The notes: generated from the sequence alone by a model not told the origin. Counted from the first letter of the stretch, positions 1 through 64,000 are shown. The stretch: 64,000 nucleotides of DNA from an uncultured Coriobacteriia bacterium (GCA_963768865.1 CAVYJL010000008.1:139580-203579); one strand, 5' to 3'. Numbers and translations: made by a program.

Positions 1-476
1 TCATCATCGGGTCGCTGGTGTTCGCCCTGCACATCCTCCCCTTCTGCGTGAAGGTCATGGAGGAGGCGATCCGTGCCGTGCCTCAGAGCTACCGGTCGGG
101 CGCGGCGGCGCTGGGCATGACGCGCTGGCGGACGATCAGGAAGGTCATCCTCCCCGCCGCGACGCCCGGACTCATCACGGCGACCGTGCTGGGGCTGGGC
201 ATCGTCGTGGGCGACACGGCCATCGTGATCCTGGCCGTGGGTGCCTCCGTGGAGATCAGCGGCGCGACCGCGTGGTGGCTCCCGTGGAACTGGCTGCCCG
301 CGCTGCTGGGCGGCGGACCCACGCTCACCACCTTCATCTACAACATGTCGCCTGCGGGCGAGTACAACTCGCCGATGCTCGCCTACGGCGCGGCCCTGGT
401 CCTCATCGTCGTCGTCTTGGGGCTCAACCTCGCGATCGCCTTCATCGGCCGCTCGGCCCGGGGCCACGAGTCGTGA
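1..476 (+). CDS. pstA: Phosphate ABC transporter permease PstA, C-terminal part (5' end lies outside the window)
   Basis: ORF 18..476 stays open to the window edge. It has a permease EAA-loop-like stretch (EEAIRAVPQSYRSGAAALGMTRWRTIRKVILPAATPG) and C-terminal TM helices. pstB follows 18 nt downstream. Confidence 0.85.
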   Translation, partial: IIGSLVFALHILPFCVKVMEEAIRAVPQSYRSGAAALGMTRWRTIRKVILPAATPGLITATVLGLGIVVGDTAIVILAVGASVEISGATAWWLPWNWLPALLGGGPTLTTFIYNMSPAGEYNSPMLAYGAALVLIVVVLGLNLAIAFIGRSARGHES

Positions 477-493
477 GCCACCCCTCCTCAGCC

Positions 494-1831
494 ATGCCGA
501 GGCCCGGCGATCCCACGCAAGGAGACTCCGTGAACCCGATCGAAGACACCTTGGCGCCCGAAGACGACCCCATCCGCATCCCCGCGCCGCCCGCACCGGC
601 CGCGCCCGTGCCCGAGGGCGCGGCGCAGCATGCCGAGCCGCCGGCGGCGCCCGCCCCCGACCCGACGGTCCCGCCTTCCGTGTATCCGTGGCGGTCCGCC
701 GGCACGGCGCAGCAGACCCCGCAGGCGGCCCCGGACCCTGCCGGCCGATACGCGCCGCCGGCTGCCGCCTACGCCGCGGGGCACCCGGCCGCGCCCTCCC
801 CGGCTCGAGGCCGCGCATACCCCGGGTACGCCCAGCGCGGATACGCGCACCCGGCGTACCCGCCCCACGGGTACGCGCCGCGCCCGCACCCCGGCTACTA
901 CGCGCCCGCCGGGCACCCCTACCCGTATCCCGCGCCCGGCGCTCCCGCCCGCCCGGCCTCCCCCGGCTTCGCGCCCCAGCCCGGTGGCGCTCCGGCCGGC
1001 TACCCCATGGCCCGCGGGCGGACCTTCGCGGGGCCGTCGGCGCCGGCGGCCAAACCGCCGCGTCCCGTGCCGGCGCGCACCAAGATCGAGTCGCGCGGCC
1101 TGTGCTCGTGGTACGGGAAGAAGCAAGCGCTGGACAACATCGACCTGGCGATAGGCGAGAGGTCCATAACCGCGCTCGTCGGGCCCTCGGGCTGCGGCAA
1201 GAGCACCTACCTGCGGTGCATCAACCGCATGAACGACCTGGTCCGCGGCTTTCGCGTGGAGGGCTCCGTGACCATCGAAGGCCACGAGGTCTACTCGCGC
1301 GACACCGACCTGCCCAGCCTGCGACGCAACGTGGGGATGGTGTTCCAGCACCCGAACCCGTTCCCGATGAGCATCTACGACAACATCGCGCTCGCGGTGA
1401 AGGAGCACGCGCCGCGCACCCGCAAGGCCGAGCTCGACGAGGTCGTGGAGCGCTCGCTGCGCCAAGCGAACCTCTTCGACGAGGTGAAGGACCAGATCCA
1501 CCAGTCCGCGTTCGCGATCTCGGGCGGGCAGCAGCAGCGCCTGTGCATCGCCCGCGCGCTCGCGATCACGCCGGACGTCCTCATGCTCGACGAGCCCTGC
1601 GCGTCGCTGGACCCGGTCTCGACCGCACGCATCGAGGAGCTGCTCCTGGAGCTCGAGCGTGACTACACGATCGTGATCGTGACGCACAACCTCGCCCAGG
1701 CACGCCGCATCTCTGACCAGATGGCGTTCTTCCTCATGGGCCGCCTCGTGGAGCACGGCCCCACCTGGCACATGCTCGAGCACGCGCGCTTCCCGGAGAC
1801 CCGGGACTACCTCGCCGGAGCGTTCGGCTAG
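494..1831 (+). CDS. pstB: Phosphate import ATP-binding protein PstB with a ~190-aa Pro/Tyr/Ala-rich N-terminal extension
   Basis: Walker A GPSGCGKST, ABC signature SGGQQQRL, Walker B LMLDEP and a PstB-type C-terminus (RDYLAGAFG). ATG 494 lies 18 nt after the pstA stop. Third-codon positions in the extension are almost all G/C, which fits real coding. An alternative start at ATG 1006 would remove the extension. Confidence 0.85.
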   Translation: MPRPGDPTQGDSVNPIEDTLAPEDDPIRIPAPPAPAAPVPEGAAQHAEPPAAPAPDPTVPPSVYPWRSAGTAQQTPQAAPDPAGRYAPPAAAYAAGHPAAPSPARGRAYPGYAQRGYAHPAYPPHGYAPRPHPGYYAPAGHPYPYPAPGAPARPASPGFAPQPGGAPAGYPMARGRTFAGPSAPAAKPPRPVPARTKIESRGLCSWYGKKQALDNIDLAIGERSITALVGPSGCGKSTYLRCINRMNDLVRGFRVEGSVTIEGHEVYSRDTDLPSLRRNVGMVFQHPNPFPMSIYDNIALAVKEHAPRTRKAELDEVVERSLRQANLFDEVKDQIHQSAFAISGGQQQRLCIARALAITPDVLMLDEPCASLDPVSTARIEELLLELERDYTIVIVTHNLAQARRISDQMAFFLMGRLVEHGPTWHMLEHARFPETRDYLAGAFG

Positions 1832-1900
1832 CCGCGAAGGATACCCGGGATCCATGGCGCCCGGTCTTGCCGAGGACGCCGAGCACGTTGGAGGAGACCA

Positions 1901-3560
1901 TTGACCGAATCGAACGACACGAACCGCCAGCAGCCGTGGGAGAACGCTGCCGGACCGGCGCCTTGGCCGCCGGCCTCTCGCGGCCTCGGAGCCGTGGCTC
2001 GGCGACCAGGACGCGACGGCGGTGATGGACCCCGTCTACCAGGCGCGCGAACCGGGCGCCGCGCTGTGGGACTCGCCGCCTCGGGACTTCTGGATGCCGG
2101 GCGACCCGGCTCCCGCGTGGGACGAGGCCGCCTGGTCGGTGGAGGCCCCGCCGGCTCCCACGTGGCCCGCACCCGCGCCGGCAGGCTATCCGGACCCGGG
2201 CGCGGGCATCATGCCGCTGGACCCCTACGCCGGGTACCCCGCGCCCTACGACCCGTATGCGGCCTACGGTGACCCCGGGTTCCCGCCGTTGCCGGCGCCT
2301 CGGCAGATGCCCATCGTGTCGCCGTACGACACGGACATGAAGCGCGGCATGCCGATGTGGCACATCCCGCTGCTCATCACCTTCAGCCTCATCAGCCTGG
2401 TCGCGTTCGCGATGGGGGGCTACACGTTCGGGCGCTGGGGTGGCGGCTCGGCCACGCCCATGGCCTACGGTGTCGCTCCCGTCGCGGCATCCACGGTGGC
2501 AACGGCCGCCGCCGCCGACACGTCCTCCACGGCCGAGACATCCTCGACCGCCGATACCACGAGCACGGCCGACACCGGCAGCAACGGCCCGGCGCCCTCG
2601 GTAGAGCAGGCGACCAAGGACATCGCCAAGGCGCCCATCGTGGCGCAGGCGTCGATGGTCGCGTACCGCTCGGGCGGCTACTTCTGGGTAGCCAACGAGC
2701 AGGGCGGCTCGCCCAAGAAGCTCATCCCTGCGGCGAGCACCAACTCGCTGTTCACGATATCGCCGGACGGCAAGTGGCTCGCGGTCGCAGACGGCGACAA
2801 CGGCGTCTTCCACGTCGTGAACACGGGCACCGGCGCCGACACCAAGGCCGCGGGCGCAGCCGACACGGTCAAGCCGTCCTGGGCGCCCAACAGCTCGTTC
2901 GTCGTCTACTGCGGCACCGACGCCGACAAGCGCACCGTCAAGCAGGTGAAGACCGACGGGAGCAAGCCGATCGTGCTCGCGTACGGGACCGCCCCGCGCG
3001 TGGCGCCGGACGGCAAGACCATCTACTTCATCCAGGACCCGGAGGGCAACGGCTACGGACCTATCGCGCTCGTGAACGCCGGCACGGCCAACGGGAAGAC
3101 CACGGTGGTCGTGAAGGGCAACGCGTACGAGGTCGCCGTCGTGCAGAAGGGCATCGTGTACGCCGCGGCGGACGCGAACGGCGACGCGACCAGGCAGTCG
3201 CTGTGGAAGGCGAACCTCGACGGCAGCTCCCCGGCGGTGCTGGTGGCGGTGCCCAAGATCGACGGCGCCAACTCGTTCGCGAGCATATTCGTGACACGCG
3301 ACGGGAAGATGATCGCCTACGACGTGTCCGGGGCTCAGGGCTTCGCCCGACTAGGTGTCATAGCGTTCGAAGGCGGCACCGCCAAGGACGTATCGGCCGG
3401 CAAGGACTCATACAACCTGGGGTGGCTCTCGGATGGGTCCGCCCTCACGTACACCACCGGCAACGTCTCCGCGGACCCCAACTCTGCCACGTCGGACCTG
3501 CACGCCGTGGGTGCCGACGGCTCCAGCGACCGGGTGCTCGTGTCCGGAGGCGGCCAATAG
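1901..3560 (+). CDS. Membrane-anchored TolB/PD40-like beta-propeller protein with a W/P-rich N-terminus; apparent +1 frameshift near 1971-1976
   Basis: TTG 1901 sits 4 nt after GGAGGAG. The N-terminal piece (ORF 1901..2272, MTESNDTNRQQPWENAAGPAPWPPA) continues the same W/P periodicity as ORF 2022..3560 (SEPWLGDQD..ALWDSPPRDFW..PAWDEAAWS..PTWPAP) once one base is removed in CCGCCGGCC. After that come one TM helix (IPLLITFSLISLVAFAMGGY), an S/T-rich linker and repeated SPDGKWLA / APDGKTIYF type PD40 blades. Confidence 0.6.
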
Positions 3561-3649
3561 CGGGGCGCAGTCCGCGGTCCGCGGACCCTCGGCTCGCCTC
3601 GGGGGCTGGGTGCTCCGCCGCCCCCGATCATCCGCGCACGCTCGCGATG

Positions 3650-3883
3650 CTAGCGAAGCGACCCGTAGACCGGGCGCATGTCGCTCACGCGAAGGCTTCG
3701 GCGCACGGCGGCTACCACCCGGCTCGGGGTGCACCCCTTGAGGTCGTCCTGGTAGATCCAGACGACGCGGTCCGTCAGGAGGGAGGTCACGATGATCGCG
3801 CGGCGCTCCCAAAGGACCCGCATACGGTAGTGCTCCGGAAGAAGGGACCGCAGCACCTCATACCATGTCGACAGCTCATCCAT
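3650..3883 (-). CDS. Hypothetical small protein (77 aa)
   Basis: ATG 3883 is preceded by AGGAGG at 6-nt spacing, and the amino-acid composition is non-repetitive (MDELSTWYEVLRSLLPEHYRMRVLWERRAIIV..). I recognise no family. Confidence 0.5.
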   Translation of the reverse strand: MDELSTWYEVLRSLLPEHYRMRVLWERRAIIVTSLLTDRVVWIYQDDLKGCTPSRVVAAVRRSLRVSDMRPVYGSLR

Positions 3884-4495
3884 CCTGACCTCCTAGGGTC
3901 CGGGTGCCGGCTGTGACGGTGTCGGGCGGGGGCCCGACGGGGTGCGAGGCACCGGTATGATGCACGCCCTCGCGCACAGTGTGCCTCCCCCGGAGGCCCC
4001 CGAACGACATTCAATGAAGAAGTAACCGCGGTGTCTCATGCCGTTAGCAATACGGCGTTCACGTTCGTTCGCACCGATGTCACGAACTTCTTGCGCGCAA
4101 CTTTCGCGCGTGCAACCTTCGCCCGGCCTCGGCACGGCACAGTGTCCATCGTCCACCCACCCGGACAGGGAGTCAGACCGCCACCAAGGCGGCGTGGGCG
4201 GTCATCGACTACGACGGCGACTTCATGGCGAGCCGAGGCGTATAGCCTCCGAGCGCGCCGGGTTCGCGAGCCCTCGCACCCGGGCTCGCAAGCCCCTTCG
4301 CCCGGCAGCGGGTCCTTCGCCTCAGGCGGAGGACCCGCTGCTCCTTTCCCGCCCGAGGTGCCGGCCGGGGGCTCCGGGCAGTCGGGCTCCACGCACTCAG
4401 CCCCGCGTGAGCCCTCGATCCTGATCGCGGGAGGTTGCTCATCGAAGGCCGTACAATGGAAGATGAGGCATCCGGTTTGCCTGAACAGTGCAAAC

Positions 4496-4573
4496 GCCCT
4501 CGTAGCTCAGAGGATAGAGCGGTGGTTTCCTAAACCATGTCTGTCGCAGGTTCGAATCCTGCCGGGGGCACCA
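4496..4573 (+). tRNA. tRNA-Arg (anticodon CCT), CCA encoded
   Basis: Cloverleaf folded by hand: acceptor GCCCTCG/CGGGGGC, D stem GCTC/GAGC, anticodon stem GTGGT/ACCAT with loop TTCCTAA (U33, CCT, A37), T arm GCAGG-TTCGAAT-CCTGC, discriminator A, CCA. The variable region is 7 nt, which is unusually long and may itself contain an indel. Confidence 0.85.
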
Positions 4574-4586
4574 ACTTGATGCGCGC

Positions 4587-4616
4587 GGGGCCGGCCTCGA
4601 GAGGCCGGCCCTTTCT
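4587..4616 (+). terminator. Intrinsic terminator after the tRNA
   Basis: GGGCCGGCC-TCGAGA-GGCCGGCCC hairpin followed by TTTCT. Confidence 0.6.
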
Positions 4617-4624
4617 CGACCAAG

Positions 4625-4666
4625 CCGTCGAAAAGGAAGGGGCCGGTCCTTTCGGACCGGCCCCCC
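4625..4666 (-). terminator. Intrinsic terminator after the cytochrome-CWB2 gene
   Basis: On the minus strand, a GGGGCCGGTCC-GAAA-GGACCGGCCCC hairpin is followed by TTCCTTTTC, ~55 nt after the reconstructed stop at 4720. Confidence 0.6.
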
Positions 4667-4719
4667 TTCGTCTACAGCATCGAGGAGTTCGCGCTGAACT
4701 CCTCTCTAGGTCCTGTGAC

Positions 4720-7700
4720 CTAGAGGTTGAAGATGTCGTAGATCGCCTCGAAGACGTTGCCGTCACAGCGCCCGATCCACCGTTGATGATCACCTCGGTG
4801 ATCGTGCTCTTGTGGTCGGTGAGGAACGTCGCGGCCGAGATGGACAGCGTCATCTTCTCCGTGAGGAGCATCACGCCGCCGTTCTTGCCGATCGCCGCCC
4901 AGGCGCTGAGCCCGTCGGGGAAGTCCTCACCCGTGACGATGCCGACGAAGCCTGCACTAGTGCCAGGCGCGTTGGTAAGAGCCCACGTAGCGAAGTCGGC
5001 CGAGCGGACGTACAGATCGGACGCGCCAACGATGCGCGTTGCCGTGACGCCGGTGAGGCCGTTCAGGCTCGTCACAACGCTGTTGCTCACGTTGCCCGTA
5101 CTACCGACCACGTACACGGTGTCGATGCCGTTACCCGTGATTGCGGCCGACGTGAAGGAGTTCAACGCCGTCGGCTGCGTCAGGATGACCGGCCACTTCT
5201 GCTTGTACGAGACCGGACCCACCGTCAGGGCGTCTTGGAAGGTGGTGCCGTCCACGACGAACGCCTTATCGGCGAACGCCCCGCCCATCATGGTGTGGAC
5301 CTCGTCGGCCACAGCCTGGGATGTACCGTAGCGGTTCGCTCCGGCGAGCCGGTGCGTGTCGCCGCCGGTGATGCCGGTACCTGCCTGGATCGCAGCAACG
5401 ACCGCGTTCGGGATGACCGGTGCCGCCGTCGATCCGGTGCCACCGACTACCCACAGGACGGGAGTGCCGGTCTTGATGCGGTTGATCTCATCAATGACCG
5501 CGTTGATCGAGGCCGGGTTCGTACCGCCCGTCGTGTACGCCGGAACCAGCAGGACCGGGCTGCCCGCGGCACCGGAAAGACCGGCGGCCGAGAGTGCGTC
5601 CGGGAAGTTCTGGCCCGTCGCGATGACGATGTTCTCGATCGTCCCGGTCGCGAACTGCGACTGGGACACCTTGATGGCCGTCTGGTAGCGGTTGATGCCG
5701 GCGATGCGCATCGGGACGATGCCCGCGCCACCGATGGTCACCTGGACCGGCGTGCTCGTGTAGATGAGCGCACCGGGATCGCCACGAACGACCCACGCCG
5801 CACGGAAGAACGTGGTGGCGCTGATCGTGCCACCGCTTCCGAGATAGGCGCCGGTGCCGTCAGCCGTGACCGTGCTCACGTTGGAGTACGGGCCACCGAC
5901 GACGGAGGCCTTCTGGATCACGATCGTCGCGCCCGCCGCGGGCACAGAGGTCGCACCGTTGGAGGCCATGCCGAACATGCTGACGGTGTCGCTCGGCGTG
6001 ACGACCATGGACGACGGAACGCCGGTCACCGAACCGCCGATGGCGTTGGCGTACTTGGTGGCCACAGCGAGACCGGCTGCGAGGTACGGCGGGTTGTGAA
6101 CGCCGTTCGAACCCTCAGCTGCGGAGAACGCCTGGTTCCAAGCGCCGATCTTGTAGGCGATCGATCTCGGGGTCGGTGCTCGTCGTCGTCTGAATGCTGG
6201 ACGACCAACCCTTGCGGGTACGGGCCGCGGTCAGCGCGGCGGAAGCCGCTGAGTTCTCAGACGTGAAGTCCGACTGCCAACCGTCGATCTTCGTCTGCAG
6301 GTTGGTCAGGCTCAGGCTCTGGTGGCATGTCTGCTGGCAGGAGTCCTGGCCGCCATTGGCGATGACGCCCCATGTCTGCGCATTACCCGGCAGCATCGGC
6401 AGGAAGCTGTGGGTAGGCCGACCGGCGCGCGTCTGCACCATATGGCACTGCTGGCACTCGACGCCCTCCATGAACTCCCCGGCGTCGGCGACGTCGACCA
6501 TGCCGGTACCGGCGACGGTCTCACGCGTCGGATGGGAAGCGATGTGGCTGCCGAGCGGGTAGCCCGTAGCGAACGCCGCGGCGCTCGGGGGCTGGGTCTC
6601 CAGCACCTGGAACTGCCAGTTGTGGCAGTCCGCGCAGCCGGCGCCTTCGCGCAGGCCCAGACCGCCGGTAACGGTGTTCTCGGTGGAGCTGTGGGCCGTA
6701 TGGCACACCTGGCACGTGACGCCGGCGATGGGCGTGGACGTGGGATCGGTGCCCGCGAAGTCCGTCTCCACATAGGAGGACTGGCTGACGATGTTCTTGC
6801 CGTTCACCGGGTCCAGGGTGGTCCCGATGTAGTTCATGCGACCGTCACCCGAGTGGCAGCGCATGCACTTGGCATTGCCGCGACCCTTGGCAGCGATCCA
6901 CGGGTTGATGTGGCCACGGCCGCCCGGAACCGGCGTGATGCCGACCGTACGGGTCGTGTCCCAAGGGCCGGTATTGCCGCCGGCCGTCTGGTCGACAGCG
7001 CTGACCCACTCGTTGAAGTAGCCGTGGTTCATGCCCTTGTTGGCACCGTTCGGATAGAACGCGTAGCCGGAGGCCGGCCACACCGCGTTCGTCGTGTCGA
7101 TGGTCTTGATATCGAAGAAGGTCAGAAGAGAGTTCTGACCAGGCACAAGACCGGTGCCCACGTTATTGGTGGTGAACCCGAGCGGGCTCGAGAAGTTCGA
7201 GCTGGCCGAGTCGTACCGCTTGACGTATGCGGTGTCGGAAGCCAGCGCGGAGCCGGTCGCGTGGCACTGGCCACAGACGCCGGCCTGCAAGATGAGCTTC
7301 TTCGTGATCGAGCTGCTGCCCGACGGCGCGCCGGTGCCGGCACCGCCGTTGACATAACCGACGAAGCTGACGCCTTCGCCCGCATGGCTGTTGCTCGTAG
7401 GCGTGTTGCCCACGTTGCCCGTGCCGTGGCAGGTCTCACACTGGATGGAGAGACCGGACTGCCACTCCGTCGGCGTCGCCGATGGGTCGATGGAGCCCGT
7501 GATCGGGAAGATCCTTGGCGCCCTGGCCGGGATAGTTCGGCTTGGTGACGCCCACGTTGTGGCAGGAGCCGCAACGCTGGAAGTACGGGACCAGCGAGAC
7601 CTTGGCCTCCAGCAACCATTCGCCGGTGACCGGGTCATAGCTCGTGCCGTCGATCAGCGGATACTCGTTGCCGAGCCCGTTGGTCGCGGCTGCGGCCATC

Positions 7701-8158
7701 GTGGCCGTACCGGAGTAGTCGGGACCGGAAGCCGTCGGAAGGACGCTACCGGGGACTCCCACCCATTCCTTGGTGAAGCCCTCGCCGCCGACCTCGAACT
7801 GGACGTTGCTCGGGTTGAACCGCAGGCCATTGTCGAGGCCCGGCGCCGGCCACATGTTCGTGGCGCCTGACGTGGGCTCGAGGGCCCCGAGGTTGCCCGG
7901 GATGCTCGTGACCATACTGGAGTGCGCGTTCGGATCGGTGACGAACGGGCCCGGAGTACCTACCGTCCAGCCCGCCGCGTCATCTGAGTGACACCCACCG
8001 CCTGTTGCATTGCAGCTGTTGGCGGTGAAGTCGGTCGTGTCGTTGATGCCGGAGTACGTACGGCCGAACGAGTTGGTCGTCGCCGCGGACGCGATACCGG
8101 CGCTCAACAGCACGAGTGCGCCTACCAGGATGATCGCCAAGAGATGCCTTGGCTTCAT
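4720..8158 (-). CDS. Secreted multihaem c-type cytochrome fused to three CWB2 cell-wall-binding repeats (~1,145 aa); interrupted as sequenced by 3 single-base frameshifts
   Basis: The ORF pieces 7436..8158, 6115..7638 and 4530..6065 join smoothly. The junctions read ..NYPGQGAK|IFPITGSIDP.. at ~7513, ..STDPEI|AYKIGAWNQAFSAAEGSNGVHNPPY.. at 6159-6166, and ..IINGGSGAV|GNVFEAIYDIFNL* at ~4763. The N-terminus is a Sec signal (MKPRHLLAIILVGALVLLSAGIASA). Haem motifs are CGSCH, CETCH, CGQCH, CMRCH, CQVCH, CADCH, CQQCH, CQQTCH (CX3CH) and a possible CNATGGGCH. The three CWB2 repeats start at RIAGINRYQTAIK.., RLAGANRYGTSQAVA.. and RIVGASDLYVRSADFA.., each with a G.dFPDAL/QDAL core. Confidence 0.8.
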
Positions 8159-8756
8159 AGAATTCTCCCCCTCTGTCGCTTACGCTTTCTCGATCCGGCG
8201 CGGCACGTTCCCGGCACCACCACCTCCTCTGACGCCGCGACGGCTCTGTTTCGAAAGTCGGGCGCGACGGGCCTACGGCCCACGCGCGATATGGCCGGAC
8301 GCTCCCCTCGGGAGCGGGATCGCGGCGGCCGTCACAGCCGTCCGACCCGGACCCGCAGCATCCGGCCCTGTTAAGTGCATAGCCCTTTGTCTATGGGCAA
8401 GTTGAGCGTGCGCCAAGCCTACGACGCGACCAGCGGCGTTGTTCGAGATCCCCGTAGACATGGGCCCCCGTCCACGTCCGAAGAATTGCAGGTGCCGCGA
8501 GACGGGCACCCGGACCGCGGCACACGGTCACTCCTGTGGTTTACCCGAACCCGGTGTGAACGTTGCATCACATTCTGTGGAATGTGCCCCCTGCCTGCGG
8601 CGCTTCCAGCCGACGCGCACCGGCCAAGACCGCGCGCCCGAGTGTACGGGCGGGCTCACGCGCGCGAGACGAGCGCAGCGGGGTCGGCGAGAAGCCCGGC
8701 CCTGCGGGGTCTGCGAGCGTCCGAACGCGCTTCCGGGGGACAGGACTCCGGCCGAG

Positions 8757-9503
8757 TCAGGCGCGGCGCCAACGCGAGGCGCGCGCCTCGATGGCCTCGA
8801 GCGCCTCGTAGAGGATCACGCCCAGGAGGGCCATGGCCACGATCCCGGCGTACATGGCCGGGTAGTCGATCCGACTCCAGGCGTCGAGGATGTACCAGCC
8901 CAGGCCGTTCTGACCGGCAACGGTCTCAGAGAAGAAGAGCACCGCTATGGCGGTGCCCACCGAGATCCGCAGTGCGGTGAAGATCTCGGGCAGCGCCGCC
9001 GGCACCACGACATGCCGGTATACGTCCAACCTGCCGGCCCCCAATGACCGTACCGAGAGCACCGAATCGGCGGGGATCGACTTCGCGGCATCCCGCGCCG
9101 TCACGAGGATCTGGAAGAAAAGGATGAGCGCGATCAGCGCCACCTTGGTCAGGTCGCCGATGCCCAGCAGCACCAGCAGGACCGGCAGGAAGACGATCTT
9201 CGGGATCGGATAGGTGAGGTAGACGAAGGGGGCCAGCACGGCATCGGCACGGGGAGAGCGGCCCACCACCAGGCCGATGGGCACCGCCACCAGCGAGACC
9301 GCGAGCGCCGCGAGCACCCTCAGCGCGCTCACGAGCGTGTTGGGCCACAACTCGGACGGGAACAGCCGCACGAAATCGGCCAGGACGATCCCGGGTCCGG
9401 GCAGAGCCGGAGAAGCCACGGCCAGCGACAGCAGCCACCACATCGCCAACAGCGCGGCCCCCGCGGCGACGTAGCCGAGCGCCCTGCGCGCCAGCGGGCT
9501 CAC
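8757..9503 (-). CDS. ABC transporter permease, NitT/TauT (nitrate/sulfonate/bicarbonate) family
   Basis: Six-TM BPD-type permease with an EAA-like loop (ARDAAKSIPADSVLSVRSLGAGRLDVYRHVVVPAALPEIFTALR). It overlaps the upstream ATPase stop by 4 nt. Confidence 0.85.
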   Translation of the reverse strand: MSPLARRALGYVAAGAALLAMWWLLSLAVASPALPGPGIVLADFVRLFPSELWPNTLVSALRVLAALAVSLVAVPIGLVVGRSPRADAVLAPFVYLTYPIPKIVFLPVLLVLLGIGDLTKVALIALILFFQILVTARDAAKSIPADSVLSVRSLGAGRLDVYRHVVVPAALPEIFTALRISVGTAIAVLFFSETVAGQNGLGWYILDAWSRIDYPAMYAGIVAMALLGVILYEALEAIEARASRWRRA

Positions 9504-10312
9504 GATACCGGCCCCGCGGGCGAGTCCACCACGGCGCCGTGAAGGGCGCCCTCGGCGGCGAGAAGTCGGCGCAGCTCCGCGGTGCGCTCGAAGAACGCGG
9601 TGGACTGACGGTAGCCCTCAGAGCCCATGCCCGGGTTGTCCACGACGTGCGCGACCCTTCCGGGCCTGGGAGACATGACCACGACCCGCCGGCCGAGGAA
9701 CGCCGCCTCCTCTATCGAATGCGTGACCAGGAGCATGGTGTGGCCGCGCTCGGTCCACAGAGCGAGCAGAAGGTCCTGCAGGTCCTCACGCGTGAGGGCG
9801 TCGAGCGCGGACAGCGGCTCATCCATGAGCAACAGGTCCGCGTCGAGCGCGAGCGCGCGGGCGATCGCCACGCGCTGCCGCATGCCGCCTGACAGCTGCG
9901 CGGGGTACGCGTCCGCGAAATCGGCCAGGCCCACGCCGGCCAGCGCCCGCCCGCCCGCCGCGCGGCGCTCGCGGACCGGGAGGCGCCGGATCGTAAGGCC
10001 CAGCTCCACGTTGTGGCGCACGGTCTTCCACGGCAACAGGCCGAAGTCCTGGAGGATCAAAGCGGTGCGACGCCGAGGCCCGGCTACCGGTTCGCCCGCC
10101 ACGGCCAGCTCCCCCGACGTGGGCGACACGAGGCCGGCCACGGCCAGCAGAAGCGAGGACTTGCCGCACCCGCTGGGCCCGATGATCGCGACCGGCTCCC
10201 CCTCGGCTACGTGGAGGTCGAGGCCGTCGAGAGCGCGCGTCTCACGCGCGCCGGTCCCCCCTCGGGGCGCCCGGTACACGAGCCCCAGTCCTGACGCTTT
10301 GACCTCGGCCAT
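9500..10312 (-). CDS. ABC transporter ATP-binding protein, NitT/TauT family
   Basis: Walker A GPSGCGKSS, signature LSGGMRQRVAIARAL, Walker B LLLMDEP and H-loop VTHS. Confidence 0.9.
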   Translation of the reverse strand: MAEVKASGLGLVYRAPRGGTGARETRALDGLDLHVAEGEPVAIIGPSGCGKSSLLLAVAGLVSPTSGELAVAGEPVAGPRRRTALILQDFGLLPWKTVRHNVELGLTIRRLPVRERRAAGGRALAGVGLADFADAYPAQLSGGMRQRVAIARALALDADLLLMDEPLSALDALTREDLQDLLLALWTERGHTMLLVTHSIEEAAFLGRRVVVMSPRPGRVAHVVDNPGMGSEGYRQSTAFFERTAELRRLLAAEGALHGAVVDSPAGPVS

Positions 10313-10352
10313 GCCCCCCGCGTCCCTTGGCCGCGCGCCCCGCGGAGCGCGC

Positions 10353-11394
10353 TTACTTCTCGCGAGTCCAGGTGAGCGTGGTGTAGTTCACCGGCGTCGT
10401 GCCCAGGAGCTTGTTGTCCGTCATCCACTTGAGCACGTTGTCCACCTGCTGCTGGGTGGGCAGCTGGGCGGTCGGATACTGGTTGATCTCATAGCTGCTC
10501 GCGATGGGGGCGGGAAGACGGGCCTTGTCCACGAGCAGGGCACGGTACGCGTCCGGCTTGACGTCGATCGCGGCCACGGCCCGGTCCCAGATGCCGAGCA
10601 GCGTCTCGACGCTCTCCTTGCCGCCGGGCTTGGCAAGGTACGCGTCGGAGACCATGAGGATGGTCTGAGAGATGTTCAGCCGGCCCCTTGCTGTCGTCGG
10701 CCAGGACCTTGAGGCCGTCCTTGACGCCCAGCGAGAAGAAGGGCTCGGGGAGCACCGCGGCGGGCACCTTGCCTTGGCTGAGCAGCTGGTAGCGCACGGG
10801 GAGCTTCTTGACCTCTTCGCGCTTGACCGCGCGGGGGTCCACGCCGGCCTGAAGGATCAGGCGGTCCGCGGCGTATGCCGGCAGCGTGCCGGACGACTGC
10901 GCAAGCGCCCCGCCGGACTTGGCGAGGTCGTTGAGCGAGTTGATGCCGCTGTTCTTGGCGGCGAGTATGCCGAACCGCCCCTGCTCCGGCGTGGCGCCCA
11001 GCTCCAGCGTCACGATCTTGACCGGGAAGCCATGGCTCGTGAGCAGCGCCGCGGCGATGATGTCGGCGCTCGCCGCGTCGATGGAGCCGGCCTGCAGCGC
11101 GGCGTCGCGCTCGGCGGCCGAGGGGAACAGGGTGAGCGTCACGGAGAGCCCGGCCTTCTGGAACAAGCCGGCCTGCTCGGCGACGAACAGCGGCAGCGAA
11201 TCCTCGTTGGGCAGCACGCCTATCCTGATCGGGATGGGCTTGTTCACAGGCTCGCCGGTACGCGTGCCCGTCTCAGAGCCTGTCGTGCTCGTGGTGGAGG
11301 TCTGCGACGAGGCGCAGCCGCCTAGGGCGAGGAGGGCCAGCGACACGGCGAGCGCGACGGCTACCACCGGGACGAGTCTGCGTAGCTTCTTCAT
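10353..11394 (-). CDS. ABC substrate-binding lipoprotein (NMT1/THI5-like, NitT/TauT family); one frameshift near 10681-10689
   Basis: Lipoprotein signal LALLALGGCASS. ORFs 10489..11394 and 10353..10655 join as ..KVLADDSKG|LNISQTILMVSDAYLAKPGG.. after removing one base in GGGGCCGGC. Confidence 0.8.
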
Positions 11395-11507
11395 GCGTTC
11401 CTCCTGGTGGGGCCGGCGGGGGCGACGGCGCTGGTCACGGTGGGCGGGCGAGGCGTGGCGGGCGTGGCGAGCGTGCTATGCGGCGGCGTGCCGCTCGAAG
11501 CGCGGGG

Positions 11508-12137
11508 CTAGTCGGCGGACACGGGACGGCGCAGCCGCACCTCGTCCCTGATGGGGATCCCGGCGAAGCCGGGCACGGCCGCTCCCATGCGATCGGCCAT
11601 GGCGCCGAGCGCGATGTCGGTGATGACGAAGCCGTTGCGCTGATAGAAGTAGAGCGACGAGATGTCGTCGTTGGACACGGCCGCCCGGATGAAGGGGAGC
11701 CGGCGCGCCTTCGCACGCTCGAACACCGCGTCCAGCAGCGACTTCCCTATCCCGCCGCCCTGGTGCTCCGGATACACCGAGAGCAGCACGATAGCGAGCT
11801 CACCTTGGTGGATCGCGAGCGACACCATGCCGGCGAGCTGGCCGTCCACCTCGGCAAGGAGGTTGTCGCTGGACAGCACGTCGAACGTGCGGCCCAGCGT
11901 GTCGATCTCGGTCTCGCCCCAGGCGCGGTCGCACAGCTCCTCCACGGCGTGGCGGTCGGCGTCGCTCGCGGGACGGATGGTGAACGCCTCGTGGACCTCG
12001 TTGGGCTGGTGCTTGGCGCACGTGACGGTGATGCGCGCCTCGGTGAGCGGCAGCGCCTCGCCGTCCACGGGGCAGCGGTAGTGCGGGTAGGGCAGGTCCA
12101 TCGCCCCGACCATGTCGAGCTCGCTGTCCTGATCCAT
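11508..12137 (-). CDS. GNAT family N-acetyltransferase
   Basis: GNAT motif A (VYPEHQGGGIGKSLLDAVFERAK) with a YFYQRNGF tail. ATG 12137 has GGAGG 5 nt upstream; ATG 12149 is also possible. Confidence 0.8.
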   Translation of the reverse strand: MDQDSELDMVGAMDLPYPHYRCPVDGEALPLTEARITVTCAKHQPNEVHEAFTIRPASDADRHAVEELCDRAWGETEIDTLGRTFDVLSSDNLLAEVDGQLAGMVSLAIHQGELAIVLLSVYPEHQGGGIGKSLLDAVFERAKARRLPFIRAAVSNDDISSLYFYQRNGFVITDIALGAMADRMGAAVPGFAGIPIRDEVRLRRPVSAD

Positions 12138-12243
12138 GGGGGCCTCCATCGGTCAGCCGCCATCGGCGGCGGATTCGTATCCTGATTCGGTGCCGGGCCG
12201 AGGGGACCCGTCCCGGGCGCTCCGGGCGCGCAGCCCGGAAGAC

Positions 12244-13284
12244 TCACATAATAGCGCTCCGCAGGCGCTCCGCGGCCCGGTCGGAGCCGGTGGAGTTGAT
12301 GCCCATGGCGGTGCCCACCTCGAAGCCTGCCGCGCAGCTGAAGCGGGGCACCAGCTCCACGTGCCAGTGGAACGGCAGCGCCCCGGTGCGCTCCACCGCG
12401 AAGGGGGCCGTGTGCACCACCAGGTTGAACGCCACCGCCGGGCCGAGGGCTCCCGCGTAGGCGCGGGCCGCGGCCGTGAGTGCGACCGCGAGCGAATCGC
12501 GCTCGGGGTCGTCCGCGTCCGCGAACGTGTGCGCACAGCGATGCGGCACGATGCGCATCTGGTAGGGCGACGTGGCCGCCCACGGTGACACGAGGCGCGT
12601 GATGCCGTCGTCCCAGACCGTGAGCCCCGCCTCGTCGTCCGCGGCGGTCGCGTCGCACAGCAGACAGCGGCCGGTATGGGCCTCGGCATAGGTGGTCATG
12701 TTGCCGATCTCGCGCACGATGATGTCGGGCACCCGCGGAAGCGCGATGAGCTGCGTGTGCGCGTGCGCGAGCGAGGCGCCGGACAGCGAGCCCTGGTTGC
12801 GGAAGAGCACGACCACGGCGGTGCGCCCGTCGTCGCGCCAGTACCGCAGACGCTCCGCGAACGCATCCACGACGAGGCGCGCGTGCCGGTCCGAGAAGTC
12901 CGCCAGCCCTTCTTCGTGCCTAGGCGTCTCCACCACGACCTCGTGCCCGCCGAAGCCGGTCACCGCCTCGTAGGGACCGGGCGCGGGGAGCGGCTCCGAG
13001 CCCTCGGCAGTGTCGGGGGCCGAGAGCGCCGGGTACAGGTTGGGCACGACTCGCACCGTCCAGGGCAGCCCGGCCGCGGCGTCGTCGCCGGCGATGGCCC
13101 GGAAGACCTCCGGCGGCGTGCGGTCCTCGCGGCCCGGGCAGAACGGGCAGCCGGCGGCATCGGCCATGGGCGGCGCGGAGTTGTCCGGCGTGAAGTCCAC
13201 CGGGCGCGTCTCGCGCACCGGCGCCAGGATGGTCCAGGAACCCGTGAGCGCGTCGCGGCGCAGCTCTGAAGCGTGATCGGTCAT
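12244..13284 (-). CDS. galT: Galactose-1-phosphate uridylyltransferase-family (GalT/HIT branch) nucleotidyltransferase
   Basis: Zn-site CPFCPGRE, active-site HAHTQL (HxHxQ) and a second half-domain. ATG 13284 is preceded by GGGGAGGG. The true substrate is uncertain. Confidence 0.75.
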   Translation of the reverse strand: MTDHASELRRDALTGSWTILAPVRETRPVDFTPDNSAPPMADAAGCPFCPGREDRTPPEVFRAIAGDDAAAGLPWTVRVVPNLYPALSAPDTAEGSEPLPAPGPYEAVTGFGGHEVVVETPRHEEGLADFSDRHARLVVDAFAERLRYWRDDGRTAVVVLFRNQGSLSGASLAHAHTQLIALPRVPDIIVREIGNMTTYAEAHTGRCLLCDATAADDEAGLTVWDDGITRLVSPWAATSPYQMRIVPHRCAHTFADADDPERDSLAVALTAAARAYAGALGPAVAFNLVVHTAPFAVERTGALPFHWHVELVPRFSCAAGFEVGTAMGINSTGSDRAAERLRSAIM

Positions 13285-13368
13285 GCGGCCCTCCCCGGCC
13301 TCGGCACTGTGGGCCGCCCGCACGGCTCGGGCGGGCTGTCCCGGCAGGTTGGATGGTAGCATCGGCCC

Positions 13369-14269
13369 ATGACATCTCCGGTTCCCCTGCTCACTGACGA
13401 CCCGCGCGCCGCGGCGGTGCTGGCCGGCGCGCGGATCCTTTACACCGACCTGGACGGCACCCTTCTAGGCCGAGGCGGTTCGCTCCTCAGCGACCACGAC
13501 GGCACGCCCACGCTCGTCATGGCGGACGCCGTGGTGGACCTGAATCGGGCGCAGCTGCCCGTGGTCATCGTGTCGGGACGCAACTCGCTGCAGCTCGTGG
13601 AGATCACCCGCATGCTGGGCTGGACCGGCTTCATCGGCGAGGTGGGCGCGGTGTTCGTGCGCGACCGCGGCGCCGAGATCACGTACAACCTGGGGCAGTG
13701 GGCCGCGGACGCCGTGCCCGAAGGAACCACGCCCTACCAGGTGATCGCCGATTCCGGCGCCGCCGAGCGCCTCATGGCCGCCTTCCCGGGCCTCATCGAG
13801 TATCACGACCCTTTCCACCTGAACCGGCTGGCATCGCACGTCATGCGCGGGAACGTGGACATCGCGGCCGCGCAGCGGATCGTGGACGAAGACGGCGGCC
13901 ACCCGCCCATCGACATCGTGGACAACGGCATCATCCACCCGTGGCGCCACACCCTTGTGGGTGTGGATCGAGATCCACATCTATCACCTGCTGCCCCGCG
14001 GCGTGAACAAGGCGCAGGCGGTGGCGGCGGACATGGTGGCGCGCGGCATCTCGCGCGACGAGGCCATCGCCGCCGGCGACTCGATCGCGGACCTGCGCAT
14101 GGCCGAGGCCGTGGGGCTGATGACACTCGTCGCCAACGGCCTGGACTCCTCGGTGACGGCGGACGCCGCCGAGCGGCTGGACAACCTCGTCGTCACAGAG
14201 CAGCGCCAGGGCCACGGCTGGGCCGAGCTCGCGCAGGCGTGGCTCAGCGCTCGAGGCGAGCGCGCGTGA
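13369..14269 (+). CDS. HAD-superfamily (Cof/sugar-phosphatase-like) hydrolase; one frameshift near 13965-13975
   Basis: HAD motif I is YTDLDGTLL, motif II is VIVSGR, and the C-terminal GDSIADLRMAE is motif IV. ORF 13369.. and ORF 13955..14269 join at ..HTLVGV|(I)EIHIYHLLPRGVNK.. within GGATCGAGATCC. Confidence 0.75.
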
Positions 14270-14829
14270 GCGACGAGGGCGCCCCCGAGCGGCGGCGCAG
14301 CCCCGCGACCGTCTGGGCGGCCGTGGTCGCGGTAGTCGCCATCATCGTGATCGTCGTAGGGGGGCTGCTCGCTTGGCGCATGCTGGCGCCGGCGCCCCAA
14401 GTCGCCGCACCGGCGGGGGGCGGGGACGCGGCCACCGCGTCAGCCCAGGCCAGGGCTGTCGCGGACCTCATCGCCGCGTGGGCCGCGGACGACCGGGCGG
14501 CCATCGAGAGCCACGTGACCTCGGCATCGCTGCCTTGGACGGCACCGCCGCCGGGCCTGCCGCCCGGCATCTCCCGCGGGCTCGTGGCCACGCTCGCGCA
14601 GCCGTACCAGTCGGGCCTGTCGTGGGTCGTGGGCGACCCGAGCTACGCGCAGGTGACGCTCACAGCGGACGGCAAGTCGCCCGACGGCACGGTGACTGCG
14701 CAGATCATCGTGGGCAACGGCACGCCCCGCGCAGCGTCGTTCGGCGTGGTGCTCGAGCACGGCGCATGGAAGGCCGCCACCATGGACGGGCTGCCGGTGG
14801 CCCAGGGCCTCCAGCGACTCCTCCAGTAG
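14266..14829 (+). CDS. Hypothetical N-terminally membrane-anchored protein (187 aa)
   Basis: GTG 14266 overlaps the HAD stop (GTGA). It has one TM helix (VWAAVVAVVAIIVIVVGGLLAW) and then a small extracytoplasmic domain. I recognise no family. Confidence 0.55.
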   Translation: MSDEGAPERRRSPATVWAAVVAVVAIIVIVVGGLLAWRMLAPAPQVAAPAGGGDAATASAQARAVADLIAAWAADDRAAIESHVTSASLPWTAPPPGLPPGISRGLVATLAQPYQSGLSWVVGDPSYAQVTLTADGKSPDGTVTAQIIVGNGTPRAASFGVVLEHGAWKAATMDGLPVAQGLQRLLQ

Positions 14830-14887
14830 CGGCGGCCTTCACGGGGGCCTCGGACGTCGCGCGGCCTCGCGGCGTCGCGCCCGCCTG

Positions 14888-15778
14888 CTACTCCTTGGGC
14901 TTGCGCGCCGACACCGCCACGCTCGCGAACGAGGTCGCGGCGGCCTCGAGCTCGGCCCGGCTCGCGCCGGTGGACTTGGCGAACTCGGCGATGAGGTCCT
15001 CGGCAAGGACGTCGTTGACGCTGAACGTCTGCTTCTTGGTCACGGTCACGTCGGTGAATCCCGCGCGCTCGATCGCGCCGAGGTAGTCGTCGAGCTGGGC
15101 CGCTCCGGCGAGGCAGGCCACGTAGGCCTCCACGGAGGTCAGGATCGCGTCCGGCACCGGCCCGAGCAGCACGATGTCGGAGACGCTGAGGCGTCCGTCC
15201 GCAGCGAGCACGCGGAAGGCGTCGCGGAAGACGGCACCCTTGTCGGGCACCAGATTCACCACGCAGTTGCTGATGACGGCGTCCGCCGTGCCGTCGGCCA
15301 CGGGCAGGTGCTCGATCTCGCCCAGCCGGAACTCGACGTTGGTGATGCCGGCGTCGGCCGCGTTGCCGCGCGCCCGGTCGAGCATCTCCGGTGTCATGTC
15401 CACGCCTATAACGCGGCCGGCCGGTCCCACGCGCCGGGCCGCGAGGAAGCAGTCGATCCCGGCGCCGCTGCCCAGGTCCACGACGGTCTCGCCCTCCTTG
15501 AGCTCGAGCATCGCGAGCGGGTTGCCGCACCCCAGGCCGAGGTCCGCCCCTTCCGGGATGGCGGCGAGGTCGGCCGCGTCGTACCCGAGCGCCTCGCTTG
15601 CCGAGGAGGTCGTCGCCGCGCCTGCGCCCCCGCAGCCGCAACCCGCGGTGGAGGCGGCCGCCTTCGCGGAGCCGAGCGTCGCTGCGCCCCCCGACGGTCC
15701 GCAGCACGACGTGCCCTGCGTCACGTGGCCGGCGTAGCGCTCCCGCACGGCGGTCTTGATGTCCTGATCCTCATGCAT
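14888..15778 (-). CDS. arsM: Arsenite S-adenosylmethionine methyltransferase ArsM
   Basis: N-terminal Cys pair (TSCCGPSG), further CGCG cysteines, SAM motif VVDLGSGAGID, the conserved VISNCVVNL, and the ArsM-type C-terminal domain. Confidence 0.9.
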   Translation of the reverse strand: MHEDQDIKTAVRERYAGHVTQGTSCCGPSGGAATLGSAKAAASTAGCGCGGAGAATTSSASEALGYDAADLAAIPEGADLGLGCGNPLAMLELKEGETVVDLGSGAGIDCFLAARRVGPAGRVIGVDMTPEMLDRARGNAADAGITNVEFRLGEIEHLPVADGTADAVISNCVVNLVPDKGAVFRDAFRVLAADGRLSVSDIVLLGPVPDAILTSVEAYVACLAGAAQLDDYLGAIERAGFTDVTVTKKQTFSVNDVLAEDLIAEFAKSTGASRAELEAAATSFASVAVSARKPKE

Positions 15779-15897
15779 GGCGATCCCTTCTCCCTGTAGG
15801 TGGCTGTCGCCGGCCGGGCTGCGGGCGGGTCACCCGAGTCCGAGCCGGTCCGGGTCCACCAACTACTTTGATGATGGTCGAACTACTCTCCGGCCGC

Positions 15898-15921
15898 TAT
15901 AATACTTCGATAGGTATCGAA
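15898..15921 (+). promoter_or_regulatory. arsR promoter -10 box plus palindromic operator
   Basis: A perfect TATAAT lies at 15898..15903. It is immediately followed by the inverted repeat TTCGATA-GG-TATCGAA (15906..15921), ~25 nt upstream of the arsR ATG and within the divergent arsM-arsR intergenic region. Confidence 0.55.
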
Positions 15922-15943
15922 CTTGTCAACCCCGGAGTCGTTC

Positions 15944-16339
15944 ATGCCCGCTGAATCGCAGAACACCGACCGGATGGACCTCGTCTTCCGTGCTCTGGCG
16001 TCCAAGCCCAGGCGTGAGATCCTGCGCGTGCTGGCCACGTCCGGCGCCCCCGGCGGGACCTCGTGCTGCTCGGGCGATGAGGTCTGCGCCTGCGATCTCG
16101 TGGAGAAGCTGGGCCTGTCGGCGCCCACGGTCTCCCACCACATGAAGGCGCTCATCGACGCGGGGCTCGTCACCGCCCAGAAGCGCGGACTGTGGGTCTA
16201 CTACGCGCTGCGCGCAGACACGGTTGCCGAGGTCGCCACGGAGCTCATGTCGCTCGCCGGCTGCTCGCCCGGGCCGTGCGTGCCCGCGAGCCCGGTACCG
16301 GCCTCGGCCACGACCGGGGACTCAGAAGCGACGTCATGA
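15944..16339 (+). CDS. arsR: ArsR/SmtB family metalloregulator
   Basis: wHTH with a metal/As(III)-binding cysteine cluster ([13 protein letters not shown]) and the recognition helix [15 protein letters not shown] 15944 is preferred over TTG 15923. Confidence 0.9.
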
Positions 16340-16731
16340 CGGCTCTGGCTGCCCTGAAGGAGCGGGCACGGGCGCTGAAGCGGGAGACCTACGCTCTGTA
16401 CCTTGCGGCGCGCGACCCGGGGACACCCTGGTACGCGAAAGCCGTGGCCGTAGCCGTCGTCGCCTACGCGGTGAGCCCCATCGACCTGATCCCGGACTTC
16501 ATCCCGGTACTGGGCTACCTGGACGATCTGATCTTGCTCCCCGCCGGGATCGCGCTCGCGATCAAGCTCGTGCCGGCCGAGGTCCTTGCCGAGTGTCACG
16601 GCCGCGCCGACCGGGCCCTGGAGACGGGCGCCGCGGGAGGTCGCACGGCGGCGGTCGTGGTCGTCGTCATATGGGTGACCCTTGGCGCGCTCGTGGCCGC
16701 CTGGCTCATCACGAGACTCCGGCCCGGGTAG
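16336..16731 (+). CDS. DUF1232 (YkvA-like) membrane protein
   Basis: Signature [28 protein letters not shown]. Its ATG overlaps the arsR stop (ATGA). Confidence 0.8.
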
Positions 16732-16884
16732 CCGGCGAGGCGCCTCGCCTCGCCTCGGCAACGAGCTTTACACCGTACAGCGGCGGCGCCGTGGACATGA
16801 CGCCCGGAGCTTCAGGGTTGCCCCGCCGGGTATACCGAGCCTACAATGGCCGGTGCGCCGTTGGCGCGATTTGACAACACGAAG

Positions 16885-17070
16885 ATCTCATCCGTTAGGC
16901 GCGGCTCCTGTCGCGAACACAGGCCACTGCCCGGAAATGTCGAGAGACGCCAATGGGTAGAACAGCCCTCGCCGGCTTAAGGCGAAGGCTAAGGTGGCTG
17001 GCCCCGGACCTCCCTGAGGCGGGACTACCTACGTCCGACAGTGCCAAAACCGATGACGAGGGACGAGATC
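16885..17070 (+). promoter_or_regulatory. M-box (ykoK-type) Mg2+ riboswitch aptamer
   Basis: Block-by-block match to the B. subtilis mgtE leader as I remember it: GTTAGGCGCGGCTCCTGT, CTGCCCGGAAATGTCGAGAGACGCCAATGGGTAGAACAG, TTAAGGCGA, GCTGG and ACAGTGCCAAAACCGATGACGA. P1 is formed by CTCATCC / GGGACGAG. Confidence 0.9.
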
Positions 17071-17163
17071 GATGCGGTGCAGGACAGGCCTCGGGTCTGC
17101 TTCGCCGCGTCTTGGTGCGCTCGGGGTCCGGCCAATGGCCGTGGCCGCGCCGCGCCGCTCTCT

Positions 17164-17212
17164 GACGACCCCTCGTCCCGGCACTGAAGCCTGATGGACC
17201 TGGGGTCTTTTC
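17164..17212 (+). terminator. Candidate M-box expression-platform terminator
   Basis: GACCCC (17167-17172) pairs with GGGGTC (17202-17207) and is followed by TTTTCG. CTCGTCCC (17172-17179) is complementary to the P1 3' strand GGGACGAG, which allows an antiterminator alternative. The long loop makes the fold uncertain. Confidence 0.35.
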
Positions 17213-17423
17213 GTGTCGTCGGACCTGTAACCGATCGAAGAGGACTCGATGTATCACAGTCGCTAGGTCCCGGAGCCTCCCATGCGTGACAGCTGTCCGG
17301 CTCCAGGGACCATGACCCGACGGGACCCCGCCGTATAGGCCGGTCCCGTGAGCTCGACCCGACAGCTATCGGCCGGCGCGGACGCTCGATGCGGCCGCGA
17401 ACGGAACGCATACGGAGGATGCC

Positions 17424-19304
17424 ATGCTCTACCTCACCCGCATGGTGGGCAAGCCGGTGGTGGACGCCGCCGGAACGGAGATAGGGACCATACGCGACGT
17501 CGCCATCGCGACCGGGGAAGTCTTCCCTCGCGTGACTTCGCTCGCCTTCACCGGGCCCGACAAGACGCCCTTCATGCTGTCTTGGCGCAAGTACGTGGAG
17601 TCTGTGGACCCCGACAGGATCGCGCTCAACGCCGCCCGCCAGGACCTTCGCTTCAGCTACCAGCAGCCCGACGAGGTCCTGCTCGCGCGTGACCTGCTCA
17701 ACAAGCAGATCGTGGACACGCAGGGCATGAAGGTCGTGCGCGTGAACGACCTCAAACTCGCGGAGTCCCGCAACCAGCTTCGCCTCCTGGGCGCGGATGT
17801 GGGAGTCACCGGGCTTCTGCGCGCGCTGTCCCCCGCGCTCGAGCGCGCGGCCGTGAGCCTGTCCAAGGCAGTGGGACGCCCGCTCAAGGAAGACCTCATC
17901 GCCTGGAACTACATGGACCTCCTCGACCGCGACCTGTCGCAGGTGCGTCTGTCCGTCACCCACAAGCGCCTGCACGAGCTGCACCCCGCCGACATGGCCG
18001 ACATCCTCGAGCAGCTCACGCCTGCTCAGCGCGCGGCCGTCTTCAGCCAGCTGGACATCAACCAGGCGGCCGAGACCATGTCCGAACTCGAAGACGAGTA
18101 CCAGGCCGAGGTCGTGGACGACCTGGACAACGAGCGCGCCTCGGACATCTTGGAGCTCATGGACCCCGACGACGCGGCGGACGTCGTGGGCGACCTGCCC
18201 TACACCAAGGCGGAGCAGCTGCTCAGGCTCATGGGCGTCAAGGAGCAGGCTCAGATCAGGGCGTTGCTCGGCTATCGGGACAAGACCGCCGGCGGCATCA
18301 TGACCTCCGAGGTCACCACGGTCACGCCGGAGATGAGCGTGGCGCAGATCATCGAGTACCTGCGCGGCGAGGCGTCGGAGTTCGAGAACATCTACTACGT
18401 CTACGTGGTGGACGAGTCTCGCCACCTGCTCGGCGTCGTCTCGCTGCGCGACCTCGTGGTCGCCCAGCCCAACACATGCATCGAGTCCGTCTACAAGCGC
18501 GACGTGATCACCGTGGACCCCGACGACGACCAGGAAGAGGTCGCCGACACGATGTCCAAGTACGACCTGCTCGCGCTCCCGGTCGTGGACGAGAGCGGCG
18601 TGATCTTGGGCATGGTCACGGTCGACGACGCATTGGACGTCATGGAAGAGGAGTCTGCCGAGGACCTCGCACTCGCGACGGGATCCACGGAGACGTTCGA
18701 TCCCACGGGCGGGATCTGGAAGTGGGTGGGCCGCCACGGATGGCTCTGGGTCTGGATCCCGCTCGGGGTCTTCGCCGCACTCCTGGCGCGCTATCAGTCG
18801 TTCGTGCGCAGCACCGGAGCGTTCGGTGCGGCACCGGGCTTCCTCATCGTGGCGACGCTGAGTCTGCCGCTGCTCGTGCTCGCGCCGGTACTCCTGCGTT
18901 TCTCCGAAGACATCGCCGCACGCACCGTGGCGCGGCTCATCGAGGAGTCCGACGAGGAAGAGGTGCCGGCCTGGTGGTTCACCCTGGGCTCCGACGCGCT
19001 GGGTGGACTCGTACTGGGCGTGATCCTGGCAGCCATCGTGTTCGTTCTCGTGGAGCTCACCAACTATGGGACCGCGCTCCAGTCGATGGGAGGCGCAGGC
19101 GTGATCGCCGCGGTCAGCGGCCTGACGGTGCTGCTCGTCGCGGTTGCCGGCACCGCCGTGGGCGGATGGGCCCGCTGGATGACCGGACGCGACCGTCGCG
19201 TCTCGGCCAGCATGGTCTACATCGTCCTCATGGCTGTGGCCGCCGTCCTCTACGCCGCTCTCGCGATGGTCGCGGTCGTCGCGGCATACCCCTACCCGCG
19301 CTAG
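17424..19304 (+). CDS. PRC-barrel + MgtE-N + CBS-pair protein with a divergent C-terminal membrane domain
   Basis: N-terminal PRC barrel (LTRMVGKPVVDAAGTEIGTIRDV; NKQIVDTQGMKVVRVNDL). The MgtE_N helices follow (HPADMADILEQLTPAQRAAVFSQL..DDAADVVGDLP), then two CBS motifs (IMTSEVTTVTPEMSV..; VITVDPDDDQEEV..LPVVDESGVILGMVTVDDALDV). About 5 TM helices at the C-terminus do not look like the canonical MgtE pore. RBS is ACGGAGGA. Confidence 0.75.
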   Translation: MLYLTRMVGKPVVDAAGTEIGTIRDVAIATGEVFPRVTSLAFTGPDKTPFMLSWRKYVESVDPDRIALNAARQDLRFSYQQPDEVLLARDLLNKQIVDTQGMKVVRVNDLKLAESRNQLRLLGADVGVTGLLRALSPALERAAVSLSKAVGRPLKEDLIAWNYMDLLDRDLSQVRLSVTHKRLHELHPADMADILEQLTPAQRAAVFSQLDINQAAETMSELEDEYQAEVVDDLDNERASDILELMDPDDAADVVGDLPYTKAEQLLRLMGVKEQAQIRALLGYRDKTAGGIMTSEVTTVTPEMSVAQIIEYLRGEASEFENIYYVYVVDESRHLLGVVSLRDLVVAQPNTCIESVYKRDVITVDPDDDQEEVADTMSKYDLLALPVVDESGVILGMVTVDDALDVMEEESAEDLALATGSTETFDPTGGIWKWVGRHGWLWVWIPLGVFAALLARYQSFVRSTGAFGAAPGFLIVATLSLPLLVLAPVLLRFSEDIAARTVARLIEESDEEEVPAWWFTLGSDALGGLVLGVILAAIVFVLVELTNYGTALQSMGGAGVIAAVSGLTVLLVAVAGTAVGGWARWMTGRDRRVSASMVYIVLMAVAAVLYAALAMVAVVAAYPYPR

Positions 19305-19314
19305 GAAGCCGGCC

Positions 19315-20580
19315 GTGACCCCCGCGTCCAAGATCAGGAAGACCCTGTCCACACGCAGGACCGCCTTCATGGCGGGCCTCGCCGTGCTCGGCCCAGGCAT
19401 CATCGCGGCCTCGGCAGGTAACGACGCCGGCGGAATCTCCACGTATTCCGCCGCGGGCGCGCGCTTTGGCTACCAGATGCTGTGGATGATCTTCGTGATG
19501 ACGTTCTCGCTGGTCATCGTGCAGGAGATGGCGGCGCGCATGGGCGCCGTCACGGGCAAGGGCTTTGCCGCGCTGATCCGCGAGCAGTTCGGCGTGAAGC
19601 TGGCGTTGTTCGCGATGTTCTGCCTGCTCGCGAGCAACGCCGCGACGAGCGTGGCCGAGTTCGCAGGCGTGGGCGCTTCGTTGGAGCTGTTCGGCATATC
19701 CAAGTACATCTCGGTGCCAGTGATAGCGATCGTGGTTTGGGTGCTCGTCACCCGCGGCAACTTCAGCGCCGTGGAGAAGGTGCTCCTGGCGTTGTCGGCC
19801 GTGTTCTTGAGCTACATCATCGCAGGGTTCATGGCCAAGCCGGACTGGGGCACCGTCATCAAGGCCACGTTCATCCCGCAGTTCACGTGGTCGGGGCCGT
19901 TCGTGTCGCTGGTGATCGCGACGATAGGCACGACCATCGCGCCTTGGATGCAGTTCTTCGTCCAGAGCAACATGGTGGACAAGGGCGCGACGGTGGAAGA
20001 GCTCAGGCTGCAGCGGGTGGACGTCGTGGGCGGCGCCATCTCGGCCAACGTCGTCGCGTGGTTCATCATCATGACCACAGGAACGGTGCTCTACCCGGAG
20101 GGCATCAAGGCCACGACGGCCACCCAGGCGGCGCAGGCGCTGGCGCCGCTGGCGGGGCAGTTCGCGACGGTGCTGTTCGCCGTGGGGCTCTTCGGCGCGT
20201 CGATGCTGGCTGCCGCGGTGCTGCCTCTGACCGCCGCCTACGCGATCTGCGAGGCGTTCGGGTGGGAGGCCGGCGTGAACAGGTCGTGGTCCGAAGCCCC
20301 CGCGTTCAACATCATCTTCACCTTCGTCATCTTCTTCGGCGCCGCGGTGATCCTGATCCCCAACGTGAACCTCGTCGGGATCATGATCTTCTCGCAGGTC
20401 ATCAACGGCGTTCTCCTGCCGTTCCTGCTCATCTTCATGATGCTGCTCATCAACGACCGCCGCCTCATGGGCGAGCACGTGAACGGACGCGTCTACAATG
20501 CGATCTCGTGGGCCACGATCGTGGTCGTGCTGGGCCTGTCCGTCGTGCTCATCGTCATGACCGTCCTGGGTATGGCCTAG
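19315..20580 (+). CDS. NRAMP/SLC11-family transporter of the NRMT (NRAMP-related Mg2+ transporter) type
   Basis: NRAMP fold (GPGIIAASAGNDAGGISTYS..MLWMI..QEMAARMG). TM1 reads DAGG instead of DPGN, and TM6 reads TTIAPW instead of A..MPH. These are the N->G, A->T and M->A substitutions I recall as diagnostic of NRMTs. Confidence 0.75.
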   Translation: MTPASKIRKTLSTRRTAFMAGLAVLGPGIIAASAGNDAGGISTYSAAGARFGYQMLWMIFVMTFSLVIVQEMAARMGAVTGKGFAALIREQFGVKLALFAMFCLLASNAATSVAEFAGVGASLELFGISKYISVPVIAIVVWVLVTRGNFSAVEKVLLALSAVFLSYIIAGFMAKPDWGTVIKATFIPQFTWSGPFVSLVIATIGTTIAPWMQFFVQSNMVDKGATVEELRLQRVDVVGGAISANVVAWFIIMTTGTVLYPEGIKATTATQAAQALAPLAGQFATVLFAVGLFGASMLAAAVLPLTAAYAICEAFGWEAGVNRSWSEAPAFNIIFTFVIFFGAAVILIPNVNLVGIMIFSQVINGVLLPFLLIFMMLLINDRRLMGEHVNGRVYNAISWATIVVVLGLSVVLIVMTVLGMA

Positions 20581-20582
20581 GC

Positions 20583-21164
20583 ATGAACGCGAACGATCCC
20601 AAGCGTGAGCTCCGCTCCACCGTGCGCGCCGCACGGGCCGGGCTCTCCTCTTCGCAGCGCGAGGCGGCCGCGGACGCGGTGGCCGAGCGGGCCTCGGCGC
20701 TGCCTGAGACCGCGGGCGTGCGTGTGGTCCTGGGCTACCACGCCCTTGCCGAGGAGCTGGACCCCGCGCCGCTGCTGGAGACGCTGCGCGCTCAAGGCGC
20801 GCGGGTCGCGCTCCCGCGCGTGGCCGGTGAGGGGATGCTCACGTTCCACTGGGTCGATGACCCTGCCGCGCTCGTGACGGGGTCGATGGGCATCATGGAG
20901 CCGCGCGCCGGCTCGCCGGGCCCCGAGCTCGAGGAAGTGGACCTCGTCCTGGTGCCGGGGGTGGCCTTTGACGAGCGCTGTTGCAGACTGGGTTTCGGCG
21001 GTGGCTTCTACGACCGGCTCCTGGCCGAGCTGCCGGCGCGCACGGCGCTCGTGGGCCTCGCCTACGACGTGCAGATAGTCCCCGAGATCCCGATGGCGGA
21101 GCACGATCGCCCCGTGCACATGATCGTCACGCCCAGCGGCGTCTACCGGTCAGCTAGGGGCTAG
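20583..21164 (+). CDS. 5-formyltetrahydrofolate cyclo-ligase
   Basis: Family motifs LRSTVRAAR.., LVLVPGVAFDERCCRLGFGGGFYDR and DRPVHMIVTP. Confidence 0.85.
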   Translation: MNANDPKRELRSTVRAARAGLSSSQREAAADAVAERASALPETAGVRVVLGYHALAEELDPAPLLETLRAQGARVALPRVAGEGMLTFHWVDDPAALVTGSMGIMEPRAGSPGPELEEVDLVLVPGVAFDERCCRLGFGGGFYDRLLAELPARTALVGLAYDVQIVPEIPMAEHDRPVHMIVTPSGVYRSARG

Positions 21165-21225
21165 GACGTCCCCCAGGGACGGGACCGGGCCGCCGGACAC
21201 AAGGCCCCGCCCGGCCGCGGCGGGC

Positions 21226-22435
21226 CTACCTCTTGGCCGCCGCGGAGACCGCGTAGAGCTGGTCCATGGTCACGAACTGGTAGCCCTGCGCGCGCAGCCG
21301 CTGGATGATCACCGGCAACGCGGCCACCGTGTTGGTGCGGTCCCCTCCGCCGTCGTGCATGAGCACGACCCGGCCCGGGCGCGCCGCGTTCACGACACGA
21401 TCCGCGATGACGGCCGCGGGCGGGCGTCGCCAATCCATCGGGTCCACGTCCCATAGCACGAGGTGCACCTTGGCGTCCGCGGCCTGCGCATAGACGCTCC
21501 CGTTCACGGCGCCGTACGGGGGCCTGAACCAGATCGGCCAGGCGCCGGTGATCTTCTGCAGCTCGTCCTCGGCGGACCGGATTCTCCCACGAGACCGCGG
21601 CCGGAGGCGCTTTGGCCAGGTCGCGGTGGTCCCAGGTGTGCGTGCCGATGGCACTGCCCTGCTGCTTCACGTCCTTGACGACCTGCGGGTATCGCTTGGC
21701 CTGCTGGCCCAGCATGAAGAAGGTGGCCCTTACGTTGTTCTGCTTGAGGATGGCCAGGATGGCCTCGGTGCTCTTGGGCCACGGGCCGTCGTCGAACGTG
21801 AGCGCGATCAGCTTGCCCACCCCGCCTGGCCGGGTGCGCAGGAACACGGCCGGCGTGGCCTTGACCAGCGTCCGCGAGGACACGATCTCGCCCGAGACGC
21901 GGCCGCGGGTCTGGTCCGCGAGGCCCACGCTGCCGGGCGCGGTCATGAACACGAGCGGGCCGCTGCCCTGGAACTCCGAGCGGATGGGCAGTGCCACGCG
22001 CGTGGTCACCACGGATTCGACCGCGTCCGTCCCGTTCATGCTGATCACAGGCGTCCACGGCCATACACGAGTGGACGGGATCGCCGGCTTGCCGGCGACC
22101 GTGACGACCGCGCGTGTCCCGCCGTTCTCCCGCAAGATCCTGTGCCGCTTGACCGACAGCAGCCGGCCGTTGTGAACGCTGATGTAGTGCTGGTCGGTGA
22201 GCTTGGCCACGGTGACGCCGATGGGCGCGCTCTGCGCCTTGCCGTCGATGGTCACCGGGACCTTCAAGAAGAGGACGGCGGCCACACCCAGGATCACGAT
22301 GGCGACCAGGGCGCCGCCCAGGGCCGCGGCCCAGGTGAGCGCGCGGCTGTGGCGCGGTCCGTCGGATCCGCTCGCGTGTCCGCTCGTGGCCGACGGTCCC
22401 CCGTGGGGAGGTATCTGTTCCTGGTGCGAAGGCAT
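21226..22435 (-). CDS. Membrane-anchored polysaccharide deacetylase (NodB/PgdA family); one frameshift near 21580-21585
   Basis: One TM helix is followed by a beta-rich spacer and then the NodB motifs LTFDDGP and HTWDHRDL. The C-terminal ORF 21226..21654 contributes FRPPYG and VVLMHDGG. The junction reads ..AAVSWE|IRSAEDELQKITG.. after removing one base in GAGAATCC. Confidence 0.8.
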
Positions 22436-22440
22436 GGTGC

Positions 22441-22936
22441 TCAGGCCTGCGATATCCGTGCCACGCGCCCGCCGGTCACGGCCATGAGCTGGTCGATCGT
22501 CAGGTGCACCATCGAGTTGGGCGTACCGCCGGCCGTGTAGACTTCGCCGAATCTCGAGAAGGAATCGTCCACCAGCACCGTGAGGTGCGCGGGGAGGTCG
22601 AACGGGCTCACGCCGCCTATCGCATAGCCGGTCGCCTCTCGCACCGTGTCCGCGTCTGCGAACCTCACCTCGCCCAAGCCCGCCTCGGCGGCGATAGCGG
22701 CGGGGTCGCCGCGGCGGTCGCCGGCAACTAGCGCGAGCACCGGAGCGCCGGCCTCGATCCACGAACACGAGCGACTTCACGATCTGGCCGAGCTCACAGC
22801 CCACCGCGTCGGCAGCGAGCTGAGCGGTCTTGGTGGATTCCTCGAACGTGACCACTCGGTCCGCGAGCCCGTGCTCGGAGAGGTAAGCGGTCACGCGCTC
22901 CAGCGAGTTCCGCTTGCGCGGTCCGGTATCAGCCAT
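22441..22936 (-). CDS. YbaK/EbsC-type aminoacyl-tRNA deacylase; one frameshift near 22755-22762
   Basis: N-terminal piece is ..LSEHGLADRVVTFEESTKTAQLAADAVGCELGQIVKSLVFV. The C-terminal ORF 22441..22740 reads ..LALVAGDRRGD..ATGYAIGGVSPF. The junction lies within GTGGATCGAG. Confidence 0.75.
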
Positions 22937-23033
22937 GGTTCACCTCGGGTGCGACGAAGAGTGCGACGGTGCAGGCGGGGTCCTGACGAGTCTACGTCAG
23001 TTCACGGCAACAGCGAAAACGGCATACCGCTCG

Positions 23034-23672
23034 TTACGTGGAGGTCGCGTTGGTGGACGCGCCCGGCACACGCTGCGGCGTCAGCCGCAAGGTCACGGCC
23101 TCGAGCGCCGCCTCGAACGTGTCGTTCCAGGCCTCGAGCGCCTCGAGCTCCATCCGCAGGAGCGGCACGTCCGGATTGGGGCGCACCACCGTGAAGCCGT
23201 GGCGGAGCAGGAAGTTGGCCGTGATGTACGGCGAGTCCTCGCCGGTGGGCTCCACCGACCCGTAGGCCTCCACGATGCGCTCCCCTCGGCTGCGCAGGTC
23301 CGACAGCGCCGCCTGCAACAGCAACGTCCCCAGGCCGAGGTTGCGCGCCTCTTCGCGTATGTGGAGGCAGGCGATCAGAACGGCGTCGGTGGACGCGGGC
23401 CCCGCGGGCAGCGCGCCTCCGGCGCGGCGGAAGTAGCGCGTGGGCGCGTACTTGATGAAGCCCAGCGCCTCCCTATCCTGGTACGCGATACGCCCCGGGT
23501 CGCCCCACTCGTCGCGGACCGTGCGGTACCAGGCTTCCTGCACGTCGCTGCGCTTCAGCGATCCGCAACGATGCTTGGCGGGAGCGCCTTCCTCCCAGAA
23601 ACGGCAGCGCGCGCACTCGTCGTAGAGGTCCTCGGCACGAGTGAACGTGAGCGGTCTGAGTTTGCGGGCCAT
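23034..23672 (-). CDS. GNAT-family acetyltransferase with an N-terminal Cys motif
   Basis: ATG 23672 (MARKLRPLTF..), then CARCRFWEE..HRCGS and GNAT motif A (REEARNLGLGTLLLQAALSDLRSRG). Confidence 0.7.
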   Translation of the reverse strand: MARKLRPLTFTRAEDLYDECARCRFWEEGAPAKHRCGSLKRSDVQEAWYRTVRDEWGDPGRIAYQDREALGFIKYAPTRYFRRAGGALPAGPASTDAVLIACLHIREEARNLGLGTLLLQAALSDLRSRGERIVEAYGSVEPTGEDSPYITANFLLRHGFTVVRPNPDVPLLRMELEALEAWNDTFEAALEAVTLRLTPQRVPGASTNATST

Positions 23673-23685
23673 GGACCATGCCCTC

Positions 23686-24435
23686 TCAGTCGTCGTCGTC
23701 CTGGCGCTTCTCGAAATCTTCGAGCCCCTTGAGGGCGGCCTTGCGCGTGCCCCCGATGAGCTTGCCGATGCTGCGGCCCACCTTGTCGGGGTCGTACGCC
23801 TTCGCGGCGGCCTTGGCCGCCTTGGACTCCGAGACCGCCTTGTTCGCCTTGTCCACGATCCGTTCGCCGTGGACCTTCGCGTACGCGGACGCGGCGCCCG
23901 CCAGCTGTGCCGCCCCGCCGGCCAGCTCGCCGGCATCCAGCCCCTCCACGGTCACGACCACGGCCGCGCCGTCGAAGCCCTTCACGTGAGAACCGTCGAT
24001 GACGGTGGCGCCCACGGCGACATCCTTCGTTGGCCCGCTCGAGATCACGAGCGAGCGCACGGTGCCTTTGCGCCGGCCGAAGCCCACGTCCTTGACCCAG
24101 CCCTCGCGCTCGCCGTGCGGGTCGTTGACCGGCATCCCCCGCCACACGACGGTCGTGTGGTAGTCGAAGCCGAGCTCCTTCTTCGCCTGCCTGTCCCTCA
24201 TTAGCTTGTCCACGTCGGCCCGGATCGCCTTGCCGGCGATGACCTCGTGCGCGCTGGGGAACGGGACGAATCGCGGCTTGAGCAGCTTCACGACCCCGCC
24301 CACCTTGGGCGGATGCACCAAGAAGCCTACGACGCGCGGCTCGCTGGGATGGAAGAGGACCTCGGCTATGGTGCCCAGGGCACTACCGTCGGCGGCCACC
24401 ACCTTGGCGTCTTCTATCTCGGAGATCCTGGGCAT
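23686..24435 (-). CDS. PRC-barrel domain protein
   Basis: Two PRC-like barrels (AKVVAADGSALGTIAEVLFHP..; WVKDVGFGRRKGTVRSLVIS) followed by a Lys/Ala-rich acidic tail. Confidence 0.65.
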   Translation of the reverse strand: MPRISEIEDAKVVAADGSALGTIAEVLFHPSEPRVVGFLVHPPKVGGVVKLLKPRFVPFPSAHEVIAGKAIRADVDKLMRDRQAKKELGFDYHTTVVWRGMPVNDPHGEREGWVKDVGFGRRKGTVRSLVISSGPTKDVAVGATVIDGSHVKGFDGAAVVVTVEGLDAGELAGGAAQLAGAASAYAKVHGERIVDKANKAVSESKAAKAAAKAYDPDKVGRSIGKLIGGTRKAALKGLEDFEKRQDDDD

Positions 24436-24516
24436 GGCTCGATTCTACCCGCGACGCGAAGGCGGCCGCGGGCTCGAGGAGCCGCGGCCGCCGTTCGGTG
24501 CGTTGTGACGGGGACG

Positions 24517-25092
24517 CTACTGGGCGGCCGGCTTGGGTGTGGCGGGAGCCTTGAGGTCGGCGCCGGGCAGCGACTCGGAGACCTTGGGCGCGGCGTCCTT
24601 GGGAGCCGTGTCCTTTGCGGCCTTGAGGTCCTCGGGCGCGGCCTTGGCCACGTCCTGGAGCGTAGCGGCGCCCTGCTGGATGCCGGCGCCCGCCTTCTGC
24701 GCGGCGCTCGAGACCTCGGTCGCGGCGGTCTTGACGCCCTCGGTAGCGGCCTGCAGATGCGGCGTGACGCTCTCGGAGGTCTGGCCCACCTGCGCGCGCA
24801 GACGCTCGCGTGCCTCGTCGATCTTGGTCTTGATCTCGTCGGCCTTCTCGGAGTACTGAGACTTGCCCTGGTCCATGGCTTCCTGGATCTTGGCGGAGTT
24901 CTCGTCGTAGACGCCCTTGCCCTTCTCGACAAGGTCGTCCATCTGGGCCTGGATCATCTTGCGGCTCTCCTCGCCGGAACGCGGCGCGAAGAGGATGCCC
25001 AGCACGGCTCCGATGAGGCCGCCCAGCAGGAACGCAAGCAGCACGGCGAGACCGTTGCCTCCGCCGCCACCGCGGTAGTAACCATCATTCAT
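24517..25092 (-). CDS. YtxH-domain general-stress-type membrane protein
   Basis: N-terminal helix plus the YtxH signature (LLGGLIGAVLGILFAPRSGEESR), then long amphipathic Lys/Ala/Glu-rich repeats. Confidence 0.75.
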   Translation of the reverse strand: MNDGYYRGGGGGNGLAVLLAFLLGGLIGAVLGILFAPRSGEESRKMIQAQMDDLVEKGKGVYDENSAKIQEAMDQGKSQYSEKADEIKTKIDEARERLRAQVGQTSESVTPHLQAATEGVKTAATEVSSAAQKAGAGIQQGAATLQDVAKAAPEDLKAAKDTAPKDAAPKVSESLPGADLKAPATPKPAAQ

Positions 25093-25340
25093 GGCCGATC
25101 ACTCCTCCCTCTCCAAGGGTCGTACGAATAGAACGGCCCTCTAGGGCCGAGGCCATCCCGCAAGCAGGAACATACCCAGAGCCTGCCGCGCGCACACTGG
25201 TGACTGCCGAGGCGGCCGGTGGCTCTGACCTGCTGTGTCGTGCCTCCGAGTATGGCAGATGCTTACATGGCGGGCGAGCCACGCGGAGGCAACGGCGCGC
25301 GGGCAGGAGCCGGCGGCCGCCAAGGTCTCTGGCGCACGGC

Positions 25341-26294
25341 CTATCGCCTGCTCAGGGCCGCCTTCACGAGAAGGTCGCAGACCTGGGCGAAGGTGAGGCC
25401 TTGAGCCTCCACCGCCATGGGCAGCAGCGAGGTCTCGGTCATGCCGGGGCTCGTGTTGCACTCTATGACGACCGGCGTGCCGTCGTCCGTGAGGATGAGG
25501 TCGGTGCGCGAGACGTCGCGGCACCCCAGGATCGTGTGGACCTTCAAGGCGGCGTCGCGGACCGCGGCGTCCTGCTCCGGCGTGAGCCGAGCCGGCGCGA
25601 AGTACTCGACCGCGTCGGGCTCGAAACGCGCCTCGTAGGCGAAGACGCCGCCCCGGGCTACGATCTCCACGGGCGGAAGGGCGCACGGCCCCTCCCCGCC
25701 GCAGTCGTCGAGCACGGACACGGCGAGCTCGATGCCCTCCACGCGGTGCTCCACGAGCACCTTCGTGTCGAAGCCCAGCGCGCTGACGATGGCGTCGGCC
25801 AGCCCGGCCGGCTCGTCCACGCGCGCGAGGCCCAGCGCGGAGCCTTGCCGAGCCGGCTTCACGATGGCGGGCAATCCGCCTATCGCATCCGGGATGAGGT
25901 CGAGCGACCGGGCCGCGCCCATCTCCTTCACACCGTCCACGGACAACGCCACCGACGCCGGGACCGCCACGCCCTGAGCGGCGATGATGCGCTTGGACAG
26001 GTCCTTGTCCCAGGCCAGCGCGCTCGCGAGGACGCCGGGACCGGTGTACGGGATGCCCAGGAACTCGAGCATCTCCTGGATGGTGCCGTCCTCGCCGAGC
26101 TTGCCGTGCAGGGCGATGAACACCGCATCGGGCTTCTCGGAACGCAGCGTGTCCACGAGCTCGGGTATGAGGTCCAGCGCCACCACGTGGTAGCCCGACT
26201 CGCGCAGAGCGGACACCACGTGCGCACCGCTAGCCAGCGAGACCTCTCGCTCGAGGCTTCGTCCACCGGCCAGGACCGCGATCTTCTCGCTCAC
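25341..26294 (-). CDS. ddl: D-alanine--D-alanine ligase
   Basis: KIAVLAGGRSLEREVSLASG, ATP-grasp core and C-terminal ECNTSPGMTETSL. GTG 26294 overlaps the aminotransferase stop (GTGA) and has GAGGGGGA upstream. Confidence 0.9.
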   Translation of the reverse strand: MSEKIAVLAGGRSLEREVSLASGAHVVSALRESGYHVVALDLIPELVDTLRSEKPDAVFIALHGKLGEDGTIQEMLEFLGIPYTGPGVLASALAWDKDLSKRIIAAQGVAVPASVALSVDGVKEMGAARSLDLIPDAIGGLPAIVKPARQGSALGLARVDEPAGLADAIVSALGFDTKVLVEHRVEGIELAVSVLDDCGGEGPCALPPVEIVARGGVFAYEARFEPDAVEYFAPARLTPEQDAAVRDAALKVHTILGCRDVSRTDLILTDDGTPVVIECNTSPGMTETSLLPMAVEAQGLTFAQVCDLLVKAALSRR

Positions 26295-27604
26295 GAGCCG
26301 TCCCCCTCGGAAGTAGAACCTGCAGTCACGGGCGCCGGACCGCCCGCGCCCTCGTCGGCGATGGCTCCCGCCGACACGAACGCACGGTACACCTCCAGGC
26401 GGTCTTCGAGCACCTCGCCCAGACGCCGGATACCCTCGGTGATCTGCTCGGGCTCCGCGTAACAGAACGCGAGCCTCATCGAGCTGCTGCCGCGGCCGTC
26501 CGCGAAGAAGTCGTCGCCGGGCACGAAGGTCACGCCGTTCTCCACCGCCTCGGCAAGGACGGCGCCGGTGTCGACGTGCTTGGGCAGCGTGACCCACACG
26601 AAGAAGCCGCCCTCGGGGCGGGTCCAGCTCGCCTCGGCGGGGAAGTGCTCGGCCAGCGCGGCCAGCATCGCGTCGCGGCGCTCACGGTAGACGTCGGTCA
26701 GGTCGCGAAGCACCGCGCGCCAGCGTTCGTGGGCGAAGTAGTGGAGCACGACCGACTGGGTGAAGTTGCTGCCGCACAGGTCGGCGCCCTGCTTCGCGAG
26801 CAGGACGCGCGCGCGCACCGCGGCCGGTGCGGCCATCCACCCCAAGCGCAGGCCCGGCGCGAAGATCTTGGAGAACGTGCCGAGGTAGATGACGTCCGGG
26901 TCGATGGCCTTGAGCGGGAGGATGTGGCCGCCCTCGAAACGCAGGCGGCCGTACGGGTCATCCTCCACGACGAGAACCCGGTACTCGCGCGCAAGCTCCA
27001 GAAGGCGGCGCCGGCGATCGGGGGTCATGGTGACGCCCGCGGGGTTCTGGAAGTTCGGGATCGTGTAGATGAACTTGGCGCCGCCGGGCCCCAGCGCCGC
27101 GAGCTCGGCTTCGAGCAGGTCCATGCGCATGCCGTGCTCGTCCATCTCCACGGAGACGATATGCGGCTGATAGGCGCTGAAGGCCTGCAGCGCGCCCACG
27201 TACGTGGGGCCTTCGCAGATGATGGTGTCGCCCGGGTCCACCAGCGTCTTGGCCAGCAGGTCGAGCCCCTGCTGCGCGCCGGCCGTGACCACGATGTCGG
27301 CGGCCTTCACGCGCACGCCCGACTCGGCCATGAGCGCGACGATGCGTTCGCGCAGCCCCGGCACCCCGTCTGAGGAGCCGTACTGCAGCGCGGTGCCGGC
27401 GTCCTGGGCAAGGGCCTCTTGCAGGGCGCGGTTCACGGCATCGGTGGGGATGCGGCGTACATCGGGCATGCCGCCCGACAGCGAGATGACGTCGGGACGC
27501 GACGCCGCGGCGAACAGGTCCCTGACGGCGCTGCTGCGCATCGCGGTCATCCGCTCCGCGTAGCTGTCTTCCCATCGGTCGAAGGTGATCCTCGCGGTAC
27601 CCAT
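26291..27604 (-). CDS. PLP-dependent aminotransferase, class I/II fold (LysN/ARO8-like); specificity unknown
   Basis: SLSGGMPD.., NPAGVTM and PLP-lysine region GTFSKIFAPGLRLGW. ATG 27604 has GAGGAG 7 nt upstream. Confidence 0.85.
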   Translation of the reverse strand: MGTARITFDRWEDSYAERMTAMRSSAVRDLFAAASRPDVISLSGGMPDVRRIPTDAVNRALQEALAQDAGTALQYGSSDGVPGLRERIVALMAESGVRVKAADIVVTAGAQQGLDLLAKTLVDPGDTIICEGPTYVGALQAFSAYQPHIVSVEMDEHGMRMDLLEAELAALGPGGAKFIYTIPNFQNPAGVTMTPDRRRRLLELAREYRVLVVEDDPYGRLRFEGGHILPLKAIDPDVIYLGTFSKIFAPGLRLGWMAAPAAVRARVLLAKQGADLCGSNFTQSVVLHYFAHERWRAVLRDLTDVYRERRDAMLAALAEHFPAEASWTRPEGGFFVWVTLPKHVDTGAVLAEAVENGVTFVPGDDFFADGRGSSSMRLAFCYAEPEQITEGIRRLGEVLEDRLEVYRAFVSAGAIADEGAGGPAPVTAGSTSEGDGS

Positions 27605-27654
27605 CGTGTGCTCCTCGCACGAGGTTCCCGGGCCGGCTTCACGCCACATTCTGC

Positions 27655-27950
27655 CCAAGAACAGACAAACGCCCCCTCACCTCTGATAGGGCGAGGGGGC
27701 ATCGCGGTACCACCTATCTTCGCCCCTGCCGGATTCGCGCCGCGCCCCCTGAGGGGTGCCGCTCCGGCAGAGACCTTGTTGCCCGGATAACGGTCGGGAC
27801 CGTCCCGCTTCCGGTCCTCGGCCCTGCGGCCGCGACCCTGGCGGGGGACCTAGGAGGGGTGGCTGGGCCGCTCACGCGAGCCCTCTTCCCTCACGTCCGT
27901 GCTGTCGCTGTGCGGTTGTAAGACCCGTGCCGAATGCAACTCGCCGGGTG
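27655..27950 (-). promoter_or_regulatory. T-box riboswitch leader (transcription-termination type)
   Basis: On the minus strand the T-box sequence AAGATAGGTGGTACCGCG lies at 27703-27720 and the F-box CCGTTA lies upstream of it. A Stem III hairpin (CCGGA..TCCGG) is present, as is an AG-box-like AAGAGG with a GTGA-containing distal loop. The antiterminator stem is GGGCGA/TCGCCC. It competes with the terminator GCCCCCTC..GAGGGGGC (27671-27700), which is followed by GTTTGTCTGTTCTT. Confidence 0.75.
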
Positions 27951-27956
27951 TCGGGG

Positions 27957-27986
27957 ACGGTAGCACGGCACGCCGCCGCAGGTCAA
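27957..27986 (-). promoter_or_regulatory. Candidate promoter of the T-box leader
   Basis: On the minus strand, TTGACC (27986..27981), 18 nt, then TACCGT (27962..27957, TAnnnT type). It sits just downstream of the preceding lipoprotein gene. Confidence 0.45.
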
Positions 27987-28012
27987 CGCCCCTTCTGCCG
28001 CTACCGGCCAGA

Positions 28013-28771
28013 CTACGGCTTCACCTGTTGCATCGTGTTCGCGATCACCAGAAGCTGGTCCGGGTCCTGCACCCACGACAGGAGCTCGTAGCGCACGCCC
28101 GACTCCACCCATTGAAGTATGGATGGATCCGGCTGCCGAGAGCCAGCTCCCTGCTCGGCGGGTCCCCGGGTCCTTGCGAAGCCGGGATTTCCCCTTATGG
28201 TGACCTTGCTCCACCGAGGTGCGACCTGCCCTGGCACGTACCGGCTGGGCTCGGGACCGAAATCCGAGGGGTTCGTCGGGGGCGTGAGAGTGCTGGTCGG
28301 ATACTCGGACACTAGGCTCGCGCCGTAGAGAAGCTCGCGGTCCGGATAGACCGCCGCAAAGCCGTGCTTTCGCGCGCCCCCCTTTCCGGCGACCAGCGAC
28401 CGGTCCGCGATCGCGCTCGCCTGTCCCACGACCGCCGGATCCGGGATCCAGAACGGGTGACCCGTCTTCTGAGCCGTGGACTGGGCCGCGTCCTTCAGGG
28501 TCGTGGGCGGGTGGACCAGGGATTCAGGCATGAACTCGTAGTTGACCACCGAGGGCGCCGACGCGAGTATCGAGCGTTTCTCCTCCAGCACCTTGATGGC
28601 CGCCGCCGCCGCCGCCGACACGGAGGCGGGCGGGACCGTGGACGTCTTGGACGACGGCGTCTTGGCCGAGGGCGGTGCAGGGGGTACAGGTGGCGCGACC
28701 GGCTGGCACCCTGCGAGGACTACAGCGCCCAAGCAGAGTGCGGCCAGGGTCAGCGCGGCGGGTCGGCTCAT
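28013..28771 (-). CDS. Hypothetical lipoprotein
   Basis: Lipobox LAGC after a signal peptide, then a Pro/Ser linker and a ~200-aa domain ending ..YELLSWVQDPDQLLVIANTMQQV. This loosely resembles DUF4367-type domains; the family call is weak. Confidence 0.6.
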   Translation of the reverse strand: MSRPAALTLAALCLGAVVLAGCQPVAPPVPPAPPSAKTPSSKTSTVPPASVSAAAAAAIKVLEEKRSILASAPSVVNYEFMPESLVHPPTTLKDAAQSTAQKTGHPFWIPDPAVVGQASAIADRSLVAGKGGARKHGFAAVYPDRELLYGASLVSEYPTSTLTPPTNPSDFGPEPSRYVPGQVAPRWSKVTIRGNPGFARTRGPAEQGAGSRQPDPSILQWVESGVRYELLSWVQDPDQLLVIANTMQQVKP

Positions 28772-28873
28772 CGCGACCTCCAGGGAACGCGTTTACGACG
28801 GTCGGGGTACCGAGTGTACGGCCTTTGGAGCCGCTGTGACCAGCTCCGATGCCTCGTGTGCAGGGCCCGGGAG

Positions 28874-30187
28874 CTACTTGCGCGGGTCGTTCACGACGCC
28901 CGCGAAGAGCACGCAGCCGCTGTCGTCGTCCACGATCGCGAAGACGAACGGCTGGTCCGCGGTGACCTTGATCGGTGCCGAGGGGACCTGCACCGCGCCG
29001 GCCATCATCTCCACGGAGGTTGCTGCCGCCGCCTCCGTCCCCTTCTCGTTCACGTCGATCGCGGTCGCGTGCTCGACGTCGCCTATCCAGATCTGGGGCG
29101 TGGGCCCGACCCGCATCGCCGAGAAATCCGCCCGCTTGCGGTCGAACGCCACCGGCATGCCCATCGCCGACAGGGCCTCGTTCAGGCTGCTGGAGTAGGA
29201 GGTCTTGAAGCGCGGAAGGGTGAGGTCGGCCCCGCGTGCCCGCAGAAGCGTCGACTGGTTCCGCGTGGCGGTCTGAGTCTCCAGCCAAGCCGGGACCACA
29301 GCCGCCACCTGGGCCGGCGTGCTGTCGGCCTTGGGCACGAAAACGTACATGGACGTCCGGTACGGGCGGGTGCTCGACCCTAGGTCCTTGTACGGGATCC
29401 GGGCCGCGGCGAACCGCTGGGTCTCGTAGCCGGAGAGCCCCTCGAGCCCGTGCATCATAGGGACCTCGGCGGTCGACCCGTCCGCGAGGTGGAACGGCTG
29501 GTCATGGGTGGAGCTCGGCTCGAAGGGGGTCTCCCAGTCGTTCTTGAAGTACACCGCGTTGAGCAGGAACAGGACGGCTCCCGTGTCGACCCTGCTTACG
29601 AGGTGCTGGATCTTACCCGCGGTCTGCGAAGCCACCCACGAGTTCATCAGGTCGGCGGCGCCGGGCGCTGCCAGGTCCAGACTCTGGATCTGCGCGCCGA
29701 AGCAGTCCCGGTCCGTGGCCAGGAACGGCTTGGACCACTGCACGCCGGGGTCGGCGAAAAGCGCGTTGGCGACTCGCACCGTTGCCGCCTTGGTCCCGGT
29801 AGGTATCTGTGAGAGGAACCGAGCGTACGCACGGTCGGCGCTCTCCAGGTGCGACGGCTCCTCGCCCAGCACCGCCGCCATCTGTCGCCGGGTCTCGCCG
29901 GCGGCGCCGTTGGCGGTCATGGTCAGGGCCGTGTGCACCGAGAGGGGCGAGACCACCACGTTGTCCCCGCCGCGCCGCGAAAGCTCGCCGAGCAGTCTGA
30001 ACCCGAACGAGTCGATGGCTCGACTGAGGTCTTCCGAGGACGAGGGCGGGGCGCTCGCGCGCGCTTCGGCAGGCGCCGCGGCAGGCACAATGACCGCGCT
30101 CGGAGGCAGGGGGCGGGGCACGACGGAGCACCCGTAGACGCTCGAAGTGAGAAGTGCGGCGAACAGCGCGACAAGTACTCGGGTCAT
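28874..30187 (-). CDS. Serpin (serine protease inhibitor) lipoprotein
   Basis: ATG 30187 follows AAGGGAGAG. Lipobox is SSVYGC. Serpin hallmarks are NAVYFKNDWETPF, the hinge EKGTEAAAATSVEMMAG and the C-terminal FVADQPF-like VTADQPFVFAIVD. Confidence 0.85.
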   Translation of the reverse strand: MTRVLVALFAALLTSSVYGCSVVPRPLPPSAVIVPAAAPAEARASAPPSSSEDLSRAIDSFGFRLLGELSRRGGDNVVVSPLSVHTALTMTANGAAGETRRQMAAVLGEEPSHLESADRAYARFLSQIPTGTKAATVRVANALFADPGVQWSKPFLATDRDCFGAQIQSLDLAAPGAADLMNSWVASQTAGKIQHLVSRVDTGAVLFLLNAVYFKNDWETPFEPSSTHDQPFHLADGSTAEVPMMHGLEGLSGYETQRFAAARIPYKDLGSSTRPYRTSMYVFVPKADSTPAQVAAVVPAWLETQTATRNQSTLLRARGADLTLPRFKTSYSSSLNEALSAMGMPVAFDRKRADFSAMRVGPTPQIWIGDVEHATAIDVNEKGTEAAAATSVEMMAGAVQVPSAPIKVTADQPFVFAIVDDDSGCVLFAGVVNDPRK

Positions 30188-30261
30188 CGGGGCTCTCCCT
30201 TGTCGGTTCCCCCTACACAGGTTCGACGCGCGCTTTAGAGAGATGGTTCGCGAGTGCGCCC

Positions 30262-31689
30262 CTAGTATGCTCCGCGCCCGTGGACCACGGCGCCCACCGT
30301 GCGGGCCATGATCGAGAAGTCGAGCCACGGAGACCAGTTCCAGATGTAGTTGAGATCGAGAGACACCATCTCGTCGAAGGTGAGCTCGCTGCGCCCGAGC
30401 ACCTGCCACAGCCCGGTGATGCCGGGGGTCACACGCAGACGCTTGGTGTCCCAGTCCGTGTATTCGGCGACCTCCCGAGGCAGCGGCGGTCGTGGTCCCA
30501 CCAGGCTCATGTCGCCCTTGAGCACGTTGTAGATCTGGGGGAGCTCGTCCAGGCTGAACCGCCGGATGAAGCGGCCTACCCTGGTCACGCGCGGGTCGGA
30601 CTGCATCTTGAATATGGGCCCGGTGGCCTCGTTGAGCTTGAGCAGCTCGTCCTTCTTCCTGCCGGCGCCGTTCACCATGGAGCGGAACTTGTACATCGTG
30701 AAGGGCCTACCGTCCTTGCCGATGCGCTCCTGGCCGTGAAGGATGGGGCCCGGCGTGTCCAGCACGATCGAGACCGCGACGACCGCCTGGACCGGCAGGG
30801 ACACGATCAGGATCAGCGTGCCCAGCACCAGGTCCATGGCCCGCTTCGCGAAAGCGAGACCGGGGGTGAGGGTGGTGCGCTGGAGCGTCATCACCGGCAC
30901 GCCCTCGATCTCGTCGGTCTTGGGGTCGGCCGCCGAGATCTCGAAGAACCTCGGCACGACGGAAACGTCCACGCCGCAGTCGCAGCAGCGCTCGATGATC
31001 TCGAAGATCTTGCAGAATCCGTCGGACGAGAACGCGACGAGAGCGTGGTTGACCTGTTCGTTGCGCAGGATGCGCTCGAGGTCGCGCACGTCCGTGTACA
31101 TGGGCAGGCCGAGCTTGTCTCGCTCGGGCAACGTCATGGGGTCCGGGTCCAGGAAGCCCACCGGCGTCAGGCCCAGACGCGGGTTGCGGATCATCTTGTC
31201 GGCCATGAGGACGGCCACGTGCCCGGCTCCGATGATGAGGGTGCGCTTCTCGGTGGCGCCCCGCAGGCGAGCTCGACTCTGCAGATAGCGCACGATCATC
31301 CGCTCCACCGGCAGCAGGACCAGCGCCATAGCCCAAGCCAGCACCGCGACCTGGTAGCCCAGGAGGTTGTCCTGTCCCAAAAGGCCGCTGGCCAGGATCA
31401 CGACCGTGAGCCGGAGCATCGTGGCGACACTGACGCCCGCCGCGAGCTTGGGCCACTGGTCGATGACCGAGAGATCGATCTTGCGGTCGTACAGGCCTAT
31501 GGCCCAGAAGACGAGCGGCCAGATAGCGACCGCCCAGAACGCCTGGGTGAGGTACAGCGGCAGGACCGAGGAAGCGGCCCCGCCGGCACGGTACACGAAA
31601 GCCGTGGCGATCTCGTATGCCGCCACGACCGCCAGCGTGTCCCCGACGACGAGGGCCGTGGTGACCACGGCCATCGAACGTTCGGACAT
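30262..31689 (-). CDS. Polyprenyl-phosphate hexose-1-phosphate transferase (WbaP/PssY-type priming sugar transferase)
   Basis: N-terminal TM bundle, a central Rossmann-like region and a C-terminal bacterial sugar-transferase domain (KRAMDLVLGTLILIVSLPV..; PGPILHGQERIGKDGRPFTMYKFRSM; DELPQIYNVLKGDMSLVGPRP). The start is uncertain (31689, 31728 or 31779). Confidence 0.85.
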   Translation of the reverse strand: MSERSMAVVTTALVVGDTLAVVAAYEIATAFVYRAGGAASSVLPLYLTQAFWAVAIWPLVFWAIGLYDRKIDLSVIDQWPKLAAGVSVATMLRLTVVILASGLLGQDNLLGYQVAVLAWAMALVLLPVERMIVRYLQSRARLRGATEKRTLIIGAGHVAVLMADKMIRNPRLGLTPVGFLDPDPMTLPERDKLGLPMYTDVRDLERILRNEQVNHALVAFSSDGFCKIFEIIERCCDCGVDVSVVPRFFEISAADPKTDEIEGVPVMTLQRTTLTPGLAFAKRAMDLVLGTLILIVSLPVQAVVAVSIVLDTPGPILHGQERIGKDGRPFTMYKFRSMVNGAGRKKDELLKLNEATGPIFKMQSDPRVTRVGRFIRRFSLDELPQIYNVLKGDMSLVGPRPPLPREVAEYTDWDTKRLRVTPGITGLWQVLGRSELTFDEMVSLDLNYIWNWSPWLDFSIMARTVGAVVHGRGAY

Positions 31690-31925
31690 CGCCGCCGCTC
31701 GGTCGGATTCTTTGCATCTGCGTGCCATGATGGCCCTCGGCCTTCCCTTTGCCGGCTCTCGGCCGTGCCCAGCGGGCACCTGCCTGGTCGAGATCCTTCA
31801 CGACCTATATCGAGAGATGCGGCGTGGGAGTTGAGCGCCGTCGCCGAGTGGACGCGACGGGAGGCCGCTGCAGCGCGTGGAACGGCGGCCCCATCGGGCC
31901 TTGCGAGAGGCCCTGGGCGGGCCTA

Positions 31926-31966
31926 GAATGACTGACGGTCGGTCAATGACCGACCGTCAGTCATTC
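31926..31966. promoter_or_regulatory. 41-bp perfect palindrome, probable TetR operator
   Basis: GAATGACTGACGGTCGGTCA-a-TGACCGACCGTCAGTCATTC has 20-bp arms with zero mismatches. It lies 20 nt upstream of the TetR start, in the divergent intergenic region. Confidence 0.6.
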
Positions 31967-31985
31967 AGACGGAGGCACGCCCCCA

Positions 31986-32687
31986 GTGAGTCGAGTTGTC
32001 AAAGACGCCGGCGTCCGCCGCAAGGAGCTCCTGGACACCGCGATGCGCCTGTTCATCGAGGTGGGCTACGAGCACACCTCCATCGAGATGATCACGGCCG
32101 CGGTGGGCGTGTCCAAGGGCAACTTCTACCACTACTTCGACTCCAAGCAGGACCTGCTGGCCGAGCTCGCGACGTCATGGGCCGACGAGCTCTTCGAGCA
32201 TGCCGAGGGACTCATCCGCACCTCGACGGACAGCGCCGCCGTCAGGCTGGGCCTGCTCCTGCGCACGAGCGCCGCGTGGAAGGCCGAGCGAAGCGACGCC
32301 GCCATGGCGTTCGCCCGATCGCTCTACTCGGAGGAGAACCTGCGGCTCCGCTCCAAGATCATGACGACGTGGATGGACCGCTTGAACGGCCTGCTCGCGG
32401 ACCTGATAGCCGAGGGCGCCGCCGAGGGCTCGTTCGACGTCCACGATCCGGGGTGGACCGCGGACGTGCTCACGTCGCTCTGGGTGGGTTGGGCGGACCG
32501 GCACGCGGCGGAGATGGTCGCCGCGCTCGAAGGTCCGCCCGAGCTCCTGCCGCGCATCGCGGATGGGCTCGCGGAGATCGAGACCGCGATGGAGCGCATC
32601 TTGGGAGTCACGCCCGGCAGCCTGGACTTGGGGTTCCGAGGCGCCCTGGACGCGTTCGCGGAGAACCGGCCGGCGGCGAGCGCCTAG
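31986..32687 (+). CDS. TetR/AcrR family transcriptional regulator
   Basis: N-terminal HTH (RRKELLDTAMRLFIEVGYEHTSIEMITAAVGVSKGNFYHYFDSKQDLL). GTG start follows GACGGAGG. Confidence 0.9.
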   Translation: MSRVVKDAGVRRKELLDTAMRLFIEVGYEHTSIEMITAAVGVSKGNFYHYFDSKQDLLAELATSWADELFEHAEGLIRTSTDSAAVRLGLLLRTSAAWKAERSDAAMAFARSLYSEENLRLRSKIMTTWMDRLNGLLADLIAEGAAEGSFDVHDPGWTADVLTSLWVGWADRHAAEMVAALEGPPELLPRIADGLAEIETAMERILGVTPGSLDLGFRGALDAFAENRPAASA

Positions 32688-32763
32688 AGATGGACGGTTT
32701 CGAGACAGTCAGAACGGATCGCGGCCGCACATGGGGCGGCCCAATCGACGCTAGGGGGATCGC

Positions 32764-34056
32764 GTGAAGAACCGCCGTGGCCTTATCGCCATCATCGTGC
32801 TCGTCGTGCTGGCACTCATCGTGGCAGGGGTGTGGTTCTTCGCCAGCGCCAACCAAAAGGCCACGGTAAAGACCGCCAAGGTCACAAGCGAGCCCCTCTC
32901 GGTGTCGGTGAGCGCCTCTGGCAAGGTCTCTGCCGACAAGAAGTCCGACGTCTTCCCGCCCACACAAGGCACGCTGTCCGCCGTGATCGTGCCCGACGGG
33001 TCCCTCGTGCACGCCGGGGACTCCCTCGCCACGCTGGACACCGACCCGCTCCAGATCCAGGCCGCCCAGGCCAACGCGGGCATCGCCGCGGCCAACGCCC
33101 AGTCCGCCCAGGCGCAAGACTCCATGCCTTCGTGCGCGGACGTCGCCGCCGCCAACGCCGCGGTGTCGGCCACCCAGTACCAGTACAACCTGGCCAATAG
33201 CGCCTACCAAGCGCTGCTGACCGCGTACGACTCCGCTCCCGCCACCGTGCAGCCTTCGATGGAGGCGAGCCTGTCCGCGGCCAAGCTGGCCAAGCTGCAG
33301 ACCTACGCCAGCTACAAGTCCTCGGTGGCCACCCGCGTCAAGCTGTCTCGCACCAGTGGGGCCGAAGCTTCCCAAGACGCCGCGGACGCCGCAGCGACAC
33401 AGAACGCCAAGTCGCTCGCCTACACCGAAAAGCAGCTCGAGGCCTCCGACATGAAGTCCCCGATCGACGGCTACGTGGTCTATAACGCCCTGGGCGTGCC
33501 CGCCGCCGACGGCACCACTCCCAAAGCGGGCCCCGGCGCGGCGGTGTCCCCGGCCGCGGCACCCTTCACCGTGTATGCGCTCAACCAGACCTTCTTCGCC
33601 GCCGAGGTAGACGAGACCGACATCGCCAAGGTGCGCACGGGTCAGGGCGCCGACGTGACCCTTGACGCCTTCCCGGGCTCCACGTTCACCGGGAAAGTCA
33701 CCCGCATCTCCCCGCTGGCGATCCTTACAACGTCCGGCGGCACCGCTTTCGACGTCTACATCCCGCTTGCGAGTGTGAAGTCCCCGGTGCGCATAGGCAT
33801 GCAGGGCAACACCGACATCCACATCTCCGAGATCGCCGATGCCACCACCATCCCGATCGAGGCGCTGTTCGACGAGGGCGGCAAGTCCTACGTCTACGTC
33901 GTGGGCCCGGGCAACAAGCTCGCCAAGACCGAGGTCACGGTAGGCACCGTCACCGACACCCGCGCCCAGATCAAGTCCGGGGTCAAGGCCGGAGACACGG
34001 TGGCCCTGTCGGGCACCGTCAAGCTCACCGACGGCCTCGTCATCAACCCGCAGTAG
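32764..34056 (+). CDS. Efflux adaptor (HlyD/MacA-type membrane fusion protein)
   Basis: N-terminal anchor, lipoyl-like hairpin (GTLSAVIVPDGSLVHAGDSLATLD), a long Ala/Gln coiled coil, and a beta-barrel (FTGKVTRISP..) with C-terminal GDTVALSG. Confidence 0.85.
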   Translation: MKNRRGLIAIIVLVVLALIVAGVWFFASANQKATVKTAKVTSEPLSVSVSASGKVSADKKSDVFPPTQGTLSAVIVPDGSLVHAGDSLATLDTDPLQIQAAQANAGIAAANAQSAQAQDSMPSCADVAAANAAVSATQYQYNLANSAYQALLTAYDSAPATVQPSMEASLSAAKLAKLQTYASYKSSVATRVKLSRTSGAEASQDAADAAATQNAKSLAYTEKQLEASDMKSPIDGYVVYNALGVPAADGTTPKAGPGAAVSPAAAPFTVYALNQTFFAAEVDETDIAKVRTGQGADVTLDAFPGSTFTGKVTRISPLAILTTSGGTAFDVYIPLASVKSPVRIGMQGNTDIHISEIADATTIPIEALFDEGGKSYVYVVGPGNKLAKTEVTVGTVTDTRAQIKSGVKAGDTVALSGTVKLTDGLVINPQ

Positions 34057-34074
34057 CGGGGCGGAGGTAGCGTG

Positions 34075-34878
34075 ATGAGCGACGACGCGACACCCTCGGC
34101 GGGGCAAGAAGAGTCGACGGAAGGAAACCGGACGATGCCCATCGTGCGCGTGGAGAACCTGACCAAGATCTACGGGAGCGGCCCCACCGCCGTGACCGCG
34201 CTGGACGGCACCTCCTTCTCCGTGGACACCGGCGAGTTCGTGGCCATCATGGGGCCGAGCGGCTGCGGCAAGTCCACGATGCTGCACTTGCTGGGCGGGC
34301 TCGACAGGCCCGACGACGGCAGCGTCACCATCGACGAGCACGACCTGTCCAAGCTCACGGACGCCGAGCTCACGCGCCTGCGCCGGCGCGAGATCGGGTT
34401 CGTCTTCCAGTTCTTCAACCTGATCCCCGTGCTCTCGGCCACCGAGAACGCCGCGCTGCCGCTCGTGCTGGACGGCGTGGGCCAGAAGGAAGCCGACGCG
34501 AAGGCGAGCGAGTGGCTCGTGAAGGTCGGGCTGGGCGAACGCCTGAACAACCGGCCCGACGAGCTCTCGGGCGGTCAGCAGCAGCGGGTCGCGATCGCGC
34601 GCGCGCTCGTGGCCGAGCCCAAGCTCGTACTGGCGGACGAGCCAACGGGCAACCTGGACTCCAAGTCCGCCGACGAGGTCGCCGGCCTGCTCAAGCAGGT
34701 CGCAGCGGAATGGGAGCGCGCGGTGGTCATGGTCACGCACGACCCGAGGATCGCGGCGTACGCGCACCGGCTCATCGTGATGAAGGACGGGCGCATCGTG
34801 TCGGACCAGAAGACCGAAGGAGACGGCTCCGCGGCCGCGGACGCGGCCAGGCTGCTCGTGGAGCAGACGGGGCTATAG
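34075..34878 (+). CDS. MacB/LolD-type ABC ATP-binding protein
   Basis: Walker A GPSGCGKST, Q-loop FVFQFFNL, signature LSGGQQQRVAIARAL, Walker B LVLADEPTGNLD. GTG 34072 is an alternative start. Confidence 0.9.
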   Translation: MSDDATPSAGQEESTEGNRTMPIVRVENLTKIYGSGPTAVTALDGTSFSVDTGEFVAIMGPSGCGKSTMLHLLGGLDRPDDGSVTIDEHDLSKLTDAELTRLRRREIGFVFQFFNLIPVLSATENAALPLVLDGVGQKEADAKASEWLVKVGLGERLNNRPDELSGGQQQRVAIARALVAEPKLVLADEPTGNLDSKSADEVAGLLKQVAAEWERAVVMVTHDPRIAAYAHRLIVMKDGRIVSDQKTEGDGSAAADAARLLVEQTGL

Positions 34879-34896
34879 AGGACACCGGAGCGCGGC

Positions 34897-37423
34897 ATGT
34901 TCCCCGAATTCACACTCGACGTAAGGCTCGCGGCCCGCTACCTGTGGGGGCGCAAGCTGCGCACCGTCCTGACGATCCTCGCCATCAGCCTCTCGATCAT
35001 GCTCGTGTTCGGGCTGAACGGCGTCCTCCCGGCGATGCTCAACGCGCTGCAGAACAACTTCTTGGCCGCCACGGGCCAGGTGGATATCACGGTCTCGAGC
35101 GTGAGCAACGACACGTTCGGCACCGACGTGCTGGGCCGTGTGAGCAGCACGCCGGGGGTCGCGGTCGTCACGCCTTCGCTGCAGCGTCTGGACCTCCTCG
35201 GCAAGGACGCGCCGGCGACCTCGGTCAACGTGGCGGGCGTGGACCCGACGACCTACCTGAACGTGCACACGCTGGGGATGCAGTCGGGCAGGTTCCTGAC
35301 GCCGGGCGACAGCGGCGCGATCGTCCTTCCCAGCACGCTGGCGCAGCGCGCGAACCTGAGCGTGGGCCAGCAGTTCGAGCTCCCGGGCGCGAGCGGCTCC
35401 GTGAAGTACCGGATCGTCGGGATCGCCGCGGTGCCGGGGGCCCCGGGCGCCGAGTCCGTGTACATCACCCTGCCCAACGCGCAGCAGCTCTTCTTGCAGG
35501 GCGGCAAGATCAACGTCATCGACGCCAAGGTGGCGCCCGGCGCCGACAAGACCGCCGTGGCCGACGCGGTTCAGCGGCGCCTGGGCTCCGGGTTCAAGAT
35601 CGGCGGGCTGGGATCACTCGAGCCAGCTGCTCGCGAGCCTGCAGCTCTCCGAGAACGCGATCAACCTCTTTGGCCTGTTCGCCCTGGCCATGGGCGCGTT
35701 CATCATCCTCAACACCTTCCGCACGGCCGTCTCCGAGCGCCGCCGCGACATAGGCATGCTGCGAGCGATAGGCTCGAGCCGGCGAACCATCCTGGGGATG
35801 TTCCTTGCCGAGGCCACGGTCGAGGGCGTGGCGGGAACCGCCATAGGGCTGGCCCTGGGCTACGCCTTGGCGTGGGCGGGGCTCGCGGCGCTCAACCCCA
35901 TCGTGAAGCAGTTCCTGCAGTTCAGCATCGGCGGCCCCGAGTTCCCCGTCACCACCTGGGTCGTCTCCATCGTCGTGGGCCTCGGGATGACCATCGTCGG
36001 CGGCATGTGGCCGGCGATCCAGGCCAGCCGCCTCACGCCCATCGAGGCCCTGCGCCCGCAGGCCGCCGAGGTGACCTCGGCTTCGGTCACGTGGGGCACT
36101 ATCGCGGGCATCGTGCTCGTGGGGGTCTCGGCCATCGCGCTCGTGTCGCACAACGTGCAGCTGGCCTCGGCTGGAGTGCTCGTCTTCCTGGTGGGGCTGG
36201 TCATGGTGGCGCCGGTGCTCGTGGTGCCGGCGGCGCGCGTGCTGTCGGCCGCGGCGACCCTCTTCTTCCCGACCGAGGGGTTCGTGGCCGCGCGCAACGC
36301 CGAGCGCCAGCCGTCGCGGGCGGCGGTCACCGTGTCCGTGATGATGATCGGGCTGTCCATCATCGTGGGGATCGTCGGGATCATCACCAGCGTGAACGTC
36401 GGCTTCCTGAGCTACCTCGACCGGTCGCTGGGCGCCGACTACCTGGTGGTCCCGCAGTCGATCCTGCTCTCGGGCGGCAACGCCGGCGCGGGTCCCGGGC
36501 TGCTCAACTCCGTCAAGGCGGCCCCCGGCATCCAGGACGCGACCTCGCTGCGAGCCGCGCAGTCGGTCGTGAACGACACCGCGATGCAAGTGATAGGCGT
36601 GGACCCGACGGTGTATCCCAAGGTCGGCGGCCTCGTGTTCACGCAGGGCGACGCGAACCAGGCATGGGACGCGCTCAACGCCGGCCGAGGCATCATCCTC
36701 AACGGGATCTTCGCGGCACAGCACCCTACGCAGCTAGGCGACTACATCACGCTGCAGACCGCTCAGGGCGAACGCCGCTACAAGGTGGTGGGTGTGGCCA
36801 ACGACTATCTGAACGCGAAGCTGTCCACCGGCTACATCTCCCAGGCCAACCTGGCCAAGGACTTCAACGAGAGCACGGACCTTCTCATCCTCGCCAACCG
36901 CAAGCCCGGCGCCGACCCGACCCGCACCAAGCTCGAGCTTCGCAAGATCGTCTCGGACTACCCGACGTTCACCCTCTACGACTTCGCGGACTGGCGCACG
37001 TCCCAGCTGGACATCCTTCAGTCCACCATCAGCGTCTACTACATCCTGGCGGCGATAATCGCCCTGCCAAGCCTGCTGGCGCTCATAAACACGCTGGCGA
37101 TGGCCGTGCTCGAGCGCACACGTGAGATAGGCATGATGCGGGCCGTGGGCACCACGCGCGGTCAGATGAGCACGATGATCCTCGCCGAGTCGCTGATGCT
37201 CTCCACGATGGGCACGATCCTGGGCCTGCTCGGCGGCGTGTGGATCGCCTACGCGCTCGTGGGCGCGCTGTCCACGTCCGGGTTCCCGCTCACGTTCTTC
37301 TTCCCGTGGGAGGGGCTCGCCGCGGGCCTGGTCATAGGCATCCTGGTGGGCGTGCTCGCCGCCCTGCTTCCCGCGCGCACCGCGGCCCGGCTCAAGATCG
37401 TGGACGCCCTGAGCTACGAGTAG
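34897..37423 (+). CDS. FtsX/MacB-type ABC permease with two FtsX domains (~840 aa); one frameshift near 35610-35616
   Basis: ORF 34897.. (LAARYLWGRKLRTVLTILAISLSIMLV..) and ORF 35690..37423 join as ..FKIGGL|DHSSQLLASLQLSENAINLFGLFALAMGAF.. after removing one G in CTGGGATC. It has two RRRDIGMLRAIG / REIGMMRAVG FtsX cores. Confidence 0.8.
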
Positions 37424-37441
37424 GCCCAGGGACGCACGGCA

Positions 37442-37942
37442 CTAGGACCTGCGCCGAGGGCGGAGCCGCGGTTCCCGCTCGCGCCGGTGCAGCGACCTGA
37501 GGTGCGTCACGATCCGCTGGGGGTCGCCGGGCCGCTCGCCCGCCGCCAAGGCGTTCACCGCCCCGATGGCCTCCTTGAGCGCACCGACTGCCACGACGTC
37601 GTCGGGGCAGTCCAGCGTCACGCGGAACACCCCTGCTCCGTCGCGCTCGAAGTCCCACGACGTGTCCCCGCGAAGACGCCCGCGAATGCCGGCGCGACGG
37701 ATGAGATCGAGGGCAACGTGCTCGGCGAGATGCGCGATCTCGGTGTCGGGGAGCTCGGTGGCGAACGGGACGTCCCCAGGGTTGTCGCACGAGTGCGCGG
37801 TCAGGCCGGGAAGCCAGTCCAGCGCCCCGCGCGCGAGTCCCGGATATGCCGAGGTCCGCATCGGCCCGCTCACGCGGACGAGCGCCTGGAGACGATCCGA
37901 GAAGACCGTCACCGAGGCCACGGTGAGCGGCGCCCCGGTCAT
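37442..37942 (-). CDS. Hypothetical protein (166 aa)
   Basis: ATG 37942 (MTGAPLTVASVTVFSDRL..). The central ..TEIAHLAEHVALDLIRRAG.. is reminiscent of cyanophycin-synthetase N-domain-like folds. No clear RBS; the start is uncertain. Confidence 0.45.
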   Translation of the reverse strand: MTGAPLTVASVTVFSDRLQALVRVSGPMRTSAYPGLARGALDWLPGLTAHSCDNPGDVPFATELPDTEIAHLAEHVALDLIRRAGIRGRLRGDTSWDFERDGAGVFRVTLDCPDDVVAVGALKEAIGAVNALAAGERPGDPQRIVTHLRSLHRREREPRLRPRRRS

Positions 37943-37970
37943 GCCCGGGCGAGGGACTCGCGTCCCGAGG

Positions 37971-38279
37971 TCAGCGCTTGAGAGGCTGGCATCCGGGCGG
38001 GCACCACGGCTCGGCGAGACGCTTGGCGGTGGAGCGGCCCACGAGGTAGGCCACCGACATGCCCACCACGACGGCTCCGATCGCGACACCGATGAGCACG
38101 GTCCGGTTGGACTTGAGCTGCTCGTCCACCGTAGCCTTGATGCCCTCCGTCGCGGCAGTGCGCACCGCCTCGGCGTGGCGCTTGATGTCCTCGACCGTGA
38201 CGGCCTCGGAGCCGAGGGTCTCGTTGGGCCCGCCGGGCAGCACTGCCGGGTCGCCGGGCTTGGGGGTCGACGGCGTCAT
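37971..38279 (-). CDS. Small tail-anchored membrane protein (102 aa)
   Basis: Amphipathic N-terminal helices and one C-terminal TM helix (VLIGVAIGAVVVGMSVAYLV). The ATG lies 4 nt after the upstream gene's stop. Confidence 0.55.
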   Translation of the reverse strand: MTPSTPKPGDPAVLPGGPNETLGSEAVTVEDIKRHAEAVRTAATEGIKATVDEQLKSNRTVLIGVAIGAVVVGMSVAYLVGRSTAKRLAEPWCPPGCQPLKR

Positions 38280-38283
38280 GAGC

Positions 38284-38880
38284 TCACTTCCTGGGAGGGT
38301 TCGGCGGGGCGGTGCGCAGCGGCAGCGTAGGGACCGGTGCCGAGGTGCCGGCCGTGGGTGCGCTCGGCGGCCTGTTCACCGACCGTAACGCGGCGGCGCG
38401 CTGCATCTTCTGCGCGTTCTTGCCCACCTGCCGCACCTTGATGGTCATGAAGACGCCCGCTCCCACGAGGAACACGAGGCCGACCAGCAGGAACGCCAGC
38501 GGCACGCCTATCAGCTGCGACAGGAACACGAGCGCCGCGACAGCGATGAAGATCAGGCCCAGGACCAGCAAGAACGCGGCCGCGGACAGCGAGCCCACGG
38601 CGATCCCCACGTCCTGGAGTGGCTGCCCGATCTGCTCGCGGACGATGCCTTCGGTCTCCTGCTTGATCCAGTCACGCGTGGTGACGAGCAGATCGGCGCC
38701 CGAGTCGATGATCCTCTGTAAGGGATCGTCGCTCGCGCTCCCTGCCGAGGCCGGAGGCGGCGGCATGGTCGCGCCCGGCGCGACGCCGTCGGGCGGCGCG
38801 GGCGCGGGACCCGTGGTTGCGGACCGAGCTGCCCCGGCATCCTGTCCCGAAGCGCCACCCGGTGCGGTCGGCTCGGCCAT
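38284..38880 (-). CDS. Holin-X/DUF1469-like membrane protein
   Basis: ATG 38880 follows GGGAGGG. A Pro/Ala-rich N-terminus is followed by two long TM helices (GSLSAAAFLLVLGLIFIAVAALVFL; PLAFLLVGLVFLVGAGVFMTI), the typical layout of so-called actinobacterial phage holin family proteins. Confidence 0.55.
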   Translation of the reverse strand: MAEPTAPGGASGQDAGAARSATTGPAPAPPDGVAPGATMPPPPASAGSASDDPLQRIIDSGADLLVTTRDWIKQETEGIVREQIGQPLQDVGIAVGSLSAAAFLLVLGLIFIAVAALVFLSQLIGVPLAFLLVGLVFLVGAGVFMTIKVRQVGKNAQKMQRAAALRSVNRPPSAPTAGTSAPVPTLPLRTAPPNPPRK

Positions 38881-39038
38881 CTGACCCTCCCAGCGAATGA
38901 CGAGTGCGTTGAAGTGCGGGGACACCCTCGGCGCCCCGCACGATAATGTACCCGAACCGGACGCGGACGCTCACCTGCACGACACGGGCCGCCTCGATCG
39001 AGGCGGCCCGCTCAAGACTGGAACGATGCGGCCGAGCG

Positions 39039-39908
39039 CTAGTTGAGCACCCGCCAGCGGAGGTAATCCACGCCGTCGAAGCCCAGCGCGTTGGCCGTGC
39101 CCGGGCCGAGGTCGAACTCGCGCCCCGCCGTGTAGGGGCCGCGGTCGGCGACCGTGGCCACGCACGTGTGCCCGTTGTACTCGAACTGCACGCGGGTGCC
39201 CAGAGGCAGCGTCTTGTGAGCGACGACCATGGAATCGGCCTGAAGCGTGTCGCCGTTGGCCATGCCCTGACCCACGAGCCCGTCTCCGATGCCGAAGGTG
39301 GAGCACTGCGCGGTGTTCCAACCTCCGCCGCCGGACGGGCCGCTATCCACCGAGCTGCCGGATGAGCCGCTGGACGAGCCGCTGGACGACGAGCCGCCGG
39401 AGCTGGCGACCGCGACCGAAGAGGTGGACTTCTTGGCCGCCGGCTTCTTGGCGACCGGCTTGGGCTTGGGCTTGGGAAGTGCCTTGGGAGACACCATGGC
39501 CACCGTGACGGCGGCGGACTTGAAGTCGCGAGCGGGCGCGATGCCGCGGATGCGGAGCTCGCCGGTGGACCTGGCGGCGATCTGAGAGAGCGTGGCGGGG
39601 CGGGCGGCCACGCCGAGAGAGGCTTCGACGGGGGTGATCCCGGAAGGAGCGACGGCCGCGCTGACCGGCGCCGTACGGAACGCCGTGGCCCCGATAGCGC
39701 CTGCGGTGGCGACTATCGCCACCGCTACCAGCGCGGTGACGAGCACGGGGCGACGGGTCTTGCTTCGAGGTCTCAAGTCATTCTCCGGGGGCCGGCAATA
39801 GGACTGCGGCGTGCCGGAGTGAGAGCGCACATGAGCGCTTCTCGAGACAGCTGGGCTAGGAAAGAAGGGTGACTGGCTGTCGGTCACATCCGGCGCCGGG
39901 GGCTTCAC
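39039..39908 (-). CDS. RlpA-like double-psi beta-barrel (DPBB) cell-wall protein
   Basis: C-terminal DPBB (CSTFGIGDGLVGQGMANGDTLQADSMVVAHKTLPLGTRVQFEYNGHTCVATVADRGPY). It has an N-terminal anchor and a Ser/Gly/Lys/Pro-rich linker. The GTG 39908 start is uncertain. Confidence 0.75.
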   Translation of the reverse strand: MKPPAPDVTDSQSPFFPSPAVSRSAHVRSHSGTPQSYCRPPENDLRPRSKTRRPVLVTALVAVAIVATAGAIGATAFRTAPVSAAVAPSGITPVEASLGVAARPATLSQIAARSTGELRIRGIAPARDFKSAAVTVAMVSPKALPKPKPKPVAKKPAAKKSTSSVAVASSGGSSSSGSSSGSSGSSVDSGPSGGGGWNTAQCSTFGIGDGLVGQGMANGDTLQADSMVVAHKTLPLGTRVQFEYNGHTCVATVADRGPYTAGREFDLGPGTANALGFDGVDYLRWRVLN

Positions 39909-40055
39909 GCCGCCGCGGCCGAAAAAGCGATTTGCTCTTTTGGCGGATGGACCGGTAACAGTGGCACTCGTTGGGCTGGTTCATCCTCGACCCCGGTCCG
40001 GGGCGACGGAGCGTCTCATCAACGCCGCGCCGAGGATGCCCTTGGCTCGTTGTGG

Positions 40056-40087
40056 ATTCTACCACACAGGAACCATCGGACCGTCAA
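40056..40087 (-). promoter_or_regulatory. Candidate promoter of the rlpA-like gene
   Basis: On the minus strand, TTGACG (40087..40082) and an extended -10 TGgTAGAAT (-10 at 40061..40056). The 20-nt spacing to the -35 is long, so the -35 call is weak. Confidence 0.35.
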
Positions 40088-40162
40088 CGGCACGGCTTGA
40101 GCCGCACTCCTCGGGTGCGCTCGCTCAAGCTTGTGACCTGCGGTTATCCCGCTCGGCAGGCG

Positions 40163-43100
40163 CTACGGCCCGGTCGTCGATGTGCTTGCCGAGGAGGCGG
40201 GGGCAGCCAAGCGGTTCAGCACCACCCCGAGCTGCTGGATAAGGCTGCCGTACGTCGCGAAGTCGCCGGCCTTGAGCGCCGCCTGGGCCCTTTGGAAGAG
40301 CTGATTGGCGAGCACTGCGTCACTCGTGGCCGCTGCGCCCCCACCGGTGCCGGTGGTCGCGCCGCTTGGCGTCGCCTGGTTCGGACCGCCGGTCTGGGTG
40401 ACCGGGGTACCCGCTCCGCCTCCCGTGCCCGCCGGCACCGCAGCCGCGGCCTGCGGGCCGAAGATCTTGACCAACGCGGTCTCAAGATCAGGCTCCATCA
40501 CGACCTTGTCCGCGTACGAGACGATCACCCGAGTGAGCTCGGGGATCGCCGTCTGCTCGGCCTGGAGGTAGAGGGGCTGGACATACACGATCGAGTTGCG
40601 GATCGGGATCACGAGCATATTGCCGTAGATGACCGAGCTGCCCCGCTGGTTCCACAGCGAGAGCTGGGGCGAGATCACAGGGTCCTGGTTCAGGCGCGCC
40701 GAGACCTGGTTGGGCCCAAGAGTCAGGCGTTGCTTGGGGAACTGGTAGACGACTCGTTCCCCGTAGTTGGCCGGATCGGACTTGGCCGCCATCCAGCCGA
40801 TCATGTTGTCCTTGCCCACCGGGGTGAACGGGACCATGAGGATGAAGTCCTCTTTCGTCTCGTTGGGCAGGCGCATGAGCACGTAGAACGGCGCCATGGG
40901 CGAGCCCGCAGCCTCACCGGGCAGGGACCACTGGTCCTCTTTGTTGTAGAAGACCCTGGGATCGGTCATGTGGTACGTCGTGTAGACGTCGGCCTGCACG
41001 CTGAAGAGGCCCTCCGGATAACGCAGGTGGGCGCGGGTCTCCGCGGGCATCGCGGACATGGGGGTGAGCAGGCCGGGGTAGATCTTGCCCCACGTCTGCA
41101 GCACCGGGTCCTTGGGGTCGAACGCGTATATGTGCGTGGTGCCGTCGTAGGCGTCCACCGTGCACTTCACCGAGTTGCGTATGTAGTTGTAGCTCTGGCC
41201 GTTGGCCGGCTCCGAGTACGGGAAGTAGCTCGTGGTCGTGTAGCCGTCCACGATCCAGACGAGGCGGCCGCCGATGACCGTGATGTACGGGTCCTTGTCT
41301 AGCGTGAGCCAGTTCGCAAGCATGCCTATCCGCTCTTGGATGCCGCGATTGAACAGGACCCGGCTGGTGGGCTTCAGGTAGCCCGAGAACAGGAAATCAC
41401 TGGCGTTGTACCGCAGCCAGAACAGGATCCGACCGAACACCCCGCCGATGGGCACCCCGGTCTTACCGGAGAACAGGGTCTGCGCGTTCGCGTTGCCTAG
41501 CGGGTAGTCGAACTCCTTGAGATTGGTGTCGACGACCACGTAGTCGCGCTCGTCCTCGCCGAAGTAGACGCCGGGCTGAGTCACCGAGATCTCGGTGGAA
41601 CGCGGCGGCACGTCGCGGATGATGAAGTTGGGCAGTCCCTGCGCGCTGGACTGGTTCACCGGGCTCATGCACACGCCGTAGCCGTGGGTGTAGACGAGAT
41701 GCGTGTTCACCCAGGTCTGCGCGCGGTCGGCCAGGTTGGTGGTGTTGAGCTCGCGGGCGGAGACGAGGACTTCTTGCTTGGGAGTGGCGAACCCGTTGCC
41801 GTTAACGGTGCCGGGCGGCAGGGTCGCCGTGGACTCGGGCTGCCCCGAGTGGTGCATCGCATACCTATCGATGTCCACGTCCTTGAACTCGTAATACGGC
41901 CGCAAGCCCTGGAGCTGCTGGTACGTCTGCTTCACGACCGCGGGGCCCCAGAGGCGCACGTTGTCGAGCGTGTCCTTGTTGGCCACGAGCTGGGTCGCTG
42001 ACAGGTCCTCGGTGGCCGCGAACGGGCGGCCGATGACGTCCGTGAGCCCGAACGCCTCGCGAGTCATGTCGATGTTGCGCTTGATGTAGGGCGCCTCGAG
42101 GGTGACCTCGTTGGGGGCGACCACGAACGTCTGCATCGCCCACGGGAACAGGCCGCCCACGAGGATCGACGCTCCCACCCACACCGCCAGCGCGACTATG
42201 GGCAGCCTCCAGCCACGCGAGCGGATGTTTGCGATGAAGATGAGCCCGACCACTACGGCGACGACCGTGAGGATGTAGAGGGCGGGCAGCGACGCGTGGA
42301 CGTCGGTGTACGTCGCTCCCACTACCTGGCCGCGAGCCGAGAAGTCGAGCTCGTACGTTTGCAGGTACGTGCTGGCGGCGGTGACGAAGAACCACAAGCC
42401 GGCGAGCACCGACAGATGCGCCTTCACGTGCGGTGCGAACACGTTGCCCTTGTTCCACGGCCGGATGGCGCCGTCTAGCAGGTGAACCGCGGCCGTGACG
42501 ATGAGCACGACGATGAGCGAGCCCGACAGCCAGTCCACGGCGGCGCGAAGCGCGGGCAACCAGAACACGAAGAAGCCGATATCCAGGCCGAACTGCGGGT
42601 CGTTCATATGGAACGAGCTGGCGTGGAGCGCAGCCTGGAAGAGCTGCCAGTCGCCGGACATGCCCGCGCCCGCGATCCAGGCGAGCACAAGACACAAGGC
42701 GAGCAGCGCCCACCCCAGCCACTTCGAGCCGAACTCGCGGACCTGGCTCACGGCCTGCATCCAGGCGGGATCGCCCGCGCTCGGCCCGGCCAGGCGCACC
42801 TTGGGAGCCAGCGCCCGCGCGATGCGCACGTTGACGTAGACGATCACGAAGAAGACCACCGCGAACGCGAACCCGACGATCCAGGGGGACAGGGCGTTGA
42901 CCCAGAACACGTTGGTGTGGCCCAGGTCGGTGTACCACCCGTAGTCGGTGATGACAGTGGCCAGCCAGTTGACCCAGCCCAGGCCGAAGATGACGAAGAG
43001 CACGACCAGGGCGGCGATGATGCGCCCAGGGCGAAGCCATTTGCGCAGGTCGGGGAGCTGTGGCGTCCCGCCTCGGCCAGCTGTGGGGAAGTGGAAGTCG

Positions 43101-43222
43101 GGAATGACCTGTGGCTCCTCACGGCCCTCACGGCCGGCGCCGGTAGAGCCCGACCCGTTCGCGCGCGGGCGCGGCTCCTCGTCGCTGCCCGACCTTGTGC
43201 CTTTGTCGTCGTTCTGATCCAC
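40163..43222 (-). CDS. UPF0182 family large integral membrane protein (1,019 aa)
   Basis: Characteristic N-terminal multi-TM region (..ITDYGWYTDLGHTNVFW..) and a large extracytoplasmic body with VNTHLVYTHGYG and YVLMRLP motifs. The size is typical of UPF0182. Confidence 0.85.
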   Translation of the reverse strand: MDQNDDKGTRSGSDEEPRPRANGSGSTGAGREGREEPQVIPDFHFPTAGRGGTPQLPDLRKWLRPGRIIAALVVLFVIFGLGWVNWLATVITDYGWYTDLGHTNVFWVNALSPWIVGFAFAVVFFVIVYVNVRIARALAPKVRLAGPSAGDPAWMQAVSQVREFGSKWLGWALLALCLVLAWIAGAGMSGDWQLFQAALHASSFHMNDPQFGLDIGFFVFWLPALRAAVDWLSGSLIVVLIVTAAVHLLDGAIRPWNKGNVFAPHVKAHLSVLAGLWFFVTAASTYLQTYELDFSARGQVVGATYTDVHASLPALYILTVVAVVVGLIFIANIRSRGWRLPIVALAVWVGASILVGGLFPWAMQTFVVAPNEVTLEAPYIKRNIDMTREAFGLTDVIGRPFAATEDLSATQLVANKDTLDNVRLWGPAVVKQTYQQLQGLRPYYEFKDVDIDRYAMHHSGQPESTATLPPGTVNGNGFATPKQEVLVSARELNTTNLADRAQTWVNTHLVYTHGYGVCMSPVNQSSAQGLPNFIIRDVPPRSTEISVTQPGVYFGEDERDYVVVDTNLKEFDYPLGNANAQTLFSGKTGVPIGGVFGRILFWLRYNASDFLFSGYLKPTSRVLFNRGIQERIGMLANWLTLDKDPYITVIGGRLVWIVDGYTTTSYFPYSEPANGQSYNYIRNSVKCTVDAYDGTTHIYAFDPKDPVLQTWGKIYPGLLTPMSAMPAETRAHLRYPEGLFSVQADVYTTYHMTDPRVFYNKEDQWSLPGEAAGSPMAPFYVLMRLPNETKEDFILMVPFTPVGKDNMIGWMAAKSDPANYGERVVYQFPKQRLTLGPNQVSARLNQDPVISPQLSLWNQRGSSVIYGNMLVIPIRNSIVYVQPLYLQAEQTAIPELTRVIVSYADKVVMEPDLETALVKIFGPQAAAAVPAGTGGGAGTPVTQTGGPNQATPSGATTGTGGGAAATSDAVLANQLFQRAQAALKAGDFATYGSLIQQLGVVLNRLAAPASSASTSTTGP

Positions 43223-43245
43223 CTCGTGGTCCTTCCCTGGTACGG

Positions 43246-44634
43246 CTAGAGGTAGTCCTCAACGTCTATGCCCGACGCCTTGGCGTCTACGCAGCCTACG
43301 ATCGCCAGCCCGGCGGCTTGCGGGGAGGCGAGCTCGATCTGCAAAGGCGCCGGCGCCAGCGACCCGTCCGCGGCGGCGAAGATGCGCACGACCGGGAGCG
43401 CGGGGTCGCGCCCGTCGACCGCGCTCACGACCGCCAGCTCACCGCTCGTGAGGCGCACGACGCAGCGTGGCGGGTACACGCCCAACACCCTTATGAACAA
43501 GCGCACGAGCCGAGCGTCGAACGACGTGCCCGCGCAGCTGGCGAGCACCCCGAGCGCCTCGTCCGGAAGCCGCGCAGCCGAGTATGAGCGCTCTGAGGTC
43601 ATCGCGTCGTACGAATCGGCGATCGCCACCATGCGTCCCGCGAGCGACTGCCGGTGCCCCGGTGTCGCGACCGGGTAGCCGGACCCGTCCAAGCGCTGGT
43701 GGTGTTCGTAGACGATGACGATGACGGAGCGGTCGATCCCGCCCAGTCGGGCGACGGCCTCGGCACTGTAGACGGGGTGCTCACGCATGACCTCCCATTC
43801 CTCGGCGGTCAGCGTGCCCTCCTTTTGCAGGATGTCGAGGCCCACGTAGAGCTTGCCGATGTCGTGCAGCAGCCCTCCCACGGCAAGGCTGACGAGGAAG
43901 CGCCGGTCGTTGGTCACCGCGGCGCCGAGCGCGAGTGCGAGTATCGCGGTGTTCACCGAGTGATAGAAGGTGTATTCGTCGTGGTCTTTGAGCGTGGACA
44001 GCTCCAGGATCGCGGGGCCGTTGTCCATGGCGTTGTCTACCAGGCTGTTGGCCACCTTGCGGATGGGCGCGACGTCCAGGCTTCTGCCCCGCGCGACGGA
44101 GGCGTCGAGATCTCGCAGCACGTCCAGGGCGCCGTCGTAGGTCGCCTTCGCGGCGACCTTGGGATCGGTGTCGAGGGATGGCTCCTCAGGCACGTAGACG
44201 GTCACCGCCGCGAATTCCGCGTGGATGATGCCCGCTGCCGTCGCGGCGGCCGCCAGGCCGCCCGACTCGTGCAGCGTCGGTTCGTCCCTCGCGAGAATCC
44301 CGACCAGAGCGCTCAGCTCGGCAACACCCATCCCGCGGCGGATCGTGACGCTGTCGGCGCCGATCTGGGTCAGGTCGCGCTGAAGCTGATCGAACAGCAC
44401 GCTCTCCTCGGTGAGCACGGTGTCTCCCAGGAGGATCTCGCCTTCGTTGAAGGTGAGCTCGACATCGCGGCCCTCGGCGAAGTACGCGTCGAGCGTTCGC
44501 TTGAGGTCCGCCACGAGGGCTTGGACGGCGGGATGGTGGACGGGGTAGAAGCGGGCACCGCGCAGCGCGGCCGCCAGCCTCGTGAGCAGCTCGCGCGCGC
44601 GTTGCACCTGGGAAGGCGAGTACCGGGCGGTCAT
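43246..44634 (-). CDS. HD-GYP domain phosphodiesterase-family protein (cassette 1)
   Basis: HD (LLHDIGK), HHQRLDGSGYP, and a C-terminal GVYPPRCVVRLTSGELAVV. The N-terminal ~140 aa carry the FYPVHHP motif shared with the upstream HEAT protein. Its ATG overlaps the upstream stop (ATGA). Confidence 0.85.
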   Translation of the reverse strand: MTARYSPSQVQRARELLTRLAAALRGARFYPVHHPAVQALVADLKRTLDAYFAEGRDVELTFNEGEILLGDTVLTEESVLFDQLQRDLTQIGADSVTIRRGMGVAELSALVGILARDEPTLHESGGLAAAATAAGIIHAEFAAVTVYVPEEPSLDTDPKVAAKATYDGALDVLRDLDASVARGRSLDVAPIRKVANSLVDNAMDNGPAILELSTLKDHDEYTFYHSVNTAILALALGAAVTNDRRFLVSLAVGGLLHDIGKLYVGLDILQKEGTLTAEEWEVMREHPVYSAEAVARLGGIDRSVIVIVYEHHQRLDGSGYPVATPGHRQSLAGRMVAIADSYDAMTSERSYSAARLPDEALGVLASCAGTSFDARLVRLFIRVLGVYPPRCVVRLTSGELAVVSAVDGRDPALPVVRIFAAADGSLAPAPLQIELASPQAAGLAIVGCVDAKASGIDVEDYL

Positions 44635-46814
44635 CGGGCCGCACCCCCCGGCGCATCCCTGCGCTGCCGGGCCTCGATGGCCGCGAGCGCGCGCTCCGCG
44701 GCCGGCGCCAGCTCCTTGCCCCTGCCCATAGCGCGCAGACCGCGCACTCGCGCGAGCGACTCCAGCAACGGGATGGACGAGGATCGCCGATCCGGCCCAG
44801 CGCGTCTATCGCCTCGGCACGGGGGCCGAGCTCTCGGTTGCCCTTCCCTTCGCCCGCGGCGGTGCGCTGCAGCACGCCCACCGCCGAGATGACCCGGCGG
44901 CTGCCTAGGGCGCGGGCCGCCAGCTGCACGTTGGCGGCGTCGGGATCGTCCAGAGCTGCGACGAGGAAGTCCACGCAGCGCGGGTCGGGCAGCGCCTCCA
45001 GCGCGCGGATCGCCTCGCGCCTGACCCTGGGCTCCGGGTAGCGCGCGGCGCGGGCGACAGCCGGGAACGCGGCCGGGTCTCTCGTACGGCCGAGGACGTA
45101 GACCACGTTGCGCACAAGGTACCAGCGGGGGTCGGCGACCCAGCGCGAAAGCTCCGGGATGAACCCGGAAGCGACATCGGCCAGCGCGTCCACGAGAGCC
45201 TTGCGCGTCGCCATGTCCGCCTGGTCGGCGATGACCTTGAGGATGGTCTCGAGCGACTCGGCGCCCAGGCGGCGTAGCAGCCGACGACAGGACGCCTGCT
45301 CGGGAGACCCGGGCGGATAGAGCCGCACCGCCGCCGCCACAGCCTCGATGGAGTGCTCGTCCGAGATCCACCTCAAGACGTTCTCGAGCGCCTTGCGCTT
45401 GATCGGGCGGGCGTCCTTCGTCGTGTGCCGCCGCGATGAGCGCCTCGGCGGCGTCGGCGGCGTCGGCGAAGTGCTGGCCCTCCAAGAGCAGCACCACGCT
45501 GTCCTCCAGGACGTTGACCGCGTGCGCGAACTCCTCCGGGCGGCGTTCGTGCGTTGCCACGGCCACGAGCGTGGCCAGGACCGTACCGTCGTCGATACCC
45601 AGGCGCGCCTCGTCGCGCAGCTGAGCCAGGTCCGCGTCGGTACCGTCCGGGAGGAGCGGGACCGCCGCCGCGAACTGGACGACCTCGATGGCGCTGGCTA
45701 CGGACGGGTCCTCGGGACGCGCAGGCGTCGCGACCGTGACCGATGACGGCATCGCCTCCGAGATGATGGAGGCGATGGTCTCGCTCGACGCGCCCTTGTG
45801 AGCGAGCCGTGCGCTGAACGCGGTCTCCACCTCGTCGCGAGGATGCACTCCCAGCATCTCGAGGTTGTGCAGCGCCCTGGCCAAGCCGGAGCGCGTGCGG
45901 GCGGCCGCGGCGTCCTGCTGAGTGGGGTCGAAGTCGGCGATCACGGCCTCGGCGAGCTGGGCGGTGTCCATGTGCGCGATCACCGCGGCGGTGGCCGGCT
46001 CGCGCCTGGCGGCCGGAAGAAGGCGCTCCACCAGGACCGAGCGCCGCTCCTCGCCCGCCAACGACAGAACGGTCTCGGCAAGCGACTGTTGGAGTTGCTC
46101 GCGATCCTCGTCGGGCTCGGTCGCCACTGCGCGAGCGAGTGCGGAGACGCGGCCCGCGAGCAAAGCGTCGGGCGGGGTGACTCCCCGCGCGGCGTCGCTG
46201 GCCCGCAGGTACTCGAAGATCACGTCGCGGTCCAGCACGACGCGCATGAGCAGGCGTCGCGTCCCGGGGCGGGACGCCGCGGGCCCCATGAGCGCGTCGT
46301 CGATGTCCTCGGGCGTGGGCGGCCACGCCTCTTGGGTCTCCTCGGTCACGACCTCGGCCGCGTCCACGATGCGCGCGGAGATCTCCTTGACGGTGATGCC
46401 GGTGACGCCCAGGTCCCACAGTCGCGACGCGAAGCCGCCGGCTGCGCGCAGCTCGTCGGGGTTGGGCACGAGCAGGCTCAGGAACTCGACCAGCTCGTGA
46501 GCGGTCACCCCCACATGGAAGACGACGGAGTCCACGTTGCGGCTGTAGAACTCGCGCGCGAACTCCACGTACGCGTCGCTGCCGGGGAACACGGGGTCGG
46601 GCCCGAACCAGATCCCGTCCCGGGCGAAGTGGAGCTGCATGGCCGGCTGGCTCTGATGCGCGGTCTTGAGCACGGCGAGCAGCGCGGCGGCGCGCTCTTT
46701 GGGCATGTTGCTGGCGGCCGGATACAGCCTCACGGCCTTCGCCGTGATGTACAGCTGCTTCACGAAGCGATCCACCACCGCAGGGACCCTGCCGGCTGAT
46801 GCGCCCTCGGCCAA
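44631..46814 (-). CDS. HEAT-repeat protein with LYPAAS N-terminal domain (cassette 1, ~727 aa); two frameshifts near 45401 and 44781
   Basis: TTG 46814 follows GGGGAGG. ORF 44631..46814 (N-terminal part and last 60 aa) and ORF 44186..45376 (PBS-lyase-type HEAT repeats: DPRWYLVRNVVYVLGRTRDP, EPRVRREAIRALEALPDP, DPDAANVQLAARALG) join. The junctions read ..DEGRPP|IKRKALENVLRWISDEHS.. and ..IDALGRIGDP|SSIPLLESLARV... Confidence 0.7.
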   Translation of the reverse strand: MAEGASAGRVPAVVDRFVKQLYITAKAVRLYPAASNMPKERAAALLAVLKTAHQSQPAMQLHFARDGIWFGPDPVFPGSDAYVEFAREFYSRNVDSVVFHVGVTAHELVEFLSLLVPNPDELRAAGGFASRLWDLGVTGITVKEISARIVDAAEVVTEETQEAWPPTPEDIDDALMGPAASRPGTRRLLMRVVLDRDVIFEYLRASDAARGVTPPDALLAGRVSALARAVATEPDEDREQLQQSLAETVLSLAGEERRSVLVERLLPAARREPATAAVIAHMDTAQLAEAVIADFDPTQQDAAAARTRSGLARALHNLEMLGVHPRDEVETAFSARLAHKGASSETIASIISEAMPSSVTVATPARPEDPSVASAIEVVQFAAAVPLLPDGTDADLAQLRDEARLGIDDGTVLATLVAVATHERRPEEFAHAVNVLEDSVVLLLEGQHFADAADAAEALIAAAHDEGRPPDQAQGARERLEVDLGRALHRGCGGGGAALSARVSRAGVLSSAATPPGRRVARDHPQGHRRPGGHGDAQGSRGRAGRCRFRVHPGAFALGRRPPLVPCAQRGLRPRPYERPGRVPGCRPRRALPGAQGQARGDPRAGGAARPALRGLPRRSSGRSRRRQRAAGGPRPRQPPGHLGGGRAAAHRRGRREGQPRARPPCRGDRRAGPDRRSSSIPLLESLARVRGLRAMGRGKELAPAAERALAAIEARQRRDAPGGAAR

Positions 46815-46971
46815 CCACGCCTCCCCACGGTGTCACGGCTTTGAGCGGCGCCTCCCCGCCACTCCCGCGAGCGGGGGCGCGCCGTGCGTGTAAGTATGAA
46901 ACTGTCGCGAGCGCGGTGCTATCATCCCACCCATGTGTGCCGCTCACCCTGCCGAGGCCCGCCACACGCGC

Positions 46972-47628
46972 ATGGTCTTGGCTTCCGCGTCGCCCAGGCG
47001 ACGCCGGCTTTTCGCCTGGTACGGAGTGCCGTTCGAAACCGCCGCAGTGGACGTCGACGAGACGCCCGACCCTGCCGTGGGCTCAGACGCGCGCGCGATC
47101 GCCGGCGACATCGCCTCGCGCAAAGCCAGAGCCGCCGCGGCCGCCTACCCGGGGGACGTCGTCGTCTCGTGCGACACCCTGGTGTGGCTGGACGGCGAGA
47201 TCCTGGGCAAGCCCGCCGACATCCAGGACGCCTACCGCATGCTCGAAGCGCTGTCCGGCCGGGAGCACCAGGTGGTCACCGCGGTGGCGATCATGCGACC
47301 TGGAGACGCGGACCCGGTGAACCTGGCCGTGGTCACCAACGTGCATATGCGGGGGCTGACCGAGGAGGACGTCGCGACGTGGGTGGAGGAGGGCGAGCTC
47401 CTGGGTTGCGCCGGCGCCTACAACATCGAACGCCACCTCGCCTACGTGGACGACGACGAGTGCTACCAGAACGTGGCGGGCCTGCCGCTGTGTCACCTGT
47501 ACCTGCTGTTGGCGTCGTTCGCCGAGATTCCGGCGGGAGTGACGTTCGACCGCCCCGACGCAGCGTGCGACGCGTCTCGGGGGGCGTTCTGCAAGCTGGG
47601 GCCCTGCATGCTCGGCCACTGCTGCTGA
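46972..47628 (+). CDS. maf: Maf-like nucleoside-triphosphate pyrophosphatase with a Cys-rich C-terminal tail
   Basis: MVLASASPRRRRL.., SCDTLVWLDGEILGKP, AGAYNIE. The last ~45 aa contain 6 Cys (..CDASRGAFCKLGPCMLGHCC). ATG 46933 is an alternative start. Confidence 0.8.
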   Translation: MVLASASPRRRRLFAWYGVPFETAAVDVDETPDPAVGSDARAIAGDIASRKARAAAAAYPGDVVVSCDTLVWLDGEILGKPADIQDAYRMLEALSGREHQVVTAVAIMRPGDADPVNLAVVTNVHMRGLTEEDVATWVEEGELLGCAGAYNIERHLAYVDDDECYQNVAGLPLCHLYLLLASFAEIPAGVTFDRPDAACDASRGAFCKLGPCMLGHCC

Positions 47629-47693
47629 CCTCCAGGCACCGCTAGCACCCACAGGGGACTTCCCCGCGCCCTGGACACCTCGGCGAAGAATCA

Positions 47694-47720
47694 TATAATC
47701 ACGTTAGTGATTTGGTGATT
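47694..47720 (+). promoter_or_regulatory. fic promoter -10 box with overlapping AATCAC/GTGATT operator repeats
   Basis: A perfect TATAAT lies at 47694..47699. It overlaps the palindrome AATCAC-GTTA-GTGATT (47697..47712), which is followed by a third GTGATT (47715..47720). This is an AT-rich patch, with RBS AAGGGAG before ATG 47744. Confidence 0.5.
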
Positions 47721-47743
47721 ATTCGCCAAGGGAGTGGCCCCGC

Positions 47744-48913
47744 ATGTACAGGTACACGATCAGCCCGGCGACTCAAGCAGCCCTCGGCCGCATCGAGCAG
47801 CTTCGAGTCTCTCTCGACGCGCAAGGCCCGCTGCCTCGGGTCTGGCTGGGCAGGACTCGCCGAGACCTCGAGGCGGAAGCCATCGCCGCATCGACCATCC
47901 TCGAGGGCGTTAACATCACAGTCGACGAGGCCCGCCGCATCCTGGCCGACGACCGCCCGACAGGGGTCTCGGCACAAGACGCGGCTCTAGTCGACGGATA
48001 CCGCGACGCTATGCGGTACGTGCTGGCGCGCGCCGACGCTCCTGCCTTCTCCTGGCAAAGCGAACTGCTCCTGGCCCTCCACCATCGTGTCCTTGCAGGA
48101 TCCCATGCTTCCGGAGCGGGCCGATTCCGCGACAGCCAGAATCGGCTGACGAACCGCGCCACCGGCTTGCAGGTCTACCTTCCGCCCCCGCCGGATCAGG
48201 TGCCCGGCGCGGTAGTCGACACGATGGACTGGCTCGACTCCTCCGCCGAGCCCGCACCGGTGACAGCCGCCCTGGCGCACGTATCCGTCGCGGGCATACA
48301 TCCGTTCCGCGACGGCAACGGCCGCACCGCTCGGATCACGGCTTCGCTGGCGATGTACCGCGGCGGCTACAAGGCCCCCCAGTTCACTAGTCTCGAGGAG
48401 TGGTGGGGGCGGCACGCCGTCGACTACTACGAGGCTTTCGAGTGCCTCGGGGACCACTGGGACCCGAGCGTCGACGTCACCCCGTTCATCGACGCGCACA
48501 CCGGCGCCCAAGTGACCCAGCTTGAAGCTCTTTCGCTTCGCAACGCCACCGATCGAGCTCTCTGGACGGTCCTGGAGGACGTCGCGGTCCACGACCTGGG
48601 CTTGCGCGAGCGCACCACGAACGCGCTCTACGACGCCTTCTTTGGCCGGGAGGTCACCAACCGCTACTACCGCAACGTGGCTGACGTATCGGATGTCACG
48701 GCCGCGCACGATCTCGCGAAGCTCGTGTCCTCCGGCCTACTCGAGAGCAGGGGTGCGGGGAGAAGCGCACACTACGTGGGCACCGAGGCGCTGATCGAAC
48801 GCGTTGCCGTGGCAAGCGAGCTCGGCCCGGAATGGCGCTCGCCGGGCGCGCCCTTGTCCGACCAGAGGGGCCTCGTCGTGGCCGGACTGGCTGCGCGGCT
48901 TCAAGCAGGGTGA
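47744..48913 (+). CDS. fic: Fic/DOC family protein (class II, intrinsic inhibitory helix) with C-terminal wHTH
   Basis: Fic motif HPFRDGNGRTAR. The N-terminal (S/T)xxxE(G/N) inhibitory motif is STILEG. The C-terminal wHTH-like region reads LVSSGLLESRGAGRSAHY. Confidence 0.9.
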   Translation: MYRYTISPATQAALGRIEQLRVSLDAQGPLPRVWLGRTRRDLEAEAIAASTILEGVNITVDEARRILADDRPTGVSAQDAALVDGYRDAMRYVLARADAPAFSWQSELLLALHHRVLAGSHASGAGRFRDSQNRLTNRATGLQVYLPPPPDQVPGAVVDTMDWLDSSAEPAPVTAALAHVSVAGIHPFRDGNGRTARITASLAMYRGGYKAPQFTSLEEWWGRHAVDYYEAFECLGDHWDPSVDVTPFIDAHTGAQVTQLEALSLRNATDRALWTVLEDVAVHDLGLRERTTNALYDAFFGREVTNRYYRNVADVSDVTAAHDLAKLVSSGLLESRGAGRSAHYVGTEALIERVAVASELGPEWRSPGAPLSDQRGLVVAGLAARLQAG

Positions 48914-48929
48914 GGGCCCGCGCCGCCGT

Positions 48930-49747
48930 CTAGCCTCGCCGCGCGGTGACGATCAGGCTCTCGTCGGTCATGGCGTCGAAGGCTTTGCCCGAGTGGTCCC
49001 CGTAGGTGGCGACATCCACGAAGCCGGCGCCGTCAGCCCATCCTCGAGCGCGCGCGAGGTGATCACCGTGTGCGGCCCCCTGTGGGCGGTAGCGGCCCAG
49101 CCCAGTTCCTCGTCGCCGGCCAGCGCGAGCGCCGCGTCCTTGGTGGCCGTCATGAACTCTATCCAGATCCGCACAGGGGCCTCGGGGGGCTCGAACTCGA
49201 GGAGCCGAAGGTACACCGCGGTCCCGCCCGGGACGTCTCGGACCTTCACCGGGAGGAAGCGCGGCCGCAGCTCCAAGAGGCGGTCGTGGTTGAGCAGGTG
49301 GAGCACCAGCGCCCCGCCGGGCCGCAGCACAGCGGCGAAGTCGGCGAGCGCGGCCGCAAGGCCGTCCGCGCCGTCCACGTGCGGCAACGCGTTTCCGGTA
49401 CAGGTCACGGCGTCCACTCGGCCCACTCCGAGCTGGGCCAGTCCGCCGAACCCGCCCTCGAGGAACCGCACGTCCACATCGCGCGAGGCGGCGTTTGCCC
49501 GCGCCGCAGCGAGCATGTCCTCGGCGGGATCCACGCCCGTGACCTCGAATCCTCGCTGCGAGAACGCGATGGCGTGGCGTCCGGTCCCGCATCCCACGTC
49601 CACGATCGTGCGCACCCCGGCGTTCTCGAACAGGCGCTCGAAGAAAGGCAGCTCCCGCGCGAGCCTGACGTCCCAATCCACCATCAGGTCGTAGTCCGAC
49701 CGGCGGTGCTGATGGATGTGGCCGGAGCCGTCCTGTTCAGAGCTCAT
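48930..49747 (-). CDS. Class I SAM-dependent methyltransferase; one frameshift near 49030-49040
   Basis: SAM motif I IVDVGCGTGRHA, post-I GVDPAEDML, and LRPGGALVL. The C-terminus is recovered from ORF 48930..49676 (..DGAGFVDVATYGDHSGKAFDAMTDESLIVTARRG*). Its ATG overlaps the upstream stop (ATGA). Confidence 0.75.
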
Positions 49748-50418
49748 GCGCTTCCCTTCCGTCTGATGCCAAGCCGACCCCAATCGCTGTTCAGGATGGG
49801 GTCGACAACGAAGTACGCGATCGCCACGAGCCACCACATGTTCGACGCCCAAGTCGGACTCCACAAGGCCACGATCATGGACGTGCCGAACACGGTGGGC
49901 GTGATGAAGGACTTGATGACGGCGACGCGCCGGTCGGCTCCGGGTGCCGTGAGCCCCGATGAGTACGCGTACAGCAGCATGAACAGCACGGCGATCCCGG
50001 TGAGCGTCATCGCGCCGGCGTAGATCTCGACGCCCAGCAGCGTGTTGCCGTAGTCGGCCACGACTTGGGTCGGGAACGGAAGCAGGGCGACGAAGAACAG
50101 CACCAGCAGATTGAGCCACAACATCCGTGTGTCGAAGCGATCCACGAAGTTGTACAGGCGATGATGCGCCACCCAGTACCCGCCGATCACGACGAACGAG
50201 AGCGCGAACGCGAAGAAGTTGGGCACGAGCGCCGCCAGCTGCGGACCCAAGGCAGGGCTTGCGCTGGTGGCGTCCAGCGCCGGCAGGCGCACGTCGAGGG
50301 CCAGCAGGGTGATCGCGATAGCGAAGACGGCGTCGGAGAAGTTGACGAGCCGGTCGAGGGAACGCTGGCCCCTCTTGCGGTCGGCGACGCTCTCGCGAGC
50401 TGCACCCGCCTCGGCCAC
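49744..50418 (-). CDS. TMEM175/DUF1211 family potassium channel
   Basis: Signature RLVNFSDAVFAIAITLLALD in TM1, with six predicted TM helices. Confidence 0.85.
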   Translation of the reverse strand: MAEAGAARESVADRKRGQRSLDRLVNFSDAVFAIAITLLALDVRLPALDATSASPALGPQLAALVPNFFAFALSFVVIGGYWVAHHRLYNFVDRFDTRMLWLNLLVLFFVALLPFPTQVVADYGNTLLGVEIYAGAMTLTGIAVLFMLLYAYSSGLTAPGADRRVAVIKSFITPTVFGTSMIVALWSPTWASNMWWLVAIAYFVVDPILNSDWGRLGIRRKGSA

Positions 50419-50428
50419 TTCGGTCCCC

Positions 50429-51346
50429 CTAGTCGTCGATGCGGAAGATCCTCGCCGCGTTTCCCCTCAGGACCTTGTCACGGTCGCCGTCCGAAACGCC
50501 CAGCTCCTCAAGGATGCGGCGCTGCTGGAACGTGATCCACTTGCGGTACGGGGCCGTCGTACCCGAATCCGTGCCGAAGAGGATCCTGTCGGGGCCTAAT
50601 GCGATGAGCGCGGCCTCGAAGACCTCGGGCAACGTCATCCGGGGCACGTAGTTGTCCAGCCAGTTGTTGGTGCCCGAGGTGTCCACGCACACGTTCTTGC
50701 ACTGGTACGCGAGCTTGAGCACCGAGTCGATCCACCCCGCGCCGAAGTGCGCGATCACGAACGAGCTCTCGGGATAGTCGCGGGCCACCGGCGACAGGTC
50801 TATGGGGTCGGCGAAACGCAGGTCGCCCGTGGGGTCCACCGTGACGCCGTAGTGGATGATGAAGCTCATCCCCAGCTCGCAGGCCGCATCGAAGAACGGC
50901 CGCGCGCCGGAGTCGGAGAGGCGGTAGCACCGGTTCACCGGGTAGAGCTTGAAGCCCTTGAAGCCATCAGCGTGGGCGCGCCGGACCTGGTCCGCCACGT
51001 CCGGCGCGAACGGGTCAAGCGACGCCAGGACGCTCACCTTGCCCGCCGACTCGCGGATGAAGTCCACCATGTACTGGGACGGCCCCGTGGCCACGACGAT
51101 CCCTTTGGTGATGCCGGCGTCGTTCAGCCGTTCGGAGTACCACTCAGCCATCTGCGCGGGGTCGAGCTCGGGCAGGTTGAAGTTCTCGCCGCGCCGGCCC
51201 CACTTGCGGTCCTTGACCGCCCGCTGGAAGCGCTCGGCCTGCGGCATCGCGGCGATCATCTCTTCCATGATCGCCAGCGTGAACAGGTGCATGTGAGCGT
51301 CTACGACGTCTCCGGGCTTGGTGGGAGGGACGGTCTTGGACGACAT
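50429..51346 (-). CDS. Amidohydrolase-2 (TIM-barrel metal-dependent hydrolase) family protein
   Basis: N-terminal metal motif VVDAHMHLF, later IAHFGAGW and the LFGTDSG Asp motif. ATG is at 51346. Confidence 0.75.
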   Translation of the reverse strand: MSSKTVPPTKPGDVVDAHMHLFTLAIMEEMIAAMPQAERFQRAVKDRKWGRRGENFNLPELDPAQMAEWYSERLNDAGITKGIVVATGPSQYMVDFIRESAGKVSVLASLDPFAPDVADQVRRAHADGFKGFKLYPVNRCYRLSDSGARPFFDAACELGMSFIIHYGVTVDPTGDLRFADPIDLSPVARDYPESSFVIAHFGAGWIDSVLKLAYQCKNVCVDTSGTNNWLDNYVPRMTLPEVFEAALIALGPDRILFGTDSGTTAPYRKWITFQQRRILEELGVSDGDRDKVLRGNAARIFRIDD

Positions 51347-51384
51347 AGAGGTCGTGGCTCCTTCTGCTCGGCTCGTTGCGTCGG

Positions 51385-52724
51385 TCACAGGCCCGATCCT
51401 TCTCCTGCCGAGGAGTCGGACTTGCGCGGCACCTGGTCCGGCACGATACGCGTGACGCGCAGGCGCGCGATACGGCGCCTGCGCACGTTGGCGACCCGGA
51501 TCCGCCACTCGGCATGCTCGAGGGTCTCACCCGGCTCCGGTATGTGCCCCAACTCGGCAAGGACCCATCCCGCGACCGTCTCGTACTCTTCGCTCTCCGG
51601 GATCTCGAGGCCGAGCTTCTCGTTGGCCTCCTCCACGGGGAGGCGCCCGTCCACGAGCCAGTCGCCGGCGCGCAGCGGTTGCACATAGCGCCGGACGCGG
51701 TCGGACTCGTCGGCGACCTCGCCCACGACCTCCTCGATGATGTCCTCGAGCGTGACCAGGCCTTCCGTACCGCCGTGCTCGTCCACGACGATCGCCATCT
51801 GGTCGTGCGACGTGCGCATCTCGCCCAGGAGGTCGATCACGCGCTTGGTCTCCGGCACGAACACGGCGTTGCGAACGTAGTCGCCGATGAGGTCGCACTG
51901 CCGCTCGTCCATGACGCACGGAAGCGTGTCTTTGAGCAGGAGCACGCCCACGATGCTGTCGCGATCCTCGTGGTAGACCGGCAACCGCGAGAACCCGGTG
52001 CCCTGGAAGACCTCGAGCGCTCGCGGCAAGGGCGTGGTGTCCTCGAGCATGACCATGTCCACCCGGGGCACCATGACCTCGCGCGCGGTCGTGTCGCCGA
52101 GCTCGAAGACCTCGGCGATCATGCGCTTCTCTTCGTCCAGCAGGGTGCCCTGCTCGGTCACGAGGAGCTTGAGCTCCTCCTCGGTGACCCCCGGCTTGCC
52201 GCCGGCGTGCAGGCCTATGACGCGCCCCATGACGTCCGCCGAGCGGGCGAGCAGCCAAGTGAGCGGTGCGGCGGCGGCCGCGATCAACGCGATCGGGCGC
52301 GCGACGACCACGGAGACGGACTCGGCACGCTGGAGACCCAAGCGCTTGGGCGTGAGCTCGCCGAACACGAGAGAGATGTAGCTCACGAGCGTCGTGGTCA
52401 CCACCACGGCGAGGCCGCCGGTGATGCTCTTGGGGACGTCCCACGCCCGCGAGCCAGACCGCGAGAACCTCCGCGAGGCTGACGGCGGCGACTGCGCTCG
52501 CGAGGAAGCCCACGAGCGTCATCCCCACCTGCACGGCGGCGAGCAGTCGCGAGGGGTCGGCCAGAAGGTCCAGCGCCACGCGCGCGCCCGCCTCCCCCTC
52601 CTCGGCCCGCCGACGCAGCAACGGGCGGCTCGCCGAGATCGAGCGCGATCTCAGCCGCAGCGAAGAAGCCGCCGATCAGGACGAGGACGAATATGCCGAT
52701 GATCTCGAGCAGGTAGGCACTCAT
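51385..52724 (-). CDS. CorC/HlyC (DUF21-CBS-CorC_HlyC) family protein; two frameshifts near 52640 and 52430
   Basis: The pieces 52398..52724 (MSAYLLEIIGIFVLVLIGGFFAAAEIAL), 51527..52621 (ISASRPLLRRRAEEGEAGARVALDLLADPSRLLAAVQVGMTLVGF..) and 51385..52407 (..LVFGELTPKRLG.., CBS pair, C-terminal transporter-associated domain) join in order. Confidence 0.8.
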
Positions 52725-52846
52725 GGACTAGAGCTTACCGCTACGGACGCCGTCACCTGCGCCGGGGGGCGCACGAGGGTGACGGCCGCCCTGGTGTGAG
52801 GTGCCGGAAAACCTTACCATCTGACGGGGCGTGTGGAGGGGGTAAG

Positions 52847-54875
52847 GTGCCAGCCGAGGATCACGACAGGAAGCGCGCAGCGGAGGCCGCTGTACGCGGC
52901 ATAGCCAGCGCTTTCAAGACACTGCGCCTCTATCCCGCCGCGAGTCCGATCCCGCGCCAGGCGGCGGACACCGCCGCGGACGAGGTCATGCGCCTGCTGG
53001 ACGGACGCGACTTCGCCGCGCTGCACGTGGAGCGCGATGGGCTGTCGTTCGACGGCGTCGCGATCCCCGGCATCGTTCCCGGCGCCGCCGACGTCGCGGA
53101 CCTGCTGCGAAGCCATGGTGTGGCGGACGTCGCGTTCACCGCCCCCTGCTCGGCCGACGACGTGCTCGCCTTCGTGACCGCACTGGCTCGCGAGCCCTCC
53201 GACCTGCGCGCGAGTGGCGGGTTGGGCCCGGTGCTGGACGGCGCGGGCGTGGGCTCCATCCAGGTGTCCGACATCGCGATCCTGCTCACCGCCCACAGCG
53301 CGGGCTCCGACGCGCCCGCCGCCGACGCCGCGGGCGGCCCCGTCGACGCCGAGCCCTCGGCCCTGGATGCCGAGGCCTCGGCGATGCTCCGCTCCGTGGC
53401 CAACGACCCCAACCGCCTGGCCGCCTGGATCTCCGGCGTCGCCCCCGAGCGCGACTCGCTGGACCAGGGGCTGTTGCAGCTGTCTTCTGCGATCGGCGGC
53501 GCAGACGCCTTCGGCGCGTCGCTGGCCGGCGCGTTCCCCAGGCTCACCGCGTTCGACCGCGATGCCCTTCTCGCGCTCGCCGTGGACCCGGGCGCGTCCG
53601 ACGGCGTCACCCGGGCGTTCGTGTCCATGCTCCCCGACGACGAGCTCGCCCAGGCGCTGACCAGCGGCCGCTCGGGAGAGAACATGCTGGCTCTGTCCAA
53701 CGCGCTCGCGTGCCTGCCTTTGGGCGGCCGGCTGGGACGAGTGATGGAGAGCGTCAAGGGGCTGCTGCCCTCGCTCGGGCACGGGGACAAGGAGATGCGC
53801 TTCCTCGAACACATGGTGGAAGTGCGCACCGCGGGCGGCCCGGACGAGCCCATCACCGACGCGGAACCCGACCTGGGCGAGATCGCCCTCGCGGTCAAGT
53901 CGCTGTCCGACGACTTCTCGGCCCAACACGCCGAGGTCGCGAGCGCACGTGCCGGAGGCTCCGAGCGAGCCATAGCCACGATGCTCACGCTGCTCGAACA
54001 GCAGCAAGACTTCGCGCTGTATTGCGAGACCCTGGACCGGATCACGGCCATGGTTCCCGGGCTCATCGGCGCCGGCGAGCTGGGGCTCGCGGCGCGGCTG
54101 CTCGACGAGCTCAGCACGCGCGTGACGGCCTCGCAGGGAGCCTGGCCGGGCGTGCGCGAACGTGCCGAGGGTGCCGTTCATCGGGCGCTGCGGCCCGACA
54201 CCATACGGGCGCTGCTGGACGCGGTGCTCGCCCAGGGTGACGACTCGCTGCCCGCCGCCCGCGAGATCGATGCGGTACGGCGACGAGGCGGCCGTGCACT
54301 CCCTCATGGAGATCGCGCTCGCCTCGGGCGACGGCCGCAACTTCGCCGCCGCCGAGCAACTCGTGGGCAGGCGCATGCTCGACGAGCTGTGCCGCGCCGC
54401 CGGGACCGTGCCCGCCAGCGGCGTCGCCGCGGTCGCGCGCAGGCTGGCGGCGGCCAGCTCCGAGCCCCGCTGCGCGGCGGCGCTGGACACGCTCGCGGCG
54501 CGGCCCGACCCGGCCTCCCGCCGCGAGCTCGCGGCGTCGGTGGCCCGCGTGGACACCCAGTACGCCGTGACCCTCTCCGAACAGCTGCTCTCCGACCGCG
54601 ACGCCGAGGTCTCCGTCACGGCGGCGCGCGGCCTGGGACAGAATCCGAGCGACGGAGCGTCCAGGGCCCTCGCGCAGCGCCTGTCGCAGCTGGACGTGGA
54701 CGGACGGGACTTCCCGCTCGCCCGCGAGATCGTCCTGTCCCTGGCCCGCCATCACGATCCGATAGCCATCGGCGCTTTGGACCGGCTGGCGGCTCGCCGA
54801 TCGCTCATCAAGCGCGCGAACTTCACCGCGCTGCAGGAGATCGTCCGTCAGGCCCAACACATGCAACGGCGGTGA
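52847..54875 (+). CDS. HEAT-repeat protein with LYPAAS N-terminal domain (cassette 2, ~675 aa); one frameshift near 54267
   Basis: GTG 52847 follows GGAGGGGG. The N-terminus reads ..FKTLRLYPAASPIPRQAAD... ORF 52796..54907 joins ORF 54162..54875 as ..LPAAREI|MRYGDEAAVHSLMEIALASGDG... The C-terminal repeats (DRDAEVSVTAARGLG, DFPLAREIVLSLARHHDP) are HEAT-like. Confidence 0.7.
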
Positions 54876-54903
54876 CGATGTCGGACCCTCGGAAAGGCCA
54901 ACG

Positions 54904-56223
54904 ATGAACGAGTCCGCCGAGCTTGTGGTGGGCGCGCTGGCGGCCGCGAGAAAGGCCGGGCAGCTGTACCCGGCCGCGCATCCCGCATACATAGAGGCGG
55001 CCCAGGCTCTCGCCGAGGCCGTGGCCGAGGCCGCCGGCACGGGGCCGTTCTCGCTCACGCTGTACCAGGGCAGGCTCTACTCGGGGAGCGAGCCGCTGTC
55101 GGACGACACTCCCGCCGCGGCCACCCTGTCGGGGGCGCTGGAGGCGCGCGGAATCGAAAGCCTCACGTTCGCGCCCGGATTCACCCTCACCGACGCGGAT
55201 GCGCTCACCGCGGTGCTGAACCTGCGAACGAGCATGACCCTGGACCCTGCCGCCGAGCTCGCCTCGCGTGGCGCGCGCGGCGTCGGGATCGCCGCCGTGG
55301 CCCGCTCCGCGACCAACGACCGGGAGCGGCGCGGACGGCAACGCGAGCAGGACCGCGCACTATACCAGCGCCTGCTGGGGCAGCTGCGCAACGTCTCCAG
55401 GCAGGTCGCCGCCCGCGACACGCCCGACGTCCGCGACGCGAACGCGATGGTGGGCTCCGTCCTGTCCCGGCTGCTGGAAGACGAGTCGGCAGTGCTGGGC
55501 CTGGCCACGATCCGCGCCCAAGGCGAGGCCGAGCTCTTCCACGCCGTGAACGTGATGATCTACTCGATGGCCCTGGGGCGGCAGCTGGGACTGCCCGAAG
55601 CCGACCTCACGGCGTTGGGAGTCTCGGCGCTGCTCCACGACATCGGCAAGGCGCAGTTCGACCAGGCCACGCCGCAAGGTGCCGAGGCCGCGCGCCTGGG
55701 CCACCCCTCGGCGGGCGCCTCGGTGCTCGCTGGGCTGCCCGAGGGCGAGCGCGAACCGCTGCTCGTGGCGTACGAGCACCACATGGGCGTGGACGGCTCC
55801 GGCTGGCCGCGACCCGCGACCGGATACCGGCCGCACCCCTTCGGTCGCATCGTCGCGGTGGGCAACCGGTACGACAACCTCGTGAAGCCTCTCACGGGAG
55901 ACGAGCCCATGCCGCCCGAGCGCGCGGTCGCCCGGCTCATGGCCGAGGCCGAAGGGCCGCTGGACCCCGTATTCGTGCGCCTCTTCATCCGGGCGATAGG
56001 CGTGGTGCCCATCGGGGCGTCCGTGCGCCTGTCCGACGCGTCCGTGGGCGTGGTGTGCGCGGTCGGCGAAGACGTGCTAACCCCCACCGTGCGGCTCGTC
56101 TTCGACGGTTCCGGCGCCGAGGTGGAGGACGCGCAGGACGTTGACCTCACCCGGGATCCGCGGTTCATCGCCGAGGTCCTGGACCCCGAGGAACTGGCGT
56201 TGGACCCGAGCGAGCACCTCTAG
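54904..56223 (+). CDS. HD-GYP-family protein with degenerate GWP motif (cassette 2)
   Basis: LLHDIGK, YEHHMGVDGSGWP, C-terminal GVVPIGASVRLSDASVGVV, and an N-terminal QLYPAAHP domain. Confidence 0.85.
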   Translation: MNESAELVVGALAAARKAGQLYPAAHPAYIEAAQALAEAVAEAAGTGPFSLTLYQGRLYSGSEPLSDDTPAAATLSGALEARGIESLTFAPGFTLTDADALTAVLNLRTSMTLDPAAELASRGARGVGIAAVARSATNDRERRGRQREQDRALYQRLLGQLRNVSRQVAARDTPDVRDANAMVGSVLSRLLEDESAVLGLATIRAQGEAELFHAVNVMIYSMALGRQLGLPEADLTALGVSALLHDIGKAQFDQATPQGAEAARLGHPSAGASVLAGLPEGEREPLLVAYEHHMGVDGSGWPRPATGYRPHPFGRIVAVGNRYDNLVKPLTGDEPMPPERAVARLMAEAEGPLDPVFVRLFIRAIGVVPIGASVRLSDASVGVVCAVGEDVLTPTVRLVFDGSGAEVEDAQDVDLTRDPRFIAEVLDPEELALDPSEHL

Positions 56224-56256
56224 CCCGCCGGCGCGGGCGAGTCCGGCCCGCCTCGC

Positions 56257-56619
56257 TCAGCTCTCGATGCGGAAGGTGCGGTCGATCTTCTCGAGCACAG
56301 CGGCGACGAGCGCCAGTCGCATGCGCTTGTCCGTGCAAGCATCGGCGAAGCGATCAACCGACCTCACGATCTCCGCCGAGGGCTTGTAGCGGATGAGGCC
56401 GCCCGCATTGGACAGGATGTCCGAGCGGCAGAGCTGCTCGAGGTCGTCGTCGAGGTCGTCGGGACGCCTGGCCCACTCGCGCCGCGAGTGCCCTCTTGTC
56501 CAGCACGGCCGACGGGTGCTTCTGGAAGAAGAGGAGATCTCCCAAGCGAGCAGCGTGCGGACGTGCGCGTCAACGAACCGCGCGAGCCCCGGATCCACGA
56601 GCCCTCCCGAACCTTCCAC
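56257..56619 (-). CDS. Small hypothetical wHTH-like protein (~120 aa); two compensating frameshifts (~56535 and ~56465)
   Basis: ORF 56257..56619 loses sense between the residues WEI and RRPDD. In that stretch the -1 frame (ORF 56354..56545) reads a natural LLFFQKHPSAVLDKRALAARVGQ. Confidence 0.5.
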   Translation of the reverse strand: MEGSGGLVDPGLARFVDAHVRTLLAWEISSSSRSTRRPCWTRGHSRREWARRPDDLDDDLEQLCRSDILSNAGGLIRYKPSAEIVRSVDRFADACTDKRMRLALVAAVLEKIDRTFRIES

Positions 56620-56849
56620 GCGCCCCTCCTTTCTCGCCGACGGCGACAGATTGCCGCTATCGGCGAGTCCCTGACCACCTTATATCCGTGGTCTGACAGG
56701 CGCCAGCACGCCGCGCGGGACGGCGCCCGGCGCAACGGCCGCCCGGCTGTCTCGCCGTACGGGTACCATGATGCGACGGCCCTCGAGGCCGGTCCGCAGC
56801 GGAGATCCCGCGCACGCCGCCCGGCGTGCTCGATCCAAGGAGCATGGTG

Positions 56850-57392
56850 ATGGCTGAGAACATCGGTAGGACGGCGGTCGTGCACTACCGGGGCACGCTC
56901 GAAGACGGCAGCGAGTTCGATTCGAGCATCGGCGGCGATCCGCTGGAGTTCGTCGTGGGCGCGGGCGACATCATCCCCGGGTTCGACCGCGCGGTGGCGG
57001 CCATGAACCCGGGCGACAAGACCACCGTCACCATCCCGCCGGACGACGCCTATGGTGAGCGCACCGAAGAGGCCGTCCAGAAGGCGCCGCGCGAGATGTT
57101 CGGCGATCACGAGCCGGTCGAGGGCGAGATGGTGGGCCTCGTGGGCCCCGACGGGCGTCAGCTCGCCGCGACCATCGGCACCGTCGCGGCGGACGGCGTG
57201 GAGCTCGACTTCAACCACCCTCTCGCCGGCAAGACCCTCACGTTCGAGATCGAGCTGCTCGAGCTCATCGACACCGAGGAGATAGACGTCGTTGAGACGC
57301 CCGACGGCATCGTGTTCGAAGAGGTCGACGTCGTGGAGACCAAAGAAGGCAAGACGATCGTCGACACCGTCGACGTCATCGAGGAGGACTGA
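56850..57392 (+). CDS. slyD: FKBP-type peptidyl-prolyl isomerase (SlyD-like) with acidic tail
   Basis: VHYRGTLEDGSEFDSS.., IPGFDRAV, and an IF-domain insert ending LDFNHPLAGKTLTFEIELLEL. AAGGAG lies 7 nt before ATG 56850 (ATG 56844 is also possible). Confidence 0.85.
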   Translation: MAENIGRTAVVHYRGTLEDGSEFDSSIGGDPLEFVVGAGDIIPGFDRAVAAMNPGDKTTVTIPPDDAYGERTEEAVQKAPREMFGDHEPVEGEMVGLVGPDGRQLAATIGTVAADGVELDFNHPLAGKTLTFEIELLELIDTEEIDVVETPDGIVFEEVDVVETKEGKTIVDTVDVIEED

Positions 57393-57430
57393 GCTGAGGC
57401 CCCGAAAGGCGGCTCCGGCCGGTCGGACAC

Positions 57431-57462
57431 GAGGGGGGCGGCGCGCACGCGCCGCCCCCCTC
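57431..57462. terminator. GC-rich hairpin between convergent genes
   Basis: GAGGGGGGCGGCGCG-ca-CGCGCCGCCCCCCTC has perfect 15-nt arms. A weak T-tract (GCTCGTCTTC) follows on the plus strand. Confidence 0.5.
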
Positions 57463-57470
57463 GCTCGTCT

Positions 57471-58207
57471 TCACGCTTTCGCCGCCACGCGCCTGGTGCC
57501 CGACGCGCCGAACGACTCGAAGCCCCGGTCCTCGGCAGGTATCTGGAGGGCGTCGAGGACGGCCCGCATCGGCGTGATCGATCGCCGGTGGCCCGGCGAC
57601 GATGAAGTACCAGCCGTCGTGCGGATCGATGTGGTGCTCCACGAGCCGCGGAGTGATGAAGCCGCGCTCGCCCTCCCAGTCCGGCCGAGGCCGGGCGATG
57701 ACCTCGACCAGGCGGAAGAAGTCCGCTCGGTCCGCGAAGGCTCTGAGCTCGTCGTCGAACGGAACGCAGTCCTGCGTGTTGTTGCCGTAGAAGAGCACGA
57801 GCTCGGCGCTGCCGTCCTCGCGCAGCACGCGGTCGCGGATGATGGCGCGTGCGGGCGCGACGCCTACGCCTCCCATGAGGAACGCGACACGGGTCACGTC
57901 CTGCGGGACACCGAGCCTGCCGCCGGGCCCGGAGACCGTCACCGCGTCGCCGGGCCGGAGGGCCATGAGGGCGTCTTTGAAGGCCGAGCCGGTGAGACGG
58001 GTCGCCAGTATCCATCGTGGGCTCGGATGGAGCGGCTGCGTCGGAGAACGTCTTGGTCTGGGGGCCCTCGCGGGTGTCGAGGGTGAGCCTGAACCACTGG
58101 CCGGGCCGCGCGTGGTAGCCGTCCGGCCGCGCGAAACGGAAGGTGTCAGTCGTGGAGCAGCACGGCTCCCCCGACATGAACGTCGTGGCAAAGGCCGGTA
58201 GAGCCAC
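57471..58207 (-). CDS. Ferredoxin-NADP reductase-like FAD/NAD(P)-binding oxidoreductase; two frameshifts (~58025, ~57567)
   Basis: GTG 58207 lies 6 nt after AAGGAGG. The FAD barrel reads FRFARPDGYHARPGQWFRLTL..KTFS. The NAD domain (ORF 57376..58191) reads VSGPGGRL..VAFLMGGVGVAPARAI..LFYGN..YFIVAGPPA. The C-terminus (ITPMRAVLDALQIPAEDRGFESFG..*) is recovered after removing one base in GCGATCGATCAC. Confidence 0.7.
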
Positions 58208-58300
58208 GGGCGTCCTCCTTGTACGTGATCCCGTTGCGCGTCTTCGTCCGGTGATTCCTACCCGCGCGGGTGAAGACGCGGTCCGCGGGACGGCTGGGCC

Positions 58301-58380
58301 GGGCCGGGCGGCGCGGGTTCGCCGGGGTGGGCGGCGCGGCTGGCCCGGGGCCGGGCGGGCGGTTCGCCGGGGCGGGCCGG
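58301..58380 (+). repeat. Two imperfect ~33-bp G-rich direct repeats with G-quadruplex-type spacing
   Basis: GGGCCGGGCGGCGCGGGTTCGCCGGGGTGGGCGG (58301-58334) and GGGGCCGGGCGGGCGGTTCGCCGGGGCGGGCCGG (58348-58380) lie in the divergent intergenic region. GGG-N2-GGG-N6-GGG-N6-GGGG fits the canonical G3+N1-7 pattern. Confidence 0.6.
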
Positions 58381-58388
58381 CCCTCGGC

Positions 58389-59871
58389 ATGTGGTATGAA
58401 CGGCTCATGGCATCAGACACCTTCACCGTCCACGCGCCGGAGTTCACCGAAGGGCTCGACTGGATCGGCACCGACAGGCCCCTGCGCCTGGCCGAACTGC
58501 GCGGCAAAGCTGGTGCTGCTCGACTTCTGGACGTACGGCTGAATCAACTGCATGCACGTGCTCCCGCGTGTCGGCGGAGCTTGAAGAACGGTTCCAGGAC
58601 GCGCTCGTCGTCATCGGCGTGCACGCCGGCAAGTTCGTCGAGGAGCGACGTACGGCGAACATCCGCCAGGCGTGCGCGCGTCTCGGTGTGGTACACCCGG
58701 TGGTGAACGACCGCCAGTACCGCATCTGGCGTGCGTACGCGGTGCAGGCGTGGCCCACCGTCGCTCTGGTCACGCCGGAGGGCCGCCTCGCGGAGGTGAG
58801 CGCGGGCGAGTTCGACGTCGAGGTCATGTCCTCCACCGTCGTCGCAGGTGCTCGCGCGCGCGGAGACGGACGGCACGCTCGGCGCGGCCCGTTCGACTCG
58901 GCGTGGACGCTCGCTACCCCGCCCGAGCCCGACGGCGTCCTGAGGTTCCCGACGCCGCGTGCTGCCGCCGGGGACAAGCTGTACGTGTCCGACTCAGGCC
59001 ACTTCCGAGTGCTCGAGCTGCAGGTCGAGGGGGAGACGGCGAGGTCTCGCGAACGCTCGGCAGCGGCGAGCCGGGCTTCGCGAACGGAGGAGCCGGACCA
59101 GGCGCGCTTCGTCGAGCCGCAGGGTCTCGCGGTGCGCGACTCCACGCTCTACGTCGCCGACAGGCGCAACCACACGTGCGCGCGGTCGACCTCGAGACCG
59201 GCGAGGTCACGACCGTCGCCGGCACCGGCGAGCTCGGGGACCGCGGCGTGCGCTCGGGCCCGGCGCTCGCCACGCCCCTTCGTTCTCCATGGGGCCTGCT
59301 CGCGCGCGACGGCCGGGTGCTCGTCACCATGGCGGGGACGCACCAGCTGTTCACGCTGGACCCGGCCCGCGGCAAGCTCGAGCTGTACGCCGGCACCGGC
59401 GCCGAGGCTATCGTCGACGGCATGCGGCTTCGCGCGGCACTCGCTCAGCCCACCGGCCTGGCCGGCGACCCGATGAACGTCTACTTCACCGACTGCGAGT
59501 CCTCCTCGGCGCGCCGCCTGGGCGACGGCGCCCTGAGCGCGGTGCACACCATCGTGGGCACCGGCCTGTTCGATCACGGCGACCGCGACGGGACGGGCGA
59601 CGAAGTGCGCCTCCAGCATGCCGAGGACCTGGGCGTGCACCGCCGCTCCCTGGTCGTGGCGGACACCTACAATGGCAAGCTCAAGCGCGTGACCGTGGGC
59701 GACCGGACCAGCGAGGCGTGGCCGGGGGACGCGGGCTCCGGGGACGCGCTCGTCCACCCCGCGGGCATCTGGGCCAACGACGACCGCGTGCTCGTCGCGG
59801 ACACGGGGCAGCATCGGATCGTCGTCGCCGACCCCGCCACCGGCGAGCTCACCGCTCTCGAGATCTCGTAG
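58389..59871 (+). pseudogene. Thioredoxin-like + NHL-repeat beta-propeller protein (NHLRC2-like). As sequenced it is broken by 5-7 frameshifts and an in-frame TGA at the CxxC position
   Basis: Pieces in three frames read as follows: MASDTFTVHAPEFTEGLDWIGTDRPLRLAELRGK | LVLLDFWTYG-TGA-INCMHVLP | VSAELEERFQDALVVIGVHAGKF..WPTVALV.. | NHL blades (GDKLYVSDSGHFRVLEL, PQGLAVRDSTLYVADRRNH, VRAVDLETGEVTTVAGTG, PWGLLARDGRVLVTMAG, PTGLAGDPMNVYFTD, VADTYNGKLKRV, PAGIWANDDRVLVADTGQHRIVV). Confidence 0.7.
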
Positions 59872-59892
59872 ACCCGTCCCCTCGGCCCAGGC

Positions 59893-60607
59893 TCAGTACC
59901 AGATCTCCATCGCGAGGCCTTTGCGGTCGCGCTCCGGCTCCGCGCGGCGGCAGCCTGCGCGCCACTCCCTCGAAGATGCGCGCCGCCGTCCAACAGCACG
60001 CGTGAGCATCGAGCACGTCGTCGAACGACACTGCCGAGGCCGGCCACCCGCCCCGCACGTTGAGCGGGTCGGTGAATCCGGCGTGGACGAGGGCCTCGGC
60101 ACGGTCCTGGATGCCGTTGACCGTGCGCTTGGAGGCGCGCATGGGCCCGCCGGCCATCTCGGTGAAGCTGAGCTCGGGGAAGCACTCGCGCACCGTTTGC
60201 CGGACCTGCCCGCTCATGAGCGCATCGACCTCGGCGATCTTTGGGGCGATGCCCCACGACTGGCGCGACAGGCCTATGCCCGCCGGCGAACTCGCGCGGT
60301 TGGCGGCGTTCGCCTCGTGCCAGCTCGCCGCTCGCAGCGCCGCTCGCACGGGCGGCGAGAACACCGACGTCCCGCGCTTGGGCCCGACGAGCCTGCGCGC
60401 CTCGCGGTCGCACGCGCGCCCGCCGCGCGCGGCGGCGTCGAGCAAGCCGATGGGGATGTCGACCGCGATGACGCGCGGGTTCTCGCGCATGCCCAAGACG
60501 TCGGCGAACGTGGGTTTGAGCAGGTGAAGCGTGCGCCCGCTGGACAGGTCGCGCGCGACGACGAACCAGCCTCCTCGGCACGCGTCGACGCCCGCGACCC
60601 AGGTCAT
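59893..60607 (-). CDS. DUF429 domain protein; one frameshift near 59940
   Basis: MTWVAGVDACRGGWFVV.. and VIAVDIPIGL are DUF429 hallmarks. The C-terminus ..ARRLPP|AEPERDRKGLAMEIWY* is recovered from ORF 59893..60102. Confidence 0.7.
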
Positions 60608-60617
60608 CGCCCGACCC

Positions 60618-61688
60618 CTAGAAGAAGAGCCGGCCGTGCCCTGCCGCTACGGACAGGACGTCGGCACCTGCGTAGCCCGCGAGCAGCGCTACGAGCCACG
60701 GCACGGGCCATCCGCCGGTGGGGGCCGGCGCCGAGGGATGGGCGTGTCCGCCGGACGGCGACCGGGCCGCCACGCGCGTGAGGCCCACGGCCTCGCCCGA
60801 GAGCAACGACCCGTCCAGATCGAGCTCGGCGATACGGGCCTGCCTGAAGCCCGGCGTGTAGTAGTCCTCCCAGGCCAGCTTCCCGGCCGAGACGGTGGGC
60901 GAATAGGCGACGTTCTCGCCGTCGGTCAGTTGCACCGGCTTGAGCGTCTTGAGGTCGCAGCCCCACAGCTCGGCGAGACGGTTGCCGCCGGACGTCTTGG
61001 GCCATGCGGCCCACACGACCGTGTCCCCGTCGATGCACGCCCGTTCGTGGTAGCCGGGCTCAGCGGTGATGGTGGTGATCCGGCCGGTGTCCAGGTCCAT
61101 CGAGTACAGGTTGGACCCGTCCGCGTCGCCCTCCGACCACACGAGCGTGCGGCCCGAGATGGCGGGGTCATGCTGATCGGCCTCCCTGCCCGGGACGGCC
61201 GGTGTCTCGTCGCCCGTGCGAAGGTCCAGGAGCACGATCTCTCCCAGACCCAGCCGAGGCCGGCGCTCGTAGGCGATGGTGTCGCCGGAGATGGAGGGGT
61301 CCAGATGTCCCACGAGGTTGTCGGTGAGCGTCTCCAGCTGGCCGGTCGCGAGGTCGTACATCTGCAGCTCGGGACCGGTGTCGCTAGTGTGGTTCTCGAA
61401 GACGAGGCGCTCTCCGTCCAGGGCCGGGCGCCATCGCGCGCCCACAGACCCGGGGATCACCTTGTCGGAGCCGTCGACGAGATCGCGGAGATGGAGCGTG
61501 TAGCGGCCGTCGTCGAACTGGACGTACGCGAGCCGCGAACCAGCGAGCGCGGGAGTGAAGCTGGTCTGGTCCACGACGATCTGGGCCTCGGCCGCGAGGG
61601 CGGGCTTGGGCAGGGCCAGGGCGGCCAGGAACGCGAGTGCGACCGCACCCGCCAGAAACGACCCTTCGAAGATACGGACCCTCGGCAT
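60618..61688 (-). CDS. Secreted beta-propeller repeat protein with a C-terminal hydrophobic anchor
   Basis: Signal peptide (..AFLAALALPKPALAAEA). There are about six repeats of the form P.ISG..(I/L)(A/V)(Y/W) (PSISGDTIAY, PAISGRTLVW, IDGDTVVW, PTVSAGKLAW). The C-terminus reads PAPTGGWPVPWLVALLAGYAG.., a hydrophobic tail. Confidence 0.65.
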   Translation of the reverse strand: MPRVRIFEGSFLAGAVALAFLAALALPKPALAAEAQIVVDQTSFTPALAGSRLAYVQFDDGRYTLHLRDLVDGSDKVIPGSVGARWRPALDGERLVFENHTSDTGPELQMYDLATGQLETLTDNLVGHLDPSISGDTIAYERRPRLGLGEIVLLDLRTGDETPAVPGREADQHDPAISGRTLVWSEGDADGSNLYSMDLDTGRITTITAEPGYHERACIDGDTVVWAAWPKTSGGNRLAELWGCDLKTLKPVQLTDGENVAYSPTVSAGKLAWEDYYTPGFRQARIAELDLDGSLLSGEAVGLTRVAARSPSGGHAHPSAPAPTGGWPVPWLVALLAGYAGADVLSVAAGHGRLFF

Positions 61689-61811
61689 CGCGAACCCCCT
61701 CGGTGTGCCCAGCGCTCCCCCCGGCGCACCGCTGCTAGATGCTTAAGATACCCTAAGTGGCCTGGGCGGTCATCGTGCCCGAGGGGCCGTTCATCCGCGT
61801 GAGGGACCCGG

Positions 61812-62558
61812 TCACGTGTCCAGCCCAAGCCTCCGGCGAACCGGTTCGCTCGTGAGCTCGCGCAGCACGTCTTTGGCCACCCAGCGAGCGGACCGCGACT
61901 CCGGGTCGCGGCCGTCGCCGGCATCCGCGAGTATCTCCTCGGCCGTCGCCGCCGCGCGCGCGTTGAGCGCGGCGTTGCGCTTGCCGATGTTGCGCAGCGC
62001 CCAGCTCACGGCCTTCTTGACGTAGTTGCGGCCGTCCGAGGCCTGTTCCGCAGCCAGCGGCAGCAGCTCCACGAAGCGCTCGTCGGGAGCCGCGCGGTCG
62101 TGCGACGCGAGCCCCGCCATGAGCGCGAACCCGGCTCGCTTCACGAACTCCTCCGGACGCGACGACCACTCGCGGGCCTTCTCCCAGCCGTACGGGCTCA
62201 CGTCGAACAGGCTAGTTGCGGCCTGGTCGGTGAGATCCCAGGAATCGAAGCCCAGCGCCCATGACTCCATCTGAGCGGGCGTGACCTGGGCAGGGTCGTC
62301 GACGAGTGCCGCGAGGAGCCTGGCCTCGTGGAAGCCCGTCTCCCACAGCGCGGCCGCCAGTGCGTGGTCGCCCCGGTACGGCTTGCCGAGGTCGCGCAAG
62401 GTGGCCACCGAGACGCCGAAAGCCTCGTCCACGTTGATCCCGTACCGGCTCATGCCGGCGCGGTTCTCCTCGCTGCCCAGCGCGCGCACCCGTTCGACGA
62501 TGACGATCGCCTCGGCCTGGGGGTCGGTGACGGGCGTGCGCCTGGGGGTCCTTGCCAA
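61812..62558 (-). CDS. DNA alkylation repair protein (AlkD/AlkC-like HEAT-like repeat family)
   Basis: Family-typical ..NRAGMSRYGIN..FGVSVATLR..LWETGFHEARLLA..FVKRAGFALM..NYVKKAVSWALRNIGKRN. TTG start. Confidence 0.8.
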   Translation of the reverse strand: MARTPRRTPVTDPQAEAIVIVERVRALGSEENRAGMSRYGINVDEAFGVSVATLRDLGKPYRGDHALAAALWETGFHEARLLAALVDDPAQVTPAQMESWALGFDSWDLTDQAATSLFDVSPYGWEKAREWSSRPEEFVKRAGFALMAGLASHDRAAPDERFVELLPLAAEQASDGRNYVKKAVSWALRNIGKRNAALNARAAATAEEILADAGDGRDPESRSARWVAKDVLRELTSEPVRRRLGLDT

Positions 62559-62670
62559 TGGGGCGCCTTTCGCGGGGGATCGGGGCGGCGGTCCGGAAGG
62601 CCCTCGGTTTGGGCCTGTCAGACCTGGCGCTTACGATGTTCCCGTCTTTCGTCACGGAGGGGGAACGTCC

Positions 62671-63924
62671 TTGCCTGGACCGGTGCGCTTCATACACACC
62701 GCCGACCTGCACCTCGGCGCCGCGTTCAAGCGGGTCGACGCGCCGCAGGGGCCCATGCGCGCCATGCTGCGCGACTCCACCCTCGTGGCCCTGGACAACG
62801 TAGTACAGGCCGCGCTGGAACGCGCCGTGCATCTCGTCGTGATCGCCGGCGACGTCTACGAGGACGCCGAGCCCAGCTTGCCGGTGCGCGCGCGCTTCCA
62901 GGGCGCGATGCGCCGGCTGGCGGCCGCGGGCATCCCGGTCTTCATCGTGCGCGGCAATCACGACGCGGATGCGGCCGCGCTGGAGCTCGATCTGCCCGAC
63001 AACGTCACGATCTTCGGAACGTCGGGGGTCGAGCGCGTGGAGTTGGACGCGGACGGCGCAACGGTCGCGCTCTACGGGATCAGCTACGCGCGGCCCCGTG
63101 TCACCCGCGACCTGGCGGCCGCGTACTCGCGCCAGGGCGACGAGGCGCTGGCGATCGGGATCCTCCACACCGCCGTGGGCGCCGACGCGGAGGGTGCGGC
63201 CTACGCGCCCAGCACGCTCGACGACCTGCGCCGCGCCGGCATGGACTACTGGGCCCTGGGCCACATCCACAAACCGCAGGTGCTGCTTGCCGGCGAGCCG
63301 GTCGCGGCGTACCCGGGCTCGCCGCAGGGCCTGACGCCCAACGAGACCGGGACCCATGGCTGCCGCGTGGTAGAGCTGTCCGCCGGCCGATGCGTGGCCG
63401 AGGAGATCGCGTGCGCGGCGTTCGAGTGGGCCCGTCTCGACGTGAACGTCGAGGAGAGCGCCGGGATCGACGACGTGCGCGATGCCGTGCTCGCGGCGCT
63501 CGACGCCGCCCTTCCCAAGGGCGCGGGCCTCGCTTGCAGGGTCACTTTGCGCGGCTCGACGTCCGCGCACGCCGCCTTGCAGCGCGAGACCGGCGAGAAC
63601 CTGGTCGCGACCCTGCGCGATGAGCTGTCGTCGCGCCCGGGGCCTGTGTGGCTCGACGCGCTCACCGACCTCACGACCCCGCCGCGTGATCTCGAGGCGC
63701 TGGGCCGGGACCCCGGGCTCGCCGGCGACGTCGCTCGCGCCGCGGCCGCCCTGACGGACGAACCGGAGCGGGCGGGAGCCCTCGTCGCGGAGACCACGGA
63801 CGCCGCGCTCCGGTCGGTCCCCGGCCTCACCGACGAGGACCGCTCCACCGCGGACCCGCTCGAGCTCGTGACCCGCGCGCGGGACCTCGCCCTCGACCTG
63901 CTGCTGCGAGAGGACGCGTCGTGA
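62671..63924 (+). CDS. sbcD: SbcD/Mre11-like metallophosphoesterase (DNA repair exonuclease)
   Basis: Motifs FIHTADLHLG, VIAGDVYED, IVRGNHD and LGHIHK. TTG 62671 follows GGAGGGGG. Confidence 0.8.
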   Translation: MPGPVRFIHTADLHLGAAFKRVDAPQGPMRAMLRDSTLVALDNVVQAALERAVHLVVIAGDVYEDAEPSLPVRARFQGAMRRLAAAGIPVFIVRGNHDADAAALELDLPDNVTIFGTSGVERVELDADGATVALYGISYARPRVTRDLAAAYSRQGDEALAIGILHTAVGADAEGAAYAPSTLDDLRRAGMDYWALGHIHKPQVLLAGEPVAAYPGSPQGLTPNETGTHGCRVVELSAGRCVAEEIACAAFEWARLDVNVEESAGIDDVRDAVLAALDAALPKGAGLACRVTLRGSTSAHAALQRETGENLVATLRDELSSRPGPVWLDALTDLTTPPRDLEALGRDPGLAGDVARAAAALTDEPERAGALVAETTDAALRSVPGLTDEDRSTADPLELVTRARDLALDLLLREDAS

Positions 63925-64000
63925 GGCTGCGACGCATAGAGGCCGAGCGATACGGGGCCCTCGCCGAGGCGCGCTTGGGCGAACTGGGCGACGGTCTCAC
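63921..64000 (+). CDS. SbcC/YhaN-like AAA ATPase, N-terminal fragment (continues beyond the window)
   Basis: GTG overlaps the sbcD-like stop (GTGA). VRLRRIEAERYGALAEARLGELGDGL matches the usual N-terminus of Rad50/SbcC-type partners. Confidence 0.55.
   Translation, partial: MRLRRIEAERYGALAEARLGELGDGL

What the first reader, a model, noticed from the sequence alone, without database searches (positions are those of the whole stretch)
1901..60607. Frameshifts are pervasive and non-random: about half sit on GATC, several on CCGG/CCWGG
About 25 places need a 1-nt correction for otherwise excellent protein continuity (roughly one per 2.5 kb). Twelve of them fall directly on a GATC context:
- cytochrome: ~7513 AAGGATCTTC and 6159-6166 GATCGATC
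- HAD hydrolase: 13965 GGATCGAGATCC
- deacetylase: ~21582 GAGAATCC (GAGATCC after correction)
- ybaK: ~22757 GTGGATCGAG
- macB-like: ~35612 GGGATCAC
- HEAT1: ~45403 CCCGATCAAG and ~44781 GGCGATCCTCG
- corC: ~52640 CTCGATCTCG
- HEAT2: ~54267 GAGATCGATG
- wHTH: ~56535 GAGATCTCC
- FNR-like: ~57567 GCGATCGATCAC
Five more lie in or next to CCGG/GCCGGC (1971, 10685, 49035, 59090, and beside 21582), and one lies on CCAGG (56465). By my rough estimate GATC plus or minus a few bases covers only a few percent of the window, so the enrichment is large. The simplest reading is motif-specific systematic indel error. Base modification is known to cause such errors in signal-based sequencing. That would imply the organism methylates GATC (Dam-like) and probably a CCGG-type site. 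The genes would then be intact in vivo. The alternative, real motif-targeted mutation, would be more surprising.
Basis: partly seen in the sequence, partly recalled or inferred. Interest (0 to 1): 0.6.

Follow-up and report, generated by a model that had tools for sequence, protein, structure and literature searches.

The report
GATC-linked frameshifts are assembly errors
The window really holds about 26 one-base frameshifts, 11 of them at the edge of a GATC site, but contigs from the same strain lack them, so they are consensus errors in the record and not broken genes.

Summary
I confirmed and localised 26 single-nucleotide frameshifts: 17 extra bases and 9 missing bases, about one per 2.5 kb.

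- **Basis:** five come from direct DNA comparison with a same-strain contig. Twenty-one come from frameshift-aware alignment to intact orthologues.
- **GATC link:** eleven of the 26 lie within 1 nt of a GATC, against 1.2 expected (p about 1e-8). GATC is the top 4-mer of the 136 tested.
- **Position of the indel:** every GATC-linked indel sits at the 3' edge of a GATC on one strand. Three proven cases are GATCA written as GATC[G]A. One proven case is GGATC written as GATC.
- **Other motifs:** CCGG (0 observed, 2.2 expected), CCWGG (1 against 1.06) and homopolymers (4 against 4.2) are not enriched.
- **Same-strain evidence:** contig L011, from run ERR12035932, is 99.9% identical to the window. 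It lacks all five indels in its 5.5 kb of overlap and carries the affected genes as intact ORFs.
- **Second component:** ten indels with no GATC nearby cluster at 56.4-60.0 kb, seven of them in one gene.

The frameshifts are therefore artefacts and the genes are almost certainly intact in vivo. Base modification at GATC is a plausible cause but I could not test it. A Dam-type modification is not established, and a CCGG-type methylation is not supported. This is a quality problem in the record, not biology.

The parts
4754..4756 (-). Missing base near the C-terminus of the multihaem cytochrome/CWB2 gene. Context GAAGACGTTGCC. The nearest GATC is 10 nt away.
   Evidence: Frameshift-aware alignment to P0124 and P0122; edit scan.
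6161..6162 (-). Extra base inside GATCGATC in the cytochrome gene. The inferred true sequence on the gene strand is GAGATCATCGCC. GATC-linked.
   Evidence: Alignment to three orthologues, L008/P0123, P0122 and P0124; edit scan.
7504..7509 (-). Extra base in GTGATC[G]GGAAGATCC in the cytochrome gene. GATC-linked.
10677..10678 (-). Extra base in the NMT1-type solute-binding protein gene, GTT[CA]GCCGGCC. No GATC; lies 1 nt from GCCGGC.
   Evidence: Orthologues from L008 and L015. The Pfam NMT1 match spans the junction.
13970..13970 (+). Extra G directly after GATC in the HAD hydrolase gene, GGATC[G]AGATCC. GATC-linked.
   Evidence: Orthologues from L008 and L015.
21592..21593 (-). Extra base in the polysaccharide deacetylase gene, CCCACGAGACCGCGG. 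Not at GATC.
   Evidence: Four of five GTDB orthologues place it here; edit scan. Orthologue identity is only about 42%, so the placement is less certain than at other sites.
22758..22760 (-). Extra base in or next to GATC in the ybaK gene, CTCGATCCACG. GATC-linked.
   Evidence: Five orthologues at about 70% identity.
35610..35612 (+). Extra base in CTGGGATCAC in the MacB/FtsX-type permease gene. GATC-linked.
   Evidence: Six homologues. Same-strain contig L002 ends at 35617, at this site.
44779..44782 (-). Missing base next to GATC in HEAT1 (gene strand GGCGATCC^TCG). It compensates the insertion at 45398. GATC-linked.
   Evidence: L001 orthologue.
45398..45400 (-). Extra base next to GATC in HEAT1 (gene strand CCCGATCAAGCGC). 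Positions up to 45408 score nearly as well. GATC-linked.
   Evidence: L001 orthologue.
49029..49029 (-). Missing base near the C-terminus of a SAM methyltransferase gene, GCCGGCGCCGTC. No GATC.
   Evidence: L001 orthologue.
52438..52439 (-). Extra base in corC/CNNM within GGGGACGTCCC. No GATC.
   Evidence: L001 orthologue. Same-strain contig L011 begins at 52440, at this site.
52641..52641 (-). Extra G after GATC in corC. The window reads GAGATC[G]AGC and the same-strain contig reads GAGATCAGC. GATC-linked.
   Evidence: Direct DNA comparison with L011. The orthologue scan agrees.
54269..54269 (+). Extra G after GATC in HEAT2. The window reads GAGATC[G]ATG and L011 reads GAGATCATG. GATC-linked.
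   Evidence: L011 carries the gene as a 675-aa ORF.
56470..56470 (-). Extra G plus a C/G mismatch in the small wHTH-like gene. The window reads CCTG[G]CCCAC and L011 reads CCTGCCGAC. No GATC. The CCTGG here is created by the error.
56536..56537 (-). Missing G directly 5' of GATC in the wHTH-like gene. The window reads GAGGAGATCT and L011 reads GAGGAGGATCT. GATC-linked.
   Evidence: L011 carries the gene as a 113-aa ORF.
57580..57580 (-). Extra G after GATC in the FNR-like reductase gene. The window reads GTGATC[G]ATC and L011 reads GTGATCATC. GATC-linked.
   Evidence: The orthologue scan gives the same base.
58009..58009 (-). Extra base in the FNR-like gene, CCAGTATCCATCG. No GATC.
   Evidence: Orthologues from L016 and L017.
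58505..59175 (+). Seven indels in the thioredoxin-NHL gene, none near GATC. Four are extra bases (58505-09, 58572-74, 58840-48, 58088-90 read as 59088-90) and three are missing bases (58882, 59031, 59175).
   Evidence: L017 orthologue; edit scan. Only three GATC sites lie between 58000 and 59700.
59943..59943 (-). Extra base near the C-terminus of the DUF429 gene, CTCCGCGCGGCGG. No GATC.
   Evidence: Orthologues from L016 and L017.

Best explanation
The frameshifts are consensus errors in the deposited assembly, not mutations in the organism. They have two components.

1. **A motif-bound systematic error.** A single G or C is added, or a G/C is lost, immediately 3' of a GATC on one strand. Typical forms are GATCA written as GATCGA and GGATC written as GATC. 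This affected 11 of the 396 GATC sites (about 3%), and the affected sites are spread across most of the window.
2. **A locally poor consensus.** Ten unrelated indels fall in 3.6 kb at 56.4-60.0 kb, and a few more are scattered elsewhere.

The most likely cause of the first component is signal-level sequencing of native DNA in which GATC carries a base modification. Read errors would then be strand-specific, and the assembler or polisher sometimes resolves them the wrong way.

**Shown:** the indels exist, they are GATC-linked, and same-strain contigs lack them.
**Inferred:** the assembly is from long reads or nanopore, modification is the cause, and which base is modified.
For: **The frameshifts are real in the record.**
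- All 26 restore alignment to intact orthologues at 42-90% identity.
- Pfam domains run across the junctions.

**Same-strain contigs lack them.**
- L011 (ERR12035932) is 99.89% identical over window 52440-57923. It differs by exactly five 1-nt gaps and one mismatch. Each gap is at a predicted frameshift, and L011 has intact ORFs.
- L002 (8678 nt, 5 mismatches and no gaps) and L014 (1204 nt, identical to the window) cover stretches where I found no frameshift and show no indel.

**The GATC link is strong and specific.**
- Eleven of 26 within 1 nt of GATC against 1.23 expected, p = 1e-8, rank 1 of 136 4-mers.
- Homopolymers are not enriched (4 against 4.2).

**The error has one geometry.** Three proven cases read GATC[G]A and one proven case reads GGATC>GATC. 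All 11 fit an indel at the 3' edge of GATC on either strand, with no relation to the gene strand.

**The genes show no other decay.** Codon bias continues in the new frame. The two HEAT1 indels compensate each other 618 nt apart.

**The read set of ERR12035932 is ambiguous at short motifs.** Five of the six contig ends fall on GATCA (two), GANTC (two) or GACGTC (one). Two of the six ends sit at or within 4 nt of a frameshift site.

**Related Nanopore-only MAGs behave the same way.** The MFD loci L067, L068 and L073 carry many frameshifts that are mostly insertions. Seventeen loci from short-read MAGs show none with support from four or more query proteins. The MFD pipeline was Flye plus one round of Medaka (PMC12313526).

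**The phenomenon is published.** Modification-induced, strand-specific nanopore errors are documented, including reduced accuracy at the G and C of a 5mC GATC motif (PMC11610603).
Against: - The sequencing platform of the window and of ERR12035932 could not be established.
- Published modification-induced errors are overwhelmingly substitutions (C>T, G>A, R/Y ambiguities), not indels.
- The window shows no excess of GATT or AATC codons. ATT is used twice after G against four times after C.
- Only 11 of the 396 GATC sites (about 3%) are affected.
- No DNA methyltransferase was seen in the window.
- If ERR12035932 is the same read set that built the assembly, it is not a technologically independent check, even though its k-mer consensus disagrees with the deposited consensus.
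- Fifteen of the 26 indels have no GATC and need a second cause.
Confidence: 0.7

Rival explanations
1. A GATC-specific technical artefact that has nothing to do with base modification. One version is a k-mer-specific bias of the basecaller or polisher at GATCA and GGATC. Another is contamination of the polishing step by reads carrying GATC-derived junctions or adapters. Sau3AI or DpnII Hi-C junctions read GATCGATC, which aligns to GATCATC as a one-G insertion. TruSeq adapters begin AGATCGG.
For: - The added base is G after GATC in the three proven cases. In two sites the product is exactly GATCGATC (6159-66 and 57576-83).
- Modification-linked errors in the literature are substitutions, not indels.
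Against: - The Hi-C and adapter models do not predict the deletions (GGATC>GATC at 56536 and 44780), the C insertions (22759, 35611) or GATC[G]GG (7507).
- The adapter model needs an A before GATC, which four of seven sites lack.
- Good short reads used for polishing would also have removed the other 15 indels.
- A sequence-only k-mer bias should also appear at GATC in related Nanopore MAGs. It does not: the well-supported frameshifts in L067, L068 and L073 are almost all more than 3 nt from a GATC.
Confidence: 0.2
2. The frameshifts are real. Either the genome is decaying into pseudogenes, or the population carries real GATC-targeted indel variants, for example from error-prone repair after nicking at GATC.
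For: - The indels are in the deposited sequence.
- Same-strain contigs break at or within 4 nt of two frameshift sites (35617 and 52440). That could mean two alleles coexist in the sample.
Against: - All five indels overlapped by a same-strain contig are absent from it. That comparison shows 5 indels against 1 substitution in 5.5 kb, which is not how natural divergence in coding DNA looks.
- There are no premature stops other than those caused by the shifts.
- Codon bias is intact after each shift.
- A compensating +1/-1 pair occurs in one gene.
- Genes such as ybaK, corC and an ABC-transporter binding protein are hit, while orthologues are intact in every relative examined.
Confidence: 0.04
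3. Ordinary random long-read noise, from low coverage or mixed strains. Under this reading the GATC association arises from chance and from freedom in placing each frameshift.
For: - It fits the cluster of ten indels of varied type at 56.4-60.0 kb, where the Logan contig also breaks.
- GATC is abundant, at one per 162 nt.
Against: - Positions were fixed by orthologue scoring or direct DNA comparison, not chosen by eye.
- The null used the same ambiguity sets placed at random in coding sequence and still gives p = 1e-8. No other 4-mer comes close except those overlapping GATCG.
- Homopolymers, the usual site of random long-read indels, are not enriched.
Confidence: 0.05
4. Programmed ribosomal frameshifting or transcriptional slippage, with the genes expressed across the shifts.
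For: None beyond the presence of the shifts.
Against: - Both +1 and -1 shifts occur in 15 unrelated genes, with no slippery heptamer or homopolymer.
- The same-strain DNA encodes the genes in one frame.
Confidence: 0.01

Closest known systems
Modification-induced systematic errors in Oxford Nanopore reads and assemblies (Liu et al. 2024, PMC11610603; Lohde et al. 2024, PMC11610573; Chiou et al. 2023, PMC10687267)
   Same: - The errors are bound to a short motif and recur at many copies of it.
- They behave in a strand-specific way and are not removed by read-consensus polishing.
- They are absent from another data set of the same strain.
- GATC is among the motifs reported to lose accuracy when modified.
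   Different: - The published signature is base substitution (C>T, G>A, R/Y ambiguity). Here it is a 1-nt insertion or deletion flanking the motif, with no excess of substitutions inside it.
- Neither the platform nor the modification could be verified here.
Homopolymer indel errors of long-read assemblies
   Same: Single-base indels that split genes, at roughly one per few kb, in an otherwise well-conserved genome.
   Different: No enrichment in runs of 3 or more bases (4 observed, 4.2 expected) or 4 or more bases (1 against 1.0). Insertions outnumber deletions 17 to 9.
Genuine pseudogene accumulation in reductive genome evolution (for example Mycobacterium leprae; from general knowledge)
   Same: Many frameshifted genes in one region.
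   Different: - The shifts are not reproduced in same-strain contigs.
- The genes show no other decay.
- One gene carries a compensating pair of shifts.
- The shifts have a motif-bound geometry.

Membership tests
Motif-bound systematic sequencing/consensus error | The variant is absent from another assembly or read set of the same strain | tested here: met
   L011 lacks all 5 indels in window 52440-57923 and has intact ORFs. L002 and L014 show no indels where none were predicted.
Motif-bound systematic sequencing/consensus error | Errors are enriched at one sequence motif beyond chance | tested here: met
   Eleven of 26 within 1 nt of GATC against 1.23 expected, p = 1e-8, best of 136 4-mers.
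Motif-bound systematic sequencing/consensus error | The error has a constant position and type relative to the motif | tested here: met
   All 11 lie at the 3' edge of a GATC on one strand. GATC[G]A was proven three times and GGATC>GATC once.
Base-modification-induced nanopore error | The data come from signal-based sequencing of native DNA | not testable with these tools
   - The platform of the record and of ERR12035932 was not found.
- Circumstantial support: a 429-kb contig, and insertion-rich frameshifts like those of Nanopore-only MFD MAGs.
Base-modification-induced nanopore error | The motif is modified in this organism (methylome or cognate methyltransferase) | not testable with these tools
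   No signal data. No DNA methyltransferase domain among the Pfam hits in the window.
Base-modification-induced nanopore error | Typical error type: strand-specific substitutions (C>T, G>A) at the modified base | tested here: not met
   - The errors are indels.
- Codon-context test: the rare Ile codon ATT occurs twice after G and four times after C, so there is no excess of GATT.
- Only one G/A difference at a GATC (44163) between the window and L002.
Homopolymer indel error | Indels lie in runs of identical bases | tested here: not met
   Four of 26 in runs of 3 or more against 4.2 expected. One in runs of 4 or more against 1.0.
Genuine pseudogenes | Lesions are reproducible in the same strain and come with other decay (stops, loss of codon bias) | tested here: not met
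   CCGG 0 against 2.2. GCCGGC 2 against 0.56 (p = 0.11). CCWGG 1 against 1.06, and that one site is created by the error itself.

The most novel reading that the evidence does not exclude
GATC in this uncultured Coriobacteriia-related lineage may carry a modification that current basecalling and polishing models handle badly. It would not be the familiar Dam G6mATC. Candidates are GAT(4m/5m)C or a bulkier adduct. Its signature would be a one-base indel at the 3' edge of the motif instead of the usual substitution. The breaks of same-strain contigs at GANTC and GACGTC would then point to further modified motifs. A much less likely variant is real, low-frequency GATC-targeted indel heterogeneity in the population.
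Probability: 0.25. Interest if true: 0.4.

Novelty: not a real feature. Interest (0 to 1): 0.15.

Why it matters
- **Annotation.** At least 15 genes in 64 kb are split or mistranslated in the deposited record. One example is P0126, a deposited 511-aa ORF that covers only the C-terminal part of the cytochrome gene and, because of the missing base at 4754-56, runs on into the tRNA-Arg gene.
- **Downstream analyses.** Completeness estimates, pseudogene counts, protein clustering and any "novel small ORF" calls from this genome will be distorted.
- **A repair rule.** The GATC-flanking pattern gives a simple, testable rule for repairing this genome and checking related ones. It also hints that the organism modifies GATC.
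- **Biological interest.** There is none in the frameshifts themselves.

Tried and rejected
- **Exact look-up of window proteins.** This was meant to find the source contig. The record's own contig is not in the position index.
- **Concatenated junction segments as one homology query.** Only cytochrome hits came back. That approach wasted one search.
- **Metagenome scan with the HD2 protein.** It gave only a 2-kb relative.
- **Search for the window's genome among GTDB representatives.** It is absent. The best Ddl identity is 62%.
- **Substitution test at GATC.** I looked for an excess of rare ATT or NNA codons in GATT/AATC context and found none.
- **GANTC, ACGT and GACGT as second indel motifs.**
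  - GANTC: 0 hits.
  - ACGT: 3 against 0.9 (p about 0.06).
  - GACGT: 2 against 0.6.
  - All are too weak to claim.
- **Platform of ERR12035932.** I found nothing in the literature or supplements.
- **SECIS-like fold after the in-frame TGA.** It is not more stable than shuffled sequence.
- **Hi-C junction or adapter reads as the source of GATC[G].** I considered this and rated it unlikely because it does not predict the deletions or the C insertions.
- **tblastn screen for frameshifts in relatives.** It is noisy. Calls supported by only 1-3 query proteins recur at gene boundaries in all loci, so I ignored them.

Full report
**Setting.** The window is 69.5% G+C and holds 396 GATC and 774 CCGG sites.
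- Its UPF0182 protein matches a protein recorded from NCBI and ENA on a 429,434-bp contig at 100% identity.
- The nearest named relatives are Coriobacteriia and Anaerosomatales MAGs at about 55% identity.
- Neither the source record nor its sequencing platform could be retrieved.

**Are the frameshifts there?**
- A codon-usage Viterbi segmentation showed many same-strand frame switches.
- Pfam searches on frame-corrected conceptual proteins separated gene boundaries from in-gene shifts. The NMT1, Polysacc_deac_1, tRNA_edit, CNNM and cytochrome c552 matches all run across junctions.
- I then collected intact orthologues from syntenic contigs:

| Locus | Source | Orthologues supplied |
|---|---|---|
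| L001 / L012 | JGI | corC, methyltransferase, HEAT1, HEAT2 |
| L008 | ENA | cytochrome, binding protein, HAD |
| L015 | NCBI GCA_936421435.1 | HAD, binding protein |
| L016 / L017 | JGI | FNR-like, Trx-NHL, DUF429 |
| 64 GTDB loci | genome collection | ybaK, deacetylase |
| Cluster representatives | protein library | MacB-type permease |

- A frameshift-aware protein-to-DNA alignment found each shift. I then scored every possible single-base edit against the orthologues to place each one, usually to within 1-6 nt.
- The total is 26 frameshifts, 17 extra bases and 9 missing bases.
- Where an exact answer later became available, the orthologue method was right to within one base (52640/41 and 57580).

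**Same-strain contigs.** Cluster look-ups led to three Logan contigs from run ERR12035932.

| Contig | Length | Window interval | Difference from window |
|---|---|---|---|
| L002 | 8678 nt | 35617-44294 | 5 mismatches, no gap |
| L014 | 1204 nt | 22838-24041 | identical |
| L011 | 5481 nt | 52440-57923 | five 1-nt gaps, one mismatch |

- Every one of the five L011 gaps is at a frameshift I had already predicted. No other indel exists in that interval.
- L011 carries HEAT2 as a 675-aa ORF and the small wHTH-like gene as a 113-aa ORF.
- The five differences are:

| Window position | Window reads | L011 reads |
|---|---|---|
| 52641 | GAGATC[G]AGC | GAGATCAGC |
| 54269 | GAGATC[G]ATG | GAGATCATG |
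| 57580 | GTGATC[G]ATC | GTGATCATC |
| 56536 | GAGGA-GATCT | GAGGAGGATCT |
| 56470 | CCTG[G]CCCAC | CCTGCCGAC |

- Five indels against one substitution, all gene-breaking, in sequence that is otherwise 99.9% identical, is the signature of consensus error and not of divergence.

**Is the GATC association real?**
- I used the objectively derived position sets. The null placed the same sets at random in coding sequence.
- Eleven of 26 sites lie within 1 nt of a GATC against 1.23 expected (p = 1e-8). GATC ranks first of all 136 strand-symmetric 4-mers. The runners-up, ATCG and TCGA, are by-products of the GATCG that the error creates.
CCGG gives 0 against 2.2, GCCGGC 2 against 0.56 (p = 0.11) and CCWGG 1 against 1.06. 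That single CCTGG is produced by the erroneous G.
- Homopolymers are not enriched (4 against 4.2), so these are not ordinary homopolymer errors.
Orthologues place the deacetylase site at 21592-93 and not in GAGAATCC. Those orthologues are only about 42% identical, so this is the least secure placement.
- The 1971 site could not be tested and is not needed, because a start codon lies just downstream.

**Anatomy of the GATC-linked error.**
- All eleven can be written as an indel at the 3' edge of a GATC on one of the two strands.
- Eight or nine are an added G or C: GATC[G]A, GATC[G]GG or GATC[C]A.
- Two are the loss of the flanking base: GATCC>GATC, which is GGATC>GATC on the other strand.
- Either DNA strand can carry the error, regardless of the gene's orientation.
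- Only about 3% of the window's GATC sites are affected.
- In HEAT1 an insertion (45398) and a deletion (44780) compensate each other. The outer frame stays open for 727 codons while the middle 618 nt are read out of frame.

**The other fifteen indels.**
- Twelve of the 26 frameshifts fall in the last 8 kb. Ten of the non-GATC sites lie between 56.4 and 60.0 kb, seven of them in the Trx-NHL gene, where GATC is nearly absent.
- L011 also ends inside this stretch, at 57923. This looks like a locally poor consensus from low coverage or mixed strains.
- The five scattered non-GATC sites sit at GACGT(C/T) (two), beside GCCGGC (two) and at CGAGACC (one). The numbers are too small to call a second motif.

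**What the contig ends add.**
- The base just beyond each of the six Logan contig ends lies at GATCA (35616, 24042), GANTC (22837, 44295), GACGTC (52439, which is a frameshift site) or CCGGGCCCGG (57924).
- Five of six fall on short R-M-type palindromes. The binomial p is 4e-6, but the motif set was chosen after looking at the data.
- A k-mer graph breaks where reads disagree. This suggests the reads of ERR12035932 are ambiguous at specific short motifs, as expected for signal-based reads of modified DNA. That is an inference.

**Relatives.**
- I judged sequencing technology from the record titles and from PMC12313526.
- Among the 64 GTDB loci, three from the Nanopore-only Microflora Danica MAGs (L067, L068, L073) carry roughly 10-17 well-supported frameshifts each. 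Nearly all are insertions and almost none is at GATC.
- Seventeen loci from short-read MAGs show none with support from four or more query proteins.
- Those MFD MAGs were made with Flye and one round of Medaka 1.8.0.
- So frameshifts that are mostly insertions are typical of this kind of assembly, while the GATC link is particular to this genome. That fits an organism-specific cause such as its own modification system.

**Comparison with what is known.**
- Modification-induced nanopore errors are well documented. They are motif-bound and strand-specific (PMC11610603). They are strain- or lineage-specific (PMC11610573, PMC10687267). They are not removed by read-based polishing (PMC10687267, PMC11610603).
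- They are reported as substitutions. The window shows no excess of substitutions in GATC context.
- The present case therefore works like that family but fails one of its usual features. Two defining features, platform and modification, could not be tested.
- I rate "assembly error" at about 0.93 and "caused by base modification at GATC" at about 0.6-0.7. "Dam-type 6mA" is unsupported.

**Verdict.** The frameshifts are not a biological feature. Interest is low, apart from the practical warning about this record and the hint of a GATC modification.

Noticed in passing
window 58540-58542 (in the gene spanning about 58375-59871, + strand): There is an in-frame TGA at the first Cys position of the thioredoxin-type CxxC motif (WTYG*INC). 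The same TGA is present in the relative L017, where the gene was called as two ORFs of 68 and 441 aa. This probably encodes a selenocysteine (UxxC) protein. A downstream hairpin exists but is not more stable than shuffled sequence.
   Followed up: partly
window 16884-17070 (+): An M-box (magnesium) riboswitch scores 124.6 bits. It lies upstream of a PRC/MgtE_N/CBS membrane protein gene and an Nramp transporter gene. Part of it is 98% identical in the relative L015.
   Followed up: yes
window 4496-4573 (+): tRNA-Arg(CCT). The deposited annotation's 511-aa ORF (P0126, window 4530-6065, minus strand) runs over it, because the missing base at 4754-56 extends the cytochrome reading frame.
   Followed up: partly
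window 4728-8158 (-): A protein of about 1130 aa carries many CxxCH haem motifs followed by CWB2 cell-wall-binding repeats. It is conserved next to the same ABC transporter in relatives (L008). It is a candidate surface-anchored multihaem cytochrome in a Gram-positive lineage.
   Followed up: no
window 43246-46814 (-) and 52796-56223 (+): There are two paralogous gene pairs, each a roughly 700-aa HEAT-repeat protein followed by a roughly 450-aa HD-domain protein. One pair lies next to UPF0182. Both pairs are conserved in relatives. Function unknown.
   Followed up: no
window 22837, 44295 (GANTC); 52439 (GACGTC); 57924 (CCGGGCCCGG): Same-strain Logan contigs end at these short palindromic motifs as well as at GATCA. 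This may point to further modified motifs in this organism.
   Followed up: partly
window 44163; 43136-43141; 41806: These are the substitution differences between the window and same-strain contig L002. One is at the G of a GATC (the window reads GATC, L002 reads AATC). Three are clustered in GGCCGGCGCCGG. It is undecided which version is correct.
   Followed up: partly
L067, L068, L073 (loci from MFD long-read MAGs): Each carries about 10-17 well-supported frameshifts in 14-21 kb, mostly insertions. Contexts recur, such as GCTC|G in L073 and GAG|CGAG in L068, and differ from GATC. Several cluster-representative proteins (P0259, P0261, P0274) also end in out-of-frame Arg/Pro-rich tails.
   Followed up: partly
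window 272-1831 (+): The PstB-like ABC ATPase ORF has an N-terminal extension of about 200 aa rich in Pro and Ala, ahead of the ABC domain. I did not check whether this is real or another reading-frame problem.
   Followed up: no

Follow-up and report, generated by a model that had tools for sequence, protein, structure and literature searches.

Surface cytochromes and wall-binding modules

OcwA (TherJR_2595) from Thermincola potens JR is a nonahaem terminal reductase of known structure (PDB 6I5B) that is located at the cell surface, where it reduces iron oxide and electrodes. It also reduces nitrite and hydroxylamine, with a very slow turnover of nitrite (kcat about 1 per min) (Costa et al. 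2019, PMC6703420). The protein has 526 aa and ends after a C-terminal helix bundle; the same paper names no wall anchor, and the word "anchor" occurs in it zero times (PMC6703420).

OmhA, an undecahaem cytochrome that was obtained from the Carboxydothermus ferrireducens S-layer (PDB 6QVM), is likewise a surface cytochrome of a Gram-positive iron reducer and falls, with OcwA, into one structural clade (PMC9250108). It carries an N-terminal two-haem extension, and no CWB2 repeats have been reported for it. The description of the Carboxydothermus proteins as SLH-linked, which had been offered from sequence inspection of the locus, finds no footing in Gavrilov 2021, where the term SLH does not occur (PMC7829351).

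CWB2 repeats are represented by SlpA HMW, Cwp6, and Cwp8 of Clostridioides difficile, in which three tandem copies with the motif ..G.NRY.T...; ..FPDALSA.. accompany an S-layer, amidase, or protease domain. The gene described below combines a cytochrome of the OcwA type with such a module.

The locus and its reading frame

The window, i.e., the whole 64-kb stretch of DNA that was analysed, comes from an uncultured bacterium, a high-GC member of Actinomycetota, whose relatives carry the labels Coriobacteriia or Actinomycetota MAG. The gene occupies positions 4720–8158 of the minus strand, on which all the features given below lie, including the stop codon TAG at 4720–4722. In the window as it stands, this segment is covered by three minus-strand ORFs, 7436–8158 (240 aa), 6115–7638 (507 aa), and 4530–6065 (511 aa). 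The sequence-only reading joined them into one protein of about 1,145 aa by three one-base corrections, and this proved to be right: three minimal edits (dropping one C of CCC at 7505–7507, dropping C 6159, and restoring one G at 4760/4761) yield an uninterrupted frame of 1145 codons, colinear with the intact homologues P0001, P0003, and P0004 and having the family-conserved Ala as residue 667.

The first frameshift (7504–7507) is one extra base in or beside the CCC run and splits ..GAKDLP from ITGSIDPS... The second (6156–6162) is also one extra base, gat[c]gcc, and interrupts the conserved part of the helix bundle (..STDPEID|AYKIGAWN..) rather than falling on a domain border. At the third (4760–4761), one G is missing, GGG being read as GG, and the correction restores ..GGSGAVTGNVFEAIYDIFNL*, the C-terminal end of the family. 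After the signal peptide, the edited product carries, in this order, nine haem motifs, a bundle of three helices, a beta-sandwich of the Ig-like type, and three CWB2 repeats.

As read from the sequence, residues 1–26 (8081–8158; MKPRHLLAIILVGALVLLSAGIASA|AT) form a Sec-type signal peptide, which is conserved in homologues and is the sole hydrophobic segment of the protein; it has ASA|AT and no lipobox Cys. Upstream lies a non-coding region of 598 nt (8159–8756), in which the frame tracker makes no coding call. Its proximal part of about 100 nt (8159–8260), including the ribosome-binding site GGGGGAGA, is conserved in an alignment with the syntenic relative L023/L024. A search of the 598-nt leader against Rfam found no family, and a strict promoter scan gave a single weak promoter-like site, on the wrong strand.

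Downstream of the gene, a structured region of three consecutive hairpins (4630–4719) folds with −67.5 kcal/mol (z = −7.7); the last hairpin (about 4639–4666) is GC-rich and is followed by UUCCUUUUC, thus being terminator-like. The gene had been credited with its own non-coding upstream region of about 600 nt and its own terminator. The former holds; for the latter, there are strong hairpins, but a strict terminator scan makes no call.

The nonahaem cytochrome domain

Residues 27–709 (6030–8080) form an OcwA-like nonahaem cytochrome c domain, recognized by profile comparison with PDB 6i5b_A and by weak Pfam multihaem matches. Haem site 1 (residue 49, 7988–8014) is a non-canonical CX6CH, CNATGGGCH, where homologues have CXXCH or CXCH. 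Canonical motifs follow at site 2 (CGSCH, residue 196, 7559–7573), site 3 (CETCH, residue 240, 7426–7440), site 4 (CGQCH, residue 295, 7261–7275), site 5 (CMRCH, residue 431, 6853–6867), site 6 (CQVCH, residue 482, 6700–6714), site 7 (CADCH, residue 508, 6622–6636), and site 8 (CQQCH, residue 568, 6442–6456); sites 2 and 5 are equivalent to the OcwA high-spin haems 2 and 5. Site 9 (residue 607, 6322–6339) is again non-canonical, the CX3CH motif CQQTCH standing where all homologues examined have CXXCH. This list of seven CXXCH, one CX3CH, and one CX6CH reproduces exactly that of the sequence-only reading. Every one of the 18 cysteines of the protein lies inside one of the nine motifs. The clustering of CXXCH is far from chance, since all seven occurrences in a six-frame translation of the 64-kb window are in this gene.

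The odd spacing has parallels in the family. Homologues have 8–9 CXXCH plus an occasional CXCH or CX3CH; among intact members, CXCH occurs in P0004, P0013, and P0014, and CX3CH in P0016, while the window gene is alone among the relatives examined in having CX3CH at site 9. Compensating frameshifts were considered at site 1 and rejected: the other frames give no CXXCH, and the 12-nt difference is therefore real.

A profile of the family matches the OcwA chain 6i5b_A with E 1.6e-39 along almost all of the haem domain (profile positions 36–648 against chain residues 16–483), and OmhA is absent from the matches of this profile search of PDB sequences. In the profile alignment, the nine haem sites are in register and in the same order with the nine CXXCH of OcwA, sites 1 and 9, odd-spaced in the window gene, being candidate haem sites. 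Both proteins are secreted, come from monoderm hosts, and end their cytochrome part with a three-helix bundle bearing a GSxGVHN motif. In the window protein, this bundle covers residues 617–705 (6042–6309), includes GSNGVHNPPY, and aligns with the OcwA C-terminus; AlphaFold places its helices at 617–649, 663–680, and 689–705 with pLDDT of about 64–90. The stretch AWNQAFSAAEGSNGVHNPPY, which had been taken for the C-terminal helix motif of multihaem cytochromes, indeed aligns with the last helix of OcwA. The AlphaFold2 full-length model has pLDDT below 50 across residues 13–612, i.e., in the haem domain.

A distal non-bonding His over haems 2 and 5 is the criterion proposed in PMC9250108, and the protein shares this trait with OcwA. 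The equivalents of OcwA H282 and H381 in family alignments are H378, which is invariant, and H542, which is nearly invariant; they align with the second His of OcwA NSHH and VHHP. The first His of each His-His pair (H281 and H380) is aligned to N377 and S541, and because of these replacements the protein should be regarded as a divergent OcwA relative rather than a typical OcwA. Judged from sequence comparison, the cytochrome part is homologous to OcwA, the nonahaem protein of Thermincola potens (PDB 6I5B); cytochromes of the OcwA type make up clade 3 of the NrfA/c554/MccA superfamily. The window protein differs from OcwA in these two residues, in CX6CH and CX3CH at sites 1 and 9, in about 435 additional aa that form an Ig-like spacer and three CWB2 repeats, and in its host, a high-GC member of Actinomycetota instead of Clostridia.

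Other multihaem families are more distant. The C-terminal five-haem module with the helix bundle is distantly similar to the pentahaem nitrite reductase NrfA and to the octahaem c554/MccA. The family profile matches NrfA structures in this module with E from 4e-7 to 1e-5, OcwA being far better; membership in the NrfA family was rejected, as the protein has no CXXCK, contains nine sites, and shows weak similarity that is confined to the C-terminal module. With the Shewanella decahaem proteins MtrC, OmcA, and MtrF, it shares a presumed job in cell-surface terminal electron transfer but not the fold family, and it has neither a lipoprotein signal nor a porin partner. The Pfam PF22113 match is marginal (31.9 bits against a cut-off of 30) and covers haem-motif-rich stretches alone. 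Given this match, nine sites, no lipobox, and a much stronger similarity to OcwA, membership in the MtrC/OmcA family, which is marked by ten haems in a staggered cross, two beta-barrel domains, and a lipoprotein signal, was also rejected. OcwA itself is unrelated to MtrC (PMC6703420).

The spacer and the CWB2 module

Residues 715–812 (5721–6014) are predicted to form an Ig-like beta-sandwich spacer, with AlphaFold strands between 724 and 808 at pLDDT 75–90. Foldseek finds Ig and nanobody folds for it (TMt about 0.6), and Big_3_5 and CarboxypepD_reg matches are found at the spacer position in relatives.

The three CWB2 repeats, each recognized by Pfam PF04122, AlphaFold, and Foldseek, follow at 5367–5711 (RIAGINRYQTA...NFPDALSAAGL), 5049–5357 (RLAGANRYGTSQA...), and 4723–5045 (RIVGASDLYVRSA...). 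Their presence at the C-terminus, for which the sequence-only reading had asked for a PF04122 HMM search, is confirmed by it: CW_binding_2 matches three stretches with 136.4 bits against a cut-off of 24.9 (E 4.9e-40), and the predicted fold agrees. The family profile matches CWB2 structures in the PDB with E from 1e-33 to 1e-24.

The C-terminal half of the AlphaFold model has pLDDT of 75–96 (residues 816–1143) and superposes on SlpA HMW, Cwp6, and Cwp8 of C. difficile. In Foldseek, it matches SlpA HMW 7acy_B with E 2e-18 (TMt 0.71, rmsd 3.7 Å) and 5j72_A with E 2e-20. In the predicted model, the module thus has the pseudo-trimeric alpha/beta fold of Cwp6, Cwp8, and SlpA HMW. The number of tandem repeats and their motif are the same as in the C. 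difficile proteins, whereas the module of the window protein is C-terminal, is borne by a multihaem cytochrome, and belongs to an Actinomycetota host.

The fusion across the family

The fusion of the cytochrome with CWB2 is real, as follows from intact one-ORF homologues and from one shared frame in the window itself. The GSNGVHNPPY helix, the Ig domain, and the CWB2 repeats lie in an uninterrupted frame at 4530–6230; genuine stop codons separating the two parts had been named as grounds for abandoning the fusion, and in the unedited window the stretch from the last cytochrome helix to CWB2 has none. Intact single-ORF homologues of 1001–1139 aa form at least 8 clusters at 50% identity, and PF04122 occurs together with cytochrome Pfams in the intact P0001, P0003–P0010, P0012–14, P0016, P0018, and P0022. 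The attachment of a haem domain to CWB2, as originally proposed, is therefore borne out by OcwA and CWB2 profile matches, Pfam, the C-terminal model, and intact homologues alike.

A sister clade (about 35% identity) has a membrane-anchored gene with 19 CXXCH directly downstream, and such an adjoining partner is absent in the window's own clade. The homologue P0004 adjoins haem-copper oxidase genes rather than EET genes. Cytochrome c maturation genes, other cytochromes, and a quinol dehydrogenase were sought in the 64-kb window, and none is present there.

A literature search found no paper on a CWB2-anchored multihaem cytochrome (zero relevant matches), in agreement with the sequence-only reading, which was aware of none. 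In the surfaceome paper on D. reducens, PF04122 was sought without a match.

Proposed function

The locus is probably best read as one gene whose Sec-exported product, an OcwA-type nonahaem cytochrome followed by an Ig-like spacer and CWB2, serves wall-tethered electron transfer, the frameshifts being assembly errors. The homology to OcwA and the anchor point to a surface electron-transfer protein tethered to the wall and acting as a terminal reductase, and the product is presumed to attach haem, bind the wall, and be exposed at the surface. After export, haem attachment would fall to maturation machinery of the System II type, with its genes elsewhere in the genome. The CWB2 module would bind a secondary cell-wall polymer non-covalently, and the Ig spacer would keep the haem domain at the wall's outer face or beyond it. 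The nine-haem chain may accept electrons from upstream wall or membrane cytochromes and hand them on outside the cell, for instance to Fe(III) minerals, humics, flavins, or electrodes. As in OcwA, small soluble substrates might also receive electrons at the open-pocket haems 2 and 5.

The last point, taken further, gives another function: a wall-anchored enzyme whose two open-pocket haems act mainly on small soluble substrates (candidate reactions are detoxification and the reduction of nitrite, hydroxylamine, or sulfur compounds) and not a terminal reductase for minerals or electrodes. We consider this doubtful. It is in line with membership in the NrfA/c554/MccA/OcwA superfamily, with the matches to NrfA structures and PF02335 in homologues, with the distal His kept at haems 2 and 5, and with the activity of OcwA itself on nitrite and hydroxylamine (PMC6703420); however, the slow nitrite turnover of OcwA and the lack of the catalytic CXXCK motif argue against it. 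Similarly, the position of P0004 beside haem-copper oxidase genes, not EET genes, fits such an enzyme, but in the sister clade the gene goes together with one for a membrane-anchored 19-haem protein, an arrangement typical of electron export over long range, and there is no obvious gain from fixing an enzyme of this kind to the outer wall via a spacer. Moreover, the two roles can coexist.

The origin of the frameshifts

The three frameshifts most likely stem from an assembly prone to indels and not from biology, because neighboring genes carry one-base frameshifts of the same kind and yet are intact in a syntenic relative. A Viterbi frame tracker finds about 20 further one-base frameshift candidates in 64 kb. 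Correction of the neighbors makes their Pfam domains whole (Polysacc_deac_1 6–122/124, CNNM 2–171/181, MacB_PCD+FtsX, and NMT1), and the HAD and NMT1 genes, split across frames in the window, are intact in the syntenic relative L023. In the cytochrome gene itself, residues conserved across the family come back with the minimal edits. The suspicion that the indels are sequence errors, voiced before these comparisons, is supported by them.

A genuine pseudogene, in which an ancestral CWB2-anchored nonahaem cytochrome acquired three real frameshifts and its haem sites 1 and 9 degenerated, is unlikely. The density of frameshifts in the gene, 3 in 3.4 kb (0.87 per kb) compared with about 0.3 per kb for the remaining window, is mildly above expectation and speaks for decay, but the enrichment is weak, the Poisson probability of at least 3 with about 1 expected being about 0.09. 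An ABC substrate-binding protein, a HAD hydrolase, a deacetylase, a MacB/FtsX permease, and a CNNM transporter are broken alike and intact in the syntenic relative; since ordinary genes throughout the window are affected, the pattern points to the assembly, not to the gene. The CX6CH and CX3CH motifs depart from the CXXCH of the closest homologues, as a decaying gene might, but intact relatives have odd spacings too, the other family-invariant residues are all preserved, and each Cys still belongs to a haem motif. Decay would also agree with the lack of a partner cytochrome or maturation gene nearby and with the public record, which shows the same three fragments (P0081, P0011, and P0021, identical to the window ORFs); against it, all three pieces have a coding-type codon bias (GC3 0.80–0.83).

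Two other explanations of the indels were rejected. All three lie near GATC, as a GATC-linked basecalling error would have it, but GATC occurs 6.2 times per kb in the window, which makes the coincidence uninformative. Programmed frameshifting disagrees with the mixed signs (+1, +1, −1), with the lack of slippery motifs, and with the same defect in unrelated genes.

That the deposited annotation is right and the locus comprises three genes, two of them for cytochromes (the first one small) and one for a separate CWB2 wall protein, as the separate proteins of 240, 432, and 511 aa in the public collection would have it, is very hard to credit, since the breaks interrupt conserved segments instead of separating domains (the second cuts the helix bundle), a signal peptide and a plausible start are lacking in pieces 2 and 3 (one starts at an internal GTG), piece 3 reads past the terminator into the antisense of a tRNA-Arg gene, and the whole protein is colinear with a single ORF of relatives.

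Biological meaning

With the frameshifts read as assembly errors, the gene has a bearing on surveys of multihaem cytochromes, which would miss or miscount a gene held as three fragments; it is listed publicly as three unrelated-looking pieces because the assembly is indel-prone. The family also extends the occurrence of OcwA-type cytochromes to environmental-metagenome MAGs of high-GC Actinomycetota.

Both OcwA and OmhA occur at the cell surface, yet we know of no anchoring module described for either. The fusion suggests a way in which Gram-positive bacteria keep an electron-exporting protein at the cell surface: for the retention of a redox protein outside a thick Gram-positive wall, the family offers a concrete answer, a structurally characterised module plus an Ig-like spacer.

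A wider proposal, which we put forward tentatively, is that the CWB2-tethered nonahaem cytochrome may be the outer part of an electron conduit, as yet undescribed, that crosses the wall of uncultured Coriobacteriia-like Actinomycetota. In such a conduit, a polyhaem protein with 19–21 haems and a single transmembrane helix, the product of the adjoining downstream gene in the sister clade, would bring electrons through the wall; the nonahaem protein, which its CWB2 trimer would fix to a secondary wall polymer, perhaps as part of an S-layer-like array, would release them outside. If true, a Gram-positive surface cytochrome would for the first time have a defined anchoring mechanism, and mineral respiration based on cytochromes would reach into an actinobacterial lineage that is poorly known.

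Domain Architecture and the Predicted Wall-Binding Half

In the product of the cytochrome gene (minus strand, 8158..4720), a signal peptide, an OcwA-like nonahaem cytochrome, a three-helix bundle, an Ig-like beta-sandwich spacer and three CWB2 repeats follow one another; this composition and order can be regarded as established, as can the homology of its parts to OcwA and CWB2 modules and the occurrence of the fusion in intact homologues. The fusion is independent of any frame correction, because the spacer and each of the three CWB2 repeats lie in the same unbroken frame, 4530-6230, as the last cytochrome helix (..AWNQAFSAAEGSNGVHNPPY..).

The three wall-binding repeats claimed in the sequence-only reading are well supported: Pfam places CW_binding_2 (PF04122) in three stretches of the third gene piece with an E of 4.9e-40, while multihaem families give weak matches in the second piece. 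After OcwA, the next PDB matches of the family profile are the Clostridioides difficile proteins Cwp8, Cwp6 and SlpA (E 1e-33 to 1e-24). Structure prediction was informative in part: AlphaFold2 was confident for the C-terminal half but not for the haem domain, as is expected from a run with 11 sequences and without cofactors. Three long helices (residues 617-705), a beta-sandwich (724-808) and three alpha/beta units (816-1143, pLDDT 75-96) are predicted. In Foldseek searches with this model, the C-terminal half superposes on the SlpA HMW subunit (7acy_B; E 2e-18, TMt 0.71, rmsd 3.7 A) and also matches Cwp6 and Cwp8, and the beta-sandwich matches Ig-like folds. By sequence and predicted fold, the protein thus qualifies as a bona fide CWB2 protein. 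CWB2 trimers in C. difficile bind a secondary wall polymer non-covalently.

Haem Sites and Relation to OcwA

The N-terminus carries a hydrophobic signal (MKPRHLLAIILVGALVLLSAGIASA/AT). It is followed by CX6CH at residue 49, CXXCH at residues 196, 240, 295, 431, 482, 508 and 568, and CX3CH at residue 607, exactly the seven canonical, one CX3CH and one possible CX6CH motifs described earlier; these motifs account for every one of the protein's 18 cysteines. Chance does not explain the cluster, since only seven CXXCH motifs turn up when the entire 64 kb are translated in six frames, all in this gene. The first haem site of the family is unusually variable: intact homologues P0004, P0013 and P0014 have CXCH there, as checked in their sequences. 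CXCH does not belong to the standard motifs for haem c attachment.

When the family profile was searched against all PDB sequences, the best match was 6i5b_A (OcwA, the nonahaem surface reductase of Thermincola potens; E 1.6e-39, profile positions 36-648), with nine of nine haem motifs in register. NrfA nitrite reductases match the C-terminal module only (E 4e-7 to 1e-5), and no CXXCK motif is found in the protein; membership in the NrfA family was rejected, as was membership in the MtrC/OmcA family. In OcwA, two high-spin haems (2 and 5) have open pockets with a His-His pair over each (PMC6703420), and H282 and H381 have been named as its conserved non-bonding histidines (PMC9250108). The residues aligned with these two, H378 and H542, vary little or not at all across the family. 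In contrast, the adjacent OcwA residues H281 and H380, a reported feature of OcwA, are replaced by N377 and S541, and the present protein has ~435 residues absent from OcwA. It is thus a divergent relative of OcwA that probably works in the same way. OcwA itself is found at the cell surface and acts as a reductase of iron oxides and electrodes and, at low rates, of nitrite and hydroxylamine (PMC6703420). We infer that, in a respiratory chain leading to acceptors outside the cell, the protein would carry out the distal electron transfer; a compatible alternative is that it acts chiefly as a catalyst on soluble substrates.

Integrity of the Reading Frame

Three overlapping or adjacent minus-strand ORFs, each in a different frame, occupy the region between 8158 and 4530: 7436-8158 (240 aa), 6115-7638 (507 aa) and 4530-6065 (511 aa). 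Joined, they give 1145 residues. The frameshift sites were placed by alignment with ten intact homologues, and each of the three breaks falls within conserved sequence. The first (7504-7507, between ..GAKDLP and ITGSIDPS..) has one surplus base in or beside a CCC run, the second (6156-6162, between ..STDPEID and AYKIGAWN..) has one surplus base, and the third (4760-4761, between ..GGSGAVT and GNVFEAIY..) has GG where GGG is due. Exactly three edits yield an open frame of 1145 codons with the stop TAG at 4722-4720, and they also make residue 667 the alanine conserved in the family. The earlier view that the fragments form one protein after indel correction is thereby borne out, and its description of fragments, signal, haem motifs and CWB2 was accurate in every checkable detail. 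The public protein collection stores the fragments separately as P0081, P0011 and P0021, identical to the window ORFs and derived from a 429-kb NCBI/ENA contig. Because of the third frameshift, the deposited 511-aa protein bears a spurious 62-residue tail (..PAGFEPATDMV); the uncorrected ORF overruns its genuine stop codon and the hairpins of the terminator and enters the antisense (4530-4600, minus) of tRNA-Arg(CCT) at 4496-4573 (plus).

To see whether other genes share the defect, a codon-usage Viterbi tracker with frame changes allowed was run on the window, which has a G+C content of ~70%. It recovers the three sites and ~20 further one-base candidates elsewhere (for example, ~10686, ~13960-14010, ~21583, ~35623, ~52441/52604 and ~59171), at a density of 0.87 per kb in the cytochrome gene versus ~0.3 per kb in the rest of the window. 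Frame correction extends the match to Polysacc_deac_1 from 6-80 to 6-122 of 124 positions, to CNNM from 82-171 to 2-171 of 181, and to NMT1 from 1-144 to 1-205 of 216, and it fuses MacB_PCD and FtsX into a single protein. A syntenic relative from a wood metagenome (L023/L024) has the same gene order (methyltransferase, HAD, GalT, GNAT, NMT1 binding protein, ABC ATPase, permease, cytochrome), and its HAD and NMT1 genes, split between frames in the window, are whole. The assembly is indel-prone, since several of the other frameshifts are verified by domain completion and by intact genes in this relative, and ORF-based annotation of the record will therefore fragment genes.

The three breaks in the cytochrome gene are thus probably errors. 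The gene is formally broken in the present record, and it would be a true pseudogene if the breaks were real, which we consider improbable. The CX6CH and CX3CH motifs need not mean decay, as non-canonical spacings also occur in intact family members (e.g., CX3CH at site 2 in P0016, whose sequence was checked), though CX3CH at site 9 is, among the relatives examined, unique to the window's protein. Proximity of the indels to GATC was uninformative as a cause; the window has 396 GATC sites, ~2.2x the ~176 expected from base composition alone by our own estimate.

Distribution of the Family

An exhaustive HMMER scan of 1.84 billion cluster representatives returned eight clusters of 1029-1139 aa, with sequences checked (P0003, P0004, P0012, P0013, P0014, P0016, P0018 and P0022). 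These carry the same cytochrome-Ig-CWB2 architecture, because the profile aligns with each end to end in one stretch; about twenty further clusters match in the cytochrome and Ig part only. Relatives in species-representative genomes are MAGs labelled Coriobacteriia, Actinomycetota, Thermoleophilia and similar, and among them the alignment runs through the CWB2 part at loci L003-L006. P0002, a homologue of 63% identity that shares synteny with the window, carries a second beta domain in place of CWB2, and more distant relatives carry Big_3_5 or CarboxypepD_reg domains without CWB2. The anchor is therefore a C-terminal module that can be exchanged, whereas the core of cytochrome and Ig domain is conserved.

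The architecture is already present, unannotated, in public data. The sequence-only reading knew of no CWB2-anchored multihaem cytochrome, and full-text literature searches that paired OcwA, multihaem proteins or cytochromes with CWB2, PF04122 or binding to the cell wall likewise yielded no account of such a fusion. OcwA homologues in Coriobacteriia were noted earlier for Anaerosoma tenue, without any anchor (PMC9686372), and in a surfaceome study of one Gram-positive metal reducer, a search for PF04122 came up empty.

Genomic Context

In a sister clade at ~35% identity (L001-L005), the homologue is directly followed by a gene for a ~1086-aa polyhaem protein (L001:13131-16391, plus, with equivalents in L002-L005) with 19 CXXCH, two further motifs of longer spacing and a single transmembrane helix at the N-terminus. 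This protein is a candidate wire for electrons from membrane to wall. Its gene is absent beside the cytochrome gene in the window's clade, where hairpins and then the convergent tRNA-Arg(CCT) lie 3' of it. Of the terminator proposed earlier, the hairpins are present, while a strict terminator scan of the 3' flank was negative. At another locus (L025), the homologue adjoins haem-copper oxidase and DsbD_2 genes; the 64 kb contain no cytochrome maturation genes and no other cytochromes.

The intergenic region upstream of the gene measures 598 nt versus ~300 nt in L023/L024. About 100 nt before the start codon (8159-8260, minus) are conserved with this relative and possibly form a regulatory leader. 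A search of the upstream region against Rfam gave no match. The G+C content of the gene lies below that of its surroundings (65.5-66.2% versus ~70%; window 4001-8000), with a GC3 of 0.80-0.83 versus 0.86-0.94 in the neighbours; its place after the ABC transporter operon is nonetheless conserved in the 63%-identity relative.

Elsewhere in the window, a full-length M-box magnesium riboswitch (RF00380, 124.6 bits) at 16884-17070 (plus) precedes a PRC-barrel/MgtE_N/CBS gene (~17424-19304) and an Nramp transporter gene (~19315-20580). A full-length serpin domain (PF00079, 2-370/370, E 1e-91) lies at 28874-30185 (minus); serpin domains are uncommon in bacteria.

Proposed Mechanism and Significance

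The protein would leave the cell through Sec, and System II machinery whose genes lie elsewhere would mature it; CWB2 would fix it to the wall, and the Ig spacer would hold it outward. In the sister clade, the nonahaem protein would probably be fed by the membrane-anchored 19-haem protein. The domain fusion of cytochrome and CWB2 is in itself predictable; for specialists, a Gram-positive terminal cytochrome with a defined wall anchor is useful and directly testable. Somewhat speculatively, an uncultured actinobacterial lineage might here possess a two-part conduit across the wall, or an S-layer-like array with redox activity.

Follow-up and report, generated by a model that had tools for sequence, protein, structure and literature searches.

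An M-box-preceded operon pairing an MgtE-like protein with an NRMT-type transporter in an uncultured Coriobacteriia bacterium

Published systems and the layout of the locus

The NrmT transporters were discovered because M-boxes precede the nrmT genes (Shin et al. 2014, PLoS Genet, PMC4072509). Most members of the group adjoin a gene for a homologue of MgtE's cytoplasmic domain, forming the "mgtE-nramp operons" of their Fig. S5, and cytoplasmic feedback regulation was proposed for this MgtE-like ancillary gene. In Ca_c0685 of C. acetobutylicum, an M-box is followed by an MgtE-cytosolic-domain gene and an Nramp-related Mg2+ transporter, apparently in one transcription unit. A related carrier, EleNRMT of Eggerthella lenta (Ramanadane et al. 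2022, eLife, PMC8806188; structure 7qia), is active alone in proteoliposomes, and neither a partner nor a riboswitch is mentioned in that paper. In the assay of Shin et al., co-expression of the A. capsulatum partner (Acp2976) with its transporter had no effect, and complementation by the NrmTs of C. acetobutylicum needed no partner. Together with the activity of EleNRMT on its own, this speaks against regulation by the partner. The A. capsulatum transporter, despite having a partner, acted as a Mn2+ carrier and rescued a Mn2+ defect, another point against the account favored here.

The window analyzed here, a stretch of 64,000 nt, belongs to an uncultured Coriobacteriia bacterium (GCA_963768865.1 CAVYJL010000008.1:139580-203579). 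The locus lies at 16885-20580 and contains two genes, possibly followed by a third:

17424-19304 (+ strand): gene 1, encoding 626 aa with PRC, PRC-like and MgtE_N regions, a CBS pair and a degenerate five-helix MgtE membrane domain
19315-20580 (+ strand): gene 2, encoding a predicted NRMT-type SLC11 Mg2+ transporter of 421 aa
20583-21164 (+ strand): 5-formyltetrahydrofolate cyclo-ligase gene (Pfam PF01812, E 6e-42), possibly the third gene of the operon

Gene 1 and gene 2 are separated by 10 nt, and the cyclo-ligase gene starts 2 nt past the gene 2 stop. A consensus and pattern scan of 20580-20900 found no terminator-like site, and the same order with the cyclo-ligase 3' of gene 2 occurs in the related loci L081 and L089 and on the P0007 contig.

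The operon type was published in 2014, and the locus adds a well-preserved new case to it instead of a new arrangement. The original prediction, which took the pairing to be undescribed, falls on this point. It also regarded the riboswitch as independent support for Mg2+ as the substrate; since this is already the published argument (PMC4072509), it adds no independent new support. Gene 1 has the homology to MgtE's cytoplasmic domain and the position directly 5' of nrmT that define the ancillary proteins of Shin et al. However, the partners in that study are small, consist of the cytoplasmic domain only and are split in two in C. acetobutylicum, whereas the 626-aa product of gene 1, with tandem PRC-type barrels and five predicted TM helices, is not such a protein. 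Their loci came mostly from Clostridia and Deltaproteobacteria, in contrast to the Coriobacteriia host here. In E. lenta the two genes follow each other in like manner, the partner gene ending 4 nt 5' of the EleNRMT gene, but the locus lacks an M-box, and the partner protein has a single TM helix where gene 1 has five.

The M-box leader

The region upstream of gene 1 can be divided into the following elements:

16818-16847 (+ strand): promoter-like candidate from a consensus scan, TTGCCC and TACAAT with an 18-nt spacer
16871-16886 (+ strand): 5' box UUGACAACACGAAGA, directly 5' of the aptamer and conserved in 13/13 leaders
16884-17070 (+ strand): M-box (Mg2+) riboswitch aptamer, matched by the RF00380 covariance model
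17055-17067 (+ strand): P1 3' strand GACGAGGGACGAG, doubling as the putative antiterminator strand; its complement is the terminator 5' arm (17167-17179)
17071-17160 (+ strand): GC-rich hairpin insert between aptamer and terminator, variable in length and sequence between leaders
17167-17216 (+ strand): predicted intrinsic terminator GACCCC..GUCC / GGAC..GGGGUC (hairpin 17167-17207), then the U-tract UUUUCGUGU
17206-17222 (+ strand): 3' box UCUUUUCGUGUCGUCGG, a complement of the 5' box at 16871-16886 that overlaps with the U-tract
17240-17266 (+ strand): SD-like GAGGA and predicted mini-ORF ATG TAT CAC AGT CGC TAG (MYHSR, stop)
17266-17311 (+ strand): hairpin GGUCCCGGAGCC...GGCUCCAGGGACC from RNAalifold, beginning on the final base of the mini-ORF stop codon

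The aptamer is matched over the full model (positions 1-169 of 169) with 124.6 bits (E 1.8e-27), clearing the RF00380 gathering score of 44 bits, and its end is separated from the gene 1 ATG by 353 nt. The M-box and the long spacer of about 350 nt had both been anticipated from the sequence. All 14 environmental-lineage sequences whose upstream DNA is long enough carry an M-box, the window and a truncated match (L082) included, and the element is restricted to this lineage. A TACAAT-like -10 hexamer lies at a similar distance from the aptamer in most of 13 related leaders.

The terminator had been considered only a weak candidate, an assessment that the related leaders overturn. The window and 11 of 12 related leaders (12/13 in all) share its hairpin, the U-tract and the antiterminator complementarity; the sole leader missed by the search pattern, L091, has the same motif by eye. 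The sequence of the inner stem differs between leaders while the pairing is kept, and the terminator-bearing segment of 71 nt (17155-17225) has a predicted energy of -26.6 kcal/mol. The consensus pattern scan detected the 3' half of the terminator only. Judged by its sequence, this putative terminator is a well-formed, conserved element. Within the P1 3' strand, GACGAGGG (17055-17062) is complementary to CCCUCGUC of the terminator 5' arm and could form an 8-bp antiterminator, and in the predicted fold the GC-rich insert forms hairpins inside the antiterminator helix. The leader thus has the sequence of an expression platform that lets the P1 3' strand either close P1 or build an antiterminator opposed to an intrinsic terminator.

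With cytosolic Mg2+ high, the M-box would close P1, and transcription would terminate at the hairpin (17167-17207) and U-tract that can then form. With Mg2+ low, the P1 3' strand (17055-17067) would be free to pair with the terminator 5' arm (17167-17179), and the polymerase would read through. The operon of this uncultured environmental member of the Coriobacteriia is accordingly predicted to be Mg2+-repressed. Terminator formation is also the mode of regulation of the M-box mgtE-like/nrmT operons (PMC4072509). The aptamer family and the OFF-switch logic, with an antiterminator made from the P1 3' strand, are shared with the ykoK (mgtE) M-box of Bacillus subtilis. The present leader differs from it by a variable insert of ~95 nt between aptamer and terminator, by a conserved 5' box that pairs with the U-tract region and by a mini-ORF module after the terminator.

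The duplex of the 5' and 3' boxes has a predicted energy of -12 to -17 kcal/mol in 11/13 leaders. For the two others, the value is -9.1 kcal/mol (L093) or the 3' segment was mislocated by the regular expression (L081). In the box alignment, 86.5% of cells are paired, compared with at most 58% once the boxes are slid against each other. Covariation between the boxes, tested across the leaders, was not significant.

A simple terminator switch does not account for the ~215 nt of conserved leader 3' of the terminator, which are additional to the operons of Shin et al. An ORF of 5-6 codons is present in 13/13 leaders, a few nt 3' of a purine-rich motif. In nine of them it reads V-x-P-x-S-P-stop, with both Pro codons changing at the third position only. 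In the hairpin starting at the stop codon, 86.9% of cells are paired and both-side changes occur in 5/10 pairs, giving it moderate standing as a predicted conserved structure. These features, and an Actinomycetota precedent, could suggest that the main control is translation- or Rho-dependent and exerted via the mini-ORF instead of by intrinsic termination. That precedent, the pe20 Mbox of Mycobacterium tuberculosis (D'Halluin et al. 2026, RNA, PMC12810186), is likewise actinobacterial with a long leader and a conserved small uORF (rv1805A), but it is translational and Rho-dependent and has no intrinsic terminator. Here a canonical terminator/antiterminator is conserved 5' of the mini-ORF, which is just 5-6 codons long. 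Moreover, the peptide differs between two clades (MYHSR versus VxPxSP), and the conserved nucleotides could reflect RNA structure. Control mainly through the mini-ORF is thus considered rather unlikely, and the terminator switch is the preferred mechanism.

The NRMT-type transporter

Gene 2 encodes an Nramp protein (Pfam PF01566, E 5e-96) whose best solved structure is EleNRMT (7qia, E 2e-142), while Mn2+ Nramps score around 1e-29 (best MntH, 2.5e-29). The sequence is 57.4% identical to EleNRMT over 399 aa. The metal site is built by D37-A38-G39-G40 in helix 1 and T206-T207-I208-A209-P-W211 in helix 6, so that DAGG and T-x-x-A replace the D-P-G-N and A-x-x-M motifs. An NRAMP protein with these substitutions, resembling the E. 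lenta NRMT and starting 10 nt downstream of gene 1, is what the original prediction had described, and the alignment bears it out with NRMT-type and not canonical residues.

Residues D37, G40 and T206 correspond to D55, G58 and T224 of EleNRMT, and A209 to the Met-to-Ala position. Q361 (helix 10) and E115 (helix 3) are kept as the equivalents of Q379 and E133. Every binding-site residue tested in EleNRMT is retained. As in EleNRMT, the proton-pathway histidines are lost: W211 and N219 occupy the two His-to-Trp/Asn positions of helix 6b, and gene 2 lacks the proton-coupling residues. By homology, the gene 2 product is probably related to EleNRMT at orthologue grade, EleNRMT being an SLC11-family carrier for the uncoupled uptake of Mg2+ and Mn2+.

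A physiological role in Mn2+ import, with the riboswitch sensing Mn2+ or the general divalent-cation status, would fit the transport of Mn2+ by EleNRMT (Km ~120 uM) and the rescue of a Mn2+ defect by the partner-associated A. capsulatum NrmT (PMC4072509). Yet T206, whose counterpart T224 is required for Mg2+ but not for Mn2+ transport, is conserved, and the riboswitch-linked NrmTs were the Mg2+-proficient ones (PMC4072509). The partner module also co-occurs with MgtA and MgtE, both Mg2+ systems. A primarily Mn2+ function is hence regarded as improbable, and Mg2+ uptake remains the favored role of gene 2.

Gene 1, a probable MgtE paralogue

The cytosolic part of gene 1 has the architecture expected from the first reading of the sequence, a PRC barrel (residues 2-66), MgtE_N (186-286; PF03448, E 1e-26) and two CBS domains (E 3e-23). 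Like Thermus thermophilus MgtE (2yvx, 4u9l), gene 1 has an N domain, a CBS pair, a plug region and a five-helix topology, and in the alignment all six cytosolic Mg2+ sites retain their ligands (site numbering from PMC5882242). These are E217, D249, D253, D381, D402, D405, E413 and D414. Among 27 family members, six of the eight are invariant, D381 is kept in at least 90% and E217 varies, being D or L in some. The cytosolic hallmarks of an MgtE channel (MgtE_N, CBS pair and Mg2+ ligands) are thus all present, and residues 1-415 are 66-92% identical to those of family members. In contrast to T. thermophilus MgtE, gene 1 has ~180 extra N-terminal residues, made of the PRC and a PRC-like region. 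This PRC region is conserved as strongly as the sensor domains; the AF2 model is poor there.

The membrane part is very different:

18711-19286 (+ strand): membrane domain or pseudo-pore of gene 1, residues ~430-621, five helices in the AF2 model

Five TM helices had been proposed, and this count stands; the accompanying statement that they do not look like the MgtE pore does not, as the domain is homologous to it, though degenerate. The profile of the membrane region is collinear with MgtE TM structures (E 0.004), and weak PF01769 matches occur in 15/27 relatives. In the protein of the window itself, the PF01769 pore domain gives no match even at E 10. The score against TIGR00400 is 209.8, covering only model positions 18-299 of 450 and lying below the equivalog cut-off of 232.75. 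In the alignment to 8h5e and 4u9n, the pore site D432 (TM5) is taken by M603 and the G-T-G-G-N-T-G-N-Q (GGNxGxQ motif) of TM2 by R-F-S-E-D-I-A-A-R. Only 8 of the 211 membrane-region columns are invariant, compared with roughly half in the rest of the protein, and the identity to family members is typically ~27-37% (46-72% for the three closest). In the E. lenta partner the region is down to its single TM helix, and it is absent in the relatives of ~410-450 aa that dominate outside the Coriobacteriia. On these sequence profiles, the TM domain reads as a degenerate MgtE pore under relaxed constraint.

If gene 1 were a working Mg2+ channel, a divergent PRC-extended MgtE, the operon would encode two parallel Mg2+ importers. 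Collinearity with full-length MgtE in profile and predicted fold, the existence of a PRC-extended true MgtE (P0258, 395 bits versus TIGR00400) and the database label "magnesium transporter" of relatives would agree with this. The failed family cut-offs, the replaced pore Asp and TM2 motif and the scarcity of invariant columns argue against it, as does the loss of the domain in many relatives that still lie beside an NRMT gene. Channel function is very improbable, and gene 1 is best seen as a paralogue whose decayed pore may serve as a membrane anchor.

The tight pairing with gene 2, foreseen in the original prediction, is confirmed: an NRMT gene lies directly 3' of the gene 1-type gene in 162/162 informative loci, E. 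lenta included, and in 4/4 distant loci with soluble partners it is again the next gene. The cytosolic module (60-64% identical over residues 1-408) is also fused to equivalog-grade MgtA pumps in seven independent clusters and, in P0258, to an equivalog-grade MgtE. It thus travels with three classes of Mg2+ importers, and gene 1 is a plausible Mg2+-sensing partner by this sequence context.

A role other than gating would make gene 1 a chaperone or assembly factor, a Mg2+ buffer, a CBS nucleotide (ATP) sensor or a PRC protein signaling elsewhere. This would be in line with the unchanged complementation upon co-expression of a homologous partner (PMC4072509), with EleNRMT functioning alone in vitro, with ATP binding by the MgtE CBS domain (structure 5x9h) and with the strong conservation of a PRC region that has no known role in MgtE. 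On the other hand, the specific conservation of the six ligand sets, together with the covalent fusion to MgtA and MgtE, points to Mg2+ sensing, and the fusions suggest that the module acts on the transporter to which it is joined. In the Coriobacteriia, membrane tethering is also retained. Such non-gating roles are unlikely, although they deserve some weight.

The account we favor as fairly probable combines an M-box terminator switch, an NRMT Mg2+ importer and gene 1 as a Mg2+-dependent regulatory subunit. With two PRC-type barrels in front of its sensing N and CBS domains, gene 1 would most likely shut down or tune the NRMT carrier when cytosolic Mg2+ is sufficient. If this is true, gene 1 would provide a fast post-translational feedback layered over the slower riboswitch control.

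M-box switch and operon organization

The original prediction placed an M-box ahead of a two-gene unit, and the Rfam search returned a full-length match to RF00380 at this position (124.6 bits, where the gathering score is 44; E 1.8e-27). The first gene (gene 1) encodes the PRC/MgtE_N/CBS protein with a five-helix membrane domain, called the partner, and the second (gene 2) an NRMT-type Nramp transporter.

Features of the switch and operon
16884-17070, + strand: M-box aptamer (RF00380)
17055-17067: 3' strand of P1, the closing helix of the aptamer; antiterminator strand, complementary to the terminator 5' arm
17167-17207: intrinsic terminator, GACCCC..GUCC / GGAC..GGGGUC, then UUUUCGUGU
17424-19304, co-directional with gene 2: gene 1, 626 aa
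19315-20580, co-directional with gene 1 and the M-box: gene 2, Nramp family (PF01566, E 5e-96), 421 aa, starting 10 nt past the gene 1 stop
20583-21164: 5-formyltetrahydrofolate cyclo-ligase gene, starting 2 nt past the NRMT stop

The leader elements were found by aligning and folding the leader of the window with 12 related M-box leaders; a metagenome scan, which returned mainly gut Coriobacteriia, contributed just four usable ones to this set. The terminator hairpin was found in 12 of the 13 leaders, and L091, missed by the search pattern, has the same motif by eye. The sequence of its inner stem varies between leaders while the pairing is preserved, and a variable hairpin insert of ~95 nt separates the P1 3' strand from the terminator 5' arm. 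In the predicted arrangement, the Mg2+-type aptamer acts on a terminator/antiterminator through the P1 3' strand, which is the standard M-box OFF switch. From aptamer to ATG, the spacer measures 254-375 nt across the first nine leaders aligned, so its length is a lineage trait.

Environmental-lineage sequences that extend far enough upstream all have the M-box: the window, L001, L081 and L083-L093, plus L082, where the match is truncated. In about 150 loci of gut Coriobacteriia (among L002-L080 and L094-L169, including Collinsella, Eggerthella and Slackia), the M-box is absent and the gene pair is kept. Several Eggerthellaceae carry a tRNA gene ~190-370 nt upstream in its place.

The cyclo-ligase gene may be a third gene of the riboswitch-controlled operon, because the same order recurs in L081, L089 and a further relative; no terminator-like site was found between it and the NRMT gene. 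The genes upstream of the riboswitch (14888-16731) are unrelated to the operon finding.

Other features of the window
4496-4570: tRNA gene (Rfam RF00005, 62.1 bits)
14888-15778, - strand: SAM-dependent methyltransferase, divergent from the ArsR-family regulator gene
15923-16339, + strand: ArsR-family regulator, upstream of the riboswitch
16336-16731, + strand: DUF1232 membrane protein gene, after the ArsR-family regulator

Further elements were recognized around the aptamer and past the terminator.

Additional leader elements
16871-16886: conserved 5' box UUGACAACACGAAGA, immediately 5' of the aptamer
17206-17222: 3' box, formed by the terminator U-tract and the next 10 nt, complementary to the 5' box
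17240-17311: SD-like GAGGA, mini-ORF (17249-17266; MYHSR* in the window) and a hairpin that begins at the final base of the mini-ORF stop codon

The SD-like motif, a mini-ORF of 5-6 codons and the hairpin at the ORF stop are kept in all 13 leaders, the covariation support for the hairpin being moderate. A search of 17060-17430 against Rfam at a permissive E-value was empty, so this post-terminator part corresponds to no described RNA family. Nine other leaders encode the peptide V-x-P-x-S-P-stop, in which both Pro codons vary at the third position only. The mgtA and mgtCBR leaders of Salmonella encode Pro-rich leader peptides. The mini-ORF product recalls these, and also the uORF of the Mycobacterium tuberculosis Mbox. 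In this actinobacterial M-box, the small uORF goes with a translational, Rho-dependent platform (PMC12810186).

The duplex between the 5' and 3' boxes has a predicted energy of -12 to -17 kcal/mol in 11 of the 13 leaders, with 86.5% of the alignment cells paired. The pairing is register-specific; its covariation is not significant, both boxes being too conserved for statistical support. In two leaders, the two boxes appear by eye to have changed length together, by 2 nt each. Formation of this helix is possible in read-through transcripts only.

An MgtE-like partner and an NRMT transporter

The domains foreseen for gene 1 were all placed by Pfam (PRC at residues 2-66, MgtE_N at 186-286 and two CBS), with no match to the MgtE pore; every factual statement made earlier on the sequence itself agrees with the Rfam, ORF, Pfam and NCBIfam results. 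Against the NCBIfam mgtE equivalog, gene 1 scores 209.8 for a cut-off of 232.75, covering the cytosolic two-thirds of the model only, and its cytosolic part matches Thermus thermophilus MgtE with an E of 6e-50. Since confidence in the AF2 model is low at residues 77-126 and 155-181, a putative second PRC barrel (residues 84-127) is indicated by a sub-threshold Pfam match only (E 0.004).

The Mg2+ sites were mapped through the MgtE alignment, a family alignment of 27 sequences and the site definitions of PMC5882242. All six cytosolic MgtE sites are kept in gene 1.

Cytosolic Mg2+ sites of MgtE and their counterparts in gene 1
Mg2: E258 = E413
Mg3: D259 = D414
Mg4: D91/D247 = D249/D402
Mg5: D226/D250 = D381/D405
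Mg6: D95 = D253
Mg7: E59 = E217

Six of these eight gene 1 residues are invariant in the family alignment; D381 is conserved in at least 90% of the sequences, and E217 is replaced by D or L in some.

The membrane part of gene 1 is a homologue of the MgtE pore, but a degenerate one. Weak matches to PF01769 occur in 15 of the 27 family members (best 3e-6), and the window protein has none in Pfam. The top matches of a profile of its C-terminal region are all MgtE TM-domain structures (8h5e, 4u9n, 4u9l; E 0.004), collinear across five helices. In this profile alignment, the TM2 motif G-T-G-G-N-T-G-N-Q reads R-F-S-E-D-I-A-A-R, and the pore ligand D432 is replaced by M603. The AF2 model (mean pLDDT 68.9) also contains five helices at residues 439-621, and Foldseek aligns it with full-length MgtE over ~450 columns. 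Only 8 of the 211 columns of the membrane region are invariant, compared with about half elsewhere, and pairwise identity mostly lies at 27-37%, reaching 46-72% in the three closest relatives, against 66-92% in residues 1-415. This pattern points to relaxed constraint on the membrane region.

Gene 2 finds its best match among all PDB sequences in EleNRMT, the Eggerthella lenta NRMT (7qia, E 2e-142; Mn2+ Nramps reach about 1e-29), sharing 57.4% identity with the EleNRMT construct over 399 residues. Its site residues were identified by mapping this PDB-match alignment onto the residues tested by Ramanadane et al. (PMC8806188).

Site residues of gene 2
D37 = EleNRMT D55
G40 = EleNRMT G58
E115 = EleNRMT E133
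T206 = EleNRMT T224
A209: position holding Met in Mn2+ Nramps
W211 and N219: two helix-6b positions, His in Mn2+ Nramps
Q361 = EleNRMT Q379

T224 of EleNRMT is required for Mg2+ transport and much less for Mn2+ (PMC8806188). The NRMT-type binding site claimed for gene 2 was borne out by D37, G40, T206 and A209, and, as far as the alignment tells, gene 2 carries the complete EleNRMT signature. Taken together, the riboswitch and NRMT assignments are very probably correct.

Distribution of the pair and of the sensor module

The full gene 1 architecture is found at 57% identity or above in more than 120 clusters, mostly from Coriobacteriia MAGs. When a single genome was scanned for each species, 593 of the 600 candidate stretches among those listed encode a relative, and all 80 loci kept from among the matches listed have an NRMT gene directly downstream. 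The predicted pairing was recovered in 162 of the 169 loci fetched, the other seven being short loci of 2.5-4 kb that stop soon after gene 1.

The 438-aa NRMT encoded by an E. lenta-type locus from a human gut metagenome (L118, 1559-4274) is 97% identical, across 399 aligned residues, to the PDB construct, which was thermostabilised. The partner gene ends 4 nt upstream of the EleNRMT gene; its 464-aa product has the PRC/MgtE_N/CBS domains and one hydrophobic helix at the C-terminus. The Collinsella partner keeps approximately five helices. Among the 50%-identity cluster representatives, the dominant type is a protein of ~410-450 aa without a membrane domain, matching residues 1-407; the four readable loci of this type, from three proteins looked up, all continue with an Nramp gene bearing NDAGG. 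These cluster and locus surveys indicate that the pair forms a widespread module, with a partner membrane domain that is variable (five, one or no helices). The locus in the window belongs to a known operon type, of which it is a well-preserved example, and comes from an environmental lineage of uncultured Coriobacteriia. Judged from these comparisons, gene 1 appears to have intact Mg2+-sensor sites, a dead pore and an invariant linkage to NRMT.

NRMT is not the only Mg2+ importer with which the PRC/MgtE_N/CBS module is found. Seven independent clusters of public metagenome proteins outside the window (P0124, P0274-P0279; 1265-1318 aa), drawn from NCBI, JGI, ENA and Logan, carry it N-terminally to a complete P-type ATPase. 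The fused module is 60-64% identical to gene 1 residues 1-408, and the ATPase part lies above the magnesium-translocating ATPase equivalog cut-off (TIGR01524, MgtA-type, 1078 bits versus 611). This fusion was accepted on the complete domain order in seven independent clusters from four sources; no description of it was found in the literature searched. A Riflebacteria protein (P0258) has the module as an extension at the N-terminus of an MgtE that also reaches equivalog grade (395 bits). Because of its association with MgtE, MgtA and NRMT, we infer that the module regulates Mg2+ transport.

Three other candidate fusions with a Collinsella-type module were rejected, each being a singleton on one contig: module with Nramp (P0301), in which an internal deletion has fused the two Collinsella genes; module with AcrB (P0302), containing only half of an RND domain; and MatE with module (P0319). 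Assembly chimerism, or a deletion specific to one strain, is their most likely origin, and they do not count as Rosetta-stone evidence.

Four proteins of 749-781 aa (P0131, P0300, P0303, P0304) combine the module with a C-terminal extension of ~330 aa. The extension gave no Pfam match in the two scanned (P0131 and P0304) and may represent a further type of membrane domain.

Proposed control of NRMT by its partner

Shin et al. (2014) sought M-boxes upstream of non-Mg2+ transporters, found some ahead of Nramp-related genes, demonstrated that the riboswitch works and that Mg2+ is transported, and gave the clade the name NrmT (PMC4072509). The arrangement, thought undescribed in the original prediction, was published there as 'mgtE-nramp operons', and the argument from the riboswitch to Mg2+ as substrate had also been made (PMC4072509). 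The MgtE-like fragment was speculated to act in cytoplasmic feedback regulation or as a chaperone (PMC4072509). The EleNRMT paper is silent on both partner and riboswitch (PMC8806188), and no paper after 2014 on partner function was found in the literature searched.

At low Mg2+, the operon would be transcribed and NRMT would import Mg2+. Once cytosolic Mg2+ increases, the partner would bind it in the manner of the MgtE cytosolic domain and inhibit or tune NRMT, after which the riboswitch would stop new transcription. Gating of NRMT by the partner is given somewhat less than an even chance, because the only published co-expression test was negative: the Acidobacterium capsulatum partner had no effect in the assay of Shin et al., where the homologue was a different and probably Mn2+-transporting one (PMC4072509).

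A wider and rather doubtful reading takes the module as a portable Mg2+-sensing gate. It would act in cis on the MgtE pore or MgtA pump to which it is fused, and in trans on the LeuT-fold NRMT, there as a separate subunit tethered to the membrane. The Coriobacteriia partner would be a 'pseudo-channel', its decayed MgtE pore being an anchor that docks the sensor onto NRMT. On this reading, the mini-ORF and the box pairing in the leader may form a second tier of control on top of partner gating.

The general picture of M-box regulation and of NRMT substrate choice is unchanged. Added here are the partner as a pseudo-channel, its place beside EleNRMT, the MgtA fusions and the unexplained leader elements. 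Four points sharpen the question, dating from 2014, of what the MgtE-like gene adjoining NRMT does: the partner keeps all MgtE cytosolic Mg2+ sites and not the pore; it is encoded beside NRMT throughout, the structurally characterised EleNRMT included; it is membrane-tethered in Coriobacteriia; and its module is covalently joined to two other classes of Mg2+ importers. Together they yield a concrete model, open to testing at named residues, in which a fourth Mg2+ transporter class would be under post-translational feedback. If the portable-gate reading is true, EleNRMT would have been characterised without its native regulatory subunit.
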